Shown here: piece after piece, positions 1 through 64,000 of the stretch
How positions within the stretch are numbered: the stretch's first letter is position 1
Layout: every line of letters begins with the position of its first letter
From: Nanobdellota archaeon
GTDB taxonomy: Archaea; Nanobdellota; Nanobdellia; Pacearchaeales; GW2011-AR1
Direction of reading: 5' to 3'
NCBI GenBank assembly: GCA_038045765.1
Contig: JBBSXN010000005.1
Coordinates: forward strand, 226,144-290,143
Length of the DNA stretch: 64,000 nt
Made by a program: the position numbers and the translations under genes
The notes under the pieces: model-generated
Database searches by the model: none
What the model was told of the DNA's origin: nothing
Seen by the model: the letters and a program-made list of their open reading frames with translations, nothing else

Positions 1-374
1 ATTATTCTAGTGGTCCAACATTCAAAATTGAGAATGACCCTAGATTTACAAGTATTGGTAAATTACTAAGCGACTCACATTTAGACGAAATACCTCAATT
101 ATTTAACGTGATAAAAGGAAATATGTTGCTAGTAGGTTTTAGACCACCAATAGCAGAAGAAGTTAAGATGTATAGCTCTGAAAATATGAATAGGTTTAAG
201 GAATATCCAGGTATAACTTCTATTTGGGCAGTTAATGGAGGCCATAAAATATTTAGTTTTGATGATTGGATAAAATCAGATATAAATTATGGAAAAAAAA
301 GAGGTTGTCTAAGTGATGCCCTAATATTGGTCAAAACAGCAAAGTTATTTTTTAATTATTTCCTTCAAAGATAA
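1..374 (+). CDS. polyprenyl-phosphate sugar-phosphate transferase (bacterial sugar transferase family, PglC/WbaP-like), C-terminal part; 5' end lies upstream of the window
   Basis: The reading frame is open from position 3. The translation contains RFTSIGKLLSDSHLDEIPQLFNVIKGNMLLVGFRPP and PGITSIWAVNG, the hallmark motifs of the sugar-transferase family (R.T..G..LR..SLDELPQL.NVL.GdMSLVGPRP ... PGlTGlwQv). Confidence 0.75.
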   Translation, partial: YSSGPTFKIENDPRFTSIGKLLSDSHLDEIPQLFNVIKGNMLLVGFRPPIAEEVKMYSSENMNRFKEYPGITSIWAVNGGHKIFSFDDWIKSDINYGKKRGCLSDALILVKTAKLFFNYFLQR

Positions 375-1046
375 AAGAATAAATTTTGGACCGTTGATTA
401 GGTATCTTCTCCAGCAGTTTTTAGGCTCAGTTATTAACCTATATACCCATTCCAAGTGATACTTTCGCATAGAGACTGGAGCTCTTGTTCTCTCTCCTAA
501 AATATACGGAGTAGCTATTCCTACGCAAAATATCTTACAATTTATATTTTTATTATTATGAGCCCAAATTTCCTGCTTAGGAGAACCTAAACTAACAAAA
601 AGATAATTTACCTTATATTTCTTTATTGCTTTGATCATCTCTTTTTCTTCTATTTCAGAAAATGATAAAAATCTTAGATTTGGAAACTTCGATATTAATA
701 TTTTTTTCCTTATTTCTGATTCATCTTTGCTTCCACCGTAAAAACAGCAGCTTAATCTATTCTCTCTCAGATAATTTATCGTTTTTAATGTGAAATCTGG
801 ACCTGGTAGTCTTTTAGCTCTTTTTACGCCCTTGAATCTTGCAATTAAAGCTAGAGGAAATCCATCTGGTAGAACTAAATTGGCATTTTTTAAACTTTGA
901 TTAAGAAGAGCATTATATTTTCCCTCTACTAATGTGTTTGAATTTGCAAAAATATAGTATCCTTTATTTTTCTCAGTCAATAAATCTTCATCTTCACCTT
1001 TTTCCAGAAAAGTAATATTAAATCCAAGTATTTTAGAATTTTTCAT
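345..1046 (-). CDS. WecB/TagA/CpsF-family (GT26) glycosyltransferase
   Basis: 233 aa. The N-terminal ILGFNI... region and the LVLPDGFPLALIARF motif match the GT26 DG-motif region. It sits in a glycosyltransferase cluster. Confidence 0.55.
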   Translation of the reverse strand: MKNSKILGFNITFLEKGEDEDLLTEKNKGYYIFANSNTLVEGKYNALLNQSLKNANLVLPDGFPLALIARFKGVKRAKRLPGPDFTLKTINYLRENRLSCCFYGGSKDESEIRKKILISKFPNLRFLSFSEIEEKEMIKAIKKYKVNYLFVSLGSPKQEIWAHNNKNINCKIFCVGIATPYILGERTRAPVSMRKYHLEWVYRLITEPKNCWRRYLINGPKFILLSLKEIIKK

Positions 1047-1960
1047 TTTAATATTATGTAAAATATTTTATTTAAAATGCGATGGAAAGGGTTATTAACT
1101 TTTTTTATAACTTTATTATAAAATTCAGAATCTATTCCCTCATCTTTCTGGACTCTGAGTGGAAATTCAATTTGATGAGTTTTTATGTTAGCCATCCAGG
1201 AGAAGGGATTTTTAGTATGCATAGCATCGGATGAAAATCCAATATTACTTACTAAGTTCTTTGAAGGTATTATTATCTTTCCCCTATTTATGTAACAAGA
1301 CATTATCCACCTATAACCCCAACTATCAATTTTGTTATTCAAAGTGTCTTCAGTTTTCTTCATAATATAATTATAATACCTTTCATTACCTATCCATTTC
1401 TTTACATCTTCTATATTTTTTTTACTTTTAAGTTCTAGTAAATTGTGAGAATATTGCTTCCAGGCTCTTTTCCATGTGGCCCAACCCCAAATAGGTATTT
1501 GCCTTGAAAAATGATAATCTTGTTTATTAGATTTCCATTCACCTAAGAAGTTTGTTCCACTTATCATCATTATGTCTTTATTTTCTCCATATCTTTTTAG
1601 CAGTGCTTCGCAGAAATAGAAAAAAGAAGTACTTGGTAAACAGTCATCTTCTAAGATTATGCCTTTATCTACTTTGGAAAAGAACCAAGTTATGGCTGAA
1701 CTTACCCCTGATGCACAGCCATAGTTATAATTTAGAAATCTTCTTTCTACTTTACAAGGCCAATCTATATTCTCTAGTATTTTTCTTGTTTCGTTGCATT
1801 TTTCTAAGTCTCCTTTCTTTTCTTTATTAGGACCTTCCGCAGCTATGAATAAATGTCTTGGCTTTATATCCTTTATTTTTGCAAATGTCTTTTTTGTTAG
1901 CTCTGGTCGATTATATATTAAGAAAAGAATGGGGGTGTTAAATTTATCTTCATTATTCAT
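1043..1960 (-). CDS. GT-A fold glycosyltransferase, GNT-I (GT13)-like
   Basis: 305 aa. ILFLIYNRPE near the N-terminus and IILEDDCLPSTSFFYF resemble the GnT-I EDD motif region (EDDLEVAPDFFEYF). The ORF overlaps the downstream GT4 gene by 8 nt, which suggests an operon. Confidence 0.4.
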   Translation of the reverse strand: MNNEDKFNTPILFLIYNRPELTKKTFAKIKDIKPRHLFIAAEGPNKEKKGDLEKCNETRKILENIDWPCKVERRFLNYNYGCASGVSSAITWFFSKVDKGIILEDDCLPSTSFFYFCEALLKRYGENKDIMMISGTNFLGEWKSNKQDYHFSRQIPIWGWATWKRAWKQYSHNLLELKSKKNIEDVKKWIGNERYYNYIMKKTEDTLNNKIDSWGYRWIMSCYINRGKIIIPSKNLVSNIGFSSDAMHTKNPFSWMANIKTHQIEFPLRVQKDEGIDSEFYNKVIKKVNNPFHRILNKIFYIILK

Positions 1961-2993
1961 TATTTGAAATAACCTCCAAATATGCTTGTTTAGTTTGTCT
2001 AGATATATTATCCCAATTGAATTTTTCTAAATTTACCTTACCTTTTCTTTCTCTATTTATCCATATTAAATTATCTTTTATTATTTTAGAATTAATTTGA
2101 CCTTTATATGTTTTTATCCATTTTTCACCTACTTGCTTCTGTATTTCTTTAAATGTCGGTGTTTCAGGAACTAAAACAGGTTTATTGAATGATAATGCTA
2201 GAAATAATGCCCCTGAATTAGATATTTCTATGTATGGTAAAATTATCAAATCTGCAGATTTAAAGTAGATTTGAACTTTATCTGAAGTTATAAAATTATT
2301 TACAAATCTTATATTATAATCAGCATTATTTTGAATTTCATTAGCTAATCTTAGATCTTGACAGTTACCAACTATATATAATAGAGCATTTTTTATATTT
2401 ATTTTTCTAAATTCTCTTATAAGCGAGAGTATGCCCTTATAGCCTCTTACTTTACCAAAATTCAAGATCATTAATTCATCATTTTTTATTTTTAAAAGAA
2501 GTCTAGCCTTTTCTTTAGAGATAGTGTCTTTATATTCATCCCTATAATCTCCATGAGGGATGGTGAATTGCTTTATCCTTTTTATTAAAGGGTATCTTTC
2601 TATCAATTCTTCTTTACCTGATTGTGTCAGAGTGATATACCCGTCTAAATTTTTTATCAAATATTTCCAGAAAAGACTTTCTAAAAGAAGATGGTTCTTT
2701 TCATGTGAACTAGAATTATGTGCTGTCCAGATTATTTTAGTTCCTTTTAACTTTAGGAGAGAGATTAATGTACAAAAAGCTATCAGTTTGAAAGAGACTT
2801 CTAAATTATTTTTTCTATTTAGAAAATACTCGGGCCAGTGCATATGTATTAGATTATATCTTCTTAGTAGCGCACGAGATATATTAAATTCTTCAATTTC
2901 TATATTTTTTAGTTTCTTTATATTTGAATAAAGCAACCAATTATATGGGTTGTCTTTTTTATTTTTTAAAGCAGGCCAAGCAAGGATTTTCAT
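1953..2993 (-). CDS. GT4-family (GT-B) glycosyltransferase
   Basis: 346 aa. The soluble two-domain architecture and C-terminal segment (ILPYIEISNSGALFLALSFNKPVLVPETP) are typical of glycos_transf_1. The gene lies within a polysaccharide locus. Confidence 0.45.
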   Translation of the reverse strand: MKILAWPALKNKKDNPYNWLLYSNIKKLKNIEIEEFNISRALLRRYNLIHMHWPEYFLNRKNNLEVSFKLIAFCTLISLLKLKGTKIIWTAHNSSSHEKNHLLLESLFWKYLIKNLDGYITLTQSGKEELIERYPLIKRIKQFTIPHGDYRDEYKDTISKEKARLLLKIKNDELMILNFGKVRGYKGILSLIREFRKINIKNALLYIVGNCQDLRLANEIQNNADYNIRFVNNFITSDKVQIYFKSADLIILPYIEISNSGALFLALSFNKPVLVPETPTFKEIQKQVGEKWIKTYKGQINSKIIKDNLIWINRERKGKVNLEKFNWDNISRQTKQAYLEVISNNE

Positions 2994-4207
2994 TGCGATT
3001 TATATTCATTCAAGTTATATAATAAAGATATGTATATTACTAAAAATATACTGTTGGACCTTATAAGTGAACTTTCCGTTAAGTTATAAAGTAAAAGAAA
3101 AGCAGTTAAAGTCAAAGGCCAGAGGTTAACAAACTCTTTACTTTTTAAGACTAATTTTGACGATTTAACACCGATAACAATCAATTGAATTGTGATTATT
3201 ATTAGTCCAATTATACCTAATTCGAGTGTTAGATCTATAAATCCATTATGTGCATGTGGTGGATCCCATCCAAGTATATATTCGGCTTTTTCTGAGGGGC
3301 TGTTCTTATCCTTTATCCAAAAACTTGCATATCCATACCCGATTATAGGATGTTTCATGATGTTATCAAGAGAATAGCTCCATAATTCAGTTCTGCCCGT
3401 AAGAGTAGTCTCTTTTCCTATTTCATTTAAGATATCTTTCCCATAATTTATAATAGTGATTCCAGACAATATAATCATTATACCTATCAATATGATAAAG
3501 AAAGCACTCGTTATTTTATTGCTTTTTTGAAGTATTCTTGTAAATATCATTATAAATACTATGATCCATGTAGTTAATATGGCTGTTTTTGACTGTGAAA
3601 GGTAGGTAAGAGATATACTAAAAAGCATTAAAATAATTACTAATATCTTGGCCATTAATTTTTTCCTTTCAGATAGATAGAACAGAAAAGTTATAGTTGC
3701 CAGAGTCATTATCTTACCTAATATGTTTTTTTGGTTGAAAGCTCCCTGCCAGGCACCATTATTCTCTTCACTAATGCCATATGATGGTAAAATTAAAGCA
3801 ATTAATATACTGACTAGTAATATTGCTGAAAGAGCATATGTTAAAAGACTTATCTGTTCTTTTTTATCATATCTGAGGCTAAAGTATATGCAAAATATTA
3901 ATGTTCCAAAGAAAGCAAAGATTCTTTGAATTGTTATAATTGGATTATGAGACCAAGTGAAAGAAATTGCTATTAGAATTGATAAGAATATCAGCAATTT
4001 ATTGTCTAAAGTTATTTTAATTGCTCTTTTTATAAGGTCTTTTTTAAATATGAGTAGAGTGAATGAAAATAAATAAATTAGAATATAAATCATTTTTATA
4101 GGAAGATTATAGTTCAAATTATTGTCTATAGGTATTAGGGAGATTACTGCTCCAGATAAAATTATCAAGCTTAAAACAGAAAATAATTTTTCAAATAGCT
4201 TTAGCAT
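2990..4207 (-). CDS. O-antigen ligase / Wzy-type polymerase-like polytopic membrane protein
   Basis: 405 aa with ~10 TM segments. The periplasmic-loop motif HAHNGFIDLTLELGIIG matches the Wzy_C H-N-x(n)-E-x-G signature. Confidence 0.5.
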   Translation of the reverse strand: MLKLFEKLFSVLSLIILSGAVISLIPIDNNLNYNLPIKMIYILIYLFSFTLLIFKKDLIKRAIKITLDNKLLIFLSILIAISFTWSHNPIITIQRIFAFFGTLIFCIYFSLRYDKKEQISLLTYALSAILLVSILIALILPSYGISEENNGAWQGAFNQKNILGKIMTLATITFLFYLSERKKLMAKILVIILMLFSISLTYLSQSKTAILTTWIIVFIMIFTRILQKSNKITSAFFIILIGIMIILSGITIINYGKDILNEIGKETTLTGRTELWSYSLDNIMKHPIIGYGYASFWIKDKNSPSEKAEYILGWDPPHAHNGFIDLTLELGIIGLIIITIQLIVIGVKSSKLVLKSKEFVNLWPLTLTAFLLLYNLTESSLIRSNSIFLVIYISLLYNLNEYKSQ

Positions 4208-4298
4208 CTTAAAACTTAAACCGAGAGATATTTAATTTCTCCGGTGTAGCCTTTCTCACCTAGATAATGTTTATTAGGCTGTTTCAGTAGTTAAAATT

Positions 4299-5786
4299 AT
4301 GAAGAGTGCTAATTTGATATATAAGTCTGCTCTGATTGTTTTTCTAGGTATTATGTTTTCAAGAATTTTAGGTTATTTTTCTAGAGTCATTATTGCTAGA
4401 GAAGGTTTGGAAATTTATGGCATTTATAATCTTGCTTTATTCATGGTGCAGTTTGTTATACCTTTGATTTTGCTTGGTTTAGGTACGGGTCTAATGCGCT
4501 ACCTTGGACACTACGATGGTAAAAAGCAAATAAAAAAGAAAGATATAGCTATTACTTCATCAATATCTGTTGTTTTAGTACTTTCCATAGTCTTTTTCTT
4601 CTTTTTCTTCTTTTTCTCTCAAAATATAGAGTATCTTTTCGATAAGCCTGGCTTGGCTGGTTTTCTAAGATATTTCGCTTTCGCGATACCCTTTCTATCA
4701 TTGATAAGTCTATTATCAAGTGTTTTGAAGTCACATAATCGTATTGTTTCCTTGGTCTTGGTCACCAGTATAATTCAGAGTATACTAGAATTAGTATGTC
4801 TATACTTTTTATTCAGTTTAGGTTATCAAAGTACTGCTTTAATAATTTCAGTATTGCTTCCGAATATTTTATCTTTAATGCTTCTCGTTTATTATTCAAA
4901 GAAAGATTTTTCTTTTAACTTTACGTATTTTGATAAATCTCTCTTTTATTATTCACTACCCTTAATGCCTATCGCTTTAGTAGCCTCTTATCTTTCCTTA
5001 ATCGATACAATAATTTTAGGCTATCTATCGAGTGCAACTGATGTAGCTATTTATAATGCAGGACTACCTACTTCTCAAATTGTGCTAATTTTTTCAACAG
5101 CTTTATTGACAATTTTTCTCCCATTAATATCTAAAAAGAACTCAAAAGGTAAGAACATAATAGAAGAATATGTATTTGTTTTTAGAGGAATACTTTTTGC
5201 TACGGCTCCATTTTTAATATTCTCTATCTTATTTAGTGAGCAGATTCTTATAAGCTTATTTGGAGAACCCTATGTTAGTGCTGCTAGTTCATTCATTATT
5301 TTAACTATCGCTTATTCTTTATATGGTCTATCTTTGCCAGCACATAATGTTTTGATTTTGAGGAAAAAACAGAAGATACTCTTATATCTAACCCTGGGAG
5401 TATTATTTATTAATATTTTATTAAACTTTTTATTGATTCCATATAGTATTGAACAATTTGGCAATGGTGCGTATGGAGCGGCTTTATCCAAGCTAGTTTC
5501 ACTTTTTATTTTAAGTTTATCTATAATTTATTCAGTTAAAAAACTGGAGAGATTCACAATTATTGATAAAGATGCTTATAATATAATTATTTCTTCTTTA
5601 ATTAGCATGTTTGGTGTTTACCTTATGACTAAGATAGTCGGAGTGTATTCAACTAAAATGCTATTAGTTTACTTAATAATTTATTCTATGATCTATATCC
5701 TCTTACTTTATTATATGGGATTTTTCAAAAAACAGTATTATTTACCTTTAAGAGAATTAATGAACTTTAAGAAAATTAATTACTGA
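4299..5786 (+). CDS. MOP-superfamily polysaccharide flippase (Wzx-like)
   Basis: 495 aa with ~12-14 TM segments. Its architecture is polysacc_synt-like, and it lies next to Wzy-like and GT genes. Confidence 0.55.
   Translation: MKSANLIYKSALIVFLGIMFSRILGYFSRVIIAREGLEIYGIYNLALFMVQFVIPLILLGLGTGLMRYLGHYDGKKQIKKKDIAITSSISVVLVLSIVFFFFFFFFSQNIEYLFDKPGLAGFLRYFAFAIPFLSLISLLSSVLKSHNRIVSLVLVTSIIQSILELVCLYFLFSLGYQSTALIISVLLPNILSLMLLVYYSKKDFSFNFTYFDKSLFYYSLPLMPIALVASYLSLIDTIILGYLSSATDVAIYNAGLPTSQIVLIFSTALLTIFLPLISKKNSKGKNIIEEYVFVFRGILFATAPFLIFSILFSEQILISLFGEPYVSAASSFIILTIAYSLYGLSLPAHNVLILRKKQKILLYLTLGVLFINILLNFLLIPYSIEQFGNGAYGAALSKLVSLFILSLSIIYSVKKLERFTIIDKDAYNIIISSLISMFGVYLMTKIVGVYSTKMLLVYLIIYSMIYILLLYYMGFFKKQYYLPLRELMNFKKINY
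4591..4617 (+). repeat. 3 x 9-nt in-frame tandem repeat (tctttttct) encoding a poly-Phe tract inside the flippase gene
   Basis: Seen directly: tctttttcttctttttcttctttttct, translated FFFFFFFFF. Confidence 0.6.
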
Positions 5787-7768
5787 TTAATTTTCCCCTT
5801 TTCATAAATCTTTTTTATCTCCTCTTCATTTAAAGGTCGATTTATCATATTTAAGTTTATTATCTCATGTGGAGCAGGTTTGTCAAATATTCTTCCCACT
5901 CTTGCTTTTGCTAAACCTAAGTTTATCTTTTCATATTCAAATTTTGCAGGCTGTGTTTGCTGTATTTTTCCATCGATATAAAGGTTAAAGTCACCATTAT
6001 AAGTCAGTGCCACAAATATGAAAGAATTATCTTTAACTTTTTCTTTGCTAAGTAGATAGTACTTATTCTCACCATCTCCCCAATTCAACCTTATATATTC
6101 TTTATCTGTGTAAATCATCCAACCATTATTGTAACCGTCTCCATATATCGATTTTATTATTCCACTTGTTGGCAAGTTTGGTTTTACCCAAGCATATAGT
6201 GTAAAATTATCGGATAATTTTGATGAAGGTATGATTATAATATTATCTTTTTCTTCAAATTTATTTATTTTTAATAATATATTTTTATCAAGTTTAGTCT
6301 TATATATATAGTAACTTTCAGTTTTTTCAAGTAGTTGTGTGAAATTGCAATCAATTTGATTTTCAGAGATAATATAATCGATATTGTCCCTATTATACTT
6401 GGAATTAAAATGATGTTCTGATATATCTGGCAAGAGATTTTCATTATAGAGGTATTCTTCTTTTTCATCGCAGTTTGTATTGTAAAAATAGGTTAAGTTT
6501 TCTGTTTTTTTCCAATCAAAGAAAGTTAAAGCTGGCTCATGTTTTTTAGTAATTGGTTTTACAGCTATACCCATATCTATTGGTGCAAGAACGACCCCAT
6601 AAGGATAATCTGAAAGATAATTTAAAGTATCGATCTCATCACTATCTATAACTTCATATAATATTGTTTTTGATTTAAAGTCTGAGTATTGGTAAATGGA
6701 AGATATAGCTATAAATAATATAAATAGAGTGGTTATAGTATATTTTAATAGTTTATTCATATTATTTGTTTTGTTTTTTAACCATTTGAATGAATGGTAT
6801 AATCCTATTGCGCTTAGAGGTATTGCTGCAAACATAAAATGGTAGATATATCTCTGATATGCTGAGAAAATACTCTTTTCTATCAGAGGGAATATGAGTA
6901 TAGATATCAAACAGATAGAATAGTATATTCTGAATGCTAATAATTTCTTATTTTTAAAAGATTTGTAGAATCCTATAAGAGATAAAATGAAACCTATTGT
7001 TCCATAAAGGTATATAATATTATAATTTATCTGAGGAGAGATAGGCCCCCAAATAAATGAAGAAAAGAAATTAGATATATCTTGAAAGCTATCTGTAAGG
7101 TGAATAATTGTGATTAAAGCCGGAATAATTAATAGTGAAAATGAATAGAAATACTTTTTATTTTCCATTAGGAATTCTTTGTTAATTACTAGATAAATGC
7201 AGATTATAAGTAATATTAGTATGAAGCTTGATTGATGTATGAATGCTAATAAAAATAGATAAACTATAATCGGATATAATTTTTTAGGATTATCCTCTTT
7301 TACTGCGGAATCTATGTTGAAGAGAATTAGATATATTAATGGAATTCCAGCCATTATTGGAATATAGAACCAAATACCTAATATATTGACATTGCTCGGA
7401 AGTAAAATTATAAATAAAAATGAAGAAATAGCTAGCCAGTAGTTATATTCCTTTTTTAATTGAAAAAATAGTATTAGTGAAATAATTATAATGTTAATTG
7501 CTGGTAGAAATTGATATATATTTACCATGTCTAATCCGAAGATTGAAATTATTTTAGATATTATTAATAAAATCAAGTCAAATCCAATTTCAATAGGAGT
7601 ATTATTTGTAAAATAAGAGATTCCTTGTTCTTGAATTCTTATTGATTTAGCTATGTGGTCCCATTCGTCTAAATGGTATGGTAGCTTGTATGAAAAATGA
7701 GGAAGATATGTGGAAATAGCCATCAAAACTAGTAGAGATATTAGTAATAGTCCTCTCTTTTTATCCAT
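5780..7768 (-). CDS. GT-C-fold membrane glycosyltransferase-like protein with C-terminal LamG (concanavalin-like) domain
   Basis: 662 aa. The N-terminal ~450 aa are polytopic, with an acidic first-loop motif HLDEWDH. The C-terminus (TLYAWVKPN...FVALTYNGDFNLYIDGK) is a Laminin_G_3-type domain. Confidence 0.45.
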   Translation of the reverse strand: MDKKRGLLLISLLVLMAISTYLPHFSYKLPYHLDEWDHIAKSIRIQEQGISYFTNNTPIEIGFDLILLIISKIISIFGLDMVNIYQFLPAINIIIISLILFFQLKKEYNYWLAISSFLFIILLPSNVNILGIWFYIPIMAGIPLIYLILFNIDSAVKEDNPKKLYPIIVYLFLLAFIHQSSFILILLIICIYLVINKEFLMENKKYFYSFSLLIIPALITIIHLTDSFQDISNFFSSFIWGPISPQINYNIIYLYGTIGFILSLIGFYKSFKNKKLLAFRIYYSICLISILIFPLIEKSIFSAYQRYIYHFMFAAIPLSAIGLYHSFKWLKNKTNNMNKLLKYTITTLFILFIAISSIYQYSDFKSKTILYEVIDSDEIDTLNYLSDYPYGVVLAPIDMGIAVKPITKKHEPALTFFDWKKTENLTYFYNTNCDEKEEYLYNENLLPDISEHHFNSKYNRDNIDYIISENQIDCNFTQLLEKTESYYIYKTKLDKNILLKINKFEEKDNIIIIPSSKLSDNFTLYAWVKPNLPTSGIIKSIYGDGYNNGWMIYTDKEYIRLNWGDGENKYYLLSKEKVKDNSFIFVALTYNGDFNLYIDGKIQQTQPAKFEYEKINLGLAKARVGRIFDKPAPHEIINLNMINRPLNEEEIKKIYEKGKINQ

Positions 7769-7806
7769 GTTTATTAACTGCTTTGAAGATTATTAAAGAT
7801 TACTTT

Positions 7807-8106
7807 TCAAAGCTTTGAAGTAATGTCTTTTCTTGTAGAACCTGTTTCATCTATGATTTTTCCTTCCCTTTCCTTATTTAATTGATGCGCTTCCTCTAAT
7901 ATAATATTATAGCTTTGTACCATATGAGCGGGAGAATCATCAAATGGAAATTCCTTATACCTGCTTCCTTTTTCGTCTAATAGTTCTATTACTCTTCTTC
8001 CAAGATATGTTGAACGAAATGGTTTTTCGCTTTCTGGTAACATCAATGCGTGCAGATATTTTGGAGGTCCTTTATGGTAGATTATTCTTATACTTTCTTT
8101 TGGCAT
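7807..8106 (-). CDS. hypothetical protein (99 aa)
   Basis: The ORF has protein-like composition, but I recognise no family. Confidence 0.3.
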   Translation of the reverse strand: MPKESIRIIYHKGPPKYLHALMLPESEKPFRSTYLGRRVIELLDEKGSRYKEFPFDDSPAHMVQSYNIILEEAHQLNKEREGKIIDETGSTRKDITSKL

Positions 8107-8196
8107 TTTTTATCTTAGATTTTGATTTTAAGTTTTTATTTAAAGTTATGTGTTTAATTGGAGAAGAATTAAATACGCCTTTTCATATTATTTATT

Positions 8197-9876
8197 ATGA
8201 AATATATTGAATTTGCCGAATTGTATGAGAAATTGTCAAATGTTAGTGGGAAATTGGAGAAAGCAGATATAATTGCAGATTTTTTAAAGAAATTGAATGT
8301 AGATGGTAAAAATGAATGGATATATCTTCTAAGAGGAAGAGTTATTCCAGAATATGATCAGAGAGAATTTGGAGTTTCTAAACAACTTGCAATTAAGGCC
8401 CTTGAGAAAGCTTATTGTATAAGTAATAAAGATGTTTTGTCAAAGCTGAATAAAGTAGGAGATGTAGGTTTACTTGCTGAAGAATTTGCAAATAAAAGAA
8501 GGCAGGAAGGTTTGTTCAATAGCAAACTTGAAACTGGAAAGGTTTTTGATAATTTACATAAAATATTTGAAATTGAAGGGAAGGGTGCCGTTGATAAAAA
8601 AATGCTTTTGATTGCAGAGTTGCTTTCTCATGCATCCGGTTTAGAAGCTAAATATATTATGAGAACCATTTTATCTGATCTAAGGATAGGGGTGGCTGGA
8701 GCGATATTGGTTGATGCTCTGGCTAAGGCTTTCTCTTATGGCGAAGATAGTAAAAAGAAGATTCAAGAAACTTATGACTTTGCTAATGACTTTCTAGTGG
8801 TTTTTGAAGCAGCAGTTAAGGGAGAGAAAGCTTTAGGAGAGATTAAAATGTTTCCAGGAAGACCTATAAATCCCATGCTTGCAGTTAAATGTGAAAGCAT
8901 AGAAGAAGCTTTTGAAACATGTGGGAGGCCTTGCGCTTTTGAATATAAGTATGATGGTTTTAGATTGATGATACACAAAGTCAATGGAAGAATCTATTTG
9001 TTTACAAGAAGACTAGAAGAGGTAACTAAGCAATTCCCAGATGTTGTTGAAGCTGTTGAAAAATACATTAAAGGAGAGAGTTTTATTATTGATTCTGAAG
9101 CTGTAGGGTATGATCCTAAAACTGGTAAATATAAGCCTTTTGAAGCGGTGAGTCAGAGAATTAAAAGAAAGTATGATATTGAAAAGCTTGTAAAAGAGTT
9201 ACCTGTTGTTTTGAATGTTTTCGATATTCTTTATTATGAGGGTAAAAGTATAGTACATCTTTCTTTTAAAGAAAGAAGAGAACTTATAGAAAAAATTGTT
9301 AGGAAGAAAGAGAATATTGTAAATACTTCAGAGCTCATAATTACTGATAAAGATAAAGACGCTGAAAAGTTTTATGAAAAATCTCTGGAAGATGGAGAGG
9401 AAGGTATAATGATTAAAAGATTGGATGCAGTTTATCAGTCTGGAAGGAAAGTAGGTTATATGGCTAAGTTGAAACCAGAAGTGAATGATTTAGATTTAGT
9501 TATAGTTGCTGCTGAGTATGGAAATGGTAAAAGGGCTGGTTGGTTAACAAGTTATATCGTTGCTTGTAAGAGCGGAGGAGAATTTCTTGAGATTGGAAAA
9601 GTAAGTAGCGGATTAAAAGAAAAAGAAAGCGAAGGAACAAGCTATGAAGAAATGACTAAACTTTTGAAGAGTGTTAAATTGAGAGAAGAAGGAAATGTAG
9701 TTTATGTTAAACCTAAGATTGTAGTGTCGGTCACATATCAGAATATGCAGAAATCTCCTGAATATACTTCAGGATATGCTTTGAGATTCCCTAGAATAAC
9801 TCATTATAGACCTGATCGAGGGATAGAAGATATCGCTAGTTTGAAGGATATTGAGAAGATTGTTAAGGGTAAATGA
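8197..9876 (+). CDS. lig: ATP-dependent DNA ligase (archaeal/eukaryotic type)
   Basis: 559 aa. Adenylation motif I EYKYDGFRLMIH (KxDGxR) is present, with downstream OB-fold region motifs. The N-terminal DNA-binding domain is typical. Confidence 0.85.
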   Translation: MKYIEFAELYEKLSNVSGKLEKADIIADFLKKLNVDGKNEWIYLLRGRVIPEYDQREFGVSKQLAIKALEKAYCISNKDVLSKLNKVGDVGLLAEEFANKRRQEGLFNSKLETGKVFDNLHKIFEIEGKGAVDKKMLLIAELLSHASGLEAKYIMRTILSDLRIGVAGAILVDALAKAFSYGEDSKKKIQETYDFANDFLVVFEAAVKGEKALGEIKMFPGRPINPMLAVKCESIEEAFETCGRPCAFEYKYDGFRLMIHKVNGRIYLFTRRLEEVTKQFPDVVEAVEKYIKGESFIIDSEAVGYDPKTGKYKPFEAVSQRIKRKYDIEKLVKELPVVLNVFDILYYEGKSIVHLSFKERRELIEKIVRKKENIVNTSELIITDKDKDAEKFYEKSLEDGEEGIMIKRLDAVYQSGRKVGYMAKLKPEVNDLDLVIVAAEYGNGKRAGWLTSYIVACKSGGEFLEIGKVSSGLKEKESEGTSYEEMTKLLKSVKLREEGNVVYVKPKIVVSVTYQNMQKSPEYTSGYALRFPRITHYRPDRGIEDIASLKDIEKIVKGK

Positions 9877-11389
9877 GATGGAGTTTAGAGAATTCTTTTT
9901 AAAACATTATGTAAAAATATTTCTTTTTTTAATTATCCTACTTCAATTTTTACAACTTTCTTATTGGATAAATACCCATGACATAAATCCTGCTTTTGAT
10001 GAGGCTTGGCATCTTTCAAATGCATTATATTATCAGAGACTTTTTTCAGATTCGCATATACCTTCTTCTGAGTTGGCAAGTCACTATCCAATATTCGGAT
10101 ATGCCTTTAACTATTATAATCATCCAAATTTATTTTATTTTATATCATCACTATTTAATTTAGAATATCCCGATATTCTTTATGTTAATATTATCTTCTT
10201 AATACTTTTAATTTTAGGGGTTTACGGTATAGGTTTCTACCTGTTTGATAAGGATGTAGGTTTATTTGCAGCTTTTCTAATATCAGTATTCCCTTTAACT
10301 TTAGGTCTATCTAGAAATTATTTATTAGATTTACCACTAGCCTCAATATTAGTTCTGGATATATATTTATTGTTAAAATCTGTTTATTTTTCAGATAAGA
10401 AATACTCTTTACTTTTTCTTTTATTTTTCATTATAGGGATAATATTCAAAAGGTCATTTTTAATATTTATTTTACCAATATTATTATATTATCTAGTAAA
10501 ATACTTTAAGAATAATAATAACAAGCCTAATAAAAAATTTATAGTCTTGTCTATCTTAACTTTTATATTTATTATAAATTATAATTTTTGGAACCTTCTT
10601 GAAGCATTAAATAGATTATATAATTTTAGTTTAGAAAATAATCTTCTTTATTTTAATTTACTTATATCTGAATTATCATTATTTATTTTTGTCATTCTAT
10701 TGGTCGCTTGCATTTTATGCTTAAAAAATCAGGTTAGGTGCAAGATGATTTTATTTATGAGCTTACCAATATTAATCTTTTATTTGTTGGGGGTGTGGTT
10801 TGAATCTAGGTATTCATTACCCTATTTTTACGTTTTTGCACTTATTATATCTAAAGGATTTTTTTCAATTAAAAATAATTTCCTTAGAAGACTTCTGATC
10901 ATAATCATCATCTTAATTTCTCTTCTCCAATTCTCAGCTATTTCCTATGAAATCGATATGCATCAAAAATTCTTTAAAATAGGATCCGATAGCTTTGCAA
11001 TATTAAAAAAAGATTTATCTGGAGTTTATTTTTCTTCTTCTGAAAAAGGAAAAGATAGAATTGATATACCTAAAATTTTAAATATTATTAATTCATCTGT
11101 AATTGATTCTTCAAGAATATGCATAATTGCTCATTCCACCCAGCTTAATGATATTAATTTACCTTTTTACGCAATTTATTATAATTATAATTTTGATTAT
11201 ATGTTGGGCGAGGGTTGTAATCCTTTGAATTATGATTTTACTATCTATAAATCTATTAACAAAAAAGCATCTTCAAGAATTCCGAGTTTTTTAAATGCAG
11301 AAAAGATTTTGCTGAATAATTCTAACAAGTTTGAATTGATTGGTAATCTTTCTAATTCAGAATTCGTTTATAAACGCAAAGCTTTATAA
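9851..11389 (+). CDS. GT-C-fold (PMT/ArnT-like) polytopic membrane protein
   Basis: 512 aa, multi-TM. The first-loop motif PAFDEAWHLSNALYY resembles the DE motif of GT39/GT83 enzymes. The start may instead be the ATG at 9878 (MEFREFF), which would avoid overlap with the ligase. Confidence 0.4.
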   Translation: MRRLLRVNEMEFREFFLKHYVKIFLFLIILLQFLQLSYWINTHDINPAFDEAWHLSNALYYQRLFSDSHIPSSELASHYPIFGYAFNYYNHPNLFYFISSLFNLEYPDILYVNIIFLILLILGVYGIGFYLFDKDVGLFAAFLISVFPLTLGLSRNYLLDLPLASILVLDIYLLLKSVYFSDKKYSLLFLLFFIIGIIFKRSFLIFILPILLYYLVKYFKNNNNKPNKKFIVLSILTFIFIINYNFWNLLEALNRLYNFSLENNLLYFNLLISELSLFIFVILLVACILCLKNQVRCKMILFMSLPILIFYLLGVWFESRYSLPYFYVFALIISKGFFSIKNNFLRRLLIIIIILISLLQFSAISYEIDMHQKFFKIGSDSFAILKKDLSGVYFSSSEKGKDRIDIPKILNIINSSVIDSSRICIIAHSTQLNDINLPFYAIYYNYNFDYMLGEGCNPLNYDFTIYKSINKKASSRIPSFLNAEKILLNNSNKFELIGNLSNSEFVYKRKAL

Positions 11390-11406
11390 ATGAAAACCCT
11401 TTATAA

Positions 11407-11967
11407 ATGAAGATGGCTAAGTCTGATTTGAAAGTTCAAAATATTGTCGCTACCACTTCCCTAGGTAAAGAAGTCTCTTTGACTAAATTGGCTAGAAGTC
11501 AGAGCAATACTGAATATAATCCTGAGCAATTCCCAGGACTTGTATTAAGAATAGATAAGCCTAAGTCTGCAGTATTAGTATTTTCTTCTGGAAATTTGGT
11601 ATGTACTGGAACTAAAAGCGTTGCACAAGTTAAGGAAGTTATAAAGGCAGTAATTAAGCAAATTGCTAAGATTGGAGTTAAGGTTACTCAGGTTCCTAAA
11701 ATTACGGTGCAGAATATTGTAGCTTCTGGAAGTATTGATTTGAAGCTCAATCTTAATGTTTTAGCATTGCAACTTGAGAATACAGAATATGAACCTGAGC
11801 AATTCCCGGGATTGGTTTACAAATTGGATGAACCAACTGCAACTTTCCTTCTTTTCTCAAATGGTAAGCTTGTATGTACTGGAACTAAGAATAAACAACA
11901 GCTAGAGGAAAGTATGGAAAAGCTTAACAAGAATATAAGAGCCGCTGTTAAATTGAGTACTAAATAA
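11407..11967 (+). CDS. tbp: TATA-box binding protein
   Basis: 186 aa. Two direct repeats (QNIVATTSLGKEVSLTKLA... / QNIVASGSIDLKLNLNVLA... and EYNPEQFPGLVLR / EYEPEQFPGLVYK) match the TBP fold. Confidence 0.85.
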   Translation: MKMAKSDLKVQNIVATTSLGKEVSLTKLARSQSNTEYNPEQFPGLVLRIDKPKSAVLVFSSGNLVCTGTKSVAQVKEVIKAVIKQIAKIGVKVTQVPKITVQNIVASGSIDLKLNLNVLALQLENTEYEPEQFPGLVYKLDEPTATFLLFSNGKLVCTGTKNKQQLEESMEKLNKNIRAAVKLSTK

Positions 11968-11989
11968 ATTATTTTCATGAAAGGAGGTA

Positions 11990-12409
11990 TTGTTTATGGT
12001 TAAAAAAGTTGAGAAGGGTATTCCTACAGGAGTTAAAGTCATTTCTATTCTTACTTACCTAGGTTGTGCTTTGCTTTTACTTGCCGGCATTGCTTTCATT
12101 GTTGGAGGAAGCTTTGCTGAGACTCTGCTTCCTGATCTTGCAGAGGCAGGTATTGTCAAAGCTGGAGCTGTCTTTATAGGTATAGTTCTTATCCTATTCG
12201 CTGTATTAGATTTCTTTATAGCAAGAGGATTATGGAAAGGTCATAATTGGGCTAGAATAACTACAGTTATATTTTTGGCACTTGCATTTCTTGGAGATTT
12301 GATGAGCTTAATTGGCGGAAATTTCTCAAGCATTATAGCTTTGATTATATATGGCTTGATTGGATATTACCTTCTTTTCAATAAGGATGTTAAAAAAGCT
12401 TTCTCCTAA
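11990..12409 (+). CDS. small membrane protein (4 TM), unknown function
   Basis: 139 aa, hydrophobic. Confidence 0.35.
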   Translation: MFMVKKVEKGIPTGVKVISILTYLGCALLLLAGIAFIVGGSFAETLLPDLAEAGIVKAGAVFIGIVLILFAVLDFFIARGLWKGHNWARITTVIFLALAFLGDLMSLIGGNFSSIIALIIYGLIGYYLLFNKDVKKAFS

Positions 12410-12424
12410 AAAGAAACTTTATTT

Positions 12425-13615
12425 TTATTTATCTTTTTGATAATAAAACTTTTTATCTTTGATTCTATCTGGTAGATGCTGCTGATCTACTTTTGCATCT
12501 TGGTAATCATGGGCATATTTGTATCCTTTGCCGTATTCTAGTTCTTTCATCAATTGTGTTGGAGCATTTCTTAGATGCAAGGGAACTGGTAAGTTTCCTG
12601 AATTTTCTATTTCTGCTTTAGCTAAATTTACTGCTTGATAAACTGAATTATTTTTTGGAGCTTTTGATAGGTATATTGCTGTTTGGACTAATGCTGTATT
12701 GCATTCTGGATAGCCTAGAAATTGAACTGTTTCTTTCGCTGCTATTGCGAGAATAAGTGCTTGAGGATCTGCATTTCCTATATCTTCTGATGCGAATCTA
12801 ATCATTCTTCTTATTATGTATTTAGGATCTTCTCCTGCTTCTATCATCCTCATTGTCCAGTATACTGATGCATCAGGATCTGAGTCGCGCATCGATTTAT
12901 GTAATGCGGAAATTATATTGTAATGTTCTTCACCTGATTTATCATATCTTAATGTAGGTTTATTAATTGCTGTTAGAATTGATTCTTTTGAAATATTGTT
13001 TGGGGAGAGGTATGAAGATAATTCCAATATGTTTAAAGCTGAACGAGCATCTCCGTTTGCTAATTGAGCGATCAGAGATATTTCTTCTTGATTTATATTG
13101 ATAGAACTCTTTTTTGATGTGTTGTAGATTATAGATTTTAGTTCTTCTTCTGATAATTGATTTAGTACAAAAACCCTTGAGCGTGAAAGAAGAGGAGAGA
13201 TAACTTCAAACGAAGGGTTTTCTGTTGTTGCCCCTATTAGAGTTATTGTTCCGTTTTCTACAAATGGAAGTAGGAAGTCTTGTTGAGCTTTGTTAAAACG
13301 ATGTATTTCATCTAGGAAAAGAATCACCCTTTTATTCATTAGCCTTGTTCTATTCATTGCTGCTTTGATGTCATCTTTTGAAGCTGATACTGCTGATAAC
13401 TCAACAAATTCTGAATTAGTTGATTTTGCTATTATTTTTGCGATAGTGGTCTTACCACATCCTGGAGGACCCCAGAGAATTATTGATGAAGGAAGGTCTT
13501 TAGATTCTATTATAGCTCTAAGTGGTTTATTTTCTCCTACTAGATGAATTTGACCTAAAAATTCTTCTAGACTTTGAGGACGCATTTTATGTGCTAGAGG
13601 TATTTTCTTATCCAT
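12425..13615 (-). CDS. AAA+ ATPase RarA/MgsA (replication-associated recombination protein A)-like
   Basis: Walker [12 protein letters not shown], Walker B FLDEIHRF, and the C-terminal MgsA_C-like region [30 protein letters not shown] are present. Confidence 0.75.
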
Positions 13616-13717
13616 AAAATTTATAGAATTAATGAGTATTTAGGAATTGTTGTGGTTTGCTTTGCAAAAAATAAATTTAATTTCTTATTCTTATCAGGTA
13701 AGAAAAAGTAATAGATT

Positions 13718-14122
13718 TTGTATCTTTTTCTTACTAGGTATGAAAACATTTATAAAGTTGATTTGATATTCTTACCAAGTATGAAAGAAGAAATTTTGAT
13801 AAAAACAGCTAGAGAGTATTATTCCTCTGGATTAGATGAGTTAAAGAAAGAGAGATATAATTCTTGCGTTGTTTTATTTTTTAAAGCCCTTGTTTCTTTT
13901 ACAGATTTGTATATTCTTAAAAAGACAAGTAAAACACCATCATCCCATAGCGAGAGATTTAGAATAACTCAGCAAAGTTTTTCCGATGTCTATAATTTGC
14001 TAGATAAGGATTTTCCTTTTTATCAAGAAAGCTATTTTCAGTTAATGAGCAAAGAATTGGCGGAGGTTATTAAAGAAGATGCAGAATACATGGCTAAAAA
14101 ATGTGAAATTAAACTATTCTAA
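13718..14122 (+). CDS. HEPN-domain protein (putative toxin of HEPN/MNT pair)
   Basis: 134 aa, helical. It overlaps the downstream MNT gene by 44 nt, the classic HEPN-MNT arrangement. Confidence 0.45.
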   Translation: MYLFLTRYENIYKVDLIFLPSMKEEILIKTAREYYSSGLDELKKERYNSCVVLFFKALVSFTDLYILKKTSKTPSSHSERFRITQQSFSDVYNLLDKDFPFYQESYFQLMSKELAEVIKEDAEYMAKKCEIKLF

Positions 14123-14645
14123 GAATGTAATTGATGTTGTTCAATTTGGCTCTTCAGTGGTTGAAGGAAAAGAATTTAGAGATATCGATATAGCTGTTAT
14201 TTTCAATAAAATATCTGTAAAGGAACAGCTTAATGAGTCGCAGTTGATAAAAAATCAATTAAAGAAATTTACTGAGAAGGATATTCATATTACTTCTTTG
14301 GATTTTCATTCTTTATTTGAAGAATCAAATTTTGCTAGAGAAGGAATTTTGTTTTATGGAATCAGTCTAATAGATGGGAAAAAATTTCCGGAGAAATTAG
14401 GATTAAGGCCATTAGTCCAAATACAGTATTCACTTAAAAAGTTTTCAAAGAAAGATAAAATAAGATTTAATTATTTATTGAGTGGAAGAGGAGGCAAATA
14501 TGGTTTGCTTAGAAAATATGGTGGTTCTTTAATAGCTCCCGGAATTATAAATATAAATCCAGAACATGAAAAGGTATTTTTGGATGATATTAAGAAGATT
14601 AATCTTGACATAGATGTTAAGAAGATTTATTTAGTTAATGAATAG
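14079..14645 (+). CDS. minimal nucleotidyltransferase (MNT, Pol-beta superfamily)
   Basis: VVQFGSSVVEGKEFRDIDIAVIF matches the hG[GS]...D.D nucleotidyltransferase motif. Confidence 0.6.
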   Translation: MQNTWLKNVKLNYSKNVIDVVQFGSSVVEGKEFRDIDIAVIFNKISVKEQLNESQLIKNQLKKFTEKDIHITSLDFHSLFEESNFAREGILFYGISLIDGKKFPEKLGLRPLVQIQYSLKKFSKKDKIRFNYLLSGRGGKYGLLRKYGGSLIAPGIININPEHEKVFLDDIKKINLDIDVKKIYLVNE

Positions 14646-14818
14646 ATTTTATTCTCATTAATAACTTTTCAGTCTTGTCAGGAAATAAATCCTCTATAAA
14701 AAATAGAGTAAGATCATTATCTCTAATGCACTATTAATGTTGTTGTATAAGATAATAAAGTTTGATTATTTTTCTTTTATTTCATACTTTATCGAGTAAG
14801 TTCTTTGATTTATTATGT

Positions 14819-14930
14819 CAAGATTATTGACAGAAAACCACACACTTTAGTGTGTGGTGAATCTTGAGCATCCAAAAAACGAGTGCTATCAAACCATGGC
14901 TTTTAAGCCATGGTGCACATCGTTTTTTTG
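14819..14930 (+). other. nested inverted repeats (three hairpins) ending in a T7 run; candidate terminator / structured RNA
   Basis: Seen directly: tcaagatt...aatcttga encloses ccacacac-ttta-gtgtgtgg. Then aaaaaacgagtgc...gcacatcgttttttt encloses accatggc-tttta-gccatggt. Confidence 0.3.
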
Positions 14931-15047
14931 ATTCTTAATGCATTTGTGTGTCGCTTTCTAAATCTAACATTTTACTTGGAAAAAAGTAGTTAATTTATGA
15001 TAAATGGCTTTTTCTTAAACTGGATTTTCAGAAAATCAAAAAAAAAC

Positions 15048-15057
15048 ATTTATATAT
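15048..15057 (+). promoter_or_regulatory. TATA box (atttatatat) ~20 nt upstream of the ATGCAAAAG start of the giant secreted protein
   Basis: Seen in sequence. The same spacing recurs at 29319-29328 and 32666-32675 upstream of the paralogues. Confidence 0.4.
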
Positions 15058-15074
15058 GAGCGTTTTATAGTTAG

Positions 15075-18000
15075 ATGATGCAAAAGAGGGCATTGAGTTA
15101 TTTATTTTTTAGCTTCGTCGCTGTTTTACTTTTAGTTTCAGTTGTGTCTGCTGTATGGTATAATCCTAATACTTGGTTTGAAAGTAAAAATAACGTTAGA
15201 TTAAGTCCTCCTGCTGAAAATAGTATTTTTGTTAATGCTGGTTACCTTGGACAATTAAATGATACCACTGCCCCGTATTCTTTTTCTCCTGGAGATGGAA
15301 ATGATTTTACTTTTTCTTTACAATTTAATAGTGCTTCTGGCGTCACTATACAGCGTATGAGTTTTTCTCATACAGGTTATACCAATGATGAGTATTGGAG
15401 AACTTATGGAAACCTTGCGAGTGTTTATCCATTAGTAATATTTGATTCTTCTGGAAATAAAATAAATAACGTTATGGTAGAGCCAGTTTTGACAGTGAGT
15501 TCCGGCGTACAAAATTATAGATTCTATATTCAACCAGGATACAATATATTTATGGGTGGTGCTTTAACTATTATTTTGAGTAATGGAGATGCAGTAACTC
15601 TTAATATTCCTGCAGGTGTTGGACAGACAGTTAGTTATGGAACATATGGTCAAGGCGGAGGAGGAAATCCAAATGCATGTACCTCATTTACATATGGTGA
15701 TTGGACTCCAGCAACATGTTCATATGGAAGTCAACAAACTAGAACTGTGACTGGTTCTCCGGCTGGATGCACTGGTGGAAGTCCTGAAGGAAGTTCAAGA
15801 ACTTGTCCAACCTGCACAGATAGTGATGCAGACTCGACACATCTTACTGGTTTGAACTTTGGTGTTTTTGGTACAGCAACCTATTACGCTGGAATAAGTC
15901 AGAGTGATTATTGTGGTAGCCCTTCAGCTGGACATGCAAATATATTATTTGAGTCTTATTGCAGACCAAGCGATGGAACTCCATCTACTGAATATTATTC
16001 TTGTGAGTATGGATGTGCAAGTGGAAGATGTTTAGATGCTCCTGTTGTTGCTTCTTGTACTGATTTGAATGTCACCACGAAGGCTTTGATTAATAGTAGA
16101 TTTGTTTATAATTCTGCTACTGGAAAATGGGCTGATAGCGATGGAGATTTGCTTCATTTGAATAGCAATGATTGGGTGAATAAGAGCCAATATGTAATCC
16201 TAGTTGCTGACAATGGAAGACAAGGCATTTATGAAATTACACAACTTACAAATAGTTCTTCTACTACTATTCCGAGTGATGATGAAATAACTTTGAAGGA
16301 TATGTCAACTGGGGCTTCAACAACTGCTAAAGCTATCACTGAAGGTGCTGGAAATATAACTCTGCTAGGAGCAAGTTATCAGTATAATTATAGAGGAACA
16401 CAAATTATCCCAGAGAGATCTAGACAAGTTAAGTTTAATTCTATGAAAGATTATTCTTCTTGTAGTATTTATACAGCGCCGACTTGTACTGATAGCGATG
16501 GTGGATTGAATTATAATGTTAAAGGATATACTAATGGAACAGATGCTAATGGGAACAAAGGTATTGCTACAGATACATGTGTTGATTCTTCTCCTGCAGG
16601 TTCTGTTGTGATGGCAGGTCCTGATTTAGTTGAAGTTTATTGTGATAACTCTCTTGCGAGTGAAAGAAGAACAACTTGTCCGAATGGATGTTATGATGGG
16701 GCTTGCGTTTATGGGGCTAATCAAGAAATTAGTTTGACTAATGTAAATAATATTGCTAATTTTAATCTTGGTAATGATTTAATGAAGGTTAAGTTACTTG
16801 CTGCTACAGATGTTTCTGCAACTATTGAGATTATTGATGGTCAAGAAGGTGTTGGTGCAGAAATAACTGAAGGAACTTCCAAAGTCATTGGAGGAGTTAA
16901 TGTTTATCTTGTCAGTGTTGATGAAAATACTGCACTTAATAGTATAAGTGCAGTCGTAGTTTTATCCTTAGAGCAAGTTTGTAAGGAATATATAGCAGAT
17001 ATAAAGAATCCTTCTGACTTCATCAAGAGTGGTTTGGCATTTGAATTGGATGGAAATGGAAGTTATACTGGTTCTGAGTGGGTTAAAGGTGGAAGCGGAT
17101 ATAAGGAATATTCTTATGATGCTAATTATGCTAACTGGAGAAATAACCATGATGGTAAATCTTATTACTTTGGCAAGACTGTGAAAGTGTTTGATGATGT
17201 TTCTTTTGATGTTAAGAAAATATTTGATGAGATTATTGAATCTGGTTTATGTGTAGAAAGAGAGTTTAATGGTGAATCTGCTTATATTTGTGCTTATAAT
17301 GGCTTAACAGGATCTAATGATTATAATTCTATAATTTGGTTTAATGATAATGTAATGGTTGTTGTTGATGTGGCTATTTGGGCTAAGGCAGTAAGTAACT
17401 CCGATATTAATGAGATTAATGACAAGAACTTGAATTCATTGGTAAGAGATATACAAAATAATCAGTATAAAGATATTAGTGAGAATTTTGAGTTAGATAG
17501 TGTGTTTAATTCAATTGTTGGAGATGATTTGCAATTGTGTTCATCAGATGTTTCTAATGATGGTGGATTTACCTTTGGAGCTTATTGCAAGATAGAACCG
17601 GTTGTGTGTCCTGAATATGGAAGACAGGTTGAAAAGTGTTATCGTTATGTAAATGGTAAAGAAGTTGTTAATGAGAAACAACTTTATTGTTCTCCTGGAG
17701 TATGTTCGGGATGTATGGTTCCTAGATGGATGGGATATGATTTTGCTGGAAGCAAGACTGAAAGCGTTTGTATTCCTTATGGAACAAGATTAGCTAATTC
17801 TCAAGATTCAGGTTCTGAGAGAATTTATGAAGGGTATTATACTGAAGGAGATAAGGAATACCTTAATTTGACTATATTTGATACAAGTTCAGGTTATTTG
17901 GATTTAGATATTGATGGTGCTGTGTTTAAGGGAGAGATATATGAATCAGCTATAGTCGATGCTGGCGAAATAATATTTACAGTTAAGGAAATATTTACTT

Positions 18001-18362
18001 CTGAAGAAGAAGGAGATAATGATGCGGAAGGATATATTGAAATAAGTATCGTTGAGAGCTTTGATGCTTACTGTAAGTATGATGGTGATTTGTATGAGCA
18101 GAAGGGTGATGATGCTGAGTGTCAGAATAACTATGAATGTTCAAGTAATGAGTGTAGGACAGGACAATGTGTAAATACTTATGTTGGTGTTTCACAGAAT
18201 ACGAATATACTTGTAAAGATAATATGTAGAATTGTTAATATTCCTCCATTTGGAGATGAGGATAGTTACAATCAATGCTTGTTAGAGTATGCTGGAGGAA
18301 GCGACGGAGGAACAAGTTCAGGTGGTTCTAATGGTGGGGGAAGCGGTGGATCTTCCGCTTAA
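15075..18362 (+). CDS. giant secreted protein (1095 aa), paralogue 1: signal peptide, conserved N-terminal domain, TSP1-like 4-Cys module, conserved C-terminal Cys module, Gly/Ser tail
   Basis: The signal peptide and leader MQKRALSYLFFSFVAVLLLVSVVSAVWYNPNTWF is shared with 29348 and 32696. ACTSFTYGDWTPATCSYGSQQTRTVTGSPAGCTGGSP is one 4-Cys module. CQNNYECSSNECRTGQC lies near the C-terminus. The probable true start is 15078. Confidence 0.7.
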   Translation: MMQKRALSYLFFSFVAVLLLVSVVSAVWYNPNTWFESKNNVRLSPPAENSIFVNAGYLGQLNDTTAPYSFSPGDGNDFTFSLQFNSASGVTIQRMSFSHTGYTNDEYWRTYGNLASVYPLVIFDSSGNKINNVMVEPVLTVSSGVQNYRFYIQPGYNIFMGGALTIILSNGDAVTLNIPAGVGQTVSYGTYGQGGGGNPNACTSFTYGDWTPATCSYGSQQTRTVTGSPAGCTGGSPEGSSRTCPTCTDSDADSTHLTGLNFGVFGTATYYAGISQSDYCGSPSAGHANILFESYCRPSDGTPSTEYYSCEYGCASGRCLDAPVVASCTDLNVTTKALINSRFVYNSATGKWADSDGDLLHLNSNDWVNKSQYVILVADNGRQGIYEITQLTNSSSTTIPSDDEITLKDMSTGASTTAKAITEGAGNITLLGASYQYNYRGTQIIPERSRQVKFNSMKDYSSCSIYTAPTCTDSDGGLNYNVKGYTNGTDANGNKGIATDTCVDSSPAGSVVMAGPDLVEVYCDNSLASERRTTCPNGCYDGACVYGANQEISLTNVNNIANFNLGNDLMKVKLLAATDVSATIEIIDGQEGVGAEITEGTSKVIGGVNVYLVSVDENTALNSISAVVVLSLEQVCKEYIADIKNPSDFIKSGLAFELDGNGSYTGSEWVKGGSGYKEYSYDANYANWRNNHDGKSYYFGKTVKVFDDVSFDVKKIFDEIIESGLCVEREFNGESAYICAYNGLTGSNDYNSIIWFNDNVMVVVDVAIWAKAVSNSDINEINDKNLNSLVRDIQNNQYKDISENFELDSVFNSIVGDDLQLCSSDVSNDGGFTFGAYCKIEPVVCPEYGRQVEKCYRYVNGKEVVNEKQLYCSPGVCSGCMVPRWMGYDFAGSKTESVCIPYGTRLANSQDSGSERIYEGYYTEGDKEYLNLTIFDTSSGYLDLDIDGAVFKGEIYESAIVDAGEIIFTVKEIFTSEEEGDNDAEGYIEISIVESFDAYCKYDGDLYEQKGDDAECQNNYECSSNECRTGQCVNTYVGVSQNTNILVKIICRIVNIPPFGDEDSYNQCLLEYAGGSDGGTSSGGSNGGGSGGSSA

Positions 18363-18368
18363 AGTTTC

Positions 18369-21300
18369 ATGAAGAGTAGTTATTATATTTTATTTTCTCT
18401 TATTGCTTTATTTGCTTTTGTTAGTTTGAGTTTTTTTGTTAGTGCAGTTTATCAAAATGATTTTAATTCTTTTGATAATGATTTAAAAAATAATATAAAT
18501 CATTCTAATTTTATTGACTTAAATAGAGATTTATATAAAATATCTTCTGAAGAGATATCTTTGACTAGTAGAGTTGCTTCTATTTTTGGTGTTGGAAAAG
18601 CAGTTGAGAAGAGAAATAGATTAGTTGCTGAATCTTTGGAAAGAAAAGAGGCTATGATTGACTTAGCTGAAGAAAATCCTGGCTTATTTCTATCCCAAGC
18701 AATTCCAGAGGAAGAACAGAATGAAAAATTTGAAGATGTTAAAGAAAATTTAGAAAAGGAAACAAGTCAAGAAGGTACATTATTGATTATGGAGAATCCT
18801 CATTTTCATGATCCTGTAAATGTGAATCATGAAGGCATGGATAATTTCAATTACTTCTTAGATACTAAAGATGAGAGGTATAATTTGAAATTCGCTGATG
18901 GTTCTGCTCCCGGTGCTTTTTCAGGATCTAGAGTTAAAGTTAGTGGAGTAGAGCTTGGAGATTATCTTGCTACTTCAAGTGCTGAAGCAAGCGGTTTTGA
19001 AGTTGTTGAAAGTTCTCCCCCTATAAGGGCTGAAAATTATGGTGTCCAGAAGATAGCTATAATTATTACAAAAGCTCCTGGAGATGAAGATTATGATCTA
19101 CCTTTTATAGAAAGTCATATGCAAAAAATAAATGATTATTATAATGAAGTAAGTTATGGGAGGGCTAGTTTGGAATGGGATGTTTATGGGCAATATGATG
19201 TTGAAGGTAGTGGATATGTTTCCATTACTCCTGAGATAGATTTAGATATAAATTTCAGTAAGTATTCTAGAATTATTTCAATTGATGAAAGAAATTGTTG
19301 GGGTTGTGCAGGTATAGGTATCTGGTCTCATTCCACTAATGAAGGAGAATTGAATATATCTGAGACTTGGGTTAAACCAGTAATTTTTCAGTCTTCTAAT
19401 TATTATAGTGTAATCGGACATGAACTAGGCCATAATTTTGGAGTGTTACATGCTAATAATTTAAGATGTGGAGATAAATATATAGATGATTTTGATAAAT
19501 GTATAAGCTATGAATATGGAGATCATTTTGATATAATGGGTTCAAATATTTATAGCTTCGAGACAGGCCATATTAACTCTTTATATAAAGAAACTATAAC
19601 TTGGCTTGGAAGCAATGAGATTGTTGAAGTAAGCTCGGATGGAATTTATACTTTAAATGCTTTTGAAAACTTAAGCGATAGAACCTCTTTAAAGATTCCT
19701 CGTATATTTGATGAATTTAGAAATGGTGAACGTTTTTATTATTTAGAATATAGAACTCCTGTTGGTCAGGATTCTTTTATTAGCAATACTCAAACTCAAA
19801 ACGGTCCTCAAGTTAGAATAGATAAATATTATTCAGGCTGGGGTGGCGGAGGAGATTCTCAGCTTCTTGATATGAATCCAGGAATATATCCTAGAAATGT
19901 CGGAATTAGTGTTGGGAATGTATTCTTTGATTCTGCAAGCAATGTTGAAATTAGAACTCTAGAGGTTAATTCTAAAAATGCTACTGTTCAAGTTAAAGTA
20001 AGCAATAAGACTTGTATTAGAAGAGCACCTACATTTAATATTTATCCTCATAGTATTTCAGGTACTTTGCATGAGACTTTTTATTATTCTTTTGAACTAA
20101 TAAACAATGATGAAAGTATATGCCCTGCTAAAGAAATATACCTTAATAATTCTAATCGAGAAGTCTCATTTTATATGGAGTCATATCCTTCGTATATATC
20201 TTCTAGTCCAGATTACCCTGCTTTAATAGCATCTGGAGAAAAGATAGAAGGCGTAATTATGCTTTATCCTAATTACTTTAGTAATGGTGGCGAATTAAGC
20301 ATAGATATATTGAATGCTGAGTCTGGAAGTATGTATGCCTCTCAAAATTTAGAATATCATGTTATTCCTGCTAATAGTGAACCAGTCAGTTTTGCAGGAG
20401 AAGATAAAGCAAGAAAATTCTTTTACGTTAGTAATTTCTTTGGTAATGGTTATTACTTGATAGATGAAGATGGTAAGGTTTATAGAAGAGGGTCAACAAG
20501 GTTTACAACAGATAATGTTAAAGAATTTCCATTTGGAAATAATATAAAAACGGCCTTTATTGATGGAGGAGAAAGTATTGTTATTTTAGATTCAGACAAT
20601 AAATTTTATGAAGGCGGTAGGAATATCATTTCTAGAATAAATAAATTTGACAAGATGCAAATTGATAATGATTTACCTTATTCTTATCATAATGTTCAAG
20701 ATATAGATATTTATGAATCAATATATGATAATTATAATAGTATTAGAAATCTTTTAATTTTACTTGATGATGGGTATGTATTTGCTAGTTCTGATATAAT
20801 AGATAGAGATAGTTGTATAACTTGGGATGGAAGAAGAGATTTAGAAAGAGAGGATGAAAGTCATGCCATAGCCCTATTACCTTGGAATGATTTTAATAAA
20901 CCTGATGGAGGCATTTATTCTCTTGAGACTATAGGATACTATGTCTTAAGTAAAGATGGCACAGTTTATGGATGCGGAGATGTGAATATATCTTATACTC
21001 ACTTTAATCAGCCATTACCTGCTGATTTGGGAACTGAAGATAGGACTGCTGTTGCTTTTGCACTTGATCAAGAAAAGGGCATTGTAATGGTTGATTCATA
21101 TGGTGAAGTTTATACTTCTGGAACTTTGACTCATCAAGGAAGTCCTTCATTTGGGCAGAATATCGCTAGAGATATACAGATTCTTCCTAGTAATGTAGAT
21201 GATGGTGAGGAAGGTGTGTCTGGTGAGGATGTTGCAGGATATGGCATCCTTAAAGGAACTGGGGAAATAATATCTTGTTCTGAAGGAAGAGGATGTGGAA

Positions 21301-21857
21301 CTGATATAATTATCTGTAATGATGATAAAGATTGTGATGATTTGAATGATGATACTGTTGATACATGTATTAATCCTGGCACTGTTGAAAGTTATTGCAG
21401 AAATGAAGGTGGATCTGGAAAGACTTGCACTGATAGTGATGGATTTGATATTACTGCACTTGGAAATGTGAATTATGATGGTGCTGTTTATAATGATGAG
21501 TGTTTAAGCGAGAAAGAAATATTGGAATACACTTGTGCTAGTTCTGGTTGGTTTAGCAGTGAGAAGGAAGTTAAAGCAAATAATAGAGAGTGTCAGTATT
21601 CATGTAGTGGAGGAAAGTGTGTCGATCAGGATAAGAATGTGCAGAGAGTATGTTCTGATAATGATGTTAGTAATAAATTGGATGTATATGGGGCTGTTTT
21701 GTTCAAAGGAGATGAATACAAAGATTCATGTGTTGAATCTGGATTAAGTGTAAAACAGTATTTCTGCGTTGATGACAAGTTAAGGAATTTTGTAAAGAGA
21801 TGTGCAAATGGGATGAGATGTATAAGTGGAAGTTGTCAGTATATTCCATCTGCTTAG
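18369..21857 (+). CDS. secreted metzincin-type zinc metalloprotease-like protein (1162 aa) with Cys-rich C-terminal modules
   Basis: N-terminal signal peptide. HELGHNFGVLH (19419-19451) matches HExxHxxGxxH. The C-terminus carries CQYSCSGGKCVD and CANGMRCISGSCQY modules. The gene starts 7 nt after the 15075 gene, which suggests an operon. Confidence 0.65.
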   Translation: MKSSYYILFSLIALFAFVSLSFFVSAVYQNDFNSFDNDLKNNINHSNFIDLNRDLYKISSEEISLTSRVASIFGVGKAVEKRNRLVAESLERKEAMIDLAEENPGLFLSQAIPEEEQNEKFEDVKENLEKETSQEGTLLIMENPHFHDPVNVNHEGMDNFNYFLDTKDERYNLKFADGSAPGAFSGSRVKVSGVELGDYLATSSAEASGFEVVESSPPIRAENYGVQKIAIIITKAPGDEDYDLPFIESHMQKINDYYNEVSYGRASLEWDVYGQYDVEGSGYVSITPEIDLDINFSKYSRIISIDERNCWGCAGIGIWSHSTNEGELNISETWVKPVIFQSSNYYSVIGHELGHNFGVLHANNLRCGDKYIDDFDKCISYEYGDHFDIMGSNIYSFETGHINSLYKETITWLGSNEIVEVSSDGIYTLNAFENLSDRTSLKIPRIFDEFRNGERFYYLEYRTPVGQDSFISNTQTQNGPQVRIDKYYSGWGGGGDSQLLDMNPGIYPRNVGISVGNVFFDSASNVEIRTLEVNSKNATVQVKVSNKTCIRRAPTFNIYPHSISGTLHETFYYSFELINNDESICPAKEIYLNNSNREVSFYMESYPSYISSSPDYPALIASGEKIEGVIMLYPNYFSNGGELSIDILNAESGSMYASQNLEYHVIPANSEPVSFAGEDKARKFFYVSNFFGNGYYLIDEDGKVYRRGSTRFTTDNVKEFPFGNNIKTAFIDGGESIVILDSDNKFYEGGRNIISRINKFDKMQIDNDLPYSYHNVQDIDIYESIYDNYNSIRNLLILLDDGYVFASSDIIDRDSCITWDGRRDLEREDESHAIALLPWNDFNKPDGGIYSLETIGYYVLSKDGTVYGCGDVNISYTHFNQPLPADLGTEDRTAVAFALDQEKGIVMVDSYGEVYTSGTLTHQGSPSFGQNIARDIQILPSNVDDGEEGVSGEDVAGYGILKGTGEIISCSEGRGCGTDIIICNDDKDCDDLNDDTVDTCINPGTVESYCRNEGGSGKTCTDSDGFDITALGNVNYDGAVYNDECLSEKEILEYTCASSGWFSSEKEVKANNRECQYSCSGGKCVDQDKNVQRVCSDNDVSNKLDVYGAVLFKGDEYKDSCVESGLSVKQYFCVDDKLRNFVKRCANGMRCISGSCQYIPSA

Positions 21858-21882
21858 TATGGTGTGGGATCGGTAATTACTA

Positions 21883-22365
21883 TTAATAGTATTTATCTAA
21901 AATAAACCTCAACTCTGGGTGGAATTTGTCAGAAGTTTTTAGGAGAATCTTTATTTTGTCTAGAGATATGAATTCCATATTTTCTACTTCGTCTTTGTTG
22001 AATTTGAAAGGTCCTTCACTTTCTGCTTGATATATTGAAAGGAATTTATGTATTTGTTCTTTCCCTAGATATTCAGATTTAGCTATTAAAGAAAGAGGCA
22101 ATTTTATGCCTAATTCTTCTTCGAGTTCTCTTAAAGCGCCTTGCTGGTGAGATTCTCCTGCTTGAACATGGCCTCCTGCAGAAGTTGAAAAGAATCCTGG
22201 GCAGAAAGACTTATTTTTGCTTCTTATCTGTAAGGCAATTTCTCCTTTTTTATTAAAAATTAAAACATGTGCTATTCTATGAGGCAATTTTTTTTTGTAA
22301 ATCTCCGAATATTCTTCTTTTCCTATTACTTCATCCTTATCATTTACTATGTCTAAATATTCCAT
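21883..22365 (-). CDS. Nudix hydrolase
   Basis: Nudix box GGHVQAGESHQQGALRELEEELGI. Confidence 0.7.
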   Translation of the reverse strand: MEYLDIVNDKDEVIGKEEYSEIYKKKLPHRIAHVLIFNKKGEIALQIRSKNKSFCPGFFSTSAGGHVQAGESHQQGALRELEEELGIKLPLSLIAKSEYLGKEQIHKFLSIYQAESEGPFKFNKDEVENMEFISLDKIKILLKTSDKFHPELRFILDKYY

Positions 22366-22371
22366 CTTAAT

Positions 22372-22884
22372 TTATTTTGAAAACAACTTAATAGTCTTTT
22401 CTATTTCTTCTTTTATACCTTGGATGCAGTCGTAAGCTTTTACTTCGTGTTGGTTTACCCATTTATAATTTGAGAATGAATCTTTTTCTAGCTTGACTTC
22501 ACCTGATTTGTATTTTGCTGCAAATTTGACAAGAATTACTGGAATTCCATCTGGCCTGATGAAAGCTACTGAATTTATGTATACAAAATCGGAGTGGATT
22601 TCTATTCCTGCTTCTTCTTTAGTTTCTCTTATCAATAATTGTTCTATTGCATTTTCATAGTCTAAGATGTCTCCGTTTATTCTTGTTGGATTGTTTATTG
22701 GTAGGTCTTTCCATTCTAATTTACCACCAGTAACTGCGTATTTATTTGGATGAGCTTTCTCTCTCTCAGAACGTTTTAGAATTAAACAGCGTTTGTCTGA
22801 TTCTCTGTAAACTATTACATTAGCTACAACATAGAATAGTTTATCCTGTTTCGCTTTCTCAAGAGATATTTTATTAGAGGGCAT
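22372..22884 (-). CDS. Nudix hydrolase (second, divergent)
   Basis: GGKLEW....IRETKEEAGIEI is a Nudix-box-like segment. Confidence 0.55.
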   Translation of the reverse strand: MPSNKISLEKAKQDKLFYVVANVIVYRESDKRCLILKRSEREKAHPNKYAVTGGKLEWKDLPINNPTRINGDILDYENAIEQLLIRETKEEAGIEIHSDFVYINSVAFIRPDGIPVILVKFAAKYKSGEVKLEKDSFSNYKWVNQHEVKAYDCIQGIKEEIEKTIKLFSK

Positions 22885-22946
22885 AAAAATATTTGTTAAT
22901 AGAGTATATAATTATTGTTACAATTATCTGAAAAAATTTGAAAGGT

Positions 22947-23123
22947 TTAGCCTTTTAAGTCAGAGATACCAAGAAGAATGAATAATGCACCTAATCCTAG
23001 AACAAACCATACTATTGCACCTTGTAAAAAGACTAGTGCTGCTGGACCCCAATAATATGCCCAGACTAATATGCCTACTATAACTAGAATCAATCCAAGG
23101 AAAAGTTCAGCCCATTTGTTCAT
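22947..23123 (-). CDS. small (58 aa) two-TM membrane protein, not in supplied ORF track
   Basis: Reverse-strand ORF MNKWAELFLGLILVIVGILVWAYYWGPAALVFLQGAIVWFVLGLGALFILLGISDLKG. It falls below the 60-aa cutoff. Confidence 0.3.
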   Translation of the reverse strand: MNKWAELFLGLILVIVGILVWAYYWGPAALVFLQGAIVWFVLGLGALFILLGISDLKG

Positions 23124-23189
23124 ATTAATTTTAGCTTAAATGAGTATATAAATATTTTGGCGATTTTTGTGTCAATTGAGAGTAATGAA

Positions 23190-23894
23190 TTATCTGGATT
23201 TTTTCATCAGCTTTTCAAGCTTTTCTTCACCTAAAGGAGAGTCATATTTTGAAATGTGGAAACTTTCTCTGAATTCTTTCCAGAAGTTTTTATCATATGG
23301 TGCTCTAATAAGTCCAGTGATTATCATCGCTAATAAAGCACCGACTCCTGCCAAAGCCATGTCTTTTTGTGCATCCCAAACATCGCCTTGACTGCCAAGG
23401 AATGCTAGACCTGCTTCAGGATCTACTACTACTGCTGCTCCCCATTCTATTAATTCATACATACATCCAAGTGCTAGAGTTAATTCTACTGGGAACCAGA
23501 ATCCCCAGAAGCCTTTGGATTTAGAGAGACGCATAAATATTTCCCTCATTGGATAAGCTATTAGAAAACCAAATAGGAAGTGAACAAGTCGATCATACAT
23601 GTTTCTATCAGAGCCAAACCATTCTTGTAATGTGTATCCAAAGGGTACTTCGGCATAGGTATAGTGGCTGCCGATTACATGTAAGATCATGAAAAGAGTT
23701 ATAAGTGTATATGATACTTTTGATAGTCTGAAATAATATCCTGTGATTAAAATAATAGGGACGAATAAGAAAACAAGGTAATTTTCCAATAGCCAATCAT
23801 GTGGAAACTTTGGTTCTATTGCTGCCCAAATCCAAACTGCTGCGAAAATTAAGAATAGAAATAAATGATATGATGAAAATTTCCTCTCTTTCAT
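23190..23894 (-). CDS. polytopic membrane protein (YjdF/DUF-like), unknown function
   Basis: 234 aa, 6-7 TM. Confidence 0.4.
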   Translation of the reverse strand: MKERKFSSYHLFLFLIFAAVWIWAAIEPKFPHDWLLENYLVFLFVPIILITGYYFRLSKVSYTLITLFMILHVIGSHYTYAEVPFGYTLQEWFGSDRNMYDRLVHFLFGFLIAYPMREIFMRLSKSKGFWGFWFPVELTLALGCMYELIEWGAAVVVDPEAGLAFLGSQGDVWDAQKDMALAGVGALLAMIITGLIRAPYDKNFWKEFRESFHISKYDSPLGEEKLEKLMKKSR

Positions 23895-24010
23895 ATAATT
23901 TATAAGATTTTATGGTTTAAATATCTTAACTTTTTATAATCTTTATCAATAACTTCAAACTCTATTGAAGTTAAAAGTGGGTTTATAAATAAGTTTTAAT
24001 TGAGTAGAGT

Positions 24011-24628
24011 ATGTCAGATAAATACATCAATATAGATTTAGATGATGAGCGAATTGGAAAGATAGCTGATGCTATAAGTAATAAGACTTGTAAGAAAATA
24101 TTGGAAATACTTGCTGATGGAGAGATGAGTGGGAGCGAGGTATCTGAGAGACTAGGCATTCCTCTTAATACAGCTACATATAATTTAGATATTCTTCTTG
24201 AAGCTGGATTAGTTGAAAAAAGCTCAGGGTTTTTATGGAGTGAGAAGGGAAAGAGAATTGTTAAGTATAAAGTTGCAAATAAAAAAATAGTTATTAGTCC
24301 TAAGTCTAGCTTTAAAGGAATTGTTCCTTCTGTTTTAATTTCTGGTTTAATTGCTGGAGGAATAAAGATTTGGTATGATAATTCAGTTAATACAGTCAAT
24401 TATTCTGGCGATTTTGCACAAGAAAGTGCAACGGCAATGCTTGCAAGTGATCAGGCTATTACGAAGTGTGTAGGTGGTTCTGGTTTAGCCAAATGTGCTG
24501 GAAATTTGGGCGATGCTACTAGCGGCATAAGTGCAATGAGCTTTGCAGATCCTGCTTTGTGGTTCTTTTTTGGAGCATTAGTCGCATTAATTATTTTGCT
24601 TTTATTTAATTGGAGGAAAGTATGGTAA
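24011..24628 (+). CDS. ArsR-family winged-HTH regulator with C-terminal TM anchor
   Basis: The HTH is KILEILADGEMSGSEVSERLGIPLNTATYNLDILLEAGLV. The C-terminus contains a TM helix (LWFFFGALVALIILLLF). Confidence 0.5.
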   Translation: MSDKYINIDLDDERIGKIADAISNKTCKKILEILADGEMSGSEVSERLGIPLNTATYNLDILLEAGLVEKSSGFLWSEKGKRIVKYKVANKKIVISPKSSFKGIVPSVLISGLIAGGIKIWYDNSVNTVNYSGDFAQESATAMLASDQAITKCVGGSGLAKCAGNLGDATSGISAMSFADPALWFFFGALVALIILLLFNWRKVW

Positions 24629-24671
24629 CTTTAGTTAATTTATATTTTGAAATGAAAGGAGGTAATGAATA

Positions 24672-25403
24672 ATGGAAGGAAAATATTTTCTTATTGGAAT
24701 AGCCGTACTCGCATTACTTGTAGGAGGATATTTGTTTTATGGTTCTGGACCTGAAATATCTACACAAGGAGTTGCAAATGTAAAAGTTCAACCTGATACA
24801 CTTGGAGTTTATATGAATGTGATGGGTAAAGGAAAAACAATGCAGGATGCTAAAGCAGAGCATGATAAAATAGTTGTAGAATTAAAGTCTAAACTTAGAA
24901 GTTCTGGATTTAAAGATTCAGAAATACAGACTTTGAATTACAATGTTTATCAAGACTATGATTATTCTACTAGAACACCAGTATCTAAAGGATATGTTGT
25001 AAGTGAACAAGTAATTGTTAAAACTGAAGACTTTGATAGAGCGGGAGATATAGTAGATAGAGCTATAGAATCTAATACTCTAGTGCAGAGCATTAATTTT
25101 GAACTTTCTCAAGAAAAACAGAATGAAATGAAGGCAGAGGCTTTGAAGCAAGCTGGAATGGATGCTGAAAATAAGGCTAATGCTATTGCTTCTGGATTGA
25201 ACAAGAAAGTTGGAAGATTAGTATCTGTTAGTTCTCAGGAATTTAATTATGGAGGACCAATAGCTTATTATGAAAAGGCTGTTGGAGGAGTTAGTAGTGA
25301 TTTAGCTATTGACAACTCTGAAGCAGTTAGAGTAGCGCAGTCCGTTAATCCAAGTGAAATGGAAATAAGTGCATATATCAATGCAAGGTATAAACTTAGA
25401 TAA
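24672..25403 (+). CDS. SIMPL/DUF541-family secreted protein
   Basis: N-terminal signal anchor. The sequence is conserved in the SIMPL style (...VSEQVIVKTEDFDRAGDIVDRAIE...). Confidence 0.55.
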   Translation: MEGKYFLIGIAVLALLVGGYLFYGSGPEISTQGVANVKVQPDTLGVYMNVMGKGKTMQDAKAEHDKIVVELKSKLRSSGFKDSEIQTLNYNVYQDYDYSTRTPVSKGYVVSEQVIVKTEDFDRAGDIVDRAIESNTLVQSINFELSQEKQNEMKAEALKQAGMDAENKANAIASGLNKKVGRLVSVSSQEFNYGGPIAYYEKAVGGVSSDLAIDNSEAVRVAQSVNPSEMEISAYINARYKLR

Positions 25404-25506
25404 TTAATTATTTTTTTGATTTTTTTTAGCTATTTTTAGGTTTCTTAAGAATGTTTAATTTATTCTTAATAGAAAGGATTAAAACTGCTTTTCTGATGTT
25501 AATTAC

Positions 25507-26565
25507 ATGCTAACAAGCAAACAGATGGAAGAAGTTAGGGAGCATTTGAATAAGGCAGGAAATCCTGTTTTTTACTTTGATAATGATGCTGATGGGTTGT
25601 GTAGTTTTCTCCTTTTGAGTAGGTTTATTGGAAGAGGAAAAGGAGTAGCTGTAAGAAGTTATCCTAATCTAGATAAAGGATATGCTAGGAAAGCTCAAGA
25701 GTTAGGGGCAGATTATGTTTTTGTTTTGGATAAGCCAGTATTAAGTGAAGAATTCGTAGGAGCTATTGCTGAGATGAATTTACCCATGGTGTGGATAGAT
25801 CATCATGATGTAGATAATAAGGATTATTCTAAAATACATGAAAATTTCTTTGTTTATAATCCTGCTAAGAATAATGGTAAGGATAAAAGTAGCGAACCAG
25901 TAACTTATTTATCTTATAAGATAAGTGAGAGGAAAGAGGATATGTGGATAGCTGTTATGGGGTGTATTGCAGACCATTACATGCCCGATTTTGCTGATGA
26001 TTTTGGAAAGAAAAATTCTGAATTATGGGGGAAAGTTAAAGAGCCATTTGATGCTTATTTTGGAACTGAAATAGGAAAGATTGCTCAGGCTTTGAATTTT
26101 GGACTAAAAGATAGCATAACTAACGTTGTAAAGATGCAAAACTTTCTTTTAAAATGTAATTCTCCTAGTGAGGTGTTGGAAGAAGTAAAAGAAAATACTC
26201 TTTTTAGAAAGAAATATTCTGAGTTGAAGAAGAAATATGATTCTTTGCTAGAAGAAGCAGAGGAAAAATTAGATGGTAAAATACTTTTCTTTGATTACGG
26301 TGGTGAATCTAGTATGAGTGCTCAGCTTTCAAATGAACTTTCTTATAGACATAAGAATGCTTATGTTGTCGTAGCTTACAGAAATGGAGGAGTTGTAAAT
26401 ATTTCTATTAGGGGAAAGAATGTAAAAAAAATACTAAGCAATATATTAAATGGATTTGAAGGGGCTTCTGGTGGAGGGCATGAAGATGCTGTTGGAGCAA
26501 GAGTTAAAACTGAAGATTTAAAAAGATTTGAGGAAACTTTTAGAGAGGAGATAGGAAAGAAATAA
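25507..26565 (+). CDS. DHH-family phosphoesterase (NrnA/RecJ-like)
   Basis: Motifs FYFDNDADGLCS (DxD) and WIDHHD (DHH) are present, with a DHHA1-like C-terminus ending in GGGH. Confidence 0.6.
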   Translation: MLTSKQMEEVREHLNKAGNPVFYFDNDADGLCSFLLLSRFIGRGKGVAVRSYPNLDKGYARKAQELGADYVFVLDKPVLSEEFVGAIAEMNLPMVWIDHHDVDNKDYSKIHENFFVYNPAKNNGKDKSSEPVTYLSYKISERKEDMWIAVMGCIADHYMPDFADDFGKKNSELWGKVKEPFDAYFGTEIGKIAQALNFGLKDSITNVVKMQNFLLKCNSPSEVLEEVKENTLFRKKYSELKKKYDSLLEEAEEKLDGKILFFDYGGESSMSAQLSNELSYRHKNAYVVVAYRNGGVVNISIRGKNVKKILSNILNGFEGASGGGHEDAVGARVKTEDLKRFEETFREEIGKK

Positions 26566-27605
26566 TGAAGAAAAATGAATTAGAGATTGAGGCTTTTGGA
26601 AGAGTTCAAGGAGTAGGTTTTAGACTTACTGTTGAGGCCCATGCTAAGAAAAAAGGACTAACTGGTTTTATTTTCAATAGAGATATAGGGAGTGTAATTA
26701 TATTAGTTCAGGGTGAAAAGAAAAAAATAGAAGATTTTCTTGTTTGGTTGCAGACAAATCCTGGTTTTTCTAGAATCGATAGTCTGCAGTATGGTTGGAG
26801 GGCGAATATTAAAGTTTATGATGATTTCAGAATAATTAGAAAGGGTAATTTAATATCTGAACAAGCTAGAAATTTTTATAATTTGGGAAAATACATTTTA
26901 GGAAAGAAGATAGTAAAAGTTCCTAAACATGTATCTATAATTCCTGATGGGAATAGAAGATGGGCTAAAAGACAAGGAATGCATTCTGAATTTGGACATT
27001 ATAAAGCAATAAATGTTCAACATATGTTAGATATATTTCATGAAGCGCAGAATATTGGAATTAAGTACTTAAGTTTTTGGGGATTTTCAACAGAAAATTG
27101 GAAGAGAAATAAAATTGAAGTTAAAATGCTCTTCAAATTGTTTTTTGAATTTGCTGATTTGTTTAGAAATAGTGATTTAGCTGATAAAGTAAGATTCAAA
27201 CATATTGGAAGGAAAGACAGGTTGCCTAGTAAACTAATTTTAGAGTTAAATAAATTGGAAGAAGAAACACAAAATAATTCAGAACTGACTTTTCTTCTTT
27301 GTCTTGATTATGGTGGAAGAGATGAGATTGTTAGAGCGGTAAATAAGATGATTAAAGATGGAAAGAAAAAGATTAGTGAAAATGATTTGAATAACTATCT
27401 TGATACTGCTGGAGTTCCTGATGTAGATTTGATAATAAGAACAAGTGGAGAGTGTAGAACTTCAGGATTTATGCCTTTTCAAGCAGTTTATGCTGAATTG
27501 TGCTTTATTCAAAATGATTTTCCTGATTTTACTGCTGATGATTTAAGAAAAGCTGTTGAGTGGTATAATGGAAGAGATAGAAGATTTGGTGGGAATAGCA
27601 AGTAG
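26565..27605 (+). CDS. uppS: acylphosphatase / cis-prenyltransferase (undecaprenyl/dolichyl diphosphate synthase) fusion protein
   Basis: The N-terminal ~90 aa form an acylphosphatase fold (EIEAFGRVQGVGFR...GFIFN). The remainder is a UPPS-type cis-IPTase (HVSIIPDGNRRWAKRQG ... RTSGECRTSGFMPFQ). Confidence 0.75.
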   Translation: MKKNELEIEAFGRVQGVGFRLTVEAHAKKKGLTGFIFNRDIGSVIILVQGEKKKIEDFLVWLQTNPGFSRIDSLQYGWRANIKVYDDFRIIRKGNLISEQARNFYNLGKYILGKKIVKVPKHVSIIPDGNRRWAKRQGMHSEFGHYKAINVQHMLDIFHEAQNIGIKYLSFWGFSTENWKRNKIEVKMLFKLFFEFADLFRNSDLADKVRFKHIGRKDRLPSKLILELNKLEEETQNNSELTFLLCLDYGGRDEIVRAVNKMIKDGKKKISENDLNNYLDTAGVPDVDLIIRTSGECRTSGFMPFQAVYAELCFIQNDFPDFTADDLRKAVEWYNGRDRRFGGNSK

Positions 27606-27723
27606 TTCTTAAATTGAGAAATAATAAAGAAGATAATTGTTATCTATAATATGATATTGAGTTCATTATCCTATATTTAATCGCGTATTGTAATAATTAA
27701 TATTTCTGATTTTATCCAATAAA

Positions 27724-28170
27724 TTAAGTGCAAGGCTTTATTTCTTTTCTATCTAATTCACAGCTCGATACTGAAATAATTAATTCTCCTGCCTCAAAGG
27801 TTGAGGGTGCTAGATTATATAATTTAGATTCTCCTTGTTCTGGTAACTTGCAATTTGCACATGAACCTCCGACCTGCCAGCGCTCTTTTTTGTTTTCAAT
27901 TACATGTGTGAAATCTATACTTGATATTTGCTCAGTGTTGATATTTCTTTTTATTGTTGTTTTAATTTCATTGTTTACTGAATTGTAGCAGGCACTTTCA
28001 ATTTTAAGAGCCTGATTTATTTTTAAATCTAAGCAGGAGCTTTCAGGAGAAAGCTGGACTGATTTTACTGATTTAATTACATAAGTAGATATTATAGTCA
28101 CAGCTATAATGCTTACGAGTATAATTAGTGTGGTTGCAATTACACTTGATAGCGCTTTTTTATTCATCAT
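27724..28170 (-). CDS. archaeal type IV pilin-like protein (class III signal peptide)
   Basis: N-terminus MMNKKALSSVIATTLIILVSIIAV matches the archaeal pilin consensus (K-[GA]-[LI]-S-P-V-I-A-T...). Confidence 0.5.
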   Translation of the reverse strand: MMNKKALSSVIATTLIILVSIIAVTIISTYVIKSVKSVQLSPESSCLDLKINQALKIESACYNSVNNEIKTTIKRNINTEQISSIDFTHVIENKKERWQVGGSCANCKLPEQGESKLYNLAPSTFEAGELIISVSSCELDRKEIKPCT

Positions 28171-29315
28171 TCTATTTTACAAGGCCTCCCATCTATATTA
28201 TCAATTTGTAAAGTGGCTATCTTCTTGTCTAGTGTTTTATCATATATTTCAAGCGTCTTTGCTGATTCTAGAGTAGGTATTCTGATATATAACTCTCCTT
28301 CGTAATTGTATGTCTCTCCAGAAATTTCTTCTTCTCCTGATTGTTGTGAATCGGTGAATATTAATTCAGGATTGAAAGAATCTTCCGCTAGTGTTTCAAA
28401 ATTTTCATTTAAAATATTAAATGAGAAAGAACCTTCACCATTTTTACCAGTACATCCTTGCTCTATATGTCTATCGTTAATTGTTAAAGAACCAGAAGAA
28501 TAATTTGCTGATATTAGATAGTAAAATTGATTTTCACAATTTGTTTCTGATTGAATTGCATTTCCAGTTATTGTTTTTCCTGAGCTTGTTTTTATTTTAC
28601 TTTCTATTAAAAATTCATTGAATTTTCCAAGACTTGTTGAATAGAGAGTTTTCATTAATCCAGAGTCTATTGAACGGTAATAATTGCTTTCTGAACAGCC
28701 TTGAAAACAGCCCTCATTTAATTCATTGAACTCTGAGCAGTCTTTTACACAATTTTTTACATTTCTAGGTAAGTTTGCAGGAGTATATTCTTCAGCAAGG
28801 TTTGCAAACGAATGACTGAATTCATGTGTAATAACTGATTTTGGATTTTTTGTGTTTATACTCATCACATTAAGATAAGAAGAGCTTCTTATTCTTTCTT
28901 GGTCTTCATTTAAAACAAAAATATAATCATTTGGACAGGCACTCGCCTTTCTTATTAAATCTCTTGAGTAGCAGTATAATGCTATTTCTTTATAGTATTC
29001 ACATTCTATTTTCTCATCTATGTAAAAGACATTAAATGATTCTTTTAATTTATTCAGCGGAGAAGTTGATAATAAGTAATCTATATATTCCTTAGTTTGA
29101 TTTTCTGATGCGAAAAATAATAGGTTTATTGATGCGGATGGATTGCTGTAGAGTTGATTACAGGTTTCTTTAGTTTCTGGGCTCAGATTTGTTGGATAAA
29201 AAAAGTAAATTGCTAACCCTATTATAATTAATAGACCTATAATTGAAGAAATTATAATTGACTTGTTTTCCATTGATTCTTTAGAATAAACTGACTTAAA
29301 TAGTTTATTAGACAA
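28167..29315 (-). CDS. membrane-anchored secreted protein with HExxH zinc-binding motif
   Basis: N-terminal TM segment. The motif is HEFSHSFANLAEEY. The ORF overlaps the pilin gene by 4 nt. Confidence 0.45.
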   Translation of the reverse strand: MSNKLFKSVYSKESMENKSIIISSIIGLLIIIGLAIYFFYPTNLSPETKETCNQLYSNPSASINLLFFASENQTKEYIDYLLSTSPLNKLKESFNVFYIDEKIECEYYKEIALYCYSRDLIRKASACPNDYIFVLNEDQERIRSSSYLNVMSINTKNPKSVITHEFSHSFANLAEEYTPANLPRNVKNCVKDCSEFNELNEGCFQGCSESNYYRSIDSGLMKTLYSTSLGKFNEFLIESKIKTSSGKTITGNAIQSETNCENQFYYLISANYSSGSLTINDRHIEQGCTGKNGEGSFSFNILNENFETLAEDSFNPELIFTDSQQSGEEEISGETYNYEGELYIRIPTLESAKTLEIYDKTLDKKIATLQIDNIDGRPCKIE

Positions 29316-29347
29316 ATGTTTATATATTATATACTGATACTTATCAG

Positions 29348-32300
29348 ATGCAAAAGAGGCTAGTGAATTATTTATTTTTTAGTTTTGTTGCTGTTTTACT
29401 TTTAGTTTCAGTTGTTTCTGCTGTTTGGTGGAATCCTAGTACTTGGTTTAATGGAAGAGGAATAACTGGAAATCCAGTAGCTAGTGCAACAGATTATACT
29501 TCTAATTTAGTAGCTTACTGGAAGTTTGATGAGGCTTCTTATTCTGGTGGCTCTGGTCAGGTAAAAGATTATCTTGGATTTAGTAATGGCACTCCAGTTA
29601 GTTCTCCAACTATTGTACCAGGATTGAAAGGTAATGCTGTTAGATTTACTGGTGCTGGTGGTCAAAAAATATTAATTTCCACTACTCCTACTAAATTTAA
29701 TTTAGGTAGTTTTACTCTATCTGCATGGGTTAAGACAAGTGACGCTGGAACTGGTAGAAGGAGAATATTTAGTCAGCAAAATAGTGATTATTATGGTATT
29801 GCTTTAAATGGTAATAATCTTGAGTGTTTCTCCTCTTTAGACTTCGGAGTTACACAATACAATAGCCCTTCGACTGCTGTTCTAAATAATAATCAATGGC
29901 ATCATGTATCTTGTGTAAGAAATACTGGTATTAATAAATTCTTATTATATATTGATGGGGTAAATGTTAAAAATAGCTCTATTACTGGTTCTTCTAGCTA
30001 TGCTATGGGTGCTGGAGGCATTTCCATAAGCCAATATCTTGGCGGAAATTCTGAAATATTTACTGGGCTTATTGATGAGCTTAGAGTTTACAATACTGCT
30101 TTAACTAGTACTCAAATCAATCAAGTGTATGATTTTGCTAAGCCTGCTAGTAGTGCTCAAGCATGTACTTCATTTACATATTCGGAATGGAGTGTTTGTT
30201 CTACTTTAGGACAGCAAGCAAAAACAATTCTTACTAGAACTCCAGATGGATGTACTGGAGGAAGTCCTGAAGCTTTGACAAGGAGTTGTACTTATTATGA
30301 TCCTAATAGAATTTATGTTAATTATACTGTTTCTAGTATGATTTCACCTTATTATTTAACTAATGCAGTTGTTAATTTATCTTATGCTGGAGCAAGTTAT
30401 CCATGTAATTTTATCTCAAAACCTACTAGTTCATTTCCTAATTATGGTATTTATAGGTGTAATGTTCCAAGACTTGGTCAAACAGGAATTTATTATACAT
30501 TATCTTCTTCTGCTCCAGGTTATGCTCAAGATATTGCTTCTTTAGGAAATTCTTTTAATGCTGGAGAATATACTGCTTCAATTATTTTGAATCCATTACC
30601 TCCAACTTGTACATCATTTACATATTCAGACTGGAGTACATGTACATCAGCAGGTTCTCAGACAAAGACAATTCTTACTAGCAACCCATCTGGGTGTTCT
30701 GGTGGAACACCTGAAGCTTTGACACGGAGTTGTCATCCAGACGGAGGTATTGCTACTGCTAGCTTAAGTGGATTGACTGCTATATATGATGGAACACCAA
30801 AATCTATTAGTGTAACAACTAACCCTCCAGGTATATCTACAATAGTGACTTATAATGGTGTAACTACTCCTCCAACTGCGGCAGGTTCTTACGCTGTCAC
30901 AGTAACTGCTAGCCCTCCAACTTTAGCAACTGCTCCTATTTTTACAATGAATACAATGGCAGCATTAGTTATCAATAAAGCAGATCAAACTATTGTATTT
31001 CCCACTATTTCTCCACAAGTTACAGCTGTTCCTTTCGGTTTGAGTGCTACCTCTAGTTCAGGATTACCTGTAAGTTTTAATATTCAAGCAGATCTTGTTT
31101 CAGGTTCTGGAACAATTATAAATAATGTCCTTACTGCTACTGAAGCAGGAGTTGTTACTGTTCGTGCTAGTCAAGCAGGAAATAATAATTATAATCCTGC
31201 TCCTTTTATTGATAAAACAATTTCAGTGAGTTCTCCTTTTAAAACAGTGCAGATTGGTGAGTGGGCTAATGTTGGAGATTCTATACAACTTGCTGGTGCT
31301 ACTTTAGCTAAAGTTCAAAGTATTTCTAGTTCATCAAGTGCAAGCTTTTTTGATAATGATAATGTAGTCTTTCATCAAACAACTTCTGGTGGACCTATAA
31401 CTGGAAAAACTTTTAATGCTATTTCTAAAGGGATAGCTTCTACTCATAATGGTCCTGATTCTAATCATCTTCCTTATTTTGAAGGCGGAATAAATGGTAA
31501 GTTCTATAATGTAGAATATAGAGGAGTTACAGGTTCAACTGCAAATTCTCCTCAAGCTAGACTAGTAGCTATTGTTTGCACTGGAGGAGATTGGATTGGA
31601 ACTGTTAGTCCTTGCACTCCTAGTGGAAATAAAACTATAGAATGGACAAAATCTCCTGCTTATTGTGATTCAACTTTGGCTGGAAGTGTAAATCATCCTG
31701 CGAGTGAAGTTGTTACTTGTACTTATGTTCCTCCAGTTTCTACTCCTATTGCTAATAGTACCTTCCTTTATTATATCAAGAATCAAAGTGGTGCGTCAAT
31801 TCCAGGAGTACAATATAATTTGAAGAATTCAACTGGCGGAGTGTTTGATGATAATTGTATATTTGATGTTTCATCAGGATTGATGTGTGTTAATTTATTC
31901 GCAGGTAATTATTTGTTGAATGTTTCCGCTTCTAATTACTTTTCACAAGTCTTGTCTTTATCTTTAACTCAGAATTATAGAGGTCCTAATTATCCAAATA
32001 ATATTATTACTTTGTCTGGTGCTAGTACTGGAACTACCACTTCTACAATTGGCGCGAATGTTGCTGGATGCAGTGATACAGATGCTGATGCTGCTAATCT
32101 TGGTGGAGTTGATTATAATGAACGAGGAACATTTACTGCTCCTGCAGAGAGTAGTTGGACTGTTGCTCAGAGGACTGATTATTGTGTTAGTGCTATGAGA
32201 TTAGCTGAATATTCATGCGATCCTGCACCTGCTGGTTTTGATTATAATGGTGTTGAAGTAGATTGTCCTGGTGGATGTTCTGAGGGAAGATGTATCGGTT

Positions 32301-32653
32301 CCGGAACTGGTGGAGAAGGAACAACTACTGGAACTGGTGGTGGAACTACAACTACAACTACAACTGGAACTGGCGGATCAGGTACGACTGAAGCAACTAC
32401 TGGAGGAGTTGTTTGTGCAGATGGATGTTCATTAGAAAGTGGACAGTGCGTTCCTCTTGGATATAGAATTGGTGGAAAATATTGTGATGTGAGCAAGAGT
32501 TTGGTAACTTATAAAGCCGATTCAGCTGATTGTGAAAATAATTTTGAATGTGGAAGTAATGTTTGCGTCTCAAATAAATGTATTGAGGCAGGATTTTTGC
32601 AGAAGATTAGTGATTGGTTTAGTAACCTATTTGCAACATCTTCAGCATCTTAA
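29348..32653 (+). CDS. giant secreted protein (1101 aa), paralogue 2: LamG domain, two TSP1-like 4-Cys modules, MBG/Ig-like domains, Thr/Gly linker, conserved C-terminal Cys module
   Basis: Shared leader MQKRLVNYLFFSFVAVLLLVSVVSAVWWNPSTWF. LamG_3 region (LVAYWKFDE...LRVYNTALTSTQINQVY). Modules ACTSFTYSEWSVCSTLGQQAKTILTRTPDGCTGGSPEALTRSC and TCTSFTYSDWSTCTSAGSQTKTILTSNPSGCSGGTPEALTRSC. YDG/MBG-like segment (LTAIYDGTPKSISVTTNPPGISTIVTYNG...AGSYAVTVTAS). C-terminal CENNFECGSNVCVSNKC. Confidence 0.7.
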   Translation: MQKRLVNYLFFSFVAVLLLVSVVSAVWWNPSTWFNGRGITGNPVASATDYTSNLVAYWKFDEASYSGGSGQVKDYLGFSNGTPVSSPTIVPGLKGNAVRFTGAGGQKILISTTPTKFNLGSFTLSAWVKTSDAGTGRRRIFSQQNSDYYGIALNGNNLECFSSLDFGVTQYNSPSTAVLNNNQWHHVSCVRNTGINKFLLYIDGVNVKNSSITGSSSYAMGAGGISISQYLGGNSEIFTGLIDELRVYNTALTSTQINQVYDFAKPASSAQACTSFTYSEWSVCSTLGQQAKTILTRTPDGCTGGSPEALTRSCTYYDPNRIYVNYTVSSMISPYYLTNAVVNLSYAGASYPCNFISKPTSSFPNYGIYRCNVPRLGQTGIYYTLSSSAPGYAQDIASLGNSFNAGEYTASIILNPLPPTCTSFTYSDWSTCTSAGSQTKTILTSNPSGCSGGTPEALTRSCHPDGGIATASLSGLTAIYDGTPKSISVTTNPPGISTIVTYNGVTTPPTAAGSYAVTVTASPPTLATAPIFTMNTMAALVINKADQTIVFPTISPQVTAVPFGLSATSSSGLPVSFNIQADLVSGSGTIINNVLTATEAGVVTVRASQAGNNNYNPAPFIDKTISVSSPFKTVQIGEWANVGDSIQLAGATLAKVQSISSSSSASFFDNDNVVFHQTTSGGPITGKTFNAISKGIASTHNGPDSNHLPYFEGGINGKFYNVEYRGVTGSTANSPQARLVAIVCTGGDWIGTVSPCTPSGNKTIEWTKSPAYCDSTLAGSVNHPASEVVTCTYVPPVSTPIANSTFLYYIKNQSGASIPGVQYNLKNSTGGVFDDNCIFDVSSGLMCVNLFAGNYLLNVSASNYFSQVLSLSLTQNYRGPNYPNNIITLSGASTGTTTSTIGANVAGCSDTDADAANLGGVDYNERGTFTAPAESSWTVAQRTDYCVSAMRLAEYSCDPAPAGFDYNGVEVDCPGGCSEGRCIGSGTGGEGTTTGTGGGTTTTTTTGTGGSGTTEATTGGVVCADGCSLESGQCVPLGYRIGGKYCDVSKSLVTYKADSADCENNFECGSNVCVSNKCIEAGFLQKISDWFSNLFATSSAS

Positions 32654-32695
32654 CTTATGGAAAATATTTATATATCTGCAAGAAATGTTTCTTTA

Positions 32696-35194
32696 ATGCA
32701 AAAGAGATTTCTTAATTATTTATTTTTTAGTTTCGTTGCTGTTTTACTTTTAGTTTCAGTTGTTTCTGCAGTTTGGTGGAATCCAAATACTTGGTTTGAA
32801 GGAAGAGGAATAACTGGGAATGTTGTATCTCCTAGTCAAATTTTTGTTAAAGTAGCTTATTTAGGGAAGATAGATAATAAGGCTGCTCCTTATTCTTTTT
32901 CTCCTGGTGCTGGGAATGATTTTAGTTTTTCTTTACAATTTGATAGTCCTTCCGGTCTTAAAATACAACGAATGAGTTTTACTCGCACTAGTAGTGGCGA
33001 GTATTGGAGAACTTACGGATCTAATGACCCTATTAATGTTTACCCAATTGTAATTTTTGATTCTAATAATCATAGAATAAACAATGCTATGGTTGAGCCA
33101 GCTTTAATTGTCCCTTCTGGCTTGCAAAATTATACTTTTTATTTTGAACCAGGAAGTCCGAATTTTGTAGGAGGAACTTTAACAATTCATTTACAGAATG
33201 AGGTTACCCCAATAACTATTAATGTTCCGGCAGGAGTTGGACAGATAATTACATATGGTTCATATGATTCACATGTATGTACTTCATTTACTTATAGTGC
33301 TTGGACTCCTGCAATATGTTCACTTGGAAGTCAGCAGACTAGAACTGTAACTTCAAGAAGTCCAGCAGGATGTACGACTGGAGTAAGTCCAGTATTAACT
33401 CAAGGTTGTAATGTTCCCACATGTACTTCATTTACATATTCAGATTGGGGTGTATGTCAATCTAATAATCAACAAGCCAGAACTGTGACTGCAAGCAGTC
33501 CGGCTGGATGCACTGGTGGAAGTCCATTATTATATAGGGGTTGCACTCCTTTTGTTTTACCTGCTAATGATAATTTTGTTAATGCTATTTTGATAAATAA
33601 TTATGCTTCAAGTACTGGTACTGTTAATGTAAATTTGAATGGTGCGGGAACTGAGAGTGGTGAAAATAACTTAGCAGGAAACACTGTTTGGTATAGATTT
33701 AATGCTCCTGGGGCAGGTAATTTAAATATTAATTATAATTCTCCTACTGCTGGTGGAATGACTTTAGATTCTAATTTGAGATTATATTCTGGAAGTAGCT
33801 TGTCTTCTCTTATTTTATTGAGAGAGAATTCAATGGTTAATCATGGTCAGACGGTTAGTTTAAATGTTGCTCAACCTGGTAATTATTATTTACAGTTTGG
33901 AAGAAGTGCAGGTAATTTTGGAGCAGGTACTGCTACATTCACTTATGCTTTTCAATCTCTGGCTTCTGGAGCATGTATAGATACTGATGTTAATGCTACT
34001 TATCCTGATGGATTGAATTATTATCTTACTGGTTCTGCTAGCGGTTCTAGTGGGATAGGTTCTAGTGATTATTGCGGTGCAGGATATTATTCAAATACAG
34101 TCTATGAATCTTATTGTAGAGCTTCTGATAATTCAGTCACTACCGCTTATTATAATTGTCCTACTGGAACTGTTTGTACCAATGGTGCTTGTTCAGTTGG
34201 AAGTGCAGTAGTTTCACCTACTCCAGTAGCTTGTACATCATTTAATGTTGGTTCATATAATGCTTGTAGTGGTGGTCAGCAGACTAGAAGTGTTACTGGA
34301 GTTCCTGCAGGGTGTGTTGGAGGAGTAACGCCTCCGGCTAGTTCTCAAGCTTGTTCAGAGCCTAGTATTCCAACTTGTACTGATGCAGATTGGACTTATG
34401 TTGTTGTTGCTCCATCTACTTGTTCTGCTGGTTATTCAAAAGAAAGAAGATGGAGTAAAACTGGAAATTGTGAAGGAGGAATAACTCATGATACCTCTGA
34501 ATATTTACCTTGCAGTTATCCTTATGGTCCTCTTCCTTGTTCTTCATATACATATGGTGAGTGGACTCCTGCTAATTGTGCTGTTGGAAGTCAACAAACT
34601 AGAACAGCATTAGGGTCTTATGGAGGAGGTTTAGGAGGAGTTTATTATGCACAGTGCATTGGAGGAAATCCTGCAGCCATTTCAAGAATTTGTCCTGAAA
34701 ATACTCAGACTGTTACTGATACTAGTTGTTCTTATGGTGATTCTCCTGTTTGTTCAAATGATGAGATTACATATTCAAATTCATGCAATGCTGTAGCTGC
34801 TGGTGCGACTGTCTCTTGTCAGGGTGAGTGTCCTTGTCCTGCTGGAAATCCTGCTCCTAGCCCTGGTGTCGTTCCTGTAGCTGTTCCTGTTCCTACAGTT
34901 ATAACTCCTCCGACCGGTACTGGAATTGCTCCAGTAGTTTCTCCGACAGGTACTTGTTCTAGTGGATGTGAGTTAGATAATAATTGTGTAGATTTTGGAC
35001 ATAGATCGAGTGCAAAGTATTGTGCTTTGTCAGGCATGGTTGACTTTAAGGATATTGGTGTAAGTTGCGATAATAGTTTTGAATGTTCAACTAATTCATG
35101 TATTTCTGGAAAATGTTCCGAAGCGAATATAATTCAGAATATTGTTAAATGGTTTAAAGATAATTGTCCTTCATTTATTTGTTCTGTTAAATAA
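32696..35194 (+). CDS. giant secreted protein (~832 aa from this start), paralogue 3: conserved N-terminal domain, four TSP1-like 4-Cys modules, conserved C-terminal Cys module
   Basis: The ORF track begins at 32657. Homology to the paralogues (MQKRFLNYLFFSFVAVLLLVSVVSAVWWNPNTWF) and a TATA box at 32666-32675 place the start at ATG 32696. Modules VCTSFTYSAWTPAICSLGSQQTRTVT, TCTSFTYSDWGVCQSNNQQARTVT and others. C-terminal CDNSFECSTNSCISGKC. Confidence 0.65.
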   Translation: MQKRFLNYLFFSFVAVLLLVSVVSAVWWNPNTWFEGRGITGNVVSPSQIFVKVAYLGKIDNKAAPYSFSPGAGNDFSFSLQFDSPSGLKIQRMSFTRTSSGEYWRTYGSNDPINVYPIVIFDSNNHRINNAMVEPALIVPSGLQNYTFYFEPGSPNFVGGTLTIHLQNEVTPITINVPAGVGQIITYGSYDSHVCTSFTYSAWTPAICSLGSQQTRTVTSRSPAGCTTGVSPVLTQGCNVPTCTSFTYSDWGVCQSNNQQARTVTASSPAGCTGGSPLLYRGCTPFVLPANDNFVNAILINNYASSTGTVNVNLNGAGTESGENNLAGNTVWYRFNAPGAGNLNINYNSPTAGGMTLDSNLRLYSGSSLSSLILLRENSMVNHGQTVSLNVAQPGNYYLQFGRSAGNFGAGTATFTYAFQSLASGACIDTDVNATYPDGLNYYLTGSASGSSGIGSSDYCGAGYYSNTVYESYCRASDNSVTTAYYNCPTGTVCTNGACSVGSAVVSPTPVACTSFNVGSYNACSGGQQTRSVTGVPAGCVGGVTPPASSQACSEPSIPTCTDADWTYVVVAPSTCSAGYSKERRWSKTGNCEGGITHDTSEYLPCSYPYGPLPCSSYTYGEWTPANCAVGSQQTRTALGSYGGGLGGVYYAQCIGGNPAAISRICPENTQTVTDTSCSYGDSPVCSNDEITYSNSCNAVAAGATVSCQGECPCPAGNPAPSPGVVPVAVPVPTVITPPTGTGIAPVVSPTGTCSSGCELDNNCVDFGHRSSAKYCALSGMVDFKDIGVSCDNSFECSTNSCISGKCSEANIIQNIVKWFKDNCPSFICSVK

Positions 35195-35243
35195 AAGACA
35201 GATGATTAATCATAACCTCTAGCTTTAAAAATGGTCTTTTCTT

Positions 35244-36242
35244 TTGTTTTATATGGAAAATGGTAATGAGAAAATAGCTCGTAAGAATTTACTTAGAAAT
35301 GGAGAGAAAGTAGATGGAATTAGTATTAATGGATATAATTTTGATAATGGTGTGGATTATGGTAAGTTAATTGAGAGTTTTTCTAGTACTGGATTTCAAG
35401 CAAGTGATTTTTCTAAGGCAGTTAATATTACTAATCATATGATTGATGCTAAATCAACTATATTTTTAGGATACACTTCAAATATGGTGAGTTCTGGCTT
35501 ACGAGACGTGATAAGATATTTAGTTCAGAATAAAAGAGTAGATATTTGTGTTACAACTGCTGGAGGAATTGAAGAAGATATCATAAAATGCCTTGGTGAT
35601 TTTAAATTGGGAGATTTTAGAGCTAATGGAAAGTTGTTAAGAGAGAAAGGAGTTAATAGGATTGGAAATATATTTGTAAGTAATGAATTGTATGTTAAAT
35701 TTGAAAAGTTTATGAGTGCTGTGTTGGACGAATTGTATGAAATGCAGGTTAAAACTGGTAAAATTGTTAGTCCTAGCGAAATTATTTGGAAAATGGGTGA
35801 AAAGATAGATAATAAAGAAAGTATTTGTTATTGGGCTTGGAAAAATAAAATAAGAATCTATTGTCCTGCTTTGCAAGATGGAGCTATTGGAGATAATATT
35901 TATTTTTCTTCTTTCAAACATCCTAATTTTAAGATAGATATAGTTGAAGATACAAAAAGATTGAATGATAGTACTATTGGACTGAAGAAAAGTGGTGCAG
36001 TAATTTTGGGAGCAGGTGTTGTTAAGCATAGTATATTGAATGCAAATATGCTTAGAAATGGATTAGATTATGCAGTTTACATTAATACTTCTCAGGAATT
36101 TGATGGAAGTGATGCAGGAGCAATGCCGGAGGAAGCAGTTAGCTGGGGAAAGATAACTGCTGGTGCAGAGAGTGTGAAAGTTTATGGTGATGCTACAATA
36201 TTATTTCCATTATTAGTTGCAGAGAGCTTTGCTAAGAAATAG
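35244..36242 (+). CDS. dys: deoxyhypusine synthase
   Basis: TSNMVSSGLRDVIRYLVQNKRVDICVTTAGGIEEDIIKCL is the conserved DHS core. Confidence 0.75.
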   Translation: MFYMENGNEKIARKNLLRNGEKVDGISINGYNFDNGVDYGKLIESFSSTGFQASDFSKAVNITNHMIDAKSTIFLGYTSNMVSSGLRDVIRYLVQNKRVDICVTTAGGIEEDIIKCLGDFKLGDFRANGKLLREKGVNRIGNIFVSNELYVKFEKFMSAVLDELYEMQVKTGKIVSPSEIIWKMGEKIDNKESICYWAWKNKIRIYCPALQDGAIGDNIYFSSFKHPNFKIDIVEDTKRLNDSTIGLKKSGAVILGAGVVKHSILNANMLRNGLDYAVYINTSQEFDGSDAGAMPEEAVSWGKITAGAESVKVYGDATILFPLLVAESFAKK

Positions 36243-36272
36243 TTATTTATAGTGTTTAGTTAATTTATATTC

Positions 36273-36950
36273 ATGCATTTTTCCTTAGTAGTACCAGTTC
36301 ATAATGAAGAAGAAAATATTAAATATTTGTATAAACAGATAAATGATAGTTTGAAAGAATTTTCTTATGAAGTTATAGTTGTGAATGATGGTTCTAATGA
36401 TGGAACTTTATTAGAATTGAATAAAATTAAAGATAAAAAGTGGAAAGTTTTAGATTTGGAGCATAAAGGCAAAGATTATGCTGTTTATGCTGGAATTCAA
36501 AAAGCTAAATCTCAAAATATTGTATTAATGGATGGTGATTTGCAAATTGATGTTAAAGATGTTGTTAATTTGTGGATGGTCTTTAAAAAAAACCAATTGG
36601 ATTGTGTTGTTGGCTGGCGTTTTGATAGGAAAGATGGTTTTGTGAAGAAAGTTTCTTCTTTTGTTGGGAATAGTTTTAATAATTTATTTTTTGGATTAAA
36701 AATAAATGATGCTAATTGTCCTTTGAAGATAATTAATAGAAAATTACTTGTAAATGTTAAATTCTTTAATCATTTTCATAGGTTTATATGTGCTTTAATT
36801 TCTTTGCAAAATGGCAAGATTGAAGAGATTAAAATTAAACATTTACCTAGAAAGTATGGAAAATCGCATTATGGCGTACATAATAGGATTTTTGGTAATT
36901 TGATTAGTTTGTTTAAAGTCAGATTTGGAAGAAGAGAGATATTTGGCTAA
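36273..36950 (+). CDS. GT2 polyprenyl-phosphate sugar synthase-like glycosyltransferase (DPM1/GtrB/AglD-like)
   Basis: LVVPVHNEEENI..., EVIVVNDGSNDGT and LMDGDLQ form a GT-A DxD region. The protein is 225 aa, soluble type. Confidence 0.65.
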   Translation: MHFSLVVPVHNEEENIKYLYKQINDSLKEFSYEVIVVNDGSNDGTLLELNKIKDKKWKVLDLEHKGKDYAVYAGIQKAKSQNIVLMDGDLQIDVKDVVNLWMVFKKNQLDCVVGWRFDRKDGFVKKVSSFVGNSFNNLFFGLKINDANCPLKIINRKLLVNVKFFNHFHRFICALISLQNGKIEEIKIKHLPRKYGKSHYGVHNRIFGNLISLFKVRFGRREIFG

Positions 36951-36960
36951 ATATTTATAT
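36951..36960 (+). promoter_or_regulatory. TATA box (atatttatat) inside the conserved element ggctaaatatttata upstream of surface-protein family member A
   Basis: It lies 22 nt upstream of ATG 36983. The same element ggctaaatatttataaactcgttt occurs at 38061-38084 upstream of member B. Confidence 0.4.
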
Positions 36961-36982
36961 ACTCGTTTTATCTTGATTGGTG

Positions 36983-37999
36983 ATGGCTGTTAAAAAGAGG
37001 GTCGGAGATAATTTAGGATTATATTTATTGTTAGGTGCTTTGGTTCTTGTTGTTTTATTTTATCAACCAGGAGCATTATTGAGTCCAGATTGTGCTGAAG
37101 GCCAAGTTTTGAATGATGCAGGTGTTTGTGAAGATGAATGGATGTCTGGTGATGCTTTTTTATATGATGAAGATGGAAATCTAGTTATCGATATACCTGA
37201 AGAATTTGAGAGTTTTACAGATCCTAGGGACCCAGATGCTTTTAACTTTGGTTCTGAATCTAAAGATTTTGATTTTCCTGAATTTCCCGTAGAATGGGAT
37301 TACCAAGAGGATTTTTATAATGCTTGTGTTGCTGGTGATGTTCCCGATATGGAAGAGAGATGTGGAGATATTGCCCCAATTGAGATAATTCCTCAATGCA
37401 ATCCTTCTCCAGCAGTTCCAGTTGCTAAAATTTATTCTAAAGAAATAACTTTAAATGGAGGGAATGCTTTTCCAGATTCCCGTAAACGAGCAACTATTGC
37501 AGCCGCTGTTGCTGACTTGCAAGGAGAGGCTAATAGAGATAGAACTAATATGATAACTGATTTTGATTGCGAGGGTAGTCCTGCTGAATCTGATATTACT
37601 TGTGAAGTTTTTGATGGTAGAATAAACTATAGAGTTGGTTTAGAGACATCCACACCTCAGAGTAATACTTGTACAAATCCTGGACCATCGACTGCAAGTA
37701 ATCCTATGCATTACGAAACTACTTTTTCTTCAAGTATTGCAGATGATGGTGCCTGTCAGGTAGCGTTGGAAGGACTTGGAAATAATTGGGTAGAGACAGG
37801 GCCTCCTAGTACGTTTAGCTGTCCTAGCGGTTGTGATCCAGCAGGTTCATATGCTTTAGATGTTACGCAAAATGCTGATGGTTGTACTGGTTATGCTACT
37901 AATGATGTTTACTGCGGTCCAAGAGGGGGAAGATTTAGCGGTAAAGTTAAAATAGATCTCTTTGCTTTCTTTACACATGATTGCCGAAGAACTGAGTAA
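36983..37999 (+). CDS. signal-anchored Cys-containing surface protein, mosaic family member A
   Basis: The ORF track uses TTG at 36977. ATG 36983 gives MAVKKRVGDNLGLYLLLGALVLVVLF, parallel to member D. LLSPDCAEGQ and SGKVKIDLFAFFTHDC are shared with member B. Confidence 0.6.
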   Translation: MAVKKRVGDNLGLYLLLGALVLVVLFYQPGALLSPDCAEGQVLNDAGVCEDEWMSGDAFLYDEDGNLVIDIPEEFESFTDPRDPDAFNFGSESKDFDFPEFPVEWDYQEDFYNACVAGDVPDMEERCGDIAPIEIIPQCNPSPAVPVAKIYSKEITLNGGNAFPDSRKRATIAAAVADLQGEANRDRTNMITDFDCEGSPAESDITCEVFDGRINYRVGLETSTPQSNTCTNPGPSTASNPMHYETTFSSSIADDGACQVALEGLGNNWVETGPPSTFSCPSGCDPAGSYALDVTQNADGCTGYATNDVYCGPRGGRFSGKVKIDLFAFFTHDCRRTE

Positions 38000-38097
38000 A
38001 ATTAATTTTCATCTTTCTTTTGCAAATCAATGTCTTAGAACGGCTTAATTTTATTTTTTGGCTAAATATTTATAAACTCGTTTCAGTTTAGAATGTT

Positions 38098-39879
38098 ATG
38101 AGTTTTAAAAGGAGGGCATTGCATAAAAATGCTTGGAAGACTTGGTCTTTATATTTATTAGCAGGATTATTTATTGTTGCGTTTCTCTTTTCACAACAAG
38201 GTGTTTTTTTAAGTCCTGATTGCGAGGATAATGATGATAGTTGTGTTCATGAGGGAGATGAAGATTATATTTCTTGGGAAATTCCTGGAGATGCTTATGA
38301 AGGTGTTCAAGACATAGAAGAGAGTATGAATGATGATCCTGAGACTGAAGATGTTATAGAGGGATTTAAGTTTGGTGGTGATTCTGAAGCACTAGATAAA
38401 GAAGCAGCCGATGCTGCTAAAGAAGCTCAAGAAGATGTTAAAGAATGTGTGGCTGATGCTGATGGAGATCCTGCTAAGCAAAATGAGTGTGGTGAAATTG
38501 CAGCTGCTGCTGGCGGATCTGCTAGTTGTAGTCCTAGTAGTAATCCTTATCCTAAGGTTATAAGAGATTTAGTTACAGTTACTTTTACAGGAGGAATTAC
38601 TGGAGCGCCTTCTGATGAAGCGGTTAAGTCTACTCTTTTACAGAAAGCAGGAGAGCTTAGACAGGAGAATGTAAATGAACAAGAAGCGATAGCTAATGGT
38701 ATGAAATGTAAGGCGTCTACTAAATTTACTAGATGTGAAAAAGAAAATGGAAGAGTTTCTTATTCTATGAAAGTTGAACCACTTAAGAAAAGCGGTGAAT
38801 GTAAAATTCCTAGCGGTTCTGGTGATCAATCTCCAGCTAAGACGGATAAAACTGATTCTTTATCGGCATCAGGTAGCAATGAAGCAGATTGTATAAATAA
38901 ACTTGGAGATAAAGCTAAGGAGTGGGTTCAAGGTCTTAGTTATACTTGTAAGACTGGAAAAATAGGAGCTAATTTCTTTGGTAATGGTGGGACTAATTAT
39001 GGTGAGTGTAAACCTATATATGCTACCTTTGATCTCGATGGAGTTTTTGTTTTATCTCCTGGAAGTTTGGAAGCAGGAACATGTACTGGAAAAGCATCTT
39101 TTACTATTTCTTGTGGTGATGGTCCACTTGTAGAAGGAATTTCAGGAAAAGTTAGAATTTATCTGAAAGGTACATTCACTCATTCTTGTAAACCAATTTA
39201 TGACAAAGAGGCTACTATTGATGGTAGTTCTGGTAGTGGATCTGGTTCAGGATCTGGAAGTGGTGGCAGTAGCGGAGGAGGTTCGAGTGGAGGCACATCT
39301 GGTGGGGGTGGTTCTGCTCCTGAAACTAGTCCTGGAATAAAATCTCCTAGTAGTGATTCTTCAGATAGTTCAGACGCAAATAGTAATTCTGCTAATCCAG
39401 GTAGTGATAGTTCTCTAGCTTCTGGTGATGTTAGTCCATTAACAGATAATTCTAATAGTGCAAATCAAGATAGTAGTAATGATAATTCTAATAGTGCAAA
39501 TCAAGATAGTAGTAATGATAATTCAAACAGTTTAAGTGAGAGTAATGATGCAAATTCTGGTGAATTATCTCCTTTCTTTTCTGCAATTAAAAATGCACTC
39601 CAAGGCCTTAGCGGAGATAGTAAAGATGAAGGTGAGTTGGTGAGCGATAATAGCCAGACCAATTCCCAGAATAGCGATACTTCAAAGTCAAATAGTGCTA
39701 TTAATTTCAATAGCCTTACTAGTGTTAGTAATTCTGATGAAGAGATATTAAGTCCAACGTTAGCTTCAATTAACTATATACTTGAAATTATCAAGGGTGA
39801 AGATACGGAAGTTATAGGTATCTTTCAACCAGTTGAAAAGGCACTTGAAGATTTGCAAGAGTTTTTTGAGGGAAGTTAG
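38098..39879 (+). CDS. signal-anchored surface protein, mosaic family member B (A-like core, G/S-rich and Ser/Asn/Asp-rich repeat tail, conserved C-terminal 45 aa)
   Basis: MSFKRRALHKNAWKTWSLY leader is identical to member C. FLSPDCEDND...SGKVRIYLKGTFTHSC is the A-like core. The tail carries SGSGSGSGSG and DNSNSANQDSSN x2.5. The C-terminus SPTLASINYILEIIKGEDTEVIGIFQPVEKALEDLQEFF is shared with member D. Confidence 0.65.
   Translation: MSFKRRALHKNAWKTWSLYLLAGLFIVAFLFSQQGVFLSPDCEDNDDSCVHEGDEDYISWEIPGDAYEGVQDIEESMNDDPETEDVIEGFKFGGDSEALDKEAADAAKEAQEDVKECVADADGDPAKQNECGEIAAAAGGSASCSPSSNPYPKVIRDLVTVTFTGGITGAPSDEAVKSTLLQKAGELRQENVNEQEAIANGMKCKASTKFTRCEKENGRVSYSMKVEPLKKSGECKIPSGSGDQSPAKTDKTDSLSASGSNEADCINKLGDKAKEWVQGLSYTCKTGKIGANFFGNGGTNYGECKPIYATFDLDGVFVLSPGSLEAGTCTGKASFTISCGDGPLVEGISGKVRIYLKGTFTHSCKPIYDKEATIDGSSGSGSGSGSGSGGSSGGGSSGGTSGGGGSAPETSPGIKSPSSDSSDSSDANSNSANPGSDSSLASGDVSPLTDNSNSANQDSSNDNSNSANQDSSNDNSNSLSESNDANSGELSPFFSAIKNALQGLSGDSKDEGELVSDNSQTNSQNSDTSKSNSAINFNSLTSVSNSDEEILSPTLASINYILEIIKGEDTEVIGIFQPVEKALEDLQEFFEGS
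39445..39530 (+). repeat. 36-nt tandem repeat (gataattctaatagtgcaaatcaagatagtagtaat x ~2.4) encoding DNSNSANQDSSN
   Basis: Seen directly. Copies at 39445-39480 and 39481-39516, then a partial third copy. Confidence 0.7.
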
Positions 39880-41303
39880 TTATCATCTTTTTTATAGAAT
39901 ATAACATAAATATTAGTTTCTTGTATTTCATCTATTTTTATATATTGATCATTTTCTTTTTCAAATATATACTGATTCATTAAAGCGTATGAATTGTATC
40001 TGTCAAAAAAAACTATTGAAGAATCATTAAAATTCTGCTCCTTGATGAGAGATAGATAGAATAATTTATCTTTTACGCATGGAGCGTAAAAACTTAGACT
40101 AGCTTCAGGAATGTCTGTGCTAGTTAGAAATGTTGAATTTGGCCATTTATCGCAGATTTCTTTTAACATAGGTTTCCAATTTTCTCTATCTATTTTTAGA
40201 CTATTTTCATAATATGTTGATAAGTTTGAAGTTATGAACAGAGAAATTATTAATAGAATTAAGATATGAGGTATATATTTATTCCAGTCTCTAGTTTTAT
40301 TGATTGAATAAGAAAGAATAATTATTAATGGGAAGATGGCAAAAGAAAGATATCTGGTTACAAGTATTGGTGTGTAGAAATAATCTATCAGGGATAATAG
40401 TATTATGGGTGTGATAAGGTAGAACAGTGCACTGTTCTTTTCTAGACTTTCTTGTTTTTCTTTAATTAAATGATATATTCCATAAATTACTAGGATAGTT
40501 ATCGCTATTGTTAGAATATTGATTTCTTCAATTTTATAGCTGTTTATGAATGATAGAAATATGCTTCCCAAATTGATTAGGTAGTTTTCTGTCTTACCTA
40601 TCCACAGAATACCTTTTTTGTGAGATATGTTTGTAAAAGCAATACTTACCCATGGAAGATATGATAAAATTATGATGAATAGAGATTTTAGATAGTCTTT
40701 ATTTTTATTATAAATAAACCAGATTATTATTTGGGTTAAAAGTAGTAGAAAACCGAGATAGAGAGTATAAATCAAGGCTATTGTGCTCAATATATATTTC
40801 CATTTATTATTTGATTTTTGGTCTTTTAGGAATATTAAGAAGTAATACCAACTTGCTAGTCCTAAAAGCCAGACTAATGTGTACATCTTTGCTTCTTGGC
40901 TATAATTGATTAGGTACGGCCAGAATGCTCCTAGCAAAGCTGCTAGATATGCAGTTTGTTTATTATTTGTAATTAATTTTGTTAATTTGTATAAATAAAT
41001 TAGTAAAATAGCTCCAAATAGTGCAGAAGGAAATCTAAGAGACCACTCCGATATTCCTATTAGAGATGTCCAAGCTTTTAGAATTAAGTAATACAGTGGA
41101 GGGAAAGGTGAATCTGCTAAATTTGTAAGTGTGTCTAACCAAGAACCAGATATTCTTCCAATAGTCATAAGTTCATCATGCCAGAGACTTGGTGCAGAGA
41201 TTTTGTATATTCTAAGGAGAAAAGCTAATAGGATAATTACTGATAGTAGGATATATTCTTTATTGGTTTTTATGTAATTTAATAATTTATTTTCTTTTTC
41301 CAT
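39876..41303 (-). CDS. GT-C-fold protein mannosyltransferase/ArnT-like glycosyltransferase (PMT_2, GT39/GT83-like), copy 1
   Basis: 475 aa, ~11 TM. The first-loop motif SLWHDELMT is the DE motif. The first ~45 codons are ~85-90% identical at nt level to the 45969 copy. Confidence 0.6.
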   Translation of the reverse strand: MEKENKLLNYIKTNKEYILLSVIILLAFLLRIYKISAPSLWHDELMTIGRISGSWLDTLTNLADSPFPPLYYLILKAWTSLIGISEWSLRFPSALFGAILLIYLYKLTKLITNNKQTAYLAALLGAFWPYLINYSQEAKMYTLVWLLGLASWYYFLIFLKDQKSNNKWKYILSTIALIYTLYLGFLLLLTQIIIWFIYNKNKDYLKSLFIIILSYLPWVSIAFTNISHKKGILWIGKTENYLINLGSIFLSFINSYKIEEINILTIAITILVIYGIYHLIKEKQESLEKNSALFYLITPIILLSLIDYFYTPILVTRYLSFAIFPLIIILSYSINKTRDWNKYIPHILILLIISLFITSNLSTYYENSLKIDRENWKPMLKEICDKWPNSTFLTSTDIPEASLSFYAPCVKDKLFYLSLIKEQNFNDSSIVFFDRYNSYALMNQYIFEKENDQYIKIDEIQETNIYVIFYKKDDN

Positions 41304-41359
41304 CTTAATATCGATACAAATAGCAGAAGATATATAAATAATGTGGCTTATTTTTAATT

Positions 41360-43492
41360 ATGAAGAGGTCTAATAATATTACAGTAAATTCTTCTTGGAA
41401 GAATTGGTTAATTGTTGTGTTGATTGTTGCAATCGTAGTATCTTCTTACTTTGTTTTTTATCAGGATAATATTTATTCTAAGTCTACCACTGGAGCTGTT
41501 CTTTGGCCATGGGAAATATTTGGAGACCCTTGTTATAGTAATCCTGGAGATTTAGATTCAGACGGCGATGGTATACCAGACAATGATGACGACGATGACG
41601 ATAATGATGGAATACTTGATGTTGATGAACCAACAACTGATTCTGATGGAGACGGAACTGAAGATGAAGTAGATACTGATGATGATAATGATGGAACTGA
41701 TGATTCACAAGACAACGATGATGATGGAGATGGAATAGGTGATAACGAAGATACAAGTGACGGAGATAATAATGTAAATGAAAATAGTGGTGATGACGGA
41801 GTTGATGATAATCCTAACGATGATGATACTTATACTATCATTGATGACGAAGTTGATAATTCTGTAAATAATGAGGATACAGATGATGATGGAGTAGATG
41901 ATGTTGTCGATACAGACGATGATAACGATGGAGTACCTGATGGTGAAGAACCTGATAATAGTGATTTAGATGGAGACGGAGAAACAGATGCTATAGATCC
42001 AGATGATGATAATGATGGTGTGGACGATAGCTTTGATAATGACGACGACAATGATGGAATTACTGATGAACAAGATTTAGATAATGATGGAGATGGAGTA
42101 GAAGACAGCTCTGAGGAAGTTACCAATGAGGATGAGGATACGGATGAAGATGGAGTAGATGATTCTGAAGACGTTGATGATGATAATGATGGCGTGAGTG
42201 ATGATGAAGACACAGATGATGATAATGACGGAGTAGATGATGAAGAAGTTGATAATTCAGATACAACTAGTGATTGTGAAGATGGACAATCACTAAATGA
42301 AGATGGTGAATGTGTTAGCGTTATTGATGAAGTATTGGAAGACATATGTAATGATATATTATCAGATTCTTTTTGTGATGGTGGTCTAGAGGAGATTATT
42401 GTAGGTGATGAAGAAGTTGATAATTGTCCAGATGGAACATCTGTTAATGAAGATGGTTATTGTGATGATGATAGCCTTTTAGATGATGTTCTTGATTGTG
42501 TTATCTTAGATGATTGTGATGATGAAATTATTGATGATTGTCCAGATGGAACATCTGTTAATGAAAATGGTGAATGTGAAGATGAGATTACTGATGATGG
42601 TGATTTAGATAACGATGGAATTGAAGATGAAGAAGATGGTGACGATGACAATGATGGAGTATCTGACGAAGAAGATCCCGATGATAATAATGATGGCGTG
42701 GGTGATGAAGAAGCTAATGATGATGAAACGGAAGATGAAGATGAAGAAGAGACGGATGATGAGGAACCAAGTGATACTTGTAAGGATATAGATAACGATG
42801 GCGACGGAGTAAACTCATGTGACGATTGTGACGATAATGATAGTACAAATAAGATAGTAACTGCAGATGCTGATGAAGATGGAATATCTACTTGTGATTT
42901 AGATTGTGATGATAATAGTGAAGATGTGCAAATTACTAAGGCGGATGCCGATTCAGATGGAAAGACTACTTGTGATGGTGATTGTGATGATAATAATAAA
43001 GATGTAAAACCAGGTGCTAGTGAAATGTGTCAAGATAATCTAGATAATAATTGCAATGAATTAGTTGATTGTGCAGATAGTGCTTGCAATGGTTATATAG
43101 TTACGGAAGAAGGATTTGCTATACCTGGTTCTATGTTTGCCCCTCCTAAGAGAGAAGTAGGTATGTGCTGTTCTGGAACACAGGTAGATCATCGATCCGA
43201 TAATAATAATTGCGGATTTTGTGGGAATGTGTGTGCTTCCGATAGATCTTGTAAATTTATATCTATTGCTCCAGGTTGTGTTATAGATAAATGTAAAGCT
43301 CCTACTGGATCAGGTTATCTTACTCAAGCAGATGCTGAGAAAGCTGGTGAAGTTGCTAAATCTAATTTTATCAAAGTATGTACTCTTGCAAAAAATGTTG
43401 ATCTTAGTTATTTTTCTGAGCCTATCTTAGATAATCAAGGTAAAGAAACTGGGCAATCATTCAAAGGTTTCTCTGTAGGCTTTTCTTTTTAG
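41360..43492 (+). CDS. hyper-acidic secreted protein with Asp-rich, thrombospondin-type-3-like (putatively Ca-binding) repeats and C-terminal Cys-rich MopE-like metal-binding motifs
   Basis: N-terminal signal anchor. ~25 repeats of D.DDDNDG..D (e.g. DTDDDNDGTDDSQDNDDDGDGIGDNED). C-terminal motifs CDDCDDNDS, CDLDCDDNSED, CDGDCDDNNKDVKPGASEMCQDNLDNNCNELVDCAD. Confidence 0.6.
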   Translation: MKRSNNITVNSSWKNWLIVVLIVAIVVSSYFVFYQDNIYSKSTTGAVLWPWEIFGDPCYSNPGDLDSDGDGIPDNDDDDDDNDGILDVDEPTTDSDGDGTEDEVDTDDDNDGTDDSQDNDDDGDGIGDNEDTSDGDNNVNENSGDDGVDDNPNDDDTYTIIDDEVDNSVNNEDTDDDGVDDVVDTDDDNDGVPDGEEPDNSDLDGDGETDAIDPDDDNDGVDDSFDNDDDNDGITDEQDLDNDGDGVEDSSEEVTNEDEDTDEDGVDDSEDVDDDNDGVSDDEDTDDDNDGVDDEEVDNSDTTSDCEDGQSLNEDGECVSVIDEVLEDICNDILSDSFCDGGLEEIIVGDEEVDNCPDGTSVNEDGYCDDDSLLDDVLDCVILDDCDDEIIDDCPDGTSVNENGECEDEITDDGDLDNDGIEDEEDGDDDNDGVSDEEDPDDNNDGVGDEEANDDETEDEDEEETDDEEPSDTCKDIDNDGDGVNSCDDCDDNDSTNKIVTADADEDGISTCDLDCDDNSEDVQITKADADSDGKTTCDGDCDDNNKDVKPGASEMCQDNLDNNCNELVDCADSACNGYIVTEEGFAIPGSMFAPPKREVGMCCSGTQVDHRSDNNNCGFCGNVCASDRSCKFISIAPGCVIDKCKAPTGSGYLTQADAEKAGEVAKSNFIKVCTLAKNVDLSYFSEPILDNQGKETGQSFKGFSVGFSF

Positions 43493-43496
43493 ATAA

Positions 43497-43763
43497 TTAT
43501 TTATTAGGAGAGTATTTGAAATAATATGTTTTATTCCCGTAGAACATAGGTCTTAATGAGCTTGTTTCTCTCATTAGTCTTTCTTGTTCTTTTACGAATA
43601 TATCATCTTCTCTCTTTAGTATTTGCTCTCTTTTTACTGGGTCTAAGACAAGAGGTATTCCAAGCAGGCGAGCGTTTGCACATCCTGTTGCGTATAAAGC
43701 ACCTGCTAAAGCAATTGGGGCTAGAATTCTATTTAGTTTGCTTCTTTCCATGTATTTTATCAT
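43497..43763 (-). CDS. hypothetical small protein (88 aa)
   Basis: It lies in an intergenic-size gap. LAPIALAGALYATGCANARLL is a hydrophobic segment. The support is weak. Confidence 0.25.
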   Translation of the reverse strand: MIKYMERSKLNRILAPIALAGALYATGCANARLLGIPLVLDPVKREQILKREDDIFVKEQERLMRETSSLRPMFYGNKTYYFKYSPNK

Positions 43764-43861
43764 AAATATGGATATTTAAATGTTTGTATTTGTTACTTCT
43801 CTATAGTGATATAAATGAATACTTAATGAATATTTATATAGCTTGATAGTTTTATATTAAT

Positions 43862-44512
43862 ATGAGTTTTAAAAGGAGGGCTTTGCATAAAAATGCTTGG
43901 AAGACTTGGTCTTTGTATACTTTAGTAGGTTTGTTGGCTTTCACTCTTTTTTATACTTCTTTTGGGCAAAATCAAGTATTTTTCTCTCCAACTGTGCAAC
44001 AGTTTGAAGATAGAAGTTTAGCTCTTCATACGGAATTTGATAATCTTCAAATACAATTTAATGAAAAGAAAGCAGATTATGTCGCATGTATTACTGATTT
44101 ATCTGATAAGATGTCTAATTTGAACACTAATTTAGATACTTTAGATGAAGAAGAAATTACAGAAAGAAGAGCAGAAATTGCTGCTAAGAATGAGGAGTGT
44201 CAGGCAATTTATGAGGATATAGCTAATAATATTGCTTCATCTGTTTTACTTGCTCCATGCGATAGGTTACCAGCTCTTGCTAATGAATTGTATTCTGAAA
44301 TTCAAGAACGATTTAATGAAGAAGACGCATTAGTAGAAAGTGAAGATGAGAATGCTGATCCTCAGACTCTTGAACAAATTGTAGATTTACGTGACAATGT
44401 TGCTTTGTTAGAGCTTAATATGAATGAATTTTGTCAAACTTTAAGGGGTTTTCCAGATCCTTGTACTGCTCTTGGAAATACAGAATATAATGGAAGATCT
44501 CAAAATCCTTAA
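43862..44512 (+). CDS. signal-anchored surface protein, mosaic family member C (short, coiled-coil-like core)
   Basis: Leader MSFKRRALHKNAWKTWSLY, with upstream DNA identical to member B. The core has YVACITDLSD, ECQAIYEDIANN and DPCTALGNTEY, paralogous to member D (YQACITNLIG, ERCQDLYNEANA, DPCTALSSQGE). Confidence 0.6.
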   Translation: MSFKRRALHKNAWKTWSLYTLVGLLAFTLFYTSFGQNQVFFSPTVQQFEDRSLALHTEFDNLQIQFNEKKADYVACITDLSDKMSNLNTNLDTLDEEEITERRAEIAAKNEECQAIYEDIANNIASSVLLAPCDRLPALANELYSEIQERFNEEDALVESEDENADPQTLEQIVDLRDNVALLELNMNEFCQTLRGFPDPCTALGNTEYNGRSQNP

Positions 44513-45969
44513 TTAATTCTTTTTAATATATTTGCTTTTAATGATCCTTCTTGGATTGTTTTGTTTAGATAATACCTGTCTTTTGTATTGTTTTTGAGAT
44601 CTCTTAATTGTAAAGTTGCTTGAGGTGCTAGACGAGAGAGGAAAATTAGTTTTTCATAAGAATAGTTTGCAGTTAGTTTATCTGAAGGTATGTCTGTTAT
44701 GAAAAGAGCAGGGATTATTACTTTTGGAAGGCAAGCCCCATAGTAATGCAGTATTTTTTCAGGGCTTGAAATTCCATTGATTATAAGCGTTTTATTATTT
44801 ATTTCGTTACATGTTTCATTGAAGAAGGAGCGCCAGTCTTCTCCTTCTATTTTTAACTGGTTTTGATAGTATGGTGATAAGTGTATAGTGAAAATGGATA
44901 TTGTCAAGATGATTAAAATTATCATTGAGAGATACTTACTCCATTTATTTGTGTAGTTTATTGATAAAGCTATTAAAATTATTAATGGAATGTGGATAAA
45001 GCCTATGTATCTTGTTACTAAGATAGGGGTTGATAAAAAGTCTATTAGTATTATGAGAAGTAATGGTAGGAAAGTCAGTAATAATATATATGTTTTTTTC
45101 CAAGAATTAATTTTATCTTTATTTTCTTTTATTAGAAATAGTGTTGTTATGCCTGATAAGATTAGTATTGTGTAAATAGTTAATTCTAGAGAAGTATTTG
45201 TTCTGAAAATATCTGAAAATATCTCTTTTAAGGCTTGGAGATAGTTATTAGTTTGTAATACCCATTCAATTCCTGACTTGTGAGATATGTTTTGAGAAGC
45301 TATTCTTATCCAGGGTATGTATAATAAAATTATTGATAAAAGAACAATAATCATTTCTTTTATTGGTTTTCTTTTTGAATAGAGTAAGAAGCAGGTTAAT
45401 TGAGTTATGAGGATGAGAAAACCGAAATATAGTGTGTATATCATTAATGCGGTAAATAGCGTATATAAGATAATATTTCTTTTATCTGGATTTTCTATAA
45501 AATTAAGAAAATGGTAGAATGAAGCTATAGATAAAAACCAGACCATTGAATACATTTTTGCTTCTTGAGCATAGTTAATTGCATATGGGAAAATGGCTAA
45601 TATAAATGAAGAGATTAATGCTGTTTGTTTGTTAAATAGCTTTTTTGTTAACAAGTATAAATAAGGTATAGTGAGTGTGGAAAATATTGCTGAGGGGAAT
45701 CTTAATGCAAATTCTGAGAAACCAAATATATTTGTCCAGAATTTCGTTAATATATAATATAGTGGTGGGAATGGAGAGATTAATAGTGTGGTGAGAGTGT
45801 CTGAGAATGAGCCTTGTAATCTATAGAAAGTCATTAATTCATCATGCCAGAGACTTGGAGATGAAATTTTATAGATTCTTAGTATAAAAGCTAATAGGAT
45901 AATTACTGATAGTATGATATATTCTTTATTGTTTTTTATATAGTTTAATAGTTTATTTTCTTTTTCCAT
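44509..45969 (-). CDS. GT-C-fold protein mannosyltransferase/ArnT-like glycosyltransferase, copy 2
   Basis: 486 aa. MEKENKLLNYIKNNKEYIILSVIILLAFILRIYKISSPSLWHDELMT matches copy 1. Confidence 0.6.
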   Translation of the reverse strand: MEKENKLLNYIKNNKEYIILSVIILLAFILRIYKISSPSLWHDELMTFYRLQGSFSDTLTTLLISPFPPLYYILTKFWTNIFGFSEFALRFPSAIFSTLTIPYLYLLTKKLFNKQTALISSFILAIFPYAINYAQEAKMYSMVWFLSIASFYHFLNFIENPDKRNIILYTLFTALMIYTLYFGFLILITQLTCFLLYSKRKPIKEMIIVLLSIILLYIPWIRIASQNISHKSGIEWVLQTNNYLQALKEIFSDIFRTNTSLELTIYTILILSGITTLFLIKENKDKINSWKKTYILLLTFLPLLLIILIDFLSTPILVTRYIGFIHIPLIILIALSINYTNKWSKYLSMIILIILTISIFTIHLSPYYQNQLKIEGEDWRSFFNETCNEINNKTLIINGISSPEKILHYYGACLPKVIIPALFITDIPSDKLTANYSYEKLIFLSRLAPQATLQLRDLKNNTKDRYYLNKTIQEGSLKANILKRIN

Positions 45970-46225
45970 CTTTTTCTTTATTGGCTATAATAAGATTTCT
46001 TAAGTAAATAAATAGGCCTGTTGACTGGCCTAGAATAAATATTGGATCTTTGATGTGAATTGCATAAGCTAAAAGGCCTAATCCTCCTGCTAGACTAAGA
46101 TACCAGAATGCTAACGGTATCGTTACTTTTTTGTTTTTTTCAGTTACTATCCATTGAACTAAAAATCTGGAGAAGAAACATAATTGTGCTAATAGGCCTA
46201 GAACTATCCAGAAGTTTATGTTCAT
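45953..46225 (-). CDS. LAB_N (lipid-A-biosynthesis N-terminal domain)-type small membrane protein
   Basis: WIVLGLLAQLCFFSRFLVQWIVTEKNKKVTIPLAFWYLSLAGGLGLLAYAIHIKDPIFILGQSTGLFIYLRNL matches the PF07578 consensus. It overlaps the start of the GT-C gene by 17 nt. Confidence 0.6.
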   Translation of the reverse strand: MNINFWIVLGLLAQLCFFSRFLVQWIVTEKNKKVTIPLAFWYLSLAGGLGLLAYAIHIKDPIFILGQSTGLFIYLRNLIIANKEKDGKRK

Positions 46226-46301
46226 GAATATGTTAAATTGTTTTGGTTTAAATAGTTTATATTGACTGAATATTTATATAGTTTGATTATTTAAATTAAT
46301 A

Positions 46302-47438
46302 ATGAGTGTTAAAAAGAGTTTTGGTAAGTATTGGGCTTTGTATGTTTTAATTGCTGTTTTGGTGGTGTTTTTATTTTTTAAGTTGAATGATGGTTTTATA
46401 ACTGGTAATGCCTCATTGAGTTCAGATAGTTTAAGTGACATTATTACTTCTAGAACTACTTTACAATCTAGTTTTGATAGTCTTAAGACTCAATATGATG
46501 ATAAGAAAGGCAATTATCAGGCTTGTATTACTAATTTAATAGGATTATATGCAGATACTGATGCTAGAGAGGATCCTGCTCATCAACAGGCAATATCTAC
46601 CGAGAATGAACGTTGTCAGGATTTATACAATGAGGCAAATGCATTATCTTCTAATTGTAACCAACTTGAAGGACAATATACTCATCTTCTAGAACGAACA
46701 TCTGAATATTGGTCTAATCTAAATAATTATTTTAATCAATTAAGTCAGAGCGATATTAATTTTGAAAGTGCTAAAAATGAAAAGGATACAGCTTATCAAT
46801 TTATTAATCAATTAGAGAGAGATCATAATTCGATATTATATTATTGTCAGAAGATTTTATCTTTAAGAGATCCTTGTACTGCACTTAGTTCGCAAGGAGA
46901 AGTTGAGACTGATACAGATTATGATAGACTAAATGATATATCTAATAATGTTAATCCTGATACTGAAGCTCAAGTTATAATTGATAGTTCTAATCCTGAT
47001 TTTGTTTCAGATAGTAATCCTTCTCAAAGTTCAGGTCAATTACCTGCACAAAATAATTTAGATGATTCTCAAGAATTAGATGTTGTTGATAATGGCGATG
47101 ATAGCCAGAATGTTGTTGAAAAGTTATTTAGTAATTTATTTAATTCTAATGATGACGTGAGTGATGATGATGCAAATAGTGCGAGTGATTCACTTAATTC
47201 TGATAATACTCAGACTAATTCTCAAGATAGTGATACTTCAAATTCAAATAATAATTTTAATTTCAATAGCTTCATTAGCTCCAGCAGTTCTAATGAAATC
47301 ATACCAAGTCCAACTTTAGCTTCAATTAATGATGTGCTTGAGATTATAAAGGGTGATGACTCAGAAGTTATAGATATCTTTCAACCAATTGAAAAAGCAC
47401 TTGGAGATTTACAGAATTTCTTTGATAATCTTAGCTAG
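46302..47438 (+). CDS. signal-anchored surface protein, mosaic family member D (C-like core, Ser/Asn/Asp-rich tail, conserved C-terminal 45 aa)
   Basis: MSVKKSFGKYWALYVLIAVLVVF. A TATA box lies at 46271-46280. The C-terminus SPTLASINDVLEIIKGDDSEVIDIFQPIEKALGDLQNFF matches member B. Confidence 0.6.
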   Translation: MSVKKSFGKYWALYVLIAVLVVFLFFKLNDGFITGNASLSSDSLSDIITSRTTLQSSFDSLKTQYDDKKGNYQACITNLIGLYADTDAREDPAHQQAISTENERCQDLYNEANALSSNCNQLEGQYTHLLERTSEYWSNLNNYFNQLSQSDINFESAKNEKDTAYQFINQLERDHNSILYYCQKILSLRDPCTALSSQGEVETDTDYDRLNDISNNVNPDTEAQVIIDSSNPDFVSDSNPSQSSGQLPAQNNLDDSQELDVVDNGDDSQNVVEKLFSNLFNSNDDVSDDDANSASDSLNSDNTQTNSQDSDTSNSNNNFNFNSFISSSSSNEIIPSPTLASINDVLEIIKGDDSEVIDIFQPIEKALGDLQNFFDNLS

Positions 47439-47459
47439 TTATCGTTCATTAATATCTAG

Positions 47460-47491
47460 TTATTAGCTGTTTTCCACATTAATTCAAAGTA
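47460..47491. repeat. 32-bp direct repeat copy 1 (ttattagctgttttccacattaattcaaagta)
   Basis: An exact 32/32 match to 48664-48695. It overlaps the stop codon of the MNT gene. Confidence 0.8.
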
Positions 47492-48062
47492 AACTTTTAC
47501 CATTTATTAGAATATCTTTTATAAATGGATCTGATTTGTTTTCGTTTATATCTTTAAAAGAGAAGAAGTGTAATTGAATATCTTTCTCGTTATTTTTTGA
47601 TATTTTTTTTATTAGATTCATTATACCTTTCTTTGTTTTTTCTATATTTTTAACTTTATCTTTTAAGATTATTGCGATATCTATGTCTGATTTTTCTAGG
47701 TATATAAGTTTGGCATAGCTCCCAAATAATAGAACTGAGTCAATTCCATCAATTTTTGATAAGTTATGTGAAATTTGATTCAAAATATTGAATATATTAT
47801 GGGGTAGATTAAAATATTTATATTCTTTTGATATAATATCGAATATCTCTTTATTTTTTTCTATTTCAAAGTTTAAACTGAACAAACCTTTCTTTTCGCT
47901 TATTAACTTTAAAGAATTTAATTTTTGCAGAGTATTATCTAATGGAGAGTTATACATTAAAGTCTTATTTTGTATCTCTTTTCTTTTGTATCTTGAGCCA
48001 GGACTAATTAAAAATAAAGATAATACCTTCACTAAGCTTTGTTCAAATAAATTAGATATCAT
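47484..48062 (-). CDS. minimal nucleotidyltransferase (MNT), second HEPN/MNT pair
   Basis: VLLFGSYAKLIYLEKSDIDIAIIL matches the GS...DxD motif. Confidence 0.6.
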   Translation of the reverse strand: MISNLFEQSLVKVLSLFLISPGSRYKRKEIQNKTLMYNSPLDNTLQKLNSLKLISEKKGLFSLNFEIEKNKEIFDIISKEYKYFNLPHNIFNILNQISHNLSKIDGIDSVLLFGSYAKLIYLEKSDIDIAIILKDKVKNIEKTKKGIMNLIKKISKNNEKDIQLHFFSFKDINENKSDPFIKDILINGKSLL

Positions 48063-48540
48063 TTTGTATATATTTATTAACTTTTTCTATATAAGGTTCA
48101 ACTGTATTTTTAAGAAAAGATGAAGATCTTTCCTTATATTTTTCTTTCATGAATTTTGTACCAGTATAATATTGAGCTTTTTGTCTTTCTTCTCTTGCCT
48201 CAAAAAGATCTGCAGCCATCTCTTCAAATTCTTTAAAACCTATTTTTAATAGTTCTAAAATATCTTTATCTTTTGTTATTTCTTCCATTATTTTTATTAC
48301 ACTTTTATGGACTTTTGCATCTACCTTTATATTAAATTTTTTAGCAAGAAAGAGCTTAGTTATATCATGCATTGCATAGTAACCAGAGATAATACTCCAA
48401 CGTGGGAATTTAATAAAATTATATTTACAGTGTTCTAGATTCTCTTTATATGCCTCTGAGAAGAAATTTGTATATCTCTCAAGCTCAGTTTCAACTATTT
48501 TATTTATAATTCCTTCTTTTAGATAATTCTCTATAATCAT
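48052..48540 (-). CDS. HEPN-domain protein, second HEPN/MNT pair
   Basis: 162 aa, helical, with a YYAMHD segment. It overlaps the MNT gene by 11 nt. Confidence 0.45.
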   Translation of the reverse strand: MIIENYLKEGIINKIVETELERYTNFFSEAYKENLEHCKYNFIKFPRWSIISGYYAMHDITKLFLAKKFNIKVDAKVHKSVIKIMEEITKDKDILELLKIGFKEFEEMAADLFEAREERQKAQYYTGTKFMKEKYKERSSSFLKNTVEPYIEKVNKYIQNDI

Positions 48541-48659
48541 ATCTTTCTAGGATTATGGGTGTTTTTATATCTTTCTATTTACCATAAAAAGAGTACTTTT
48601 AAGTATATTCTTCTCTTTTAATACCATTAATATGGTATTATATATACTAAATTGCTTTT

Positions 48660-49373
48660 TTAATTATTAGCTGTTTTCCACATTAATTCAAAGTATAGCT
48701 TATATGAGTCTGCGATGTCTTTGTTTTTTATAAGAATTGCTATTGGTTCTTTTGCCCAGAGGATAATAGCTACTTTATCTTTGTAGATGTTTATTGCTAA
48801 GGGATTGGCGTATTTTTCTTCTATATATCTTATTTCTGCTAAGGGAATACGTTTTATCTTTTTATCGTGTGTGATTATTCTTGTTTTTATCTTATTTTTC
48901 TTTCTTTTTTGATCATACCATTTAAAGTAGAATTGTAATGTGTTGTATGCTTGGCTATTGGCTCCAAGAATAAGAATTTCTTTTGAGTTTAATTGGTCTT
49001 CAAATATATTTTTTAGAGCTTGTTTTCCTTTGTAAAATAGCGTTTCTTCTTTTTCTTTCTTTTCGTCTAGCTTTTGTTTTAATTCATGAACTATTGGAAG
49101 CAAGAGAGCTTCCTTTTCTTGAAGGTTTTCTAATAGTTTGTTTGGATTTGTGGCTGAAAATATTCTCCGGTTGTTTTTTAACATATAGCCTATAAGACCT
49201 TTTTGAATGAGCATTTCTGTAATGTCATATACTGTTCTTCTATGAAGGCCAGTTAGTCTCGATATTCTTCCGGCTAAATTAGCGCCGTTATTTACTAATG
49301 CTAAGTATACTTTAACTTCATTATCTGTTAAACCTGAATCTTTTAGTTGTTGGAACATCTTGAAATTAAGCAT
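48660..49373 (-). CDS. TrmB-family transcriptional regulator
   Basis: N-terminal wHTH GLTDNEVKVYLALVNNGANLAGRISRLTGLHRRTVYDITEMLIQKGLI, and a C-terminal TrmB_C-like domain. Confidence 0.65.
   Translation of the reverse strand: MLNFKMFQQLKDSGLTDNEVKVYLALVNNGANLAGRISRLTGLHRRTVYDITEMLIQKGLIGYMLKNNRRIFSATNPNKLLENLQEKEALLLPIVHELKQKLDEKKEKEETLFYKGKQALKNIFEDQLNSKEILILGANSQAYNTLQFYFKWYDQKRKKNKIKTRIITHDKKIKRIPLAEIRYIEEKYANPLAINIYKDKVAIILWAKEPIAILIKNKDIADSYKLYFELMWKTANN
48664..48695. repeat. 32-bp direct repeat copy 2; here it encodes the C-terminus (..ELMWKTANN*) of the TrmB-like regulator
   Basis: Exact match to 47460-47491. Confidence 0.8.
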
Positions 49374-49401
49374 AAGGGGTTTTTAATTCTTTTCTTTATG
49401 G

Positions 49402-49417
49402 GGTGAGAATTATCACC
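49402..49417. promoter_or_regulatory. imperfect palindrome GGTGAgAATTaTCACC in the divergent promoter region of the TrmB-like gene
   Basis: Seen directly, with 14 of 16 positions symmetric. Confidence 0.3.
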
Positions 49418-49494
49418 TCATAAATTCATATTGACTTTTTCTGTTTGTTGATTATGAAAAACAAAAAAACACAGATGAAAGGAGGTGAATTGAA

Positions 49495-49974
49495 ATGGAT
49501 GAAAAAATGGAACGTGGAATTGTTGAATTGATTGCCTGGGATAGAATAGATATTCCTATATCTAGTTTAAGTGGAAAATTGAAGAGAGGAAAGCCAAAAA
49601 TTGGAAAAGACTTAGGTTTAGAAGGAAAATATAATGGGGAAAGAGCATATGCAAGAGTTGAAACTAGCAATGAACAGAAAGCTCGTGGAATGGCTGAAGG
49701 AATAGAAAAATTTTGTGATAAGTTTCCAACTGAAGGTAAAATCTTATCTGGATATATTGCTGAACAGAGAAAAGTAAGTGAGACACATCTTTACTTCGGA
49801 ATGAATGAAGGAAAAAGACTTACTGAGGACGATTATTCAGGAGTTCTTGTAAAGATGGGCTTTTCTGAAGGGATGGCTAGAAATATGTATCCTGCTTTAA
49901 TTGAAGCGAGTAGAAAGATATCTAAGGCAAGAGATGAAGAAAGAAGCGTAATGATTGGAAGCAAATATGTATAA
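49495..49974 (+). CDS. hypothetical protein (159 aa)
   Basis: It has good coding character, but I recognise no family. Confidence 0.4.
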   Translation: MDEKMERGIVELIAWDRIDIPISSLSGKLKRGKPKIGKDLGLEGKYNGERAYARVETSNEQKARGMAEGIEKFCDKFPTEGKILSGYIAEQRKVSETHLYFGMNEGKRLTEDDYSGVLVKMGFSEGMARNMYPALIEASRKISKARDEERSVMIGSKYV

Positions 49975-50174
49975 TAATTAGAGAGTTTTTATTTTTTATT
50001 TTTCTTTAATTTTAATATACTTAGTTAAAAGATTTATCATTATCTAAATATGATATTTATGTTGTTTGTGGATAATTTATATTATTTATGTTTGGTAGAG
50101 TTAATACTTTTAGAATCAGTTTATTAAAATACTAAATTGGTTAGTTTTTTATAGTGTTTTGCTGATAATTAGGT

Positions 50175-51542
50175 ATGAGTAAGCAGCAGATTTTAGAGGG
50201 AATGATTGGATTAGAAATACACGCCTATTTAGTTTGTAAAGAAAAGTTATTTTGTAAGTGTAAGGCAAGCAGAGAGAAAGGACAGAAAGAGAATATCTAT
50301 ATTTGTCCAATATGCACTGGAATGCCTGGCGCTAAGCCTATGATGCCTAATGAGGAAGCGGTAAAACAGGCTGTAAGAATTGGATTGATGCTTGGATGTA
50401 AGATAAATAATGAATTCATATGGAAGAGAAAACATTATAGTTGGCCCGATTTGCCTAAAGGATATCAGAATACCTTTTCTGGAGCTGGTGCTATACCTAT
50501 TGGTGAGAAAGGAAAATTTTTGGGAATAAATATTGGAAGTATGCACCTTGAAGAAGATCCTGCTTCATGGAATCCTAAAACTGGAGAGATAGATTATAAT
50601 AGGTCTGGATTGCCTTTAGTCGAGATTGTTACAGATCCAGATTTTTCAACAGCGGAAGAGGTTATGGATTGGGTGAGAAAGCTGACACATGCATTGTCTT
50701 ATTTGAAAGCTGTTGATTCTAATGCGGGAATTAAGGTTGATGTTAATGTAAGTATTCCTAAGAAGAGCGAGAGAGTAGAGATAAAGAACTTAAGCAGTGT
50801 AGAAAGTATAGGGAAAGCTATTGAATATGAGCTTATTAGGCAAGGTGAAGAAGGAGGAGATAAGAAAGAAACTAGAAGATATGATGATGCCAAAGGAAAG
50901 ACATTTGTTATGAGGAGTAAGGAAGATGCTGAAGATTATAGGTTTATTTCAGATCCTGATTTAGTTAATTTGTATATTGATAAGAATTTTGTTTCTCAAT
51001 TGGAAGAAAGTATGCCTGAGAGCCCAGATGAAAAACTTAGTAAGTTGATTAAAAAATATAAGATAGATAAGAAGAACGCAGAGATTCTTTCTAAAAATAT
51101 AGATATTGTTGAATTCTTTGAAAAAGTTGCTGAAAAAGTAGGTGCTGAGTTCGCTCTTTCATGGGTGAGTATCGAGCTATTGAGATTTTTGAATTATAAT
51201 AAAAAGAAATTACATGAAGTTGAAATTGATTTCGAGCATTTTGCTGAATTGCTTGGACTGGTTAAAAGCGGAAAGATTACTCCTCTTAAAGGAAAGGAGA
51301 TACTGAATAAATTCTATCCTAAGAGTTTTATGCCTAAGGCTGAAGGGAGTAGAATAACTGATGAGAAGGAACTTGAGAAGATAATTGTTAAAGTTATTAG
51401 CATAAATAGCAAAGCTGTTGAAGATTATAAGAGCGGACAGAAACACGCCCTTAACTTTCTAATGGGTGAAGTGATGAAGGCTACTGATAAGATGGCTGAC
51501 TTTGTTGTTGCTAGAAAAGTTTTAGAAAAGATGTTGAAATAG
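50175..51542 (+). CDS. gatB: GatB-family Asp/Glu-tRNA amidotransferase subunit B-like protein
   Basis: IGLEIHAYL, LFCKC, CPICTGMPGAKP, and a C-terminal GatB/YqeY domain (ALNFLMGEVMKATDKMADFVVARKVLEKML). Confidence 0.7.
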   Translation: MSKQQILEGMIGLEIHAYLVCKEKLFCKCKASREKGQKENIYICPICTGMPGAKPMMPNEEAVKQAVRIGLMLGCKINNEFIWKRKHYSWPDLPKGYQNTFSGAGAIPIGEKGKFLGINIGSMHLEEDPASWNPKTGEIDYNRSGLPLVEIVTDPDFSTAEEVMDWVRKLTHALSYLKAVDSNAGIKVDVNVSIPKKSERVEIKNLSSVESIGKAIEYELIRQGEEGGDKKETRRYDDAKGKTFVMRSKEDAEDYRFISDPDLVNLYIDKNFVSQLEESMPESPDEKLSKLIKKYKIDKKNAEILSKNIDIVEFFEKVAEKVGAEFALSWVSIELLRFLNYNKKKLHEVEIDFEHFAELLGLVKSGKITPLKGKEILNKFYPKSFMPKAEGSRITDEKELEKIIVKVISINSKAVEDYKSGQKHALNFLMGEVMKATDKMADFVVARKVLEKMLK

Positions 51543-51693
51543 AAAGTTTTATAATTTATATCTTATTGTGATTTTGATGAATAATATAAAAGATGACTTT
51601 AGTGATTTGTTGAAATATAGTGAAAAAGTGGCTGATAAACTCTGGAATAATGAAGAAGATCAAGTTTGGGATAAACTAGATAGTTTAAAATAA

Positions 51694-52815
51694 CTAATTT
51701 ATAGAATGCATTATTTCTATTATTGCTCCTACGATGAATATTAATGCTAGAATAATTGAAATTATCTTTGAATTTGGTAAGGAATATTCTGGTTTTCTAT
51801 CTCCTAGCTTTTGAGCTTTGTTATGCATTAATAATATTAGAATAGCTGTGAGGCCACCGGAGATTACTCCCCCTATCCCGAGAACTAAAATGAATGAGGT
51901 CTTTTCTATAAATGTAAGAATTATGAAAAGTATTAATGGAACTAATATTGTGTATAGCCCGGCTTTCATTTTATGCATTTCATAGTCAAAACGTAGATTA
52001 TCCATTAAAGAAATTGATAGTGAGAGATATGAAGTTAACATTGTTAATATGCCTAGGAATATGAATGGTTTGCCTAAAGAAAGAGTTGCAATTTCAGGTG
52101 TTGCAAGTCCTTTTACACCTAAAACTACCAACCCAAATATAGCATATACTACAAATGCAATTATATGTGCGTAAACAATAGTATTTTTCATTTTATCTCT
52201 TTCTTTTCCTAGAATTAATTTTACTTCAGTAATTGCTGTAAATGATTGATATGCAAATAATATGACTCCGAATGGTAAGAATGCATTTACTAGATTTATG
52301 TAAGTTAGATTATCAATATTAACTTCTGGAGTGTAAATGATAGTTATTAGAGAGATAATTATTAAGATTAGAAATACACTAAAAGATTCTCCCTTTTTAA
52401 GTGCTTTAATTCCTTTGTAAGTTAGGAATGAAAGAAATGCCCAGAAGATTAAACTTATTGGGAATGCATATTCTGCCGAGTTGAAAATGAGATAGCTAAT
52501 TGATATTCCTTCCGCTATTAAATAGGCTAGTATTGAAGAGTAAACTCCAAAAGCTACGCTGATAAACATTATTTTCTTTCCTAATTTTCCTAGATATTTT
52601 GAGGCATATCCAGTTAATTGGTGATTAGCTTTTGTTCTTAATGCTATCTCACCTAAATAGAGCATAGTTATTGAAATTATAATACCAATTATTAAAAGAT
52701 GAAGAAGGCCTATCGGAGCTCCTGATTTCATCATAACAAAAGGAATAGCTAGAAAACCAGCACCAATTATTGTACCTATCAATTCAGCCATTGCGAGATA
52801 TATTTTATCAACCAT
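51694..52815 (-). CDS. amino-acid permease-like transporter (APC/AAAP superfamily)
   Basis: 373 aa, ~11 TM. The N-terminus is AELIGTIIGAGFLAIPFVMMKSG. Confidence 0.45.
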   Translation of the reverse strand: MVDKIYLAMAELIGTIIGAGFLAIPFVMMKSGAPIGLLHLLIIGIIISITMLYLGEIALRTKANHQLTGYASKYLGKLGKKIMFISVAFGVYSSILAYLIAEGISISYLIFNSAEYAFPISLIFWAFLSFLTYKGIKALKKGESFSVFLILIIISLITIIYTPEVNIDNLTYINLVNAFLPFGVILFAYQSFTAITEVKLILGKERDKMKNTIVYAHIIAFVVYAIFGLVVLGVKGLATPEIATLSLGKPFIFLGILTMLTSYLSLSISLMDNLRFDYEMHKMKAGLYTILVPLILFIILTFIEKTSFILVLGIGGVISGGLTAILILLMHNKAQKLGDRKPEYSLPNSKIISIILALIFIVGAIIEIMHSIN

Positions 52816-52873
52816 CTTTTCTCTTTTTACAAACTAAGAAGATTAAAAAAGCTGGATATTTATAGTTAATTAT

Positions 52874-52945
52874 AGGCCCATAGTTCAACGGATAGAACAC
52901 AAGACTTCGGATCTTGGAATCGGGGTTCAATTCCTCGTGGGCCTG
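52874..52945 (+). tRNA. tRNA-Arg (anticodon TCG), no encoded CCA, followed by a TTTT run
   Basis: Folded by hand. Acceptor AGGCCCA/TGGGCCT. D-arm GTTC-AACGGATA-GAAC. Anticodon stem CAAGA/TCTTG with loop CTTCGGA. T-arm CGGGG-TTCAATT-CCTCG. Discriminator G. Confidence 0.8.
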
Positions 52946-52985
52946 TTTTGGTAAGATTTAATAATAAACATTAACTAGGTAATCT

Positions 52986-53399
52986 ATGAAAGAGAAAATG
53001 TCTTTTAAATATATTTTACAGATAGTAATTGCCTTTGCTGTTTTTTGGATATTAGATTTTGTTTTTCATTATTTCGGTGTAGGAGAGAGTAATTTTTATT
53101 ATCTAAGTAAGTTTGGCAATGCAGTTATTTTTTCAGTTTTGTGGTTTTTGGCTTTTCAATATAAGGAACATTGGAAAAAGATAGTTTATTCATTTATATT
53201 TGGAACATGGATTTCTTCGTATTATCTGTTGGCTTCGTATTCCGGTTTTGTTCAGTATTTTGGAATACCTGCTAGATATACTCCCCCTCCATTTGTAATT
53301 GGAGGAATTTACCTATCCCCTATTCTTTGGTGGTTCTTTCATGCAGGAGCTTTTTATTTAGGAATAGTTATTTCAGAGTTATTAGATAAGAAGAAATGA
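52986..53399 (+). CDS. small membrane protein, unknown function
   Basis: 137 aa, 4 TM. Confidence 0.35.
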   Translation: MKEKMSFKYILQIVIAFAVFWILDFVFHYFGVGESNFYYLSKFGNAVIFSVLWFLAFQYKEHWKKIVYSFIFGTWISSYYLLASYSGFVQYFGIPARYTPPPFVIGGIYLSPILWWFFHAGAFYLGIVISELLDKKK

Positions 53400-53400
53400 T

Positions 53401-53787
53401 TTATTCAGTTACAATAATTGTACCTTTCATAGATGTATGAAAATTACATCTATATTGGAAAGTTCCCGCAGTAGTGAAAGTGTGTGAATATGTTTGATCT
53501 TTGTTTAAAGTTTCTGAATTTAATTCAGAACCTGAAACTGAAGTTACTGTGTGTGGAGCTGAATCTTTATTTGTCCAGGTAACTTTTTCTCCTTTCTTTA
53601 TAGTTAGAGTTTCTTGAGAGAATTCAAATCCAGTTATTTCTATGCTTTTTTCAGATGATGTATCTTCTACTATATTTAATGATGTTCCTTTAGGTATAAC
53701 CTCTTTATTTGATTGATTATATATTACAACTCCAGCTATAAGAATAACCAAAATTATTATACCAATCACCCATGCTTTCATAGTCAT
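53401..53787 (-). CDS. cupredoxin (plastocyanin/halocyanin-like blue copper protein) with N-terminal signal anchor
   Basis: Copper-ligand pattern H (APHTV) ... C-x2-H-x2-M (RCNFHTSM). Confidence 0.6.
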   Translation of the reverse strand: MTMKAWVIGIIILVILIAGVVIYNQSNKEVIPKGTSLNIVEDTSSEKSIEITGFEFSQETLTIKKGEKVTWTNKDSAPHTVTSVSGSELNSETLNKDQTYSHTFTTAGTFQYRCNFHTSMKGTIIVTE

Positions 53788-53851
53788 TTTAACTTAATGT
53801 TGTTTAAATACTTTTTGAGTAATTTTTTAGTTCAATAATAAGATTTAATAA

Positions 53852-63767: not shown

Positions 63768-64000
63768 ATGAAGTTACTCGTTGTCGGAGATTTTCATGGA
63801 GAATTACCTAGTTTTATTGAGAGAATTATGAAAAAAGAGAAGATAGATTTAGTTGTTTCAAATGGAGATTACTTGCCTTTCCATTATAGAAAAATATGGT
63901 TTAAGTATTGTTATGGAACAGGACTCGAGCTATGGGAAGTTATTGGGAAGAAGAATTATCAGAGATTAATTGATAGAGAGTTGAGAGAAGGAGAGAATGT
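63768..64000 (+). CDS. metallophosphoesterase (calcineurin-like), 5' part; continues past the window end
   Basis: MKLLVVGDFHG...VVSNGDY is the GDxHG / GDxxD motif pattern. Confidence 0.5.
   Translation, partial: MKLLVVGDFHGELPSFIERIMKKEKIDLVVSNGDYLPFHYRKIWFKYCYGTGLELWEVIGKKNYQRLIDRELREGEN

Follow-up and report, generated by a model that had tools for sequence, protein, structure and literature searches.

Between positions 15075 and 43492 of the window (the whole 64,000-nucleotide stretch of DNA analysed here), genes for candidate surface proteins lie together with nine housekeeping genes. The deoxyhypusine synthase (DHS) is 65-80% identical to counterparts in metagenome-assembled genomes of Pacearchaeota, Woesearchaeota and Nanoarchaeota. 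Because of this identity we assign the source organism to the DPANN archaea, as the original prediction had done; it is a tiny Pacearchaeota-like groundwater archaeon, and no member of the Pacearchaeota is known to be in cultivation. Genes are designated below by their first coordinate. The housekeeping genes and their neighbours lie as follows:

21883-27605, housekeeping backbone (two NUDIX genes, DUF2238, an HTH regulator, SIMPL, DHH/DHHA1 and UPPS-acylphosphatase)
35244-36950, plus strand, DHS (DS profile E 1e-114) and a GT2 glycosyltransferase (E 6.9e-24)

The genes of the first segment have no part in any apparatus. The candidate surface proteins fall into three classes, the first of which is adhesin-like (15075, 29348 and 32696; the last belongs to an ORF opening at 32657, the true start of which is probably 32696):

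15075-18362, plus strand, predicted exported modular protein of 1095 aa with signal peptide MMQKRALSYLFFSFVAVLLLVSVVSA/VW
15678-15809, plus strand, TSR-like four-Cys repeat of 15075 (aa 202-245; repeat HMM i-E 5e-17)
17586-17792, plus strand, Cys-rich block of the 15075 family, with invariant alignment columns CKxEPxVCPxxGxQ...C..CSPGxCSGCxVPRW...CIPYGxR
29348-32653, plus strand, predicted exported adhesin-like protein of 1101 aa, named LamG-like jellyroll fold domain-containing protein at NCBI
32696-35194, plus strand, predicted exported protein of 832 aa with an N-domain in common with 15075

The three genes have common 5' ends (135 nt at 74-88% identity), and their products have in common a signal peptide, a mature N-terminus and a C-terminal Cys knot. 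Shuffled between these conserved ends are LamG lectin-like, MBG, TSR-like stalk, PPC, Kazal-like, 'CTDSD' Cys and PsbP/Mog1-like modules. Besides its signal peptide, 15075 carries the N-domain common with 32657, one TSR-like repeat, two 'CTDSD' Cys-rich modules, a PsbP/Mog1-like domain, the conserved Cys-rich block, the Cys knot and a G/S tail. The Cys-rich block is the best-conserved part of the family and was modelled poorly (pLDDT 44-69); the AF2 model of aa 556-1000 was of moderate quality only (pLDDT 68). The order in 29348 is signal peptide, LamG_3 (29675-30121), two TSR-like repeats (30164-30295 and 30608-30739), MBG_3 (30752-30913, aa 469-522), a 'CTDSD' module (from 32069), a T/G linker and the Cys knot (from 32414). 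Its Laminin_G_3 match (E 7.8e-24, 85 bits against a curated cut-off of 27.6) bears out the LamG domain proposed originally, and the MBG_3 match (E 1.8e-13, 50.8 bits against 25) supports MBG in a single copy, not as the repeats that had been proposed. Four TSR-like repeats (33278-33412, 33422-33550, 34232-34357 and 34538-34696) are found in 32696, along with PPC-like (33686-33895), 'CTDSD' (from 33974) and Kazal-like (34709-34837) modules and the Cys knot (from 34955). Another LamG domain lies elsewhere in the window:

5780-7768, minus strand, polytopic membrane protein with at least nine hydrophobic segments and a C-terminal LamG_3 (5816-6238), inside a glycan-biosynthesis cluster

This gene had been read as a LamG domain fused to a GT-C glycosyltransferase. 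The C-terminal Laminin_G_3 match (E 6.7e-11, 43 bits, cut-off 27.6) sustains the first half; the second half is not confirmed, the N-terminal part having no profile match. A homolog of 5780 occupies the equivalent position in the related locus L082.

A repeat HMM recovers the TSR-like repeat in seven copies of 42-53 aa (most 43-45) with four conserved Cys each, distributed as four in 32657, two in 29348 and one in 15075. Its consensus, CTSFTYSxWxxC...GxQTRT...PxGCxGGxPxLxQxC, holds one YxxW and one near-invariant Arg. The AF2 model of a tandem pair (pLDDT 91) has the elongated three-stranded TSR fold, which suggests a thrombospondin type-1-like repeat, and the TSP1-like repeats of the original prediction stand by fold only. 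Neither Pfam nor NCBIfam TSP_1 matched the whole proteins, and Pfam TSP_1 was also silent on the isolated repeat at E<=10. The eukaryotic TSR (Pfam TSP_1; TSP-1 TSR2-3, properdin, Sema5A, MIC2) has six Cys in three disulfides and a Trp-Arg ladder (WxxWxxW with RxRxR), whereas the archaeal repeat has four Cys, one YxxW, one Arg and a prokaryotic distribution. The sole PDB-sequence match of profile A1 was the TSR of a Plasmodium thrombospondin-related protein (E 0.38), and single-repeat profile A3 had none; comparison by hhalign with an alignment of nine TSR sequences yielded P 7e-4 at a probability of 26%. Profile similarity to known TSRs is marginal, and the TSR-like assignment is one of enrichment among weak matches.

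In bacteria the repeat is found widely, with about 2,000 representative proteins; many of its carriers are periplasmic or extracellular, among them c-type cytochromes, glycoside hydrolases and beta-helix proteins. This distribution counts against the idea of eukaryotic extracellular-matrix (ECM) mimicry raised by the original prediction. Proteins derived from eukaryotes, or directed as ECM mimics at a eukaryotic host, would account for the TSR-resembling fold, the Kazal-like motif, and the LamG and TSP3-like motifs also present in animal ECM proteins. We regard such an origin or use as very improbable, given that the repeat has its nearest relatives among bacterial, CPR and DPANN proteins, that Pfam TSP_1 and TSP_3 are silent, and that third-codon-position GC (GC3) of the surface-protein genes (0.13-0.19) is native, at or below that of the housekeeping genes, and therefore does not point to recent import. 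Most members of the LamG_3 and MBG families are prokaryotic. Specific ECM mimicry is unsupported because prokaryotic surface proteins commonly carry LamG_3, MBG, DxDxDG and TSR-like repeats alike.

The second class consists of zinc proteases, a secreted metzincin and an anchored M64-like protein paired with a pilin-like one:

18369-21857, plus strand, predicted exported metzincin-type Zn protease of 1162 aa, starting 6 nt past the 15075 stop
19419-19451, plus strand, zinc-binding motif HELGHNFGVLH (HExxHxxGxxH, aa 351-361) read from the sequence
27724-28170, minus strand, type IV pilin-like protein of 148 aa with six Cys and class III signal N-terminus KKA/LSSVIATTLIILVSI, overlapping 28167 by 4 nt
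28167-29315, minus strand, N-terminally anchored Zn metallopeptidase-like protein of 382 aa (HEFSH), M64-like (Peptidase_M64 E 2.9e-4, below cut-off)

The metzincin call is confirmed by the zinc motif, a candidate Met-turn downstream (Met aa 390 in FDIMGS, from 19527), the Peptidase_M11 (PF05548) and Reprolysin_5 (PF13688) domains of homologs, and the score of Reprolysin_3 (23.1 bits, cut-off 22.4), the one Pfam model above its cut-off and then only with the isolated domain, for which eight of eight Pfam matches were metzincin families. The middle of the protein is rich in repeats (weak RCC1_2 match), and two 'CTDSD' modules lie at its C-terminus. It resembles the M11 (gametolysin), M6 and M12B (reprolysin-like) metzincins in its HExxHxxGxxH motif, downstream Met and predicted secretion, but differs from them in a long C-terminal extension of propeller-like repeats and DPANN-type Cys modules. 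Judged by eye, the N-terminus of 27724, MMNKKA/LSSVIATTLIILVSIIAV (KKA/LSSVIATTLIIL), fits the class III signal pattern of a basic residue, G/A at -1 and a hydrophobic stretch, and the ortholog in locus L070 retains NKKALSNIIAVVLVI. All profile matches are below cut-offs (Pilin_N E 1.5, BasA/BasC 0.003-0.006), so the archaeal pilin proposed originally is a weak call. No pilus assembly gene (prepilin peptidase, assembly ATPase) was found within the 64-kb window.

The third class comprises N-terminally anchored acidic, calcium-binding or low-complexity proteins (36977, 38098, 41360, 43862 and 46302), which adjoin duplicated PMT_2 GT-C genes. Its paralog families run past 43492, through 43862-47438:

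36977-37999, plus strand, N-terminally anchored Cys-rich acidic protein of 340 aa, paralog of 38098, with one TM segment and 14 Cys
38098-39879, plus strand, N-terminally anchored protein of 593 aa that combines a Cys-rich domain with a long tail rich in S/G/D/N and matches 46302 at its C-terminus
39876-41303, minus strand, PMT_2 (GT-C fold) glycosyltransferase (E 7.3e-13), paralog of 44509
41360-43492, plus strand, N-terminally anchored, very acidic protein of 710 aa with DxDxDGxxD repeats (41555-42706)
43862-44512, plus strand, paralog of 216 aa, its 5' end 86% identical to 38098 over 85 nt
44509-45969, minus strand, second PMT_2 GT-C glycosyltransferase (E 1.3e-18)
46302-47438, plus strand, N-terminally anchored protein of 378 aa with a low-complexity tail, coiled-coil-like by eye, its C-terminus in common with 38098

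Genes 36977 and 38098 have a common promoter and 5' region (60 nt at 77% identity); profile searches of 36977 returned no match. One anchored protein and one convergent GT-C gene form a duplicated module, 44509 belonging to one copy, and the N-termini of 39876 and 44509 are nearly identical. In 41360, the Cys-rich C-terminal region resembles MopE/MXAN_6577 (NCBIfam C_rich_MXAN6577, 0.0025). The protein holds 16 strict DxDxDGxxD motifs and 18 of the looser form [DN]x[DN]x[DN]Gxx[DE], usually at 13-residue intervals, where composition shuffles give 1.8 +/- 1.3. Motif, 13-residue period and acidic extracellular setting are common to thrombospondin type-3 repeats, but the Cys pattern of the latter is missing across most of the array, and calcium binding by 41360 is putative. 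The predicted TSP3-like repeats are upheld by motif count and spacing only, Pfam TSP_3 being silent at E<=10.

All candidate surface proteins have a single N-terminal hydrophobic segment, and their Cys content is 2.2-5.0% (1.3% in 46302, the exception) against at most 1.9% in the cytoplasmic proteins of the window; export is therefore likely. None of the three adhesin-like proteins (15075, 29348, 32696) has a recognisable C-terminal membrane anchor, and they may thus be released, not displayed. N-glycosylation sequons are strongly depleted in the exported proteins (36 observed against 92 expected). The depletion is restricted to the candidate surface proteins, which argues for an outward-facing location.

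We compared the locus with related loci. They conserve the backbone order HTH-SIMPL-DHH-UPPS-(pilin-like, M64-like)-DHS, and the housekeeping genes of 21883-27605 were seen in up to 45 of 80 of them. Orthologs of the M64-like gene adjoin DHS in loci L070, L048 and L001; in L070 the two genes abut and the giant genes between them are absent. DHS and an NT/HEPN gene pair are separated by about 1.2 kb in L070 and by about 11 kb here. In the same relative, the metzincin has an ortholog (49% identity) placed between SIMPL and DHH, beside a 2288-aa subtilase. In a closer relative, a 15075 ortholog (72% identity) occupies the same place and the next gene has only the signal peptide in common, beyond which it looks, by eye, like the L081 subtilase's N-terminal region. 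Across relatives, the surface genes are absent, or other giant proteases stand at other positions.

A single dedicated, co-regulated cell-cell attachment apparatus filling the whole of 15075-43492 would fit the clustering of surface-protein genes within about 32 kb and the gene pairs separated by 3-6 nt or overlapping by 4 nt. Yet nine housekeeping genes are interspersed, the cassettes lie on both strands with separate promoters, the gene families reach beyond the span, and relatives, which hold only some of the cassettes, keep, lack or relocate each one independently. We consider such an apparatus improbable. Because synteny with relatives consists of a conserved housekeeping backbone and independent variable insertions, the span is not one locus or system. 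We favour, as reasonably probable, a backbone carrying at least three separate, fast-turning-over inserted cassettes that encode exported, disulfide-rich, modular cell-surface proteins and do not form one machine. Of the adhesin and protease toolkit originally envisaged as one attachment system, the exported lectin-like, stalk-like, calcium-binding and protease modules stand; the single system does not.

The same variability bears on whether these could be general envelope or foraging proteins with no host-specific role, such as wall- or S-layer-associated proteins, peptide-scavenging proteases, or a calcium-binding, glycosylated matrix for particles or biofilms. The TSR-like repeat does look like a generic spacer in its many periplasmic or extracellular bacterial carriers, envelope glycan genes abound in the window, and no adhesion partner is known. 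Core envelope proteins should nevertheless be conserved, and at syntenic sites relatives lack these proteins or carry others in their place. Classic archaeal S-layer glycoproteins are expected to be enriched in sequons and conserved in close relatives; here the trend is the opposite (36 versus 92). The combination of lectin-like domains with modules of the protease and inhibitor kind suits interaction with another surface. A general envelope role is accordingly unlikely, though of the alternatives considered here it deserves the most weight.

By analogy with cultivated DPANN archaea, we infer that contact with a host or partner cell is the most likely use of the cassette-encoded proteins. They would be exported through Sec, fold with the help of disulfides and Ca2+, and be displayed on the cell surface; the glycans or proteins bound by their lectin-like and repeat modules would be those of a partner cell or a substrate, and the proteases would remodel a surface layer. 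Recombination at conserved signal-peptide and repeat sequences could swap the cargo and yield strain-specific repertoires.

LamG or lectin-like proteins and surface proteases of DPANN archaea have been proposed for host contact (PMC5498576; bioRxiv 10.1101/2023.10.27.564410), and hypervariable surface proteins are described in Nanoarchaeota (PMC6142677). The earlier remark on the lack of a well-characterised system of this kind is fair, with the host-attachment hypothesis itself already published for other DPANN archaea (PMC5498576; bioRxiv 10.1101/2023.10.27.564410; PMC6142677). The present set differs from those of other DPANN archaea in its lineage (Pacearchaeota-like), in its TSR-like repeats, Kazal-like and 'CTDSD' Cys modules, in having a metzincin, not a thermopsin, in being very Cys-rich, in depleted sequons versus many N-glycosylation sites, and in pilus machinery that is not nearby. 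As here, Mia14 'ARMAN-2', Nanobdella aerobiophila and Nanohalobium have large exported concanavalin/LamG-like jelly-roll proteins, which are often strain-specific and located on genomic islands (PMC5498576; bioRxiv 10.1101/2023.10.27.564410). Being DPANN-encoded, predicted to be exported and variable between relatives, the proteins of this Pacearchaeota-like locus resemble the proposed class of DPANN host-attachment surface proteins, and the locus represents a new member of an already proposed group, the DPANN surface toolkits suspected in host contact.

The window has a GC content of about 30% and an archaeal gene content that includes TBP, an ATP-dependent DNA ligase, GatD/GatE, GatB, an archaeal-type ProRS and deoxyhypusine synthase (DHS). 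Homologs of this DHS in metagenome-assembled genomes labelled Pacearchaeota, Woesearchaeota or Nanoarchaeota share 65-80% identity with it, those of Diapherotrites and Aenigmatarchaeota only 35-47%, a pattern that supports placement of the organism among DPANN archaea, as originally predicted. To our knowledge, no member of the Pacearchaeota has been cultivated. Two contigs titled 'Patescibacteria group bacterium' (L035 and L075) carry an archaeal-type DHS 61-67% identical to that of the window and are probably mis-binned DPANN contigs. A glycan-assembly cluster at 345-7768 encodes a WecG-type glycosyltransferase, a GT1, a Wzy_C polymerase/ligase-like protein, a Wzx-type flippase and a polytopic protein with a C-terminal LamG_3 domain, and its gene order is kept in the closer relative L082.

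Each candidate surface protein (named here by the start of its ORF in the window) possesses exactly one N-terminal hydrophobic segment and contains 2.2-5.0% Cys (1.3% in the anchored protein 46302), compared with at most 1.9% in the window's cytoplasmic proteins. The 11 exported proteins encoded by 15075-47438 contain far fewer N-x-S/T sequons than expected, 36 against 92.2 ± 8.3 in 1000 local-composition shuffles (lowest count 69), and the reversed motif was found 90 times against 92.1 expected. Sequons of cytoplasmic proteins are not depleted (20 against 26.1 ± 4.6), and across 80 related loci the ratio is 0.80 in candidate exported proteins, a milder effect, and 1.12 in proteins devoid of a hydrophobic segment. 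This depletion supports an extracytoplasmic location of the 11 proteins and suggests selection against their N-glycosylation.

The original prediction treated 15075-43492 as one locus. This does not hold because housekeeping genes are interspersed with the surface genes, the latter are missing or replaced in relatives, and their families extend past the end of the span. The housekeeping content comprises two NUDIX genes, DUF2238, an HTH regulator, SIMPL, DHH/DHHA1, a UPPS-acylphosphatase gene and DHS, plus a GT2 gene; DHH was found in 45 and UPPS in 19 of the 80 related loci. Near DHS in these 80 loci, we found no 15075, nothing from 36273-47438, and only marginal matches to 29348 and 32657. 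In a relative whose DHS is 76% identical to that of the window (L070/L081), a gene coding for an M64-like zinc metallopeptidase ends 99 nt before DHS, indicating that the 5.9-kb pair 29348 and 32657 is missing there. In the same relative, an ortholog of the metzincin 18369 (49% identity) sits in the interval from SIMPL to DHH, with toxin-antitoxin pairs on its flanks and a 2288-aa subtilase after it. Between DHS and an NT/HEPN pair, this relative has about 1.2 kb that encode a single small anchored protein, compared with about 11 kb in the window. The subtilase ORF (L081 14626-21492), which is broken by a stretch of N, encodes many repeated beta-domains and occupies a variable slot beside the metzincin ortholog. 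L082 has a 15075 ortholog (72% identity) in the same position after TBP and DUF7144; the following gene has only the signal peptide in common with 18369, and the remainder of its product resembles, by eye, the L081 subtilase in its N-terminal region. Past the end of the span, the 5' end of 43862 matches that of 38098, the C-terminus of 46302 matches that of 38098 (all three being N-terminally anchored proteins), and the PMT_2 (GT-C) genes 39876 and 44509 form a close paralogous pair. The segment 43862-47438, just beyond the span, contains 43862, the second PMT_2 gene (44509), a small protein with two transmembrane segments (45953) and 46302; as a whole, it looks like a segmental duplication of an anchored-protein and GT-C module.

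GC3 of the surface genes (0.13-0.19) is at or below that of housekeeping genes and gives no foreign signal; their higher GC is due to the second codon position, a reflection of amino-acid composition. A search for signs of mobility at the insertion points revealed no tRNA (the only one, tRNA-Arg, is at 52873) and no integrase in Pfam scans. Giant surface genes of the relatives, and those of the window as well, have toxin-antitoxin-like pairs (UPF0175/DUF3368, MazE/PIN, nucleotidyltransferase/HEPN-like) on their flanks:

L081 9142-9932 and 13723-14515: toxin-antitoxin-like pairs
L082 9183-9811: toxin-antitoxin-like pair
Window 14079, 47484-48540 and 58077: toxin-antitoxin-like pairs

The three adhesin-like genes 15075, 29348 and 32657 have 135 nt in common at their 5' ends (74-88% identity), which code for one shared signal peptide and for a mature protein that begins AVWWNPxTWF. 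The ORF list starts the third gene at 32657, and the NCBI start is the second Met at 32696 (MQKRFLNYLFF..., 832 aa), in agreement with the paralogs. Among paralogs, signal-peptide 5' ends and promoter-like regions, including TTTATATA, are conserved and downstream parts differ:

15078-15212, 29348-29482 and 32696-32830: paralog 5' regions
38087-38171 and 43851-43935: paralog 5' or promoter-like regions
36942-37001 and 38057-38116: paralog 5' or promoter-like regions

Together with the L082 gene that retains only the signal peptide of 18369, the paralog 5' ends suggest swapping of cargo behind conserved leaders, likely by recombination at conserved signal-peptide and repeat sequences. In an allele of 93% identity, the differences fall in clusters and long stretches are identical. 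Directly past the N-terminal hydrophobic helix, x-L-S-P recurs in 15075, the pilin-like 27724, the M64-like 28167, the anchored proteins 36977, 38098 and 43862, and L070 and L081 proteins, and G-I-T-G-N is found in 29348, 32657 and 46302. Of 147 post-TM windows, 6 contain the motif [VLIF]x[LF]SP, compared with 2 of 1124 cytoplasmic ones; most occurrences come from this organism and its near relative.

Several domains of the original prediction were recovered by profile searches. Pfam Laminin_G_3 matches 29348 (E 7.8e-24) and the C-terminus of 5780 (E 6.7e-11), as predicted; the GT-C domain to which the latter was said to be fused found no supporting profile match in the polytopic N-terminal part. 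Of the predicted MBG/Ig-like repeats, Pfam confirms a single MBG_3 domain, in 29348 (E 1.8e-13). The metzincin assignment of 18369 holds at the level of motif and profile: HELGHNFGVLH lies at aa 351-361 with a Met further downstream, the isolated domain scores 23.1 bits with Reprolysin_3 (cut-off 22.4), all eight families listed are metzincins, an NCBIfam M6-domain model matches (2.5e-7), and homologs contain Peptidase_M11, Reprolysin_5 and NPCBM_assoc domains. A PDB sequence search with 18369 gave no match. Across all large proteins, no TSP_1, TSP_3 or pilin family of Pfam or NCBIfam exceeded its cut-off. 'TSP3-like' stands only as a description of motifs for 41360, which has no Pfam TSP_3 match but is 27% Asp, with 16 DxDxDGxxD motifs and 18 of the relaxed form [DN]x[DN]x[DN]Gxx[DE], mostly spaced by 13 residues (1.8 ± 1.3 in shuffles). 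The predicted pilin 27724 has a class-III-signal-like N-terminus (MMNKKA and then LSSVIATTLIILVSI) that is kept in its ortholog, but its profile matches are weak (Pilin_N, E 1.5; BasA/BasC, 0.003-0.006).

Neither Pfam nor NCBIfam matches 15075, 36977 or 38098. The 15075 family (about 28% identity) spans aa 460-1075, with LamG_3 replacing the N-terminal part in some members; AF2 modelled aa 556-1000 with moderate confidence (pLDDT 68), and a PDB sequence search with the family profile found no match. Six copies of a 'CTDSD' module, which spans about 70 aa, contains six Cys and begins C-[TSI]-D-[ST]-D, are distributed over four proteins. The module is also present in numerous surface proteins of DPANN archaea (S-layer homology, PEGA, LamG), and no Pfam family matches it:

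15813-16034, 16485-16709, 21426-21842, 32069-32290 and 33974-34200: 'CTDSD' modules

A Kazal-like protease-inhibitor motif, SPVCSNDEITYSNSCNAVAAGATVSCQGEC, lies at 34709-34837 (32657 aa 685-727). Its matches to Pfam Kazal_1 (E 8e-4, isolated piece) and to PDB leech tryptase inhibitor (E 0.023) are below usual thresholds, and weak Kazal inhibitors were all that a PDB sequence search with 32657 returned.

The most novel element of our findings is a four-Cys repeat of about 43-46 aa (CTSFTYSxWxxC...GxQTRT...PxGCxGGxPxLxQxC), of which an HMM trained on the repeats themselves found seven copies (32657, four; 29348, two; 15075, one), and which no Pfam or NCBIfam model matches. All 120 homologs of 32657 among the matches listed align through it; many of these homologs come from bacteria, among them cytochrome-c proteins of Anaeromyxobacter and Nitrospirota and one protein from Kuenenbacteria, and a few have a precomputed PTN_MK_C match. 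A profile of 30 tandem pairs retrieved 1,971 proteins at E<=1e-3 from 1.84 billion cluster representatives. The repeat thus occurs, outside Pfam coverage, in about 2,000 representative proteins from bacteria, CPR and DPANN archaea. Searched against PDB sequences, this profile matched only a Plasmodium thrombospondin-related protein thrombospondin type-1 repeat (TSR), in register (E 0.38), and a single-repeat profile matched none; hhalign with a hand-typed TSR alignment gave P 7e-4 and a probability of 26%. We conclude that the repeat has a TSR-like fold, and its homology to TSRs is plausible, though unproven. Of the predicted TSP1-like repeats, the fold and seven HMM copies are retained, but not membership of Pfam TSP_1; the Trp/Arg ladder of the repeat is incomplete, and a third disulfide is absent.

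The TSR domain is usually regarded as animal-specific, and eukaryotic TSRs are modified by DPY19 and POFUT2. In this archaeon, several PMT_2 (GT-C) glycosyltransferase genes adjoin repeat-bearing genes and might modify W-x-x-C or Ser/Thr-rich surface modules. Strong sequon avoidance would be in keeping with a surface that relies on other kinds of glycan linkage. That all of this belongs together, the repeat being a genuine prokaryotic branch of the TSR superfamily, nearby PMT_2 enzymes acting on surface modules and other glycan linkages prevailing, seems to us rather unlikely; were the branch genuine, TSRs would be no animal invention. A widespread prokaryotic repeat of TSR-like fold bears on the origin of the domain.

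The best reading of the surface genes is a repertoire of variable Sec-exported, disulfide-stabilised and probably Ca-stabilised surface proteins. It would combine lectin- and repeat-based binders with zinc proteases of two kinds, one of which is paired with a pilin-like protein, and with acidic anchored proteins beside GT-C glycosyltransferases. By analogy, host or partner contact would be its most likely use; the original prediction is confirmed in part as an observation and supported in part as an interpretation. Cassettes swappable behind conserved signal peptides are the pattern expected of host-range or arms-race determinants, and the window yields concrete, partly validated candidate surface proteins and proteases for Pacearchaeota. 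The general idea that DPANN surface proteins act in partner contact is already published, and these genes belong to a known, still hypothetical class, the variable surface adhesin and protease repertoires of DPANN archaea. Host interaction was proposed for LamG-like proteins encoded on islands of Mia14 (PMC5498576), the same role was proposed for lectin-like proteins and surface proteases of Nanobdella (bioRxiv 10.1101/2023.10.27.564410), and the most variable genes of Nanoarchaeota populations code for surface proteins (PMC6142677).

Follow-up and report, generated by a model that had tools for sequence, protein, structure and literature searches.

The thrombospondin type-1 repeat (TSR) and the midkine-type domains are usually regarded as eukaryotic, largely metazoan or apicomplexan, extracellular inventions. 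The TSR (Pfam PF00090; repeats 2 and 3 of TSP-1, PDB 1lsl and 3r6b; MIC2, 8j64; properdin; F-spondin, 1vex) carries a WxxWxxW motif, an RxRxR motif and six cysteines in three disulfides. Its WxxW sequence is a C-mannosylation motif and its CSx[ST]CG sequence an O-fucosylation site. The C-domain of midkine and pleiotrophin (MK and PTN; Pfam PF01091, PTN_MK_C; PDB 1mkc, 2lut and 2n6f) occurs singly in a small cytokine of metazoans and has, in the human proteins, a net charge of +6 for MK and +4 for PTN. Several other 'eukaryotic' extracellular modules, namely EGF, FN3, Ig, LamG and Kazal, have known prokaryotic counterparts.

The module described here is found in three paralogous proteins of a DPANN archaeon. 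Where the TSR has three Trp, it has one Trp plus F7 and Y9; it has one Arg in place of RxRxR, four cysteines (presumably two disulfides) in place of six, and no CSxTCG motif. The nearest sequence family is the MK/PTN C-domain and not the canonical TSP_1 family. Here too there are differences, as the window copies are longer by at least one residue in the first loop and shorter by four residues between C2 and C3, and the module has a net charge of about zero and lacks the basic heparin-binding clusters. The prokaryotic modules are also built as long tandem arrays into mosaic proteins.

Copies of the module in the archaeal window

The window, meaning the whole 64-kb stretch of DNA that was analysed, is low in GC (0.27-0.37). 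An earlier note on this DNA had reported seven copies of a four-cysteine module in three open reading frames. The whole window, translated in six frames, was scanned without any filters using a family profile made from 97 diverse modules (profile A2). Exactly seven significant copies of about 46 aa with four Cys were found, scoring 28-75 bits with independent E-values (i-E) from 1.6e-22 to 7e-8, Table 1. They are the same seven, with coordinates agreeing within a few bases, and all three reading frames are present on the + strand. No segment in the rest of the window scored above 5 bits. The seven belong to the family, which is defined by a significant match to profile A2 together with the invariant C4, C15, C33 and C44 plus Y9, W12, R23 and P30. 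Two other four-Cys segments, aligned by eye, were considered as further copies and rejected because their scores were not significant. A second profile (A1) was made from nine aligned candidate segments from the window.

Table 1. Reading frames, module copies and rejected segments in the window. Positions are those of the window.
Feature	Position	Strand	Length or score	Remarks
ORF A	15075..18362	+	1095 aa	Secreted mosaic protein with signal peptide
ORF B	29348..32653	+	1101 aa	Signal peptide
ORF C	32657..35194	+	845 aa	Alternative start 32696
Copy A1	15669..15806	+	48.0 bits, i-E 5e-14	aa 199-244 of ORF A; NACTSFTYGDWTPATCSYGSQQTRTVTGSPAGCTGGSPEGSSRTC
Copy B1	30158..30295	+	64 bits	Copy used for structure prediction (pLDDT 92.4)
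Copy B2	30599..30736	+	64.8 bits, i-E 3e-19	
Copy C1	33272..33412	+	59.8 bits	
Copy C2	33416..33547	+	75.3 bits	Directly tandem to C1
Copy C3	34226..34357	+	43.1 bits	Y in place of W12
Copy C5	34535..34696	+	28.4 bits, i-E 7e-8	Insertion of ~10 aa, Gly/Tyr-rich, before Cys3
Possible degenerate four-Cys segment between C3 and C5	34370..34522	+	-1.3 bits	Aligned by eye; rejected
Possible degenerate four-Cys segment in ORF B	31577..31735	+	3.3 bits	Aligned by eye; rejected

The three paralogues have almost identical signal peptides (74-88% DNA identity over 135 nt). The true start of ORF C is probably at 32696, since the signal peptide predicted from there is homologous to those of ORFs A and B. 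The modules connect LamG, MBG, PPC-like, Kazal-like and other Cys-rich modules in these proteins. ORF A has an N-terminal domain in common with ORF C, one module and two six-Cys modules of the CxDSD type. In ORF B the signal peptide is followed by a LamG domain (aa 110-258), a module, a beta domain of about 100 aa, the second module, an MBG_3 domain (aa 469-522) and further domains. ORF C contains four modules, a PPC-like domain, one CxDSD module, a Kazal-like segment and a C-terminal Cys-rich domain. A protein identical to the product of ORF B is named by NCBI 'LamG-like jellyroll fold domain-containing protein [Nanoarchaeota archaeon]' (P0039), and metagenomes of Hainich groundwater filtered at 0.1 um (ERZ1292619 and others) contain contigs that encode the identical product. 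The same exact-sequence look-up for ORF C, from either start codon, returned no identical protein. The neighbours of ORF B include genes for deoxyhypusine synthase, TrmB and a GatB-type subunit. The host was accordingly taken to be a DPANN archaeon. The genes that carry modules have a GC content of 0.31-0.37, near that of the window.

The two copies in ORF B had been put at about 80% identity in DNA, and a recent intragenic duplication had been proposed. The identity of B1 and B2 was measured as 72% in a gapped alignment and 75% ungapped over 134 nt, with 64% identity in protein. At this level of DNA identity the duplication is not recent and the claim was overstated. The remaining pairs of window copies share 49-70% of their DNA sequence. 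Copy C2 is 76% identical in protein to a module from a Thermodesulfovibrio MAG.

The consensus motif given in the earlier note was accurate. None of the four Cys varies across 954 distinct modules, and no further Cys is conserved. The other well conserved columns are F/Y/W7 (97%), Y9 (97%), W12 (93%), Q21 (90%), R23 (96%), P30 (99%), G36 (89%) and P38 (89%), and the non-conserved positions are mostly Thr and Ser. The mean net charge is -0.03, with Lys making up 1.0% and Arg 2.8% of residues. Loss of W12 goes with loss of R23 (odds ratio 9.9, Fisher p=3e-8), and Q21 co-varies with Q42, both by statistics that ignore phylogeny. No association was seen between W12 or R23 and P30, P38 or G36. This covariation fits a contact between the Trp and the Arg and the pairing of strands B and C.

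Predicted fold and nearest relatives

An AlphaFold2 model of copy B1, made with an alignment of 97 sequences, had a pLDDT of 92.4 and strands at residues 6-9, 20-22, 25-29 and 42-44. The predicted module is an elongated three-stranded antiparallel fold that can be superimposed on solved TSRs. A separate model of the copy in ORF A, from a shallower alignment, had a pLDDT of 80.6, and its four structural matches were MIC2, TSP-1 TSR2-3, BAI1 TSR3 and one Ig domain. On these models the module shares the thrombospondin type-1/midkine fold. Foldseek searches of the PDB gave nothing significant, the best E-value being 0.8, and the non-significant list includes the TSR-containing chains C6, UNC5A and MIC2 and also Elapor1.

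The likeness to the TSR that had first been noticed was re-examined at the level of sequence. Scans of the window proteins and of the copies taken singly found no model for the module in Pfam or NCBIfam. TSP_1 itself does not match the window proteins or the nine window segments even at E<=10, and profile searches of the PDB with the nine-copy A1 and the 97-copy A2 profiles gave nothing at E<=10. When the 97 family modules were taken singly, weak but mutually consistent Pfam matches were found for PTN_MK_C (12 modules), ELAPOR1_C (7), TSP_1 (4, best E 5e-3), TSP1_ADAMTS (2) and TSP1_spondin (1). The match to the ELAPOR1-like C-terminal domain (PF23089) had a best E of 0.004. Among the 954 modules the WxxWxxW and RxRxR motifs are absent, only one Trp and one Arg being conserved, and the six Cys and three disulfides of the canonical TSR are likewise not found. 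With neither triple Trp, triple Arg and six Cys nor a Pfam TSP_1 match, filing the module as a TSP_1 repeat was rejected.

Alignment of profile A2 with an alignment of TSP-1 and properdin TSRs using hhalign gave P=9e-4, which is suggestive only. In the hhalign register Y9 and W12 of the module are aligned with the second and the third Trp of the TSR, Cys15 with TSR Cys1, G-x-Q-x-R with the strand-B motif of the TSR and the last module Cys with TSR Cys5. The TSR sequence WxxW then falls on Y-S-x-W of the module and CSx[ST]CG on a segment that lacks the second Cys. Hence the module has neither motif. The same comparison with a small alignment of MK C-domains gave P=4e-4, again suggestive only, and the hhalign probabilities for the MK and TSR alignments were only 23-34%. 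Against single MK or PTN sequences the probability was 26-47%, with just the N-terminal part aligned.

The similarity to the MK/PTN C-domain was clearer in a shorter form of the module. Many homologues have arrays in which modules of 43-44 aa (C-T-Y-x-Y-x-x-W-G-x-C...) occur together with the 46-aa form. These variants score 36-46 bits against an HMM made from the window copies alone, and the two forms are therefore linked. While the window copies lie below the PTN_MK_C gathering score of 25.3 bits, proteins with the short form exceed it: P0026 (40.2 bits, E 4e-10), P0043 (37.4 bits), P0011 (28.5 bits) and P0023 (26.2 bits). When 166 short-form modules were made into a profile, it could be aligned over its full length, all four Cys included, with the human and zebrafish MK and PTN C-domains, and it scored 17-18 bits on the isolated domains. 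Only one of about 2,000 shuffles that preserved the Cys positions reached this score (null mean 1.2, sd 2.3), therefore the similarity exceeds that expected from cysteine spacing. The module Cys are collinear with the four Cys of MK and PTN. The midkine and TSP-1 reference sequences were checked against the PDB entries.

Given these results, the original comparison with thrombospondin stands as regards the fold class, TSR/midkine, and fails as regards the family, the nearest being PTN_MK_C and the canonical TSP_1 features being absent. The most apt description of the module is a minimal unit of the TSR superfold, of the midkine C-domain type, with two presumed disulfides and one putative Trp-Arg pair.

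A widespread family of extracellular modules

Searching with the whole of ORF C gave 112 homologous proteins, and the HMM from the window copies alone found between 1 and 10 modules in every one of them (112/112). Profile A2 was then searched against 1.84 billion cluster representatives, each standing for a cluster at 50% identity. It matched 2,057 proteins at E<=1e-3, 1,449 at E<=1e-10 and 409 at E<=1e-30, so that about 2,057 clusters carry the module, with 1-14 copies in each carrier representative. The nine-copy profile gave no match at E<=1e-3 in a database of 5.8 billion sequences, the query being too short for a database of this size. The search for related loci used a narrow alignment and samples only modules with CTSFTYSD.

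The bacterial carriers, CPR bacteria among them, include Parcubacteria, Staskawiczbacteria, Dojkabacteria, Saccharibacteria, Peregrinibacteria, Moraniibacteriota, Nitrospirota/Thermodesulfovibrio, Methylomirabilis, Pseudobdellovibrio, Bacteroidota and Gammaproteobacteria, and the archaeal carriers include Woesearchaeota, Nanoarchaeota and Diapherotrites. Cultured carriers include Anaeromyxobacter terrae, A. soli and Anaeromyxobacter strain Fw109-5. The module is a large, diverse and unnamed prokaryotic family, mostly bacterial, and not an archaeal oddity.

The architectures of 244 carrier proteins were compared. An N-terminal hydrophobic signal is present in 186 of the 226 that start with Met, the linker between consecutive copies is mostly 0-4 residues, and at least one CxxCH motif occurs in 64 of the 244. 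Among the homologues of ORF C the partner domains are extracellular and comprise LamG, F5/8-C, cohesin, PKD, Big_13, beta-helix/NosD and PG_binding_1. Further partners are MBG, FG-GAP, fn3, proteases, glycoside hydrolases and c-type cytochromes. The Anaeromyxobacter protein WP_242344121.1 has a lipobox signal, a domain of about 150 aa, four modules and then a C-terminal CASCH haem domain; its annotation reads only 'c-type cytochrome'.

Possible role and origin

We give a probability of about 0.6 to the reading that the module is a TSR-superfold unit, nearest to the MK/PTN C-domain, that serves widely outside the cell as a disulfide-locked rod forming a stalk or spacer. After export the module would form two disulfides, Cys1-Cys3 and Cys2-Cys4, a connectivity that we infer by analogy with midkine. 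Together with a putative stacked pair of Trp12 and Arg23 these would lock each unit as a thin, elongated rod. Tandem units may thus build a stiff, protease-resistant stalk that spaces functional domains and projects them from the cell surface. In the DPANN archaeon the projected domains would belong to the three paralogues, secreted or held at the surface, whose probable use is attachment to a host or a substrate. The spacer or scaffold role, and with it the rigidity, is suggested by the fusion to many unrelated extracellular domains, by the tight tandem arrays and by the confinement of conservation to likely core residues. The link to adhesion is putative, and it is plausible that the three window proteins are attachment proteins of a DPANN episymbiont.

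Alternatively, the module might mainly be a ligand-binding adhesion unit, recognising glycans or cell-surface polymers and attaching the DPANN cell directly to its host. Eukaryotic TSR and midkine domains do bind glycosaminoglycans, and the invariant R23 of the module aligns with R81 of midkine, which we take to be a heparin-binding residue. Episymbionts of both the DPANN and the CPR are among the carriers, and contact with hosts is expected of their surface proteins. The module is also found alongside lectin-type domains such as LamG and F5/8-C. However, its mean net charge is close to zero where the MK and PTN C-domains are clearly positive. The conserved residues (Cys, Y9, W12, R23, P30, G36 and P38) are those expected in the core, while the surface positions are variable Ser/Thr. 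Moreover, the domains to which it is fused differ widely in function, cytochromes of the periplasm or surface among them, and linkers of 0-4 aa in tandem arrays are typical of stalks. Direct ligand binding is therefore possible but not indicated, and we consider it rather unlikely to be the main function.

As to its descent, the module might be an independent small disulfide-rich beta-hairpin domain that has no common ancestry with TSR or midkine and resembles them only through the small number of shapes open to short, Cys-stapled sheets of three strands. Such convergence seems to us unlikely but is, like direct binding, a serious alternative. A recent transfer of a TSR from a eukaryote followed by recent intragenic duplication, as was implicit in the earlier note, could appeal to a fold class best known from eukaryotes and to repeats in several paralogues within 20 kb, but it is highly improbable and was rejected: it is contradicted by the breadth of the family, about 2,057 clusters spread through the DPANN archaea and many phyla of bacteria, with isolates of Anaeromyxobacter among the carriers, and by the divergence of the window copies (49-75% DNA identity), and there is no close eukaryotic match, the window copies having no hit to TSP_1, and no marked departure of the module genes from the GC content of the window.

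Returning to the module as a prokaryotic member of the TSR superfold, the TSR/midkine fold is not confined to eukaryotes, as there is a prokaryotic family with detectable similarity to the midkine C-domain, and this raises the question of where the TSR fold originated. That the eukaryotic TSR and MK/PTN domains descend from the prokaryotic family is a speculation that we doubt. If it were true, a minimal building block of surface proteins with two disulfides, one Trp and one Arg would have arisen in bacteria or archaea, and early eukaryotes would have taken it up and elaborated it to the six-Cys, multi-Trp TSR of the extracellular matrix, complement and apicomplexan adhesins. The origin of the domain would then lie outside the eukaryotes.

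The finding is in one sense incremental and no categorical surprise, given that other 'eukaryotic' extracellular modules already have prokaryotic relatives. It does supply a domain annotation for surface proteins labelled 'hypothetical', of which there are thousands, and among them are the large cysteine-rich proteins that predominate in the surface proteome predicted for ultrasmall episymbionts. It is thus of value for annotating the surface proteomes of CPR and DPANN. The lipoprotein cytochromes of Anaeromyxobacter are cultured, tractable carriers for the study of a TSR-like stalk.

We regard the module as a prokaryotic addition to a fold class that was already known, and the databases reach it only through marginal matches to PTN_MK_C. 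No description of it was found in searches of the literature on TSR or midkine with prokaryotes, CPR or DPANN. The sole mention of thrombospondin found, in a CPR-related preprint, concerns type-3 repeats. The bacterial thrombospondin type-3 repeat TSP3_bac (PF18884) is likewise named after thrombospondin and found in prokaryotic surface proteins, but it is a calcium-binding, Asp-rich repeat with no relationship in sequence or fold to the module. The two co-occur in some proteins (P0044, P0092 and P0104).

Shared N- and C-terminal features of ORFs A, B and C

The three predicted secreted proteins that carry the thrombospondin type-1-like (TSR-like) four-cysteine modules, ORFs A, B and C, begin with a near-identical N-terminal signal region, MQKRxxxYLFFSFVAVLLLVSVVSAVW[WY]NPxTWF, with 74–88% DNA identity over the 135 nt compared. 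This likeness suggests that the three are paralogues whose export or processing signal has been conserved. The shared region also points to 32696, and not 32657, as the true start of ORF C. The C-terminal ends have in common the cysteine-rich motif C-x-N-x-[FY]-E-C-x-S-N-x-C...C, which a pattern search returned in ORFs A and B and which was recognised in ORF C by eye only. This motif may represent a domain, common to the three proteins, for anchoring or oligomerisation.

Features of the archaeal window and of two bacterial loci
Feature	Location	Coordinates	Remarks
Signal region	ORF A	15078-15212
Signal region	ORF B	29348-29482
Signal region	ORF C	32696-32830
C-terminal motif	ORF A	18120-18170
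C-terminal motif	ORF B	32531-32581
C-terminal motif	ORF C	~35060-35130	approximate, located by eye
CxDSD module	ORF A	15813-16031
CxDSD module	ORF A	16485-16706
CxDSD module	metalloprotease-like ORF	21426-21620
CxDSD module	metalloprotease-like ORF	21651-21836
CxDSD module	ORF B	32069-32278
CxDSD module	ORF C	33974-34192
Kazal-like segment SCSYGDSPVCSNDEITYSNSCNAVAAGATVSCQGEC	ORF C, aa 690-731	34724-34849	weak Pfam Kazal_1 match
Metalloprotease-like ORF		18369-21857	HELGHNFGVLH; sub-threshold Reprolysin-family matches
Metalloprotease-like ORF	- strand	28167-29315	HEFSHSF
TSR-like copy C2	ORF C	33416-33547
TSR-like module	L004, Thermodesulfovibrio MAG	3001-3135
WP_242344121.1	L009, Anaeromyxobacter terrae, NZ_JALCYY010000019.1	2125-3459	lipoprotein, sole annotation 'c-type cytochrome'

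Further modules and neighbouring ORFs

The region around the module-bearing ORFs is a gene cluster for surface or secreted proteins. A second module of ~62–74 aa, with six cysteines, C-x-D-[ST]-D at its N-terminal end and G-x-C at its C-terminal end, is distinct from and unrelated to the TSR-like module, and a Pfam scan with it gave no match. Its six copies are spread over four neighbouring secreted proteins, namely ORFs A, B and C and the HELGHNFGVLH ORF, where two copies accompany an RCC1-like repeat. This ORF and the HEFSHSF ORF look like secreted zinc metalloproteases. The Kazal-like segment of ORF C fails the Pfam cutoff (Kazal_1, E=0.087); if genuine, it would be a further 'eukaryote-type' extracellular module alongside the TSR-like modules there.

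Bacterial carriers and the module family

In WP_242344121.1 a lipobox is followed by an uncharacterised domain of ~150 aa, then by four TSR-like modules and, at the C-terminus, one CASCH haem domain. Proteins closely related to it are present in A. soli and strain Fw109-5, and similar proteins joining a TSR-like stalk to a cytochrome are also encoded in Nitrospirota/Thermodesulfovibrio. The stalk may set a constant distance between the haem domain and the membrane.

The Thermodesulfovibrio module and archaeal copy C2 have 76% protein identity, which is unusually high between domains of life. This likeness could come from strong constraint or from inter-domain transfer of module-bearing genes.

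An N-x-[ST] sequon occurs in 451 of the 954 distinct modules of the family alignment. The consensus at columns 18–20 is N18-G19-T20, suggesting that many sequons sit in the turn joining predicted strands A and B. The sequon could reflect a turn preference, or could be an N-glycosylation site in archaeal carriers.

Follow-up and report, generated by a model that had tools for sequence, protein, structure and literature searches.

Thousands of secreted proteins of DPANN archaea carry, at their very end, an unannotated module of ∼75 amino acid residues that consists of an eight-cysteine core followed by a terminal amphipathic helix. Three such proteins are encoded in the window, i.e., the whole 64-kb stretch of a groundwater archaeal contig that was analysed here. 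A six-frame translation of the window contains exactly three copies of the strict motif C[DEQ]N[NS][FY]EC[GS][ST]N.C[IVR][ST][GN][KQ]C, all of them in frame and located near the 3' ends of long signal-peptide ORFs:

18120-18170, strict motif copy in paralogue A (six-frame scan)
32531-32581, strict motif copy in paralogue B (six-frame scan)
35066-35116, strict motif copy in paralogue C (six-frame scan)

The assignment of this motif to three paralogues in the first-pass annotation is borne out by the family HMM, which matches paralogue B with E values of 3e-32 to 1e-31, paralogue C with 2e-25, and paralogue A with 3e-11; nothing in the rest of the window falls below E = 0.05. In the profile search, the two best window proteins scored 5e-35 and 5.6e-31 among 1.84 billion proteins. 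The KYC tripeptide said to precede the motif is found in two of the copies and reads AYC in ORF 15075 (paralogue A). The 17-residue motif is a piece of the larger module, in which the cysteines of the core are spaced as C-x2/3-C-x5/6-C-x-P-x-G-x-R-x5-[YF]C-x14/15-C-x-N-N-[FY]-E-C-x-S-N-x-C-x5-C. Seven of the eight Cys residues, one Arg, and one Asn are invariant in the MAFFT alignment of the core (the first Cys is displaced in part of the alignment), and a Gly, a Glu, and a second Asn are conserved in at least 90% of the sequences. All three window proteins start with MQKR…, followed by a hydrophobic stretch of ∼19 residues and VSA, which a heuristic, rather than a dedicated predictor, identifies as a signal peptide, and all are rich in further Cys-rich repeats besides the module. 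The Cys-containing units at the end of the metzincin-like ORF 18369-21857, previously described as related, do not match the module (E = 12) and were rejected as candidate copies; they belong to a different repeated domain, CTDSDG…C..GC..G.C.

For paralogue B, the following features were assigned:

29348..32653, plus strand, paralogue B, a secreted multidomain protein of 1101 aa with the module at the C-terminus (ORF, translation)
29348-29422, plus strand, predicted signal peptide of B (N-terminal hydrophobic segment)
32414..32581, plus strand, eight-Cys core of B, CADGCSLESGQCVPLGYRIGGKYC…CENNFECGSNVCVSNKC, aa 1023-1078 (HMM, family alignment)
32582..32632, plus strand, linker and predicted terminal amphipathic helix of B, IEAGFLQKISDWFSNLF, aa 1079-1095 (hydrophobic moment, AF2)
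32633..32650, plus strand, polar extension ATSSAS of B, past the helix and also found in the related protein P0014

Paralogue B contains the Pfam domains Laminin_G_3 and MBG_3 as well as Cys-rich repeats, and an identical protein is encoded on Hainich H41 groundwater contigs. It matches the family HMM across positions 9-83, i.e., over the whole core, which AF2 models with pLDDT values of 87-93. The module had been placed from position 32470, one base out of frame (the codon starts at 32471), and it begins upstream of there, at 32414, because the core has eight Cys residues, not five. The helix is predicted by AF2 at model residues 68-86 with a lower pLDDT and no confident docking on the core, although the low pLDDT of the helix may reflect only the shallow 17-sequence alignment behind the model. 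The tail of B has a hydrophobic moment of 0.65, a value reached by 1 of 2,000 shuffled sequences. It keeps the W-F…L-F residues of the family tail and extends 23 residues past the last Cys but lacks the K-[KR] pair, and its net charge is about -1, unlike the cationic consensus.

Paralogue C is encoded immediately downstream:

32696..35194, plus strand, paralogue C, a secreted multidomain protein with the module at the C-terminus (the ORF opens at 32657, giving 845 aa; the likely start is 32696, giving 832 aa)
34955..35116, plus strand, eight-Cys core of C, CSSGCELDNNCVDFGHRSSAKYC…CDNSFECSTNSCISGKC (HMM, family alignment)
35117..35191, plus strand, predicted amphipathic helix of C, SEANIIQNIVKWFKD, followed by the variant end NCPSFICSVK with two extra Cys residues

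The N-terminus of C aligns with those of A and B only from the MQKRF… ATG at 32696, and this start, already preferred in the first-pass annotation, agrees better with the paralogues than does the ATG at 32657, the first of the ORF. The family HMM matches C over positions 9-80. Its tail, with a hydrophobic moment of 0.78 (0 of 2,000 shuffles as high), follows the family pattern through W-F-K-D, diverges after that, and ends 25 residues past the last Cys.

The copy in paralogue A is divergent and interrupted by insertions:

15075..18362, plus strand, paralogue A, a secreted Cys-rich protein of 1095 aa with a divergent module copy carrying insertions
17703..17789, plus strand, probable first core half of A, CSGC-x18-CIPYGTR, with a 12-aa insert in the C2-C3 loop (MAFFT columns)
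17790..18068, plus strand, 93-aa insertion in A between the conserved Arg and [YF]C, predicted to be beta-rich (alignment)
18069..18170, plus strand, second core half of A, YCKYDGDLYEQKGDDAECQNNYECSSNECRTGQC (HMM)
18171..18359, plus strand, divergent tail of A: a 13-aa insert, the amphipathic segment NILVKIICRIVNI, and a 36-aa extension with a Gly/Ser-rich end

The first core half of A probably corresponds to the C-x2-C…C-x-P-x-G-x-R columns of the family; taken alone, it gives a weak HMM match of 1.0 bit and is modelled with pLDDT values of 75-86. The strands predicted by AF2 in the 93-aa insertion have low pLDDT values (50-67), and the protein P0163 from Diapherotrites is interrupted at the same sites by smaller insertions. 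The second core half (pLDDT 93-95) is the only stretch of A that matches the HMM significantly (positions 30-68). The tail of A has a hydrophobic moment of 0.74 (3 of 2,000 shuffles as high) and a helix predicted by AF2 at model residues 175-186, and it departs from the family pattern in lacking W-F and in running to 63 residues past the last Cys. The extreme C-terminal location claimed for all three copies therefore holds for B and C and not for A, where the motif ends 63 residues, and the profile match 60 residues, before the stop codon on account of the 13-residue insert and the 36-residue extension.

The family to which these copies belong is large. An exhaustive HMMER profile search of 1.84 billion proteins detected 2,738 cluster representatives (clusters at 50% identity) at E ≤ 1e-3, including 1,592 at E ≤ 1e-10. 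An exhaustive search was required for this purpose, as a word-indexed homology search yielded almost nothing (1 and 15 matches). Of the best 150 representatives, 143 have a C-terminal tail with the last Cys 17-25 residues from the C-terminus, and in 140 of these 143 it is followed by 17-21 residues. On other contigs, the profile match stops 0-3 residues before the stop codon in 61 of 64 distinct module ORFs (63 from GTDB-genome loci and one from locus L001, all with a stop codon). Such a distribution is not that of a generic Cys knot devoid of C-terminal bias. In ∼4% of the representatives and in locus L054, the core and tail are internal and followed by a further domain. Tandem cores occur in 33 of the 150 representatives; the tail follows none of the 35 internal tandem cores and 146 of the 150 last ones, so it is a terminal element that is separate from the repeated core. 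When all locus ORFs were scanned by regex for tails lacking a core, a single, spurious match was returned.

All 67 loci found in GTDB genomes are from low-GC archaeal MAGs, nearly all labelled as DPANN; since the GTDB scan used two narrow peptide patterns, this result covers close relatives only, and the module may occur in other lineages. No cultured organism is among the module carriers. Several copies per genome were seen: three in the 64-kb window, two adjacent ones in locus L010, and three loci in one MAG. Of 58 complete locus ORFs, 50 have a hydrophobic signal segment at the N-terminus, as detected heuristically, and none has a TM-like segment at the C-terminus. The partner domains include thioredoxin/DsbA folds, dockerin, CARDB, LamG, NHL, and S-layer-like proteins, two of which, P0022 and P0124, exceed the Pfam gathering threshold. 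Searches of Pfam, NCBIfam, and PDB sequences with the module, the full proteins, and 106 members found no model that covers the module; the curated families matched among the 106 members are all cargo domains, the most frequent of them in five members. The clusters are named only "hypothetical protein" or "Nanoarchaeota archaeon," and no description of the module was found in the literature by keyword or motif. The anchoring or sorting role proposed in the first-pass annotation is in line with the terminal bias and the many unrelated extracytoplasmic partners, as expected of an appendage of this kind; the tail is not of a known wall- or S-layer-binding type.

The tail has a characteristic sequence of its own. 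Its family consensus, G-[LF]-[IL]-Q-K-I-[LI]-N-W-F-K-[KR]-L-F-G-stop (consensus peptide SEGLIQKILNWFKRLFG), is tightly limited to 13-15 residues, with the Trp conserved in 97%, the two Phe in 97% and 96%, and the Gly in 83% of the sequences. Family tails have a median hydrophobic moment of 0.79 and carry a median net charge of +2. On a helical wheel, their hydrophobic residues (W, L/F, L/I, I/V, F, I/L, F, L/I/M) occupy an arc of 340-140 degrees that is bordered by K/R on either side. The window tails agree with the amphipathic character ascribed to them at the outset: their maximal hydrophobic moments over 11 residues are 0.65-0.78, which at most 3 of 2,000 shuffles equal. A TM segment is absent from the C-termini of the window copies: the 19-residue Kyte-Doolittle score does not exceed 0.59 anywhere in their last 45 residues.

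The predicted tail helix of the family is of class A type and closely resembles the membrane anchor of E. coli PBP5, whose C-terminal helix is known to hold the protein at the outer face of the inner membrane (PMC2909392). The two share the pattern K-I-[IL]-[DN]-[YW]-[IF]-K-x-[LM]-F, and each has, as its last ∼18 residues, an amphipathic helix (a predicted one in the module) that ends with …F-G-stop; the hydrophobic moment of the PBP5 tail (NC_000913) is 0.66, compared to the family median of 0.79. Like the module proteins, PBP5/DacA, as well as PBP6 and DacD, is Sec-exported and has an N-terminal signal peptide and no TM segment. The sequences of the module proteins thus combine the features of a PBP5-type anchor, namely, a terminal helix of ∼18 residues or fewer (predicted by AF2), a high hydrophobic moment, no TM segment, and export. 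The remainder of the proteins is without homology to PBP5, and the module, unlike PBP5, is found in archaea with ether-lipid membranes. In addition, the PBP5 helix belongs to one enzyme family, whereas the module helix always stands behind a dedicated eight-Cys domain and occurs on dozens of cargoes that are unrelated to one another; in this respect, it behaves as a portable unit that is not tied to a single family.

The tentatively preferred reading, held at a little under even confidence, is that the module combines a disulfide-rich pedestal with an in-plane membrane anchor. The three window proteins would then be Sec-exported surface proteins of a DPANN archaeon with a two-part retention module. 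Outside the cell, the core, a compact domain of ∼55 residues, would be stabilized by four disulfides between its eight Cys residues and, repeatable in tandem, could serve as a rigid pedestal beside the membrane. After translocation, the helix would come to rest parallel to the surface of the cytoplasmic membrane, within its outer leaflet, with the Trp/Phe/Leu/Ile face in the lipid and the flanking Lys/Arg residues at the head groups, so that the protein would be tethered to the cell in the way PBP5 is by its C-terminal 18 residues. The module and its family, their terminal position and amphipathicity, the lack of a TM segment, and the signal peptides are observed, and the disulfide bonds and the membrane binding are what we infer. 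The membrane-anchor reading is favored by the size and terminal bias of the family, the restriction of the tail to last cores, the geometry of the helix and its resemblance to that of PBP5, export without a TM anchor, and the weak matches of two members to a phenol-soluble modulin model. It is also favored by the surface cargo, which in a cell without an outer membrane needs retention, and by the AF2 model of B, in which the core is predicted with confidence and the helix stands apart from it, with no confident docking. Against it, the tail is conserved beyond what a generic lipid-binding helix would need, which makes recognition by a protein possible. The tails of B and A depart from the cationic consensus, and the ∼4% of representatives with an internal module likewise speak against an anchor.

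In an unlikely alternative, the module serves for docking or oligomerization: either or both of its parts would bind to the S-layer lattice, to a scaffold protein, or, by helix bundling, to other copies of the module, and the cargo would be displayed on a proteinaceous envelope instead of on lipid. High conservation of both helix faces and of the polar core residues (R, N, E, N) would be consistent with docking of this kind, as would the tandem cores, an arrangement shared by many binding repeats, and the dockerin-containing members, which suggest a scaffold-based organization of the surface. However, S-layer-like proteins are themselves carriers of the module, a finding more readily explained if the module fastens the layer to the membrane than if it binds the layer; a helix of 13-15 residues is short for a stable coiled coil; and the class A layout, in which Trp and Lys/Arg occupy the polar-apolar border, is characteristic of lipid-associated helices. 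No conserved partner gene was found nearby.

It is rather unlikely that the module is a sorting signal, with the core and tail recognized by a dedicated DPANN machinery that would cleave them off and/or attach the protein to an acceptor such as a lipid or the S-layer, much as for archaeosortase/PGF-CTERM, sortase/LPXTG, or the folded C-terminal domain of type IX secretion. The extremely terminal position at a tightly fixed distance from the stop codon, the many unrelated cargoes, the several copies per genome, and the unusually conserved tail with its near-terminal Gly would all suit a signal of this type. Many unrelated Sec substrates, several per genome, likewise end in PGF-CTERM, PEP-CTERM, or LPXTG signals, and S-layer-type cargoes are common to these classes (PMC6098224) and the module. 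The substrates of sortases, exosortases, and archaeosortases, however, have a tripartite architecture of a motif, a hydrophobic TM domain, and a charged cluster (PMC6098224), and the module has no signature motif, hydrophobic TM domain, or terminal basic cluster and carries a folded Cys-rich domain that such signals lack. In agreement with the first-pass annotation, PGF is absent from the last 45 residues and LP.TG from the last 60 residues of the window copies, which do not have the properties of archaeosortase or LPXTG substrates; a TM-like C-terminus is found neither in these copies nor in any of the 58 locus ORFs. NCBIfam sorting-signal models matched none of the members searched. Co-occurring processing enzymes, which the first-pass annotation had recommended looking for, did not emerge: among 624 neighboring ORFs from 69 sources (the 67 GTDB loci, L001, and the window), no gene family was present in more than five loci (at best 5 of the 67), and therefore no cognate enzyme could be proposed.

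The core resembles several small disulfide-rich folds, none of them significantly (Foldseek, E ≥ 1.4; HMM against PDB, E ≥ 0.5; Pfam, E ≥ 0.07). Knottins, the Dickkopf N-terminal/colipase fold, and the LDL receptor class A domain are similar in size and Cys density. The C-terminal half of the core (C-x5-C-x3-C-x5-C) can be superposed with 22-29 residues of knottin toxins at 0.4-1.8 Å, and Dkk4 aligns over 74 columns, neither match being significant; the spacing of the eight Cys residues and the P-x-G-x-R and N-N-[FY]-E-C-x-S-N motifs differ from those of the knottin, Dickkopf/colipase, and LDLa families. Zn binding by the Cys residues was set aside, as the proteins are exported and include thioredoxin/DsbA cargoes. 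The C-terminal domain of the type IX secretion system of Bacteroidota is, like the module, a folded domain of ∼80 residues at the extreme C-terminus of diverse secreted proteins. That domain is a beta-sandwich recognized by an outer-membrane machinery, which archaea do not have. The module is a predicted disulfide knot with a helix, the two show no sequence match, and a type IX-like C-terminal domain was rejected on the grounds of the wrong fold and the wrong domain of life.

These structural similarities bear on the improbable reading that the module is directed at a host, with a knottin-like core and a cationic helix that would insert into the host membrane, either fastening adhesins and enzymes there or perturbing the membrane. 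Cystine-knot toxins, LEAP-2, Dkk, and colipase are the nearest, if nonsignificant, structures; the tails of two members weakly match the model of phenol-soluble modulin epsilon, an amphipathic helical peptide; adhesion-type cargoes (LamG, CARDB, dockerin, NHL) are plentiful; and the carriers are of the DPANN lineage, presumed episymbionts. However, every fold match has E > 1, housekeeping-type cargoes such as thioredoxin/DsbA and S-layer-like proteins make more sense on the cell's own surface, and a module in the host membrane would leave the protein detached from the producer cell unless there were a second anchor, and no such anchor was seen. Least probable is a generic Cys-rich spacer with neither an anchoring nor a sorting role, placed at the terminus by common descent and domain shuffling: it would accord with the abundance of other Cys-rich repeats in the window proteins and with the large insertions and changed tail tolerated by the copy in A, but the terminal bias and the near-restriction of the tail to last cores are difficult to account for unless the module has a function at the terminus, and the module is conserved across all 2,738 clusters.

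DPANN archaea are a large and mostly uncultured radiation of tiny, host-dependent cells whose biology turns on the cell surface. To our knowledge, essentially nothing is known of how they retain and display their surface proteins. According to a review, DPANN envelopes have not been analysed (PMC6098224). The module is absent from Pfam and NCBIfam and is found on S-layer-like proteins, disulfide oxidoreductases, and adhesin-type giant proteins. It provides a testable handle on surface retention in DPANN archaea and a sequence tag for predicting their surface proteome from metagenomes, and it is a possible anchor for surface display or localization probes; the core would be a compact new disulfide-rich fold. 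A speculative and doubtful extension is that the module is the address tag of an undescribed surface-display system of DPANN archaea (Nano-, Woese-, and Pacearchaeota and their relatives), with the highly conserved …N-W-F-K-R-L-F-G read by a dedicated partner, such as a processing enzyme or a constituent of the S-layer or of the host membrane. If so, this partner would govern envelope building and host attachment of these episymbionts, and the tail would do more than bind lipid passively. A tail that is only a PBP5-like lipid anchor would represent convergence between domains of life, and one that is recognized by a partner would represent a new sorting system.

The strict cysteine motif that the first-pass annotation had noted near the C termini of three large proteins occurs exactly three times in the six-frame translation of the window (18120-18170, 32531-32581, and 35066-35116), each time close to the 3' end of a long ORF on the plus strand. 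The ORFs and the parts of the module in B and C are as follows:

15075-18362, plus strand: protein A, 1095 aa
29348-32653, plus strand: protein B, 1101 aa
32414-32581, plus strand: core of the module in B
32582-32632, plus strand: helix of the module in B
32657-35194, plus strand: protein C, 845 aa, likely true start at 32696
34955-35116, plus strand: core of the module in C
35117-35161, plus strand: helix of the module in C

The window has a GC content of 32%, and contigs assembled from 0.1-µm filtrates of Hainich groundwater (well H41) encode one window protein identically. At the junction of B and C (window 32653-32700), the C ORF opens with an ATG at 32657, 4 nt past the stop codon of B, and the MQKRF… start common to the paralogues lies at 32696, so that 13 residues, MENIYISARNVSL, are probably untranslated. 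The signal peptides at the start of the three proteins are almost identical (MQKR…YLFFSFVAVLLLVSVVSA), and the similarity extends into the mature start (15075-15190, 29348-29460, and 32696-32810), where MQKR..(Y)LFFSFVAVLLLVSVVSA is followed by VW(W/Y)NP(S/N)TWF. Family members P0014 and P0114 have matching N termini, which suggests that the conserved N-terminal element is more than a generic signal peptide. As previously stated for PGF and LPxTG motifs, A, B, and C all lack them, and they also lack a hydrophobic C-terminal segment.

The earlier observation was thus confirmed, and it could be extended considerably. Alignment with relatives showed the motif to be the last third of a larger unit; the start proposed earlier, 32470, is in the right place but one base out of frame. 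The core of this unit contains eight Cys residues, C-x2/3-C-x5/6-C-x-P-x-G-x-R-x5-[YF]-C-x14/15-C-x-N-N-[FY]-E-C-x-S-N-x-C-x5-C, with the terminal tail coming next. In a 34-sequence alignment, the Arg, one Asn, and seven of the eight Cys do not vary, and the Gly, Glu, and second Asn are conserved in at least 90%; the first Cys of the core is shifted in some of the MAFFT alignment. Past the last Cys, the family consensus is [IV]-S-x-G-[LF]-[IL]-Q-K-I-[LI]-N-W(97%)-F(97%)-K-[KR]-L-F(96%)-G(83%), then 0 to 3 residues and the stop. The window tails are peripheral variants: in B, the K-[KR] pair is missing and there is an ATSSAS extension, as in P0014, and the tail of C has an extra Cys pair at its end. 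The AlphaFold2 model of the last 88 residues of B (17-sequence alignment; mean pLDDT, 80) has short strands in the core (pLDDT, 87 to 93) and a single helix at residues 68 to 86, whose pLDDT of ∼57 to 65 makes its predicted packing on the core not confident.

The copy in A is a divergent variant. A significant profile match (3e-11) covers only the second half of its core; MAFFT aligns the first half with a segment farther upstream, CSGC…CIPYGTR, leaving a 93-residue insertion ahead of [YF]C. In AlphaFold2, the second half was modeled with high confidence (pLDDT, 93 to 95), the first half with moderate confidence (75 to 86), and the insertion as a low-confidence, beta-rich prediction; P0163, a relative from Diapherotrites, carries smaller insertions at the same three sites. 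The tail of A is highly divergent from that of the family, its amphipathic segment NILVKIICRIVNI being displaced from the last Cys, with a further 36 residues, Gly/Ser rich toward the end, behind it.

Word-indexed searches recovered little. When 1.84 billion representative proteins were scanned exhaustively with HMMER, 2,738 matched at E ≤ 1e-3; of these, 1,592 reached E ≤ 1e-10 and 9 reached E ≤ 1e-30. In the 150 best matches, the median distance between the C terminus and the final Cys of the last core is 19 residues (5th to 95th percentile, 18 to 24); this Cys is within 25 residues of the end in 143 proteins, with 17 to 21 residues following it in 140 of these. Tandem cores (at least two) occur in 33 of the 150. 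The tail is a feature of the terminus rather than of the repeat: it follows 146 of the 150 last cores and none of the 35 internal ones. An internal core plus tail with another domain downstream was found in a few proteins (P0048, P0076, P0097, P0106, P0127, and locus L054). Within this set, L054 (3982-7320), P0076, P0097, and P0106 represent a minority subfamily with a complete core and tail in mid-protein and then a further Cys-containing domain (…WFKRLFGGKEAEILDCGGDTECWENAFKVCKPAK…), so the tail is not obligatorily terminal. On distinct contigs, excluding the window and its Hainich duplicates L002 to L004, all 64 module ORFs (63 in GTDB loci and 1 in L001) are closed by a stop codon, which rules out contig truncation as the source of the terminal position, and the profile match ends 0 to 3 residues from the stop in 61. 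An N-terminal hydrophobic segment is present in 50 of the 58 5'-complete locus ORFs, and a C-terminal transmembrane-like segment in none of the 58.

Neither in the window proteins nor in 106 family members is the module covered by any model from Pfam or NCBIfam. PDB sequences searched with the profile yielded no match below E = 0.5, and literature searches targeted at the module, including its tail sequence, found no description. The cargo domains are varied (thioredoxin/DsbA folds, dockerin, CARDB, Laminin_G_3, and NHL/beta-propellers), and two proteins, P0022 and P0124, have matches to the Pfam S-layer "outer domain" that exceed the gathering score.

The GTDB scan (one genome per species, two narrow peptide patterns from the typical subfamily, so that other lineages are possible) gave 67 loci, all in low-GC archaeal MAGs (GC, 0.28 to 0.44), labeled Nanoarchaeota, Woesearchaeota, Pacearchaeota, or Nanoarchaeia and, more rarely, Aenigmatarchaeota or Micrarchaeota (single records) or generic archaeon (a few). 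Five TPA bins labeled "uncultured Methanosarcinales archaeon" (L016, L020, L025, L060, and L068) have a GC of 0.29 to 0.39 and DPANN-type module proteins and are suspected to be mislabeled. Other matches are named "Nanoarchaeota archaeon," "Candidatus Diapherotrites archaeon," or "hypothetical protein." Module genes are sometimes adjacent, as are B and C in the window and two genes in L010; beyond these genes themselves, the flanks contain no recurring gene family (best case, 5 of 67 loci). The divergent neighbor of B (28167-29315, minus strand) encodes a 382-aa protein with 11 Cys, a transmembrane or signal segment at its N terminus, and an HExxH region weakly similar to IgA peptidase M64 (E = 3e-4, short of the Pfam cutoff); no such neighbor is conserved in other module loci. 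Nearby, a single ORF (26565-27605, plus strand) apparently fuses an acylphosphatase domain to an undecaprenyl-diphosphate-synthase-type prenyltransferase, in line with precomputed Pfam matches (PF00708 and PF01255) on an identical gene.

The suggested kinship of the terminal Cys units of the metzincin-like protein to the module did not hold (E = 12 against the module profile). This protein was rejected as a module carrier; its units belong to another type of repeated domain, CTDSDG…C..GC..G.C, which also occurs inside A, B, and C. This second Cys-rich domain likewise lacks annotation; its pattern, C(T/S/I)D(S/T)D…(D)(Y/S)C…E(Y/S)(Y/S)C……C..GC..G.C, recurs in all four large window proteins, in L001, and in numerous family members, many of which start with it right behind the signal peptide:

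15075-18362: second Cys-rich domain, in A
18369-21857: second Cys-rich domain, in the C-terminal ∼150 aa of the metzincin-like protein
29348-32653: second Cys-rich domain, in B
32657-35194: second Cys-rich domain, in C

The A, B, and C ORFs also share a ∼40-residue repeat, CTSFTYS(D/E/A)W..C...G.Q.(R/K)T……P.GC(T/S)GG.P….C, that looks like a thrombospondin-type-1 repeat and matched none of the Pfam models. A second, different C-terminal module is shared by two otherwise unrelated window proteins with N-terminal hydrophobic segments (38098-39879 and 46302-47438, both plus strand), which have only their last 79 residues in common (70% identity), both terminating in an amphipathic tail of acidic character, …IIKG(E/D)D(T/S)EVI(G/D)IFQP(V/I)EKAL(E/G)DLQ(E/N)FF….

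The tail is strongly amphipathic: the maximal 11-residue hydrophobic moment of the window tails is 0.65 to 0.78, a value reached by at most 3 of 2,000 shuffles, and the median for the family is 0.79. Drawn as a helical wheel, the consensus tail shows a single hydrophobic arc spanning 160 degrees (W, L/F, L/I, I/V, F, I/L, F, and L/I/M), with Lys/Arg at both borders and variable Q and N in the middle of the polar face. This is how class-A lipid-associating helices are arranged. The tail closely resembles the C terminus of E. coli PBP5 (sequence from NC_000913; hydrophobic moment, 0.66), with which it shares the K-I-[IL]-[DN]-[YW]-[IF]-K-x-[LM]-F pattern and an F-G end. It is established that PBP5 is held at the outer face of the inner membrane by its last 18 residues, which act as an amphipathic anchor (PMC2909392). 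The carriers are exported and have no transmembrane anchor, and among them are enzymes and S-layer-like proteins that need to stay on a cell without an outer membrane; the best-supported reading, adopted tentatively, is therefore that the core would be a disulfide-rich pedestal and the tail an in-plane membrane anchor.

The sequence conservation and fixed length of the tail exceed the needs of lipid binding alone, so a protein partner is possible; the peripheral, variant form of the window tails is a further reason for doubt about the anchor reading. An S-layer or scaffold partner, or self-association, would account for this excess and is considered fairly unlikely. The same excess would suit a sorting enzyme as the partner, but the module lacks the defining tripartite signal (PMC6098224) and its loci have no conserved neighboring enzyme in their flanks, which makes this an unlikely explanation. 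A role directed at the host membrane is improbable, its sole pointers being non-significant toxin-like fold matches and two weak matches to a phenol-soluble-modulin model. The earlier proposal of "anchoring or sorting" is thus supported in its general form and can be refined to a candidate PBP5-like membrane anchor behind a new Cys-rich domain. A C-terminal amphipathic anchor would be a known kind of device; what is new is its packaging with a previously unannotated domain, in a module used on a large scale in DPANN archaea.

Follow-up and report, generated by a model that had tools for sequence, protein, structure and literature searches.

The window, as we call the whole 64,000-nucleotide stretch of DNA analysed here, probably contains a rearranged copy of a conserved GT2-LAB_N-GT-C cassette, which would build a lipid-linked monosaccharide donor and pass the sugar on to a target at the cell surface. 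The host is a small-genome DPANN archaeon. Three-component systems based on lipid-linked monosaccharides mould the cell surface in all domains of life, as in antibiotic resistance (Arn), serotype conversion (Gtr) and protein O-mannosylation, and their least understood part is the crossing of the membrane by the lipid-linked sugar. In eukaryotes, no protein has yet been identified as the flippase for Dol-P-Man (PMC12992685, PMC9169118). In the cassette, an extremely conserved 90-residue protein, LAB_N, predicted to be SemiSWEET-like, occupies the flippase slot between a GT2 without transmembrane (TM) helices and a GT-C enzyme; the cassette is small and genetically simple, and the idea of a flippase with a PQ-loop fold is directly testable there. 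For DPANN biology, the locus suggests that surface proteins are glycosylated by a module of bacterial type, which local duplication has expanded beside rapidly diversifying surface proteins; these proteins probably play a part in attachment to the host.

Table 1. Features of the window that bear on the cassette; in the text they are named by their first coordinate.
Feature	Coordinates	Strand	Matches and remarks
Remote GT-C-like membrane domain with C-terminal LamG	5780..7768	-	LamG_3 6.7e-11, residues 511-651
GT-C, PMT_2 type, different subfamily	9851..11389	+	PF13231 2.7e-10, 41 bits vs cutoff 26
Acylphosphatase and cis-prenyltransferase (UppS-type) fusion	26565..27605	+	PF01255 7e-68, PF00708 1.4e-20
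Deoxyhypusine synthase	35244..36242		PF01916 1e-114; NCBIfam equivalog level
GT2, polyprenyl-phosphate glycosyltransferase type	36273..36950	+	225 aa; PF00535 6.9e-24
Cys-rich secreted or anchored protein, candidate acceptor	36977..37999	+	N-terminal TM segment; directly downstream of GT2
Surface protein with long Ser/Gly/Asn/Asp-rich low-complexity region, candidate acceptor	38098..39879	+	Convergent with GT-C 39876
GT-C, PMT_2 type, paralog of 44509, inside 6.4 kb insertion	39876..41303	-	PF13231 7.3e-13
710-aa surface protein, inside inserted segment	41360..43492	+	35% D+E, extremely acidic; Cys-rich
Small anchored protein	43862..44512	+	Convergent with GT-C 44509
GT-C, PMT_2 type	44509..45969	-	PF13231 1.3e-18
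LAB_N, 90 aa, three TM helices	45953..46225	-	PF07578 5.2e-31
Anchored Ser/Asn/Asp-rich protein, candidate acceptor	46302..47438	+	Divergent from LAB_N

Gene order of the cassette

We surveyed 80 diverse bacterial LAB_N loci. A GT2 homolog adjoined LAB_N upstream in 70 of them (matches to the window GT2 from 1e-20 to 1e-49), in agreement with the preliminary description of this DNA, in which LAB_N proteins were said to partner such GT2s. The two genes abut or overlap, with a median of 293 nt from the GT2 stop to the LAB_N stop, suggesting a stoichiometric complex. Downstream of LAB_N, a PMT_2-type GT-C was found by Pfam in 44 of the 80 loci, which corresponds to 44 of the 65 downstream genes that encode 300 aa or more; a narrow purpose-built GT-C HMM under-called these enzymes (32 versus 44). 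Among the cassette GT2s, 67 of 73 have no hydrophobic segment, and the C-terminal extension has a median length of 5 aa. No other flippase candidate was found within the cassettes examined. GT2 and LAB_N are conserved across cassettes and the GT-C is divergent, a pattern that mirrors the Gtr systems, where the functions of GtrA and GtrB are conserved and GtrC is variable.

According to the RefSeq annotation, the Ilyobacter locus reads two-component system, GT2, LAB_N, GT39, GT39, and the Cetobacterium locus two-component system, GT2, LAB_N, dehydratase, UDP-Glc dehydrogenase, GT39; in both, LAB_N fills the slot of ArnE/F in arn operons. Hymenobacter has tandem LAB_N genes, recalling the ArnE/ArnF pair, and the locus of an Omnitrophica relative encodes a PMT_2-TPR fusion, a hint that members of the family recognise proteins. 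The intact cassette also lies on a Pacearchaeota contig (L091), and in a close relative of the window (L090) a single gene separates the GT2 from LAB_N-GT-C. Judged by gene order, GT2-LAB_N-GT-C forms an operon that is conserved across many bacterial phyla and also occurs in a Pacearchaeota genome, widespread yet apparently unstudied.

The order is altered in the window. Here the stop of LAB_N overlaps the start of GT-C 44509 by 17 nt, and LAB_N reads as translationally coupled to this GT-C and not to the GT2, which lies 9 kb away from LAB_N. The 6.4 kb insertion carrying the duplicated GT-C 39876, which has no LAB_N of its own, is missing from the syntenic relative L090. The window GT2 shares 47% identity over its full length with the cassette GT2 of L091 and reaches 70–164 bits with the GT2s next to LAB_N but 55 bits with ArnC; at the sequence level, it is the ortholog of the cassette GT2 that adjoins LAB_N. 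The conserved operon and this orthology sustain the three-component polyprenyl-phosphate-sugar system put forward in the preliminary description. Homology, conservation of the cassette and the ArnE/F- or GtrA-like position of LAB_N thus give the three-component reading good support.

That description had assigned the whole of 35,244–36,950 to glycosylation, which must be corrected: its first 1 kb (35,244–36,242), co-directional with the GT2 gene, was ruled out as part of the system because it is a canonical, equivalog-level deoxyhypusine synthase (NCBIfam). This enzyme modifies a translation factor and is no component of glycosylation. The acylphosphatase-UppS fusion, on the other hand, is real as described, and it recurs, since among the best 150 cluster representatives about 27 align along the entire query; from its domains, it would provide the polyprenyl carrier backbone for carrier synthesis generally and not specifically for the module. 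We scanned 46 window ORFs with Pfam (LAB_N and the majority of the 58 ORFs that reach 100 aa). None of them matched the GtrA family (PF04138), and the sole other small multi-TM ORF in this set, 11990–12409, is DUF7144. An AglB or GtrA homolog may be encoded elsewhere in the genome, outside the window.

The glycosyltransferases

The earlier reading of 36273 as a GT2 of the DPM1/GtrB type held. Among NCBIfam models, it fits PgfS and ArnC best, all NCBIfam matches being far under the equivalog cut-offs. In a PDB sequence search, the top seven entries were all ArnC, GtrB or PfDPMS (7e-14 to 4e-12), with ArnC 9hwj (6.7e-14), GtrB 5ekp (2.5e-13) and PfDPMS 5mlz (4.2e-12) as the nearest solved relatives. 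The extended D-x-D-L-Q motif (defined in PMC12690121), which reads 100-DADLQN in ArnC, 94-DADLQD in GtrB and 89-DADLQH in PfDPMS, is present as 87-DGDLQI-92 and aligns with ArnC D100-N105. In ArnC, R128, R137 and S141 contact the acceptor phosphate and R205 is the donor-phosphate arginine. R116, S129 and R193 of the window GT2 are identical to ArnC R128, S141 and R205, and ArnC R137 is conservatively replaced by K125; overall, 4 of 5 substrate-phosphate ligands are retained, and the polyprenyl-phosphate determinants are kept. The departures from the family consensus are DD to ND, GQ to GK and QN to QI.

The TM scan revealed no hydrophobic segment in this GT2, which ends about 25 residues past the R-x-x-G-x-S-x-Y motif. 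Unlike ArnC and GtrB, with two C-terminal TM helices, and PfDPMS, with four, it resembles the TM-less members DPM1 and PpgS (NCBIfam PpgS model, 226 positions). Going by its sequence, the enzyme likely makes a polyprenyl(dolichyl)-phosphate-monosaccharide donor.

Four GT-C candidates had been named in the preliminary description. Three (44509, 39876 and 9851) pass the PMT_2 threshold (PF13231), whereas 5780 has no Pfam match to a GT-C, only to LamG. The four do not form one family: 44509 and 39876 are the only close paralogs (46% identity), and 9851, with about 10 hydrophobic segments, is weakly similar to the other GT-Cs. For the 5780 family, a PDB profile search returned noise only, and it is its hhalign comparison that marks it as a remote GT-C; there it aligned to the PMT_2 family with a probability of 93.8% and an E-value of 1.7e-7 over 323 columns, DE motifs included. 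This protein has about 9 TM helices (TM scan) and an invariant H32-x-D34-E35 in the family alignment; endowed with a lectin-like LamG domain and located where a Wzx/Wzy glycan cluster of the window ends, it probably belongs to a separate pathway.

Given that single-sequence PDB searches were uninformative for both 44509 (nothing meaningful) and LAB_N (no match at all), profiles and models were needed. In the family of GT-C 44509, R31, D43, E44, P69, R90 and S93 are invariant, and the acidic D43-E44 motif of the first extracytoplasmic loop was found unchanged in 31 sequences. With the AF2 model (pLDDT 91, pTM 0.90) as Foldseek query, all 33 matches with E <= 0.001 were GT-C enzymes; among the 50 listed matches, ranks 1–45 and 47–48 were GT-C, and three weak ones (E > 0.05) were unrelated. 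The matches comprise AglB (2.9e-8), STT3, ArnT, Pmt4, ALG9/12 and DPY19, with Emb, AftB, PIGU and PimE at weaker E-values, and the best overall superposition among solved structures was obtained for ArnT (TM-score 0.61). The soluble C-terminal part of the model folds into a small alpha/beta domain (about 95 aa). By Pfam, profile and Foldseek, the candidates classify as GT-C glycosyltransferases and not as unrelated transporters, and the modelled fold indicates that 44509 likely transfers sugar from a lipid donor to an extracytoplasmic acceptor. Neither this classification nor the determinants kept by the GT2 gave either of the two outcomes that the preliminary description had named as refuting it.

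Beyond PMT_2, the window GT-Cs were assigned to none of GT39, GT83 and GT66, since a defining feature of each was missing. For true GT39 PMTs there was no MIR or PMT_4TMC match; PF02366 (PMT) matched only 39876, at 0.0083 and below cutoff, and PMT structures align to the 44509 model over only ~260 columns. For GT83 ArnT there was no match to an ArnT NCBIfam model or to Arnt_C, and the GT-C profile reached ArnT 5ezm at only 4.9e-4. For GT66 STT3/AglB, TIGR04154 gave 22.6 bits, far below its cutoff of 450, the profile match to AglB was local (40 residues only), and no WWDxG motif was found in the six frames of the window, as had been stated before. Bacterial PMT_2 enzymes often modify lipid A or glycans and not proteins.

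LAB_N and the crossing of the membrane

LAB_N scored 107 bits against its family model, versus a curated cutoff of 26.7, and has the three TM helices expected of this ~70-residue domain. Over 32 archaeal and bacterial homologs, which are 52–78% identical to the window protein, 20 residues are invariant, and many of these are polar or charged and lie within helices. The AF2 model (pLDDT 93.6) consists of three helices, and its top ten Foldseek matches in the PDB are all SemiSWEET/SWEET proteins, at E-values of 0.2–1, a weakness expected for a three-helix protein. Like the SemiSWEETs (PF03083), LAB_N is predicted to be a three-helix bundle of ~90 aa, belongs to the same Pfam clan, and would have an N-out/C-in topology according to its charge distribution. 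Unlike them, it forms a separate family, PF07578, with its own invariant residues, and it is encoded with enzymes for lipid-linked sugars rather than with sugar catabolism genes (for SemiSWEET contexts, see PMC5972207). LAB_N shares the PQ-loop/MtN3 clan with MPDU1 (PMC3281891), and CLPTM1L, another clan member, is a proven glycolipid scramblase (PMC9169118). When the LAB_N profile was aligned to human MPDU1 (hhalign), no signal was obtained, so that the link between them is at clan level only. In the literature covered, searches found no functional study or biochemical data on LAB_N/PF07578, for example as a flippase; rgtF was considered as a LAB_N gene and rejected, since it is a GT-C.

We propose a route in four steps. 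The TM-less GT2, held on the cytoplasmic membrane face by amphipathic juxtamembrane helices, would move one sugar from a nucleotide sugar to polyprenyl or dolichyl phosphate, like ArnC, GtrB and DPMS, as its strong homology suggests; the carrier lipid would come from the acylphosphatase-UppS fusion. LAB_N, with its three TM helices, SemiSWEET-like and probably dimeric, may then receive the lipid-phosphate-sugar headgroup and help it reach the outer leaflet, and it possibly anchors the GT2 too: its gene position, fold and conservation make it a candidate translocator of the lipid-linked sugar and/or a candidate membrane partner of the GT2. With the fold and motif described above, 44509 and its duplicate 39876 would use the first-loop Asp-Glu in passing the sugar to an extracellular acceptor. 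The last step is the most conjectural: the acceptors could be the adjacent anchored Ser-rich surface proteins, in a PMT-like O-glycosylation in an archaeon without LPS.

If LAB_N were not a flippase, it would be a membrane-anchoring, carrier-lipid-presenting subunit of the TM-less GT2, as DPM3/DPM2 are for human DPM1, with flipping carried out by another protein, spontaneously or through a scramblase. The C-terminal TM helices of GtrB, ArnC and PfDPMS are missing from the cassette GT2s, the GT2 genes abut or overlap LAB_N, and type-II DPMS likewise combines a TM-less DPM1 with small membrane subunits (PMC12992685). Moreover, Chlamydia has a fusion of LAB_N with LpxB (Pfam description; match to NCBIfam PRK01021), which ties LAB_N to a peripheral cytoplasmic-face enzyme. 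LpxB requires no flipping, so a lipid-binding or anchor role fits this fusion as well as a flippase does. We nevertheless judge a non-flippase LAB_N unlikely. A simple anchor needs neither 20 invariant residues, many of them polar and intramembrane, nor such high identity between archaea and bacteria; in the window LAB_N is coupled to the GT-C rather than to the GT2; the cassettes examined offer no other flippase candidate; and the structures that its model matches best are sugar translocators, weak as the Foldseek E-values are. Anchor and flippase roles are, besides, not mutually exclusive.

More broadly, we tentatively suggest, while giving it less than even chances, that LAB_N proteins are unrecognised, widespread, dimeric polyprenyl-phosphate-monosaccharide translocators, the prokaryotic counterpart of the long-sought Dol-P-Man/Dol-P-Glc flippase function, which genetics ties to the PQ-loop protein MPDU1, in a cassette that O-glycosylates DPANN surface proteins. 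On that suggestion they would have the SemiSWEET/PQ-loop fold and act between the TM-less GT2 and the GT-C, and the DPANN archaeon would have acquired, or would share, a bacterial-type cassette.

Candidate acceptors and known systems

The proteins encoded beside the cassette genes are partly preserved in L090. ORF36977 is 53% identical to a 336-aa protein beside the GT2 of L090, and ORF46302 is 39% identical to a 380-aa protein beside its LAB_N, both adjacencies (GT2-ORF36977 and LAB_N-ORF46302) being kept. ORF38098, with 20% S+T and zero N-X-S/T sequons, is a mosaic paralog of 36977, 43862 and 46302: its N-terminus is duplicated in 43862 (58% identity, residues 1–47) and its C-terminus is 70% identical to that of 46302. 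A GT-C was duplicated along with surface-protein paralogs. N-X-S/T sequons are depleted in the local surface proteins (38 observed versus 92 expected), so that they would carry few N-glycans. The neighbouring Ser-rich surface proteins are putative acceptors, going by their Ser-rich linkers and by the adjacency of the genes in two close relatives.

The module could work as proposed and yet have an acceptor other than protein Ser/Thr, the GT-Cs decorating an extracellular glycan or lipid: a terminal sugar on N-glycans (as AglS does with Dol-P-Man in Haloferax), a glycolipid or the Wzx/Wzy polymer. AglD/AglR/AglS is an archaeal precedent in which a lipid-P-mannose route finishes an N-glycan (PMC3871713). 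As in arn-type loci for lipid A modification, the bacterial cassettes have two-component regulators and sugar-nucleotide enzymes as neighbours; the GT-C superposes best on ArnT and has no MIR domain as true PMTs do; and the window also contains a Wzx/Wzy glycan cluster and the GT-C with LamG. We nonetheless find a non-protein acceptor rather doubtful. The host is an archaeon, and we know of no archaea with lipid A; the local surface proteins are sequon-depleted, the GT-C was duplicated together with their genes, and a PMT_2-TPR fusion is encoded in the locus of the Omnitrophica relative. Far less probable, and strongly disfavoured, is the view that 36273 is a conventional soluble GT2 with a non-lipid acceptor, which lies near the GT-C and surface-protein genes by coincidence. 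Its 9 kb distance from LAB_N, its co-direction with the deoxyhypusine synthase gene, the absence of a TM helix and the sub-equivalog NCBIfam matches would agree with it, but the GT2 is orthologous to that of the intact archaeal cassette, matches the LAB_N-adjacent GT2 in 70 of the 80 loci, keeps the polyprenyl-phosphate ligands and lies one gene from LAB_N-GT-C in L090.

ArnC/ArnE-ArnF/ArnT modifies lipid A with L-Ara4N from undecaprenyl phosphate in Gram-negative bacteria. Like it, the proposed module combines a GT2 of the same family, a small operon-encoded membrane protein in the flippase slot and a GT-C of the PMT_2/ArnT fold, and the bacterial copies have the arn-like neighbours mentioned above. 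It differs in that the window GT2 has no TM helices, LAB_N is a predicted 3-TM SemiSWEET-like protein whereas ArnE/F are 4-TM and of the SMR/EamA type, the GT-C reaches no ArnT-specific model and the host, an archaeon, has no lipid A. With GtrA/GtrB/GtrC and the Gram-positive CsbB(GtrB)-GtcA-YfhO system, it would share cytoplasmic synthesis of the lipid-P-monosaccharide, a small translocator, an external GT-C, and a conserved donor side with a variable transferase (PMC7389260). However, LAB_N replaces GtrA (no PF04138 in the scanned ORFs), GtrB has two TM helices and the window GT2 none, and the GT-C is of the PMT_2 type and is neither GtrC nor YfhO.

AglD/AglR/AglS of Haloferax volcanii is likewise tripartite, and it is archaeal: it has a GT2 that loads dolichyl phosphate, a membrane protein required for delivery to the other side of the membrane, and an external transferase that takes mannose from the lipid; by this Dol-P-mannose route the N-glycan receives its last sugar (PMC3871713). 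In contrast to LAB_N, AglR is a Wzx-like multi-TM protein, and AglS acts on an N-linked glycan, whereas the window has no AglB and the adjacent surface proteins are sequon-poor. The eukaryotic and actinobacterial DPMS-PMT pathway of O-mannosylation resembles the module in its TM-less GT2 (DPM1), the first-loop Asp-Glu of the PMTs, a PQ-loop-clan membrane protein (MPDU1, the Dol-P-Man utilisation factor; PMC3281891, PMC9169118) and Ser-rich secreted candidate substrates. The window GT-C, however, has no MIR domain and matches PF02366 only marginally, LAB_N is one 3-TM unit compared with the 7 TM helices of MPDU1, and the module has no DPM2/DPM3 homologs. The Bordetella lgmA-D locus has one ArnC-like and one ArnT-like gene besides two others, and lgmC is required while lgmD is dispensable (PMC4993483).

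The GT2, LAB_N and GT-C cassette in bacteria and archaea

A scan with the LAB_N family alignment (one genome per species) gave 589 confirmed loci, of which the best 80 were examined. These 80 include Pseudomonadota, Acidobacteriota, Nitrospinota, Nitrospirota, Campylobacterota, Desulfobacterota, Planctomycetota, Verrucomicrobiota, Gemmatimonadota, Bacillota, Omnitrophota and a CPR Falkowbacteria. A homolog of the window GT2 was found in 74 of them (phmmer, E 1e-20 to 1e-49), with scores of up to 164 bits against the window GT2, compared with only 55 bits for ArnC. The preliminary description had claimed that LAB_N proteins partner such GT2 enzymes, and this is borne out, as the GT2 homolog is co-directional with LAB_N and immediately upstream of it in 70/80 loci. 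The stop codons of GT2 and LAB_N lie a median of 293 nt apart, which means that the two genes abut or overlap, and 67 of the 73 partner GT2s have no hydrophobic segment. On the other side of LAB_N, a Pfam census of the best 80 loci detected PMT_2 in 44 of the 65 immediately following ORFs that are 300 aa or longer.

The gene calls of the cassette are confirmed by RefSeq-annotated examples, namely Pelagovum (GT2, LAB_N, 525-aa membrane protein), Ilyobacter polytropus (two-component system, GT2, LAB_N, GT39, GT39) and Cetobacterium (two-component system, GT2, LAB_N, dehydratase, UDP-glucose dehydrogenase, GT39). The Cetobacterium locus resembles an arn-type envelope-modification locus in which LAB_N stands where ArnE/ArnF would be. 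A Hymenobacter sp. HDW8 plasmid (L088, 3965–4633) carries a tandem LAB_N gene pair adjoining a two-component system, with GT39 and GDP-mannose 4,6-dehydratase-like genes nearby and no adjacent GT2; by analogy with the ArnE/ArnF heterodimer, this pair suggests that heterodimeric LAB_N pairs may exist.

Among archaea, a Pacearchaeota contig retains the intact triad of GT2 (229 aa), LAB_N (92 aa) and PMT_2 (528 aa). Compared with the window, its GT2 is 47% identical over the full length and its LAB_N 58%, whereas the GT-C is divergent, as is also the case in Gtr systems. The three-component grouping proposed earlier is thus upheld by the linkage kept in bacterial loci and by this triad. In the syntenic locus of a close relative, LAB_N and GT-C are followed, in the opposite orientation, by a 336-aa protein, GT2 and deoxyhypusine synthase (DHS), leaving one gene between GT2 and the LAB_N-GT-C pair. 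Identity to the window reaches 80% for GT-C, 75% for GT2 and 53% for the 336-aa protein (against the surface-protein gene ORF36977). Relative to this locus, the window has an extra 6.4 kb segment (38098–44512), an insertion or duplication, which brings a second GT-C (39876, sharing 46% identity with 44509) together with three further genes for surface proteins.

Moreover, LAB_N of the window archaeon is 48–66% identical to those of many bacterial phyla (L006–L085), and the nearest non-DPANN GT-C homologs are from Omnitrophica; these sequence similarities suggest that the cassette may have moved between domains among groundwater or sediment lineages. Of the bacterial homologs, the one closest to GT-C 44509 (39% identity) was observed in an Omnitrophica MAG (L002, 6001–11072), where the genes after it encode a cassette-type GT2 (236 aa), a SPOR/TPR protein and a 612-aa PMT_2-TPR fusion whose architecture is like that of eukaryotic TMTC-type protein O-mannosyltransferases; gene calling gave no LAB_N within 6 kb.

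Properties of the three components

Coordinates of the cassette genes, the Wzx/Wzy cluster and other features in the window
Feature	Coordinates	Strand	Support or setting
GT2, 225 aa	36273-36950		Pfam 6.9e-24
LAB_N	45953-46225	-	Pfam 5.2e-31
PMT_2 GT-C	44509-45969	-	above Pfam PMT_2 threshold
PMT_2 GT-C	39876-41303	-	above Pfam PMT_2 threshold
PMT_2 GT-C	9851-11389	+	above Pfam PMT_2 threshold
WecG/TagA-family GT	345-1046		Wzx/Wzy cluster
305-aa ORF without assigned family			Wzx/Wzy cluster
GT4	1953-2993		Wzx/Wzy cluster
Wzy_C polymerase/ligase-like protein	2990-4207		Wzx/Wzy cluster
Wzx/MATE-like flippase	4299-5786		Wzx/Wzy cluster
Remote GT-C with LamG domain	5780-7768		end of Wzx/Wzy cluster
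Deoxyhypusine synthase (DHS)	35244-36242		Pfam 1e-114, NCBIfam equivalog level
Acylphosphatase-cis-prenyltransferase (UppS) fusion	26565-27605		Pfam

The closest solved relatives of the window GT2 are ArnC (6.7e-14), GtrB (2.5e-13) and PfDPMS (4.2e-12), precisely those three polyprenyl-phosphate GTs whose structures are known, and the top NCBIfam models are PgfS and ArnC. According to the ArnC structure, the family determinants are a D-x-D-L-Q motif, the residues R128, R137 and S141, which bind the acceptor phosphate, and R205, which binds the donor phosphate (PMC12690121). Mapped through the ArnC alignment, their equivalents are 87-DGDLQI-92, R116, K125, S129 and R193, the sole change being one Arg-to-Lys (K125); the determinants of the polyprenyl-phosphate specificity ascribed earlier to this enzyme are therefore kept, and the earlier assignment withstands the check that their loss would have refuted it. 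Given that the protein has no transmembrane segment and ends shortly past its R-x-x-G-x-S-x-Y motif, it is a TM-less form with only juxtamembrane-type amphipathic helices.

A word-indexed search returned 1641 relatives of LAB_N, the best 120 of which are all stand-alone proteins of 80–116 aa. In 32 aligned archaeal and bacterial sequences, 52–78% identical to the window protein, 20 columns are invariant (W6, G10, F17, R20, Q24, W25, E29, P37, F40, W41, S44, G47, Y54, D60, F63, G66, Q67, Y74, R76 and N77). The model built from the LAB_N alignment (pLDDT 93.6) has three helices (5–31, 38–58 and 61–89), and a Foldseek search of the PDB gave SemiSWEET/SWEET structures for each of its top ten matches, including 4x5m, 4x5n, 5ctg, 5cth and 4rng (probability 0.80–0.99, TM-score ~0.55), with E-values that are weak (0.2–1.3), as can be expected of a fold this small. 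From the charge distribution, loop 1 (EKNKK) and the C-terminus (KEKDGKRK) are probably cytoplasmic, giving an N-out/C-in topology that would place R20, Q24, W41, S44, Y74, R76 and N77 in the half of the bundle facing the cytoplasm. RefSeq names the family only [quoted passage not shown]; no functional study was found in the accessible literature, where the Bordetella lgm locus (PMC4993483) is a possible lead.

In Foldseek, the model of GT-C 44509 (pLDDT 91, pTM 0.90) matched only GT-C enzymes at E <= 0.001 (33/33), namely AglB, STT3, ArnT (best TM-score 0.61), Pmt4, ALG9/12, DPY19 and PglB; Emb, AftB, PIGU and PimE followed with weaker E-values, and the three unrelated proteins among the 50 matches listed all had E > 0.05. 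The first-loop pair D43-E44 is invariant across 31 family members. The GT-C fold of 44509 thus holds, but with respect to CAZy the protein could be assigned neither to GT39, as it lacks a MIR domain and PF02366 is marginal, nor to GT83, for want of an ArnT-specific match, nor to GT66, for want of WWDxG. This motif is absent from every frame of the window, in agreement with the earlier remark that no STT3/AglB motif was seen.

Four GT-C candidates had been listed, three of which (44509, 39876 and 9851) pass Pfam PMT_2. The fourth, 5780, has no Pfam GT-C match, its only Pfam domain being a C-terminal LamG. However, H32, D34 and E35 are invariant in its family alignment, which matches the PMT_2 profile over 323 columns (hhalign probability 93.8%, E 1.7e-7) and lines up the Asp-Glu motifs of both; on these grounds 5780 is a remote GT-C, and it closes a separate Wzx/Wzy-type glycan cluster (345–7768). 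It should be noted that the listed TTG start of GT-C 9851 lies 26 nt inside the end of a DNA ligase gene (8197–9876); the true start may be a downstream Met (MEFREFF...).

Surface proteins and proposed pathway

The surface proteins at 36977–47438 are mosaic paralogs with common N-terminal anchors, Cys-rich cores and C-terminal tails: the N-termini of ORF38098 and ORF43862 match at 58%, the C-termini of ORF38098 and ORF46302 at 70%, and the cores of ORF36977 and ORF38098 at 28%. This mosaic paralogy indicates that the GT-C was duplicated along with surface-protein modules. In the same region, ORF41360 contains 35% Asp+Glu, 31 Cys and repeated D-x-D-x-D-G-type (calcium-binding-like) motifs.

N-X-S/T sequons were counted in the predicted surface or secreted proteins (15075–21857, 27724–35194, 36977–39879, 41360–44512 and 46302–47438) against residue shuffles, and proved depleted (38 observed, 92 expected, ratio 0.41), compared with a ratio of 0.86 in 21 cytoplasmic ORFs. 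ORF38098 has none against 7.5 expected, even though it contains 38 Asn and many Ser. This depletion may mean that N-glycosylation sites are selected against, or may follow from an ordered low-complexity composition.

On the basis of homology and of the conserved ligands, we propose that the TM-less GT2 would load polyprenyl or dolichyl phosphate with one sugar at the cytoplasmic face. LAB_N, probably as a SemiSWEET-like dimer, would bind the phosphate-sugar headgroup and aid its passage to the outer leaflet, and may also tether the GT2. The GT-Cs, whose fold and motif are documented above, would then move the sugar onto an acceptor outside the cell. In the most tentative step, the acceptors might be the adjacent anchored Ser-rich proteins. 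The known three-component systems, namely Arn, Gtr, CsbB-GtcA-YfhO, AglD-R-S and DPMS-PMT, share this overall logic; the present system differs from them in its middle component, LAB_N with its probably SemiSWEET-like fold, and in its TM-less GT2.

A translocator role for LAB_N is argued from its operon position, its fold, the extreme conservation of polar residues within the membrane and the fact that the cassettes offer no other flippase candidate; at the clan level there is precedent in MPDU1, which is needed for Dol-P-Man and Dol-P-Glc use, and in CLPTM1L, a proven glycolipid scramblase (PMC3281891, PMC9169118). LAB_N could instead serve as an anchor in the manner of DPM3 or as a subunit that presents the lipid, a reading in keeping with the TM-less partner GT2 and with a Chlamydia LAB_N-LpxB fusion; the anchor and flippase roles are compatible. 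As to the acceptor, the Ser-rich proteins are suggested by an adjacency kept in one relative, by co-duplication and by Ser-rich linkers, while a glycan or lipid could also serve as acceptor, as with AglS (PMC3871713) or ArnT. That GT2, LAB_N and GT-C cluster by pure coincidence is very unlikely in view of their orthology and synteny. The main importance of the proposed pathway is as a simple prokaryotic system in which PQ-loop-fold proteins can be tested as movers of lipid-linked monosaccharides.

Genomic setting and carrier supply

The window (G+C ~30%) contains deoxyhypusine synthase, ATP-dependent DNA ligase, TBP and GatD/E, all of them markers of archaea, and the nearest relatives of its proteins (93–71% and 95% identity) are MAG proteins labelled "Nanoarchaeota archaeon" by NCBI. 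Its source is therefore a DPANN archaeon. The interval 35244–36950, first assigned as a whole to glycosylation, comprises two genes, of which the GT2 keeps this assignment; the other, deoxyhypusine synthase, is unrelated to glycosylation.

Both domains of the acylphosphatase-UppS fusion previously reported at 26565 were recovered, and this architecture recurs in ~27 among the best 150 representative clusters. A DHH/DHHA1 phosphoesterase gene (25507–26565) precedes it with a 1-base overlap, the last base of the stop codon. Speculatively, one or both of these additional domains of phosphatase type might turn polyprenyl diphosphate into the monophosphate needed by the GT2.
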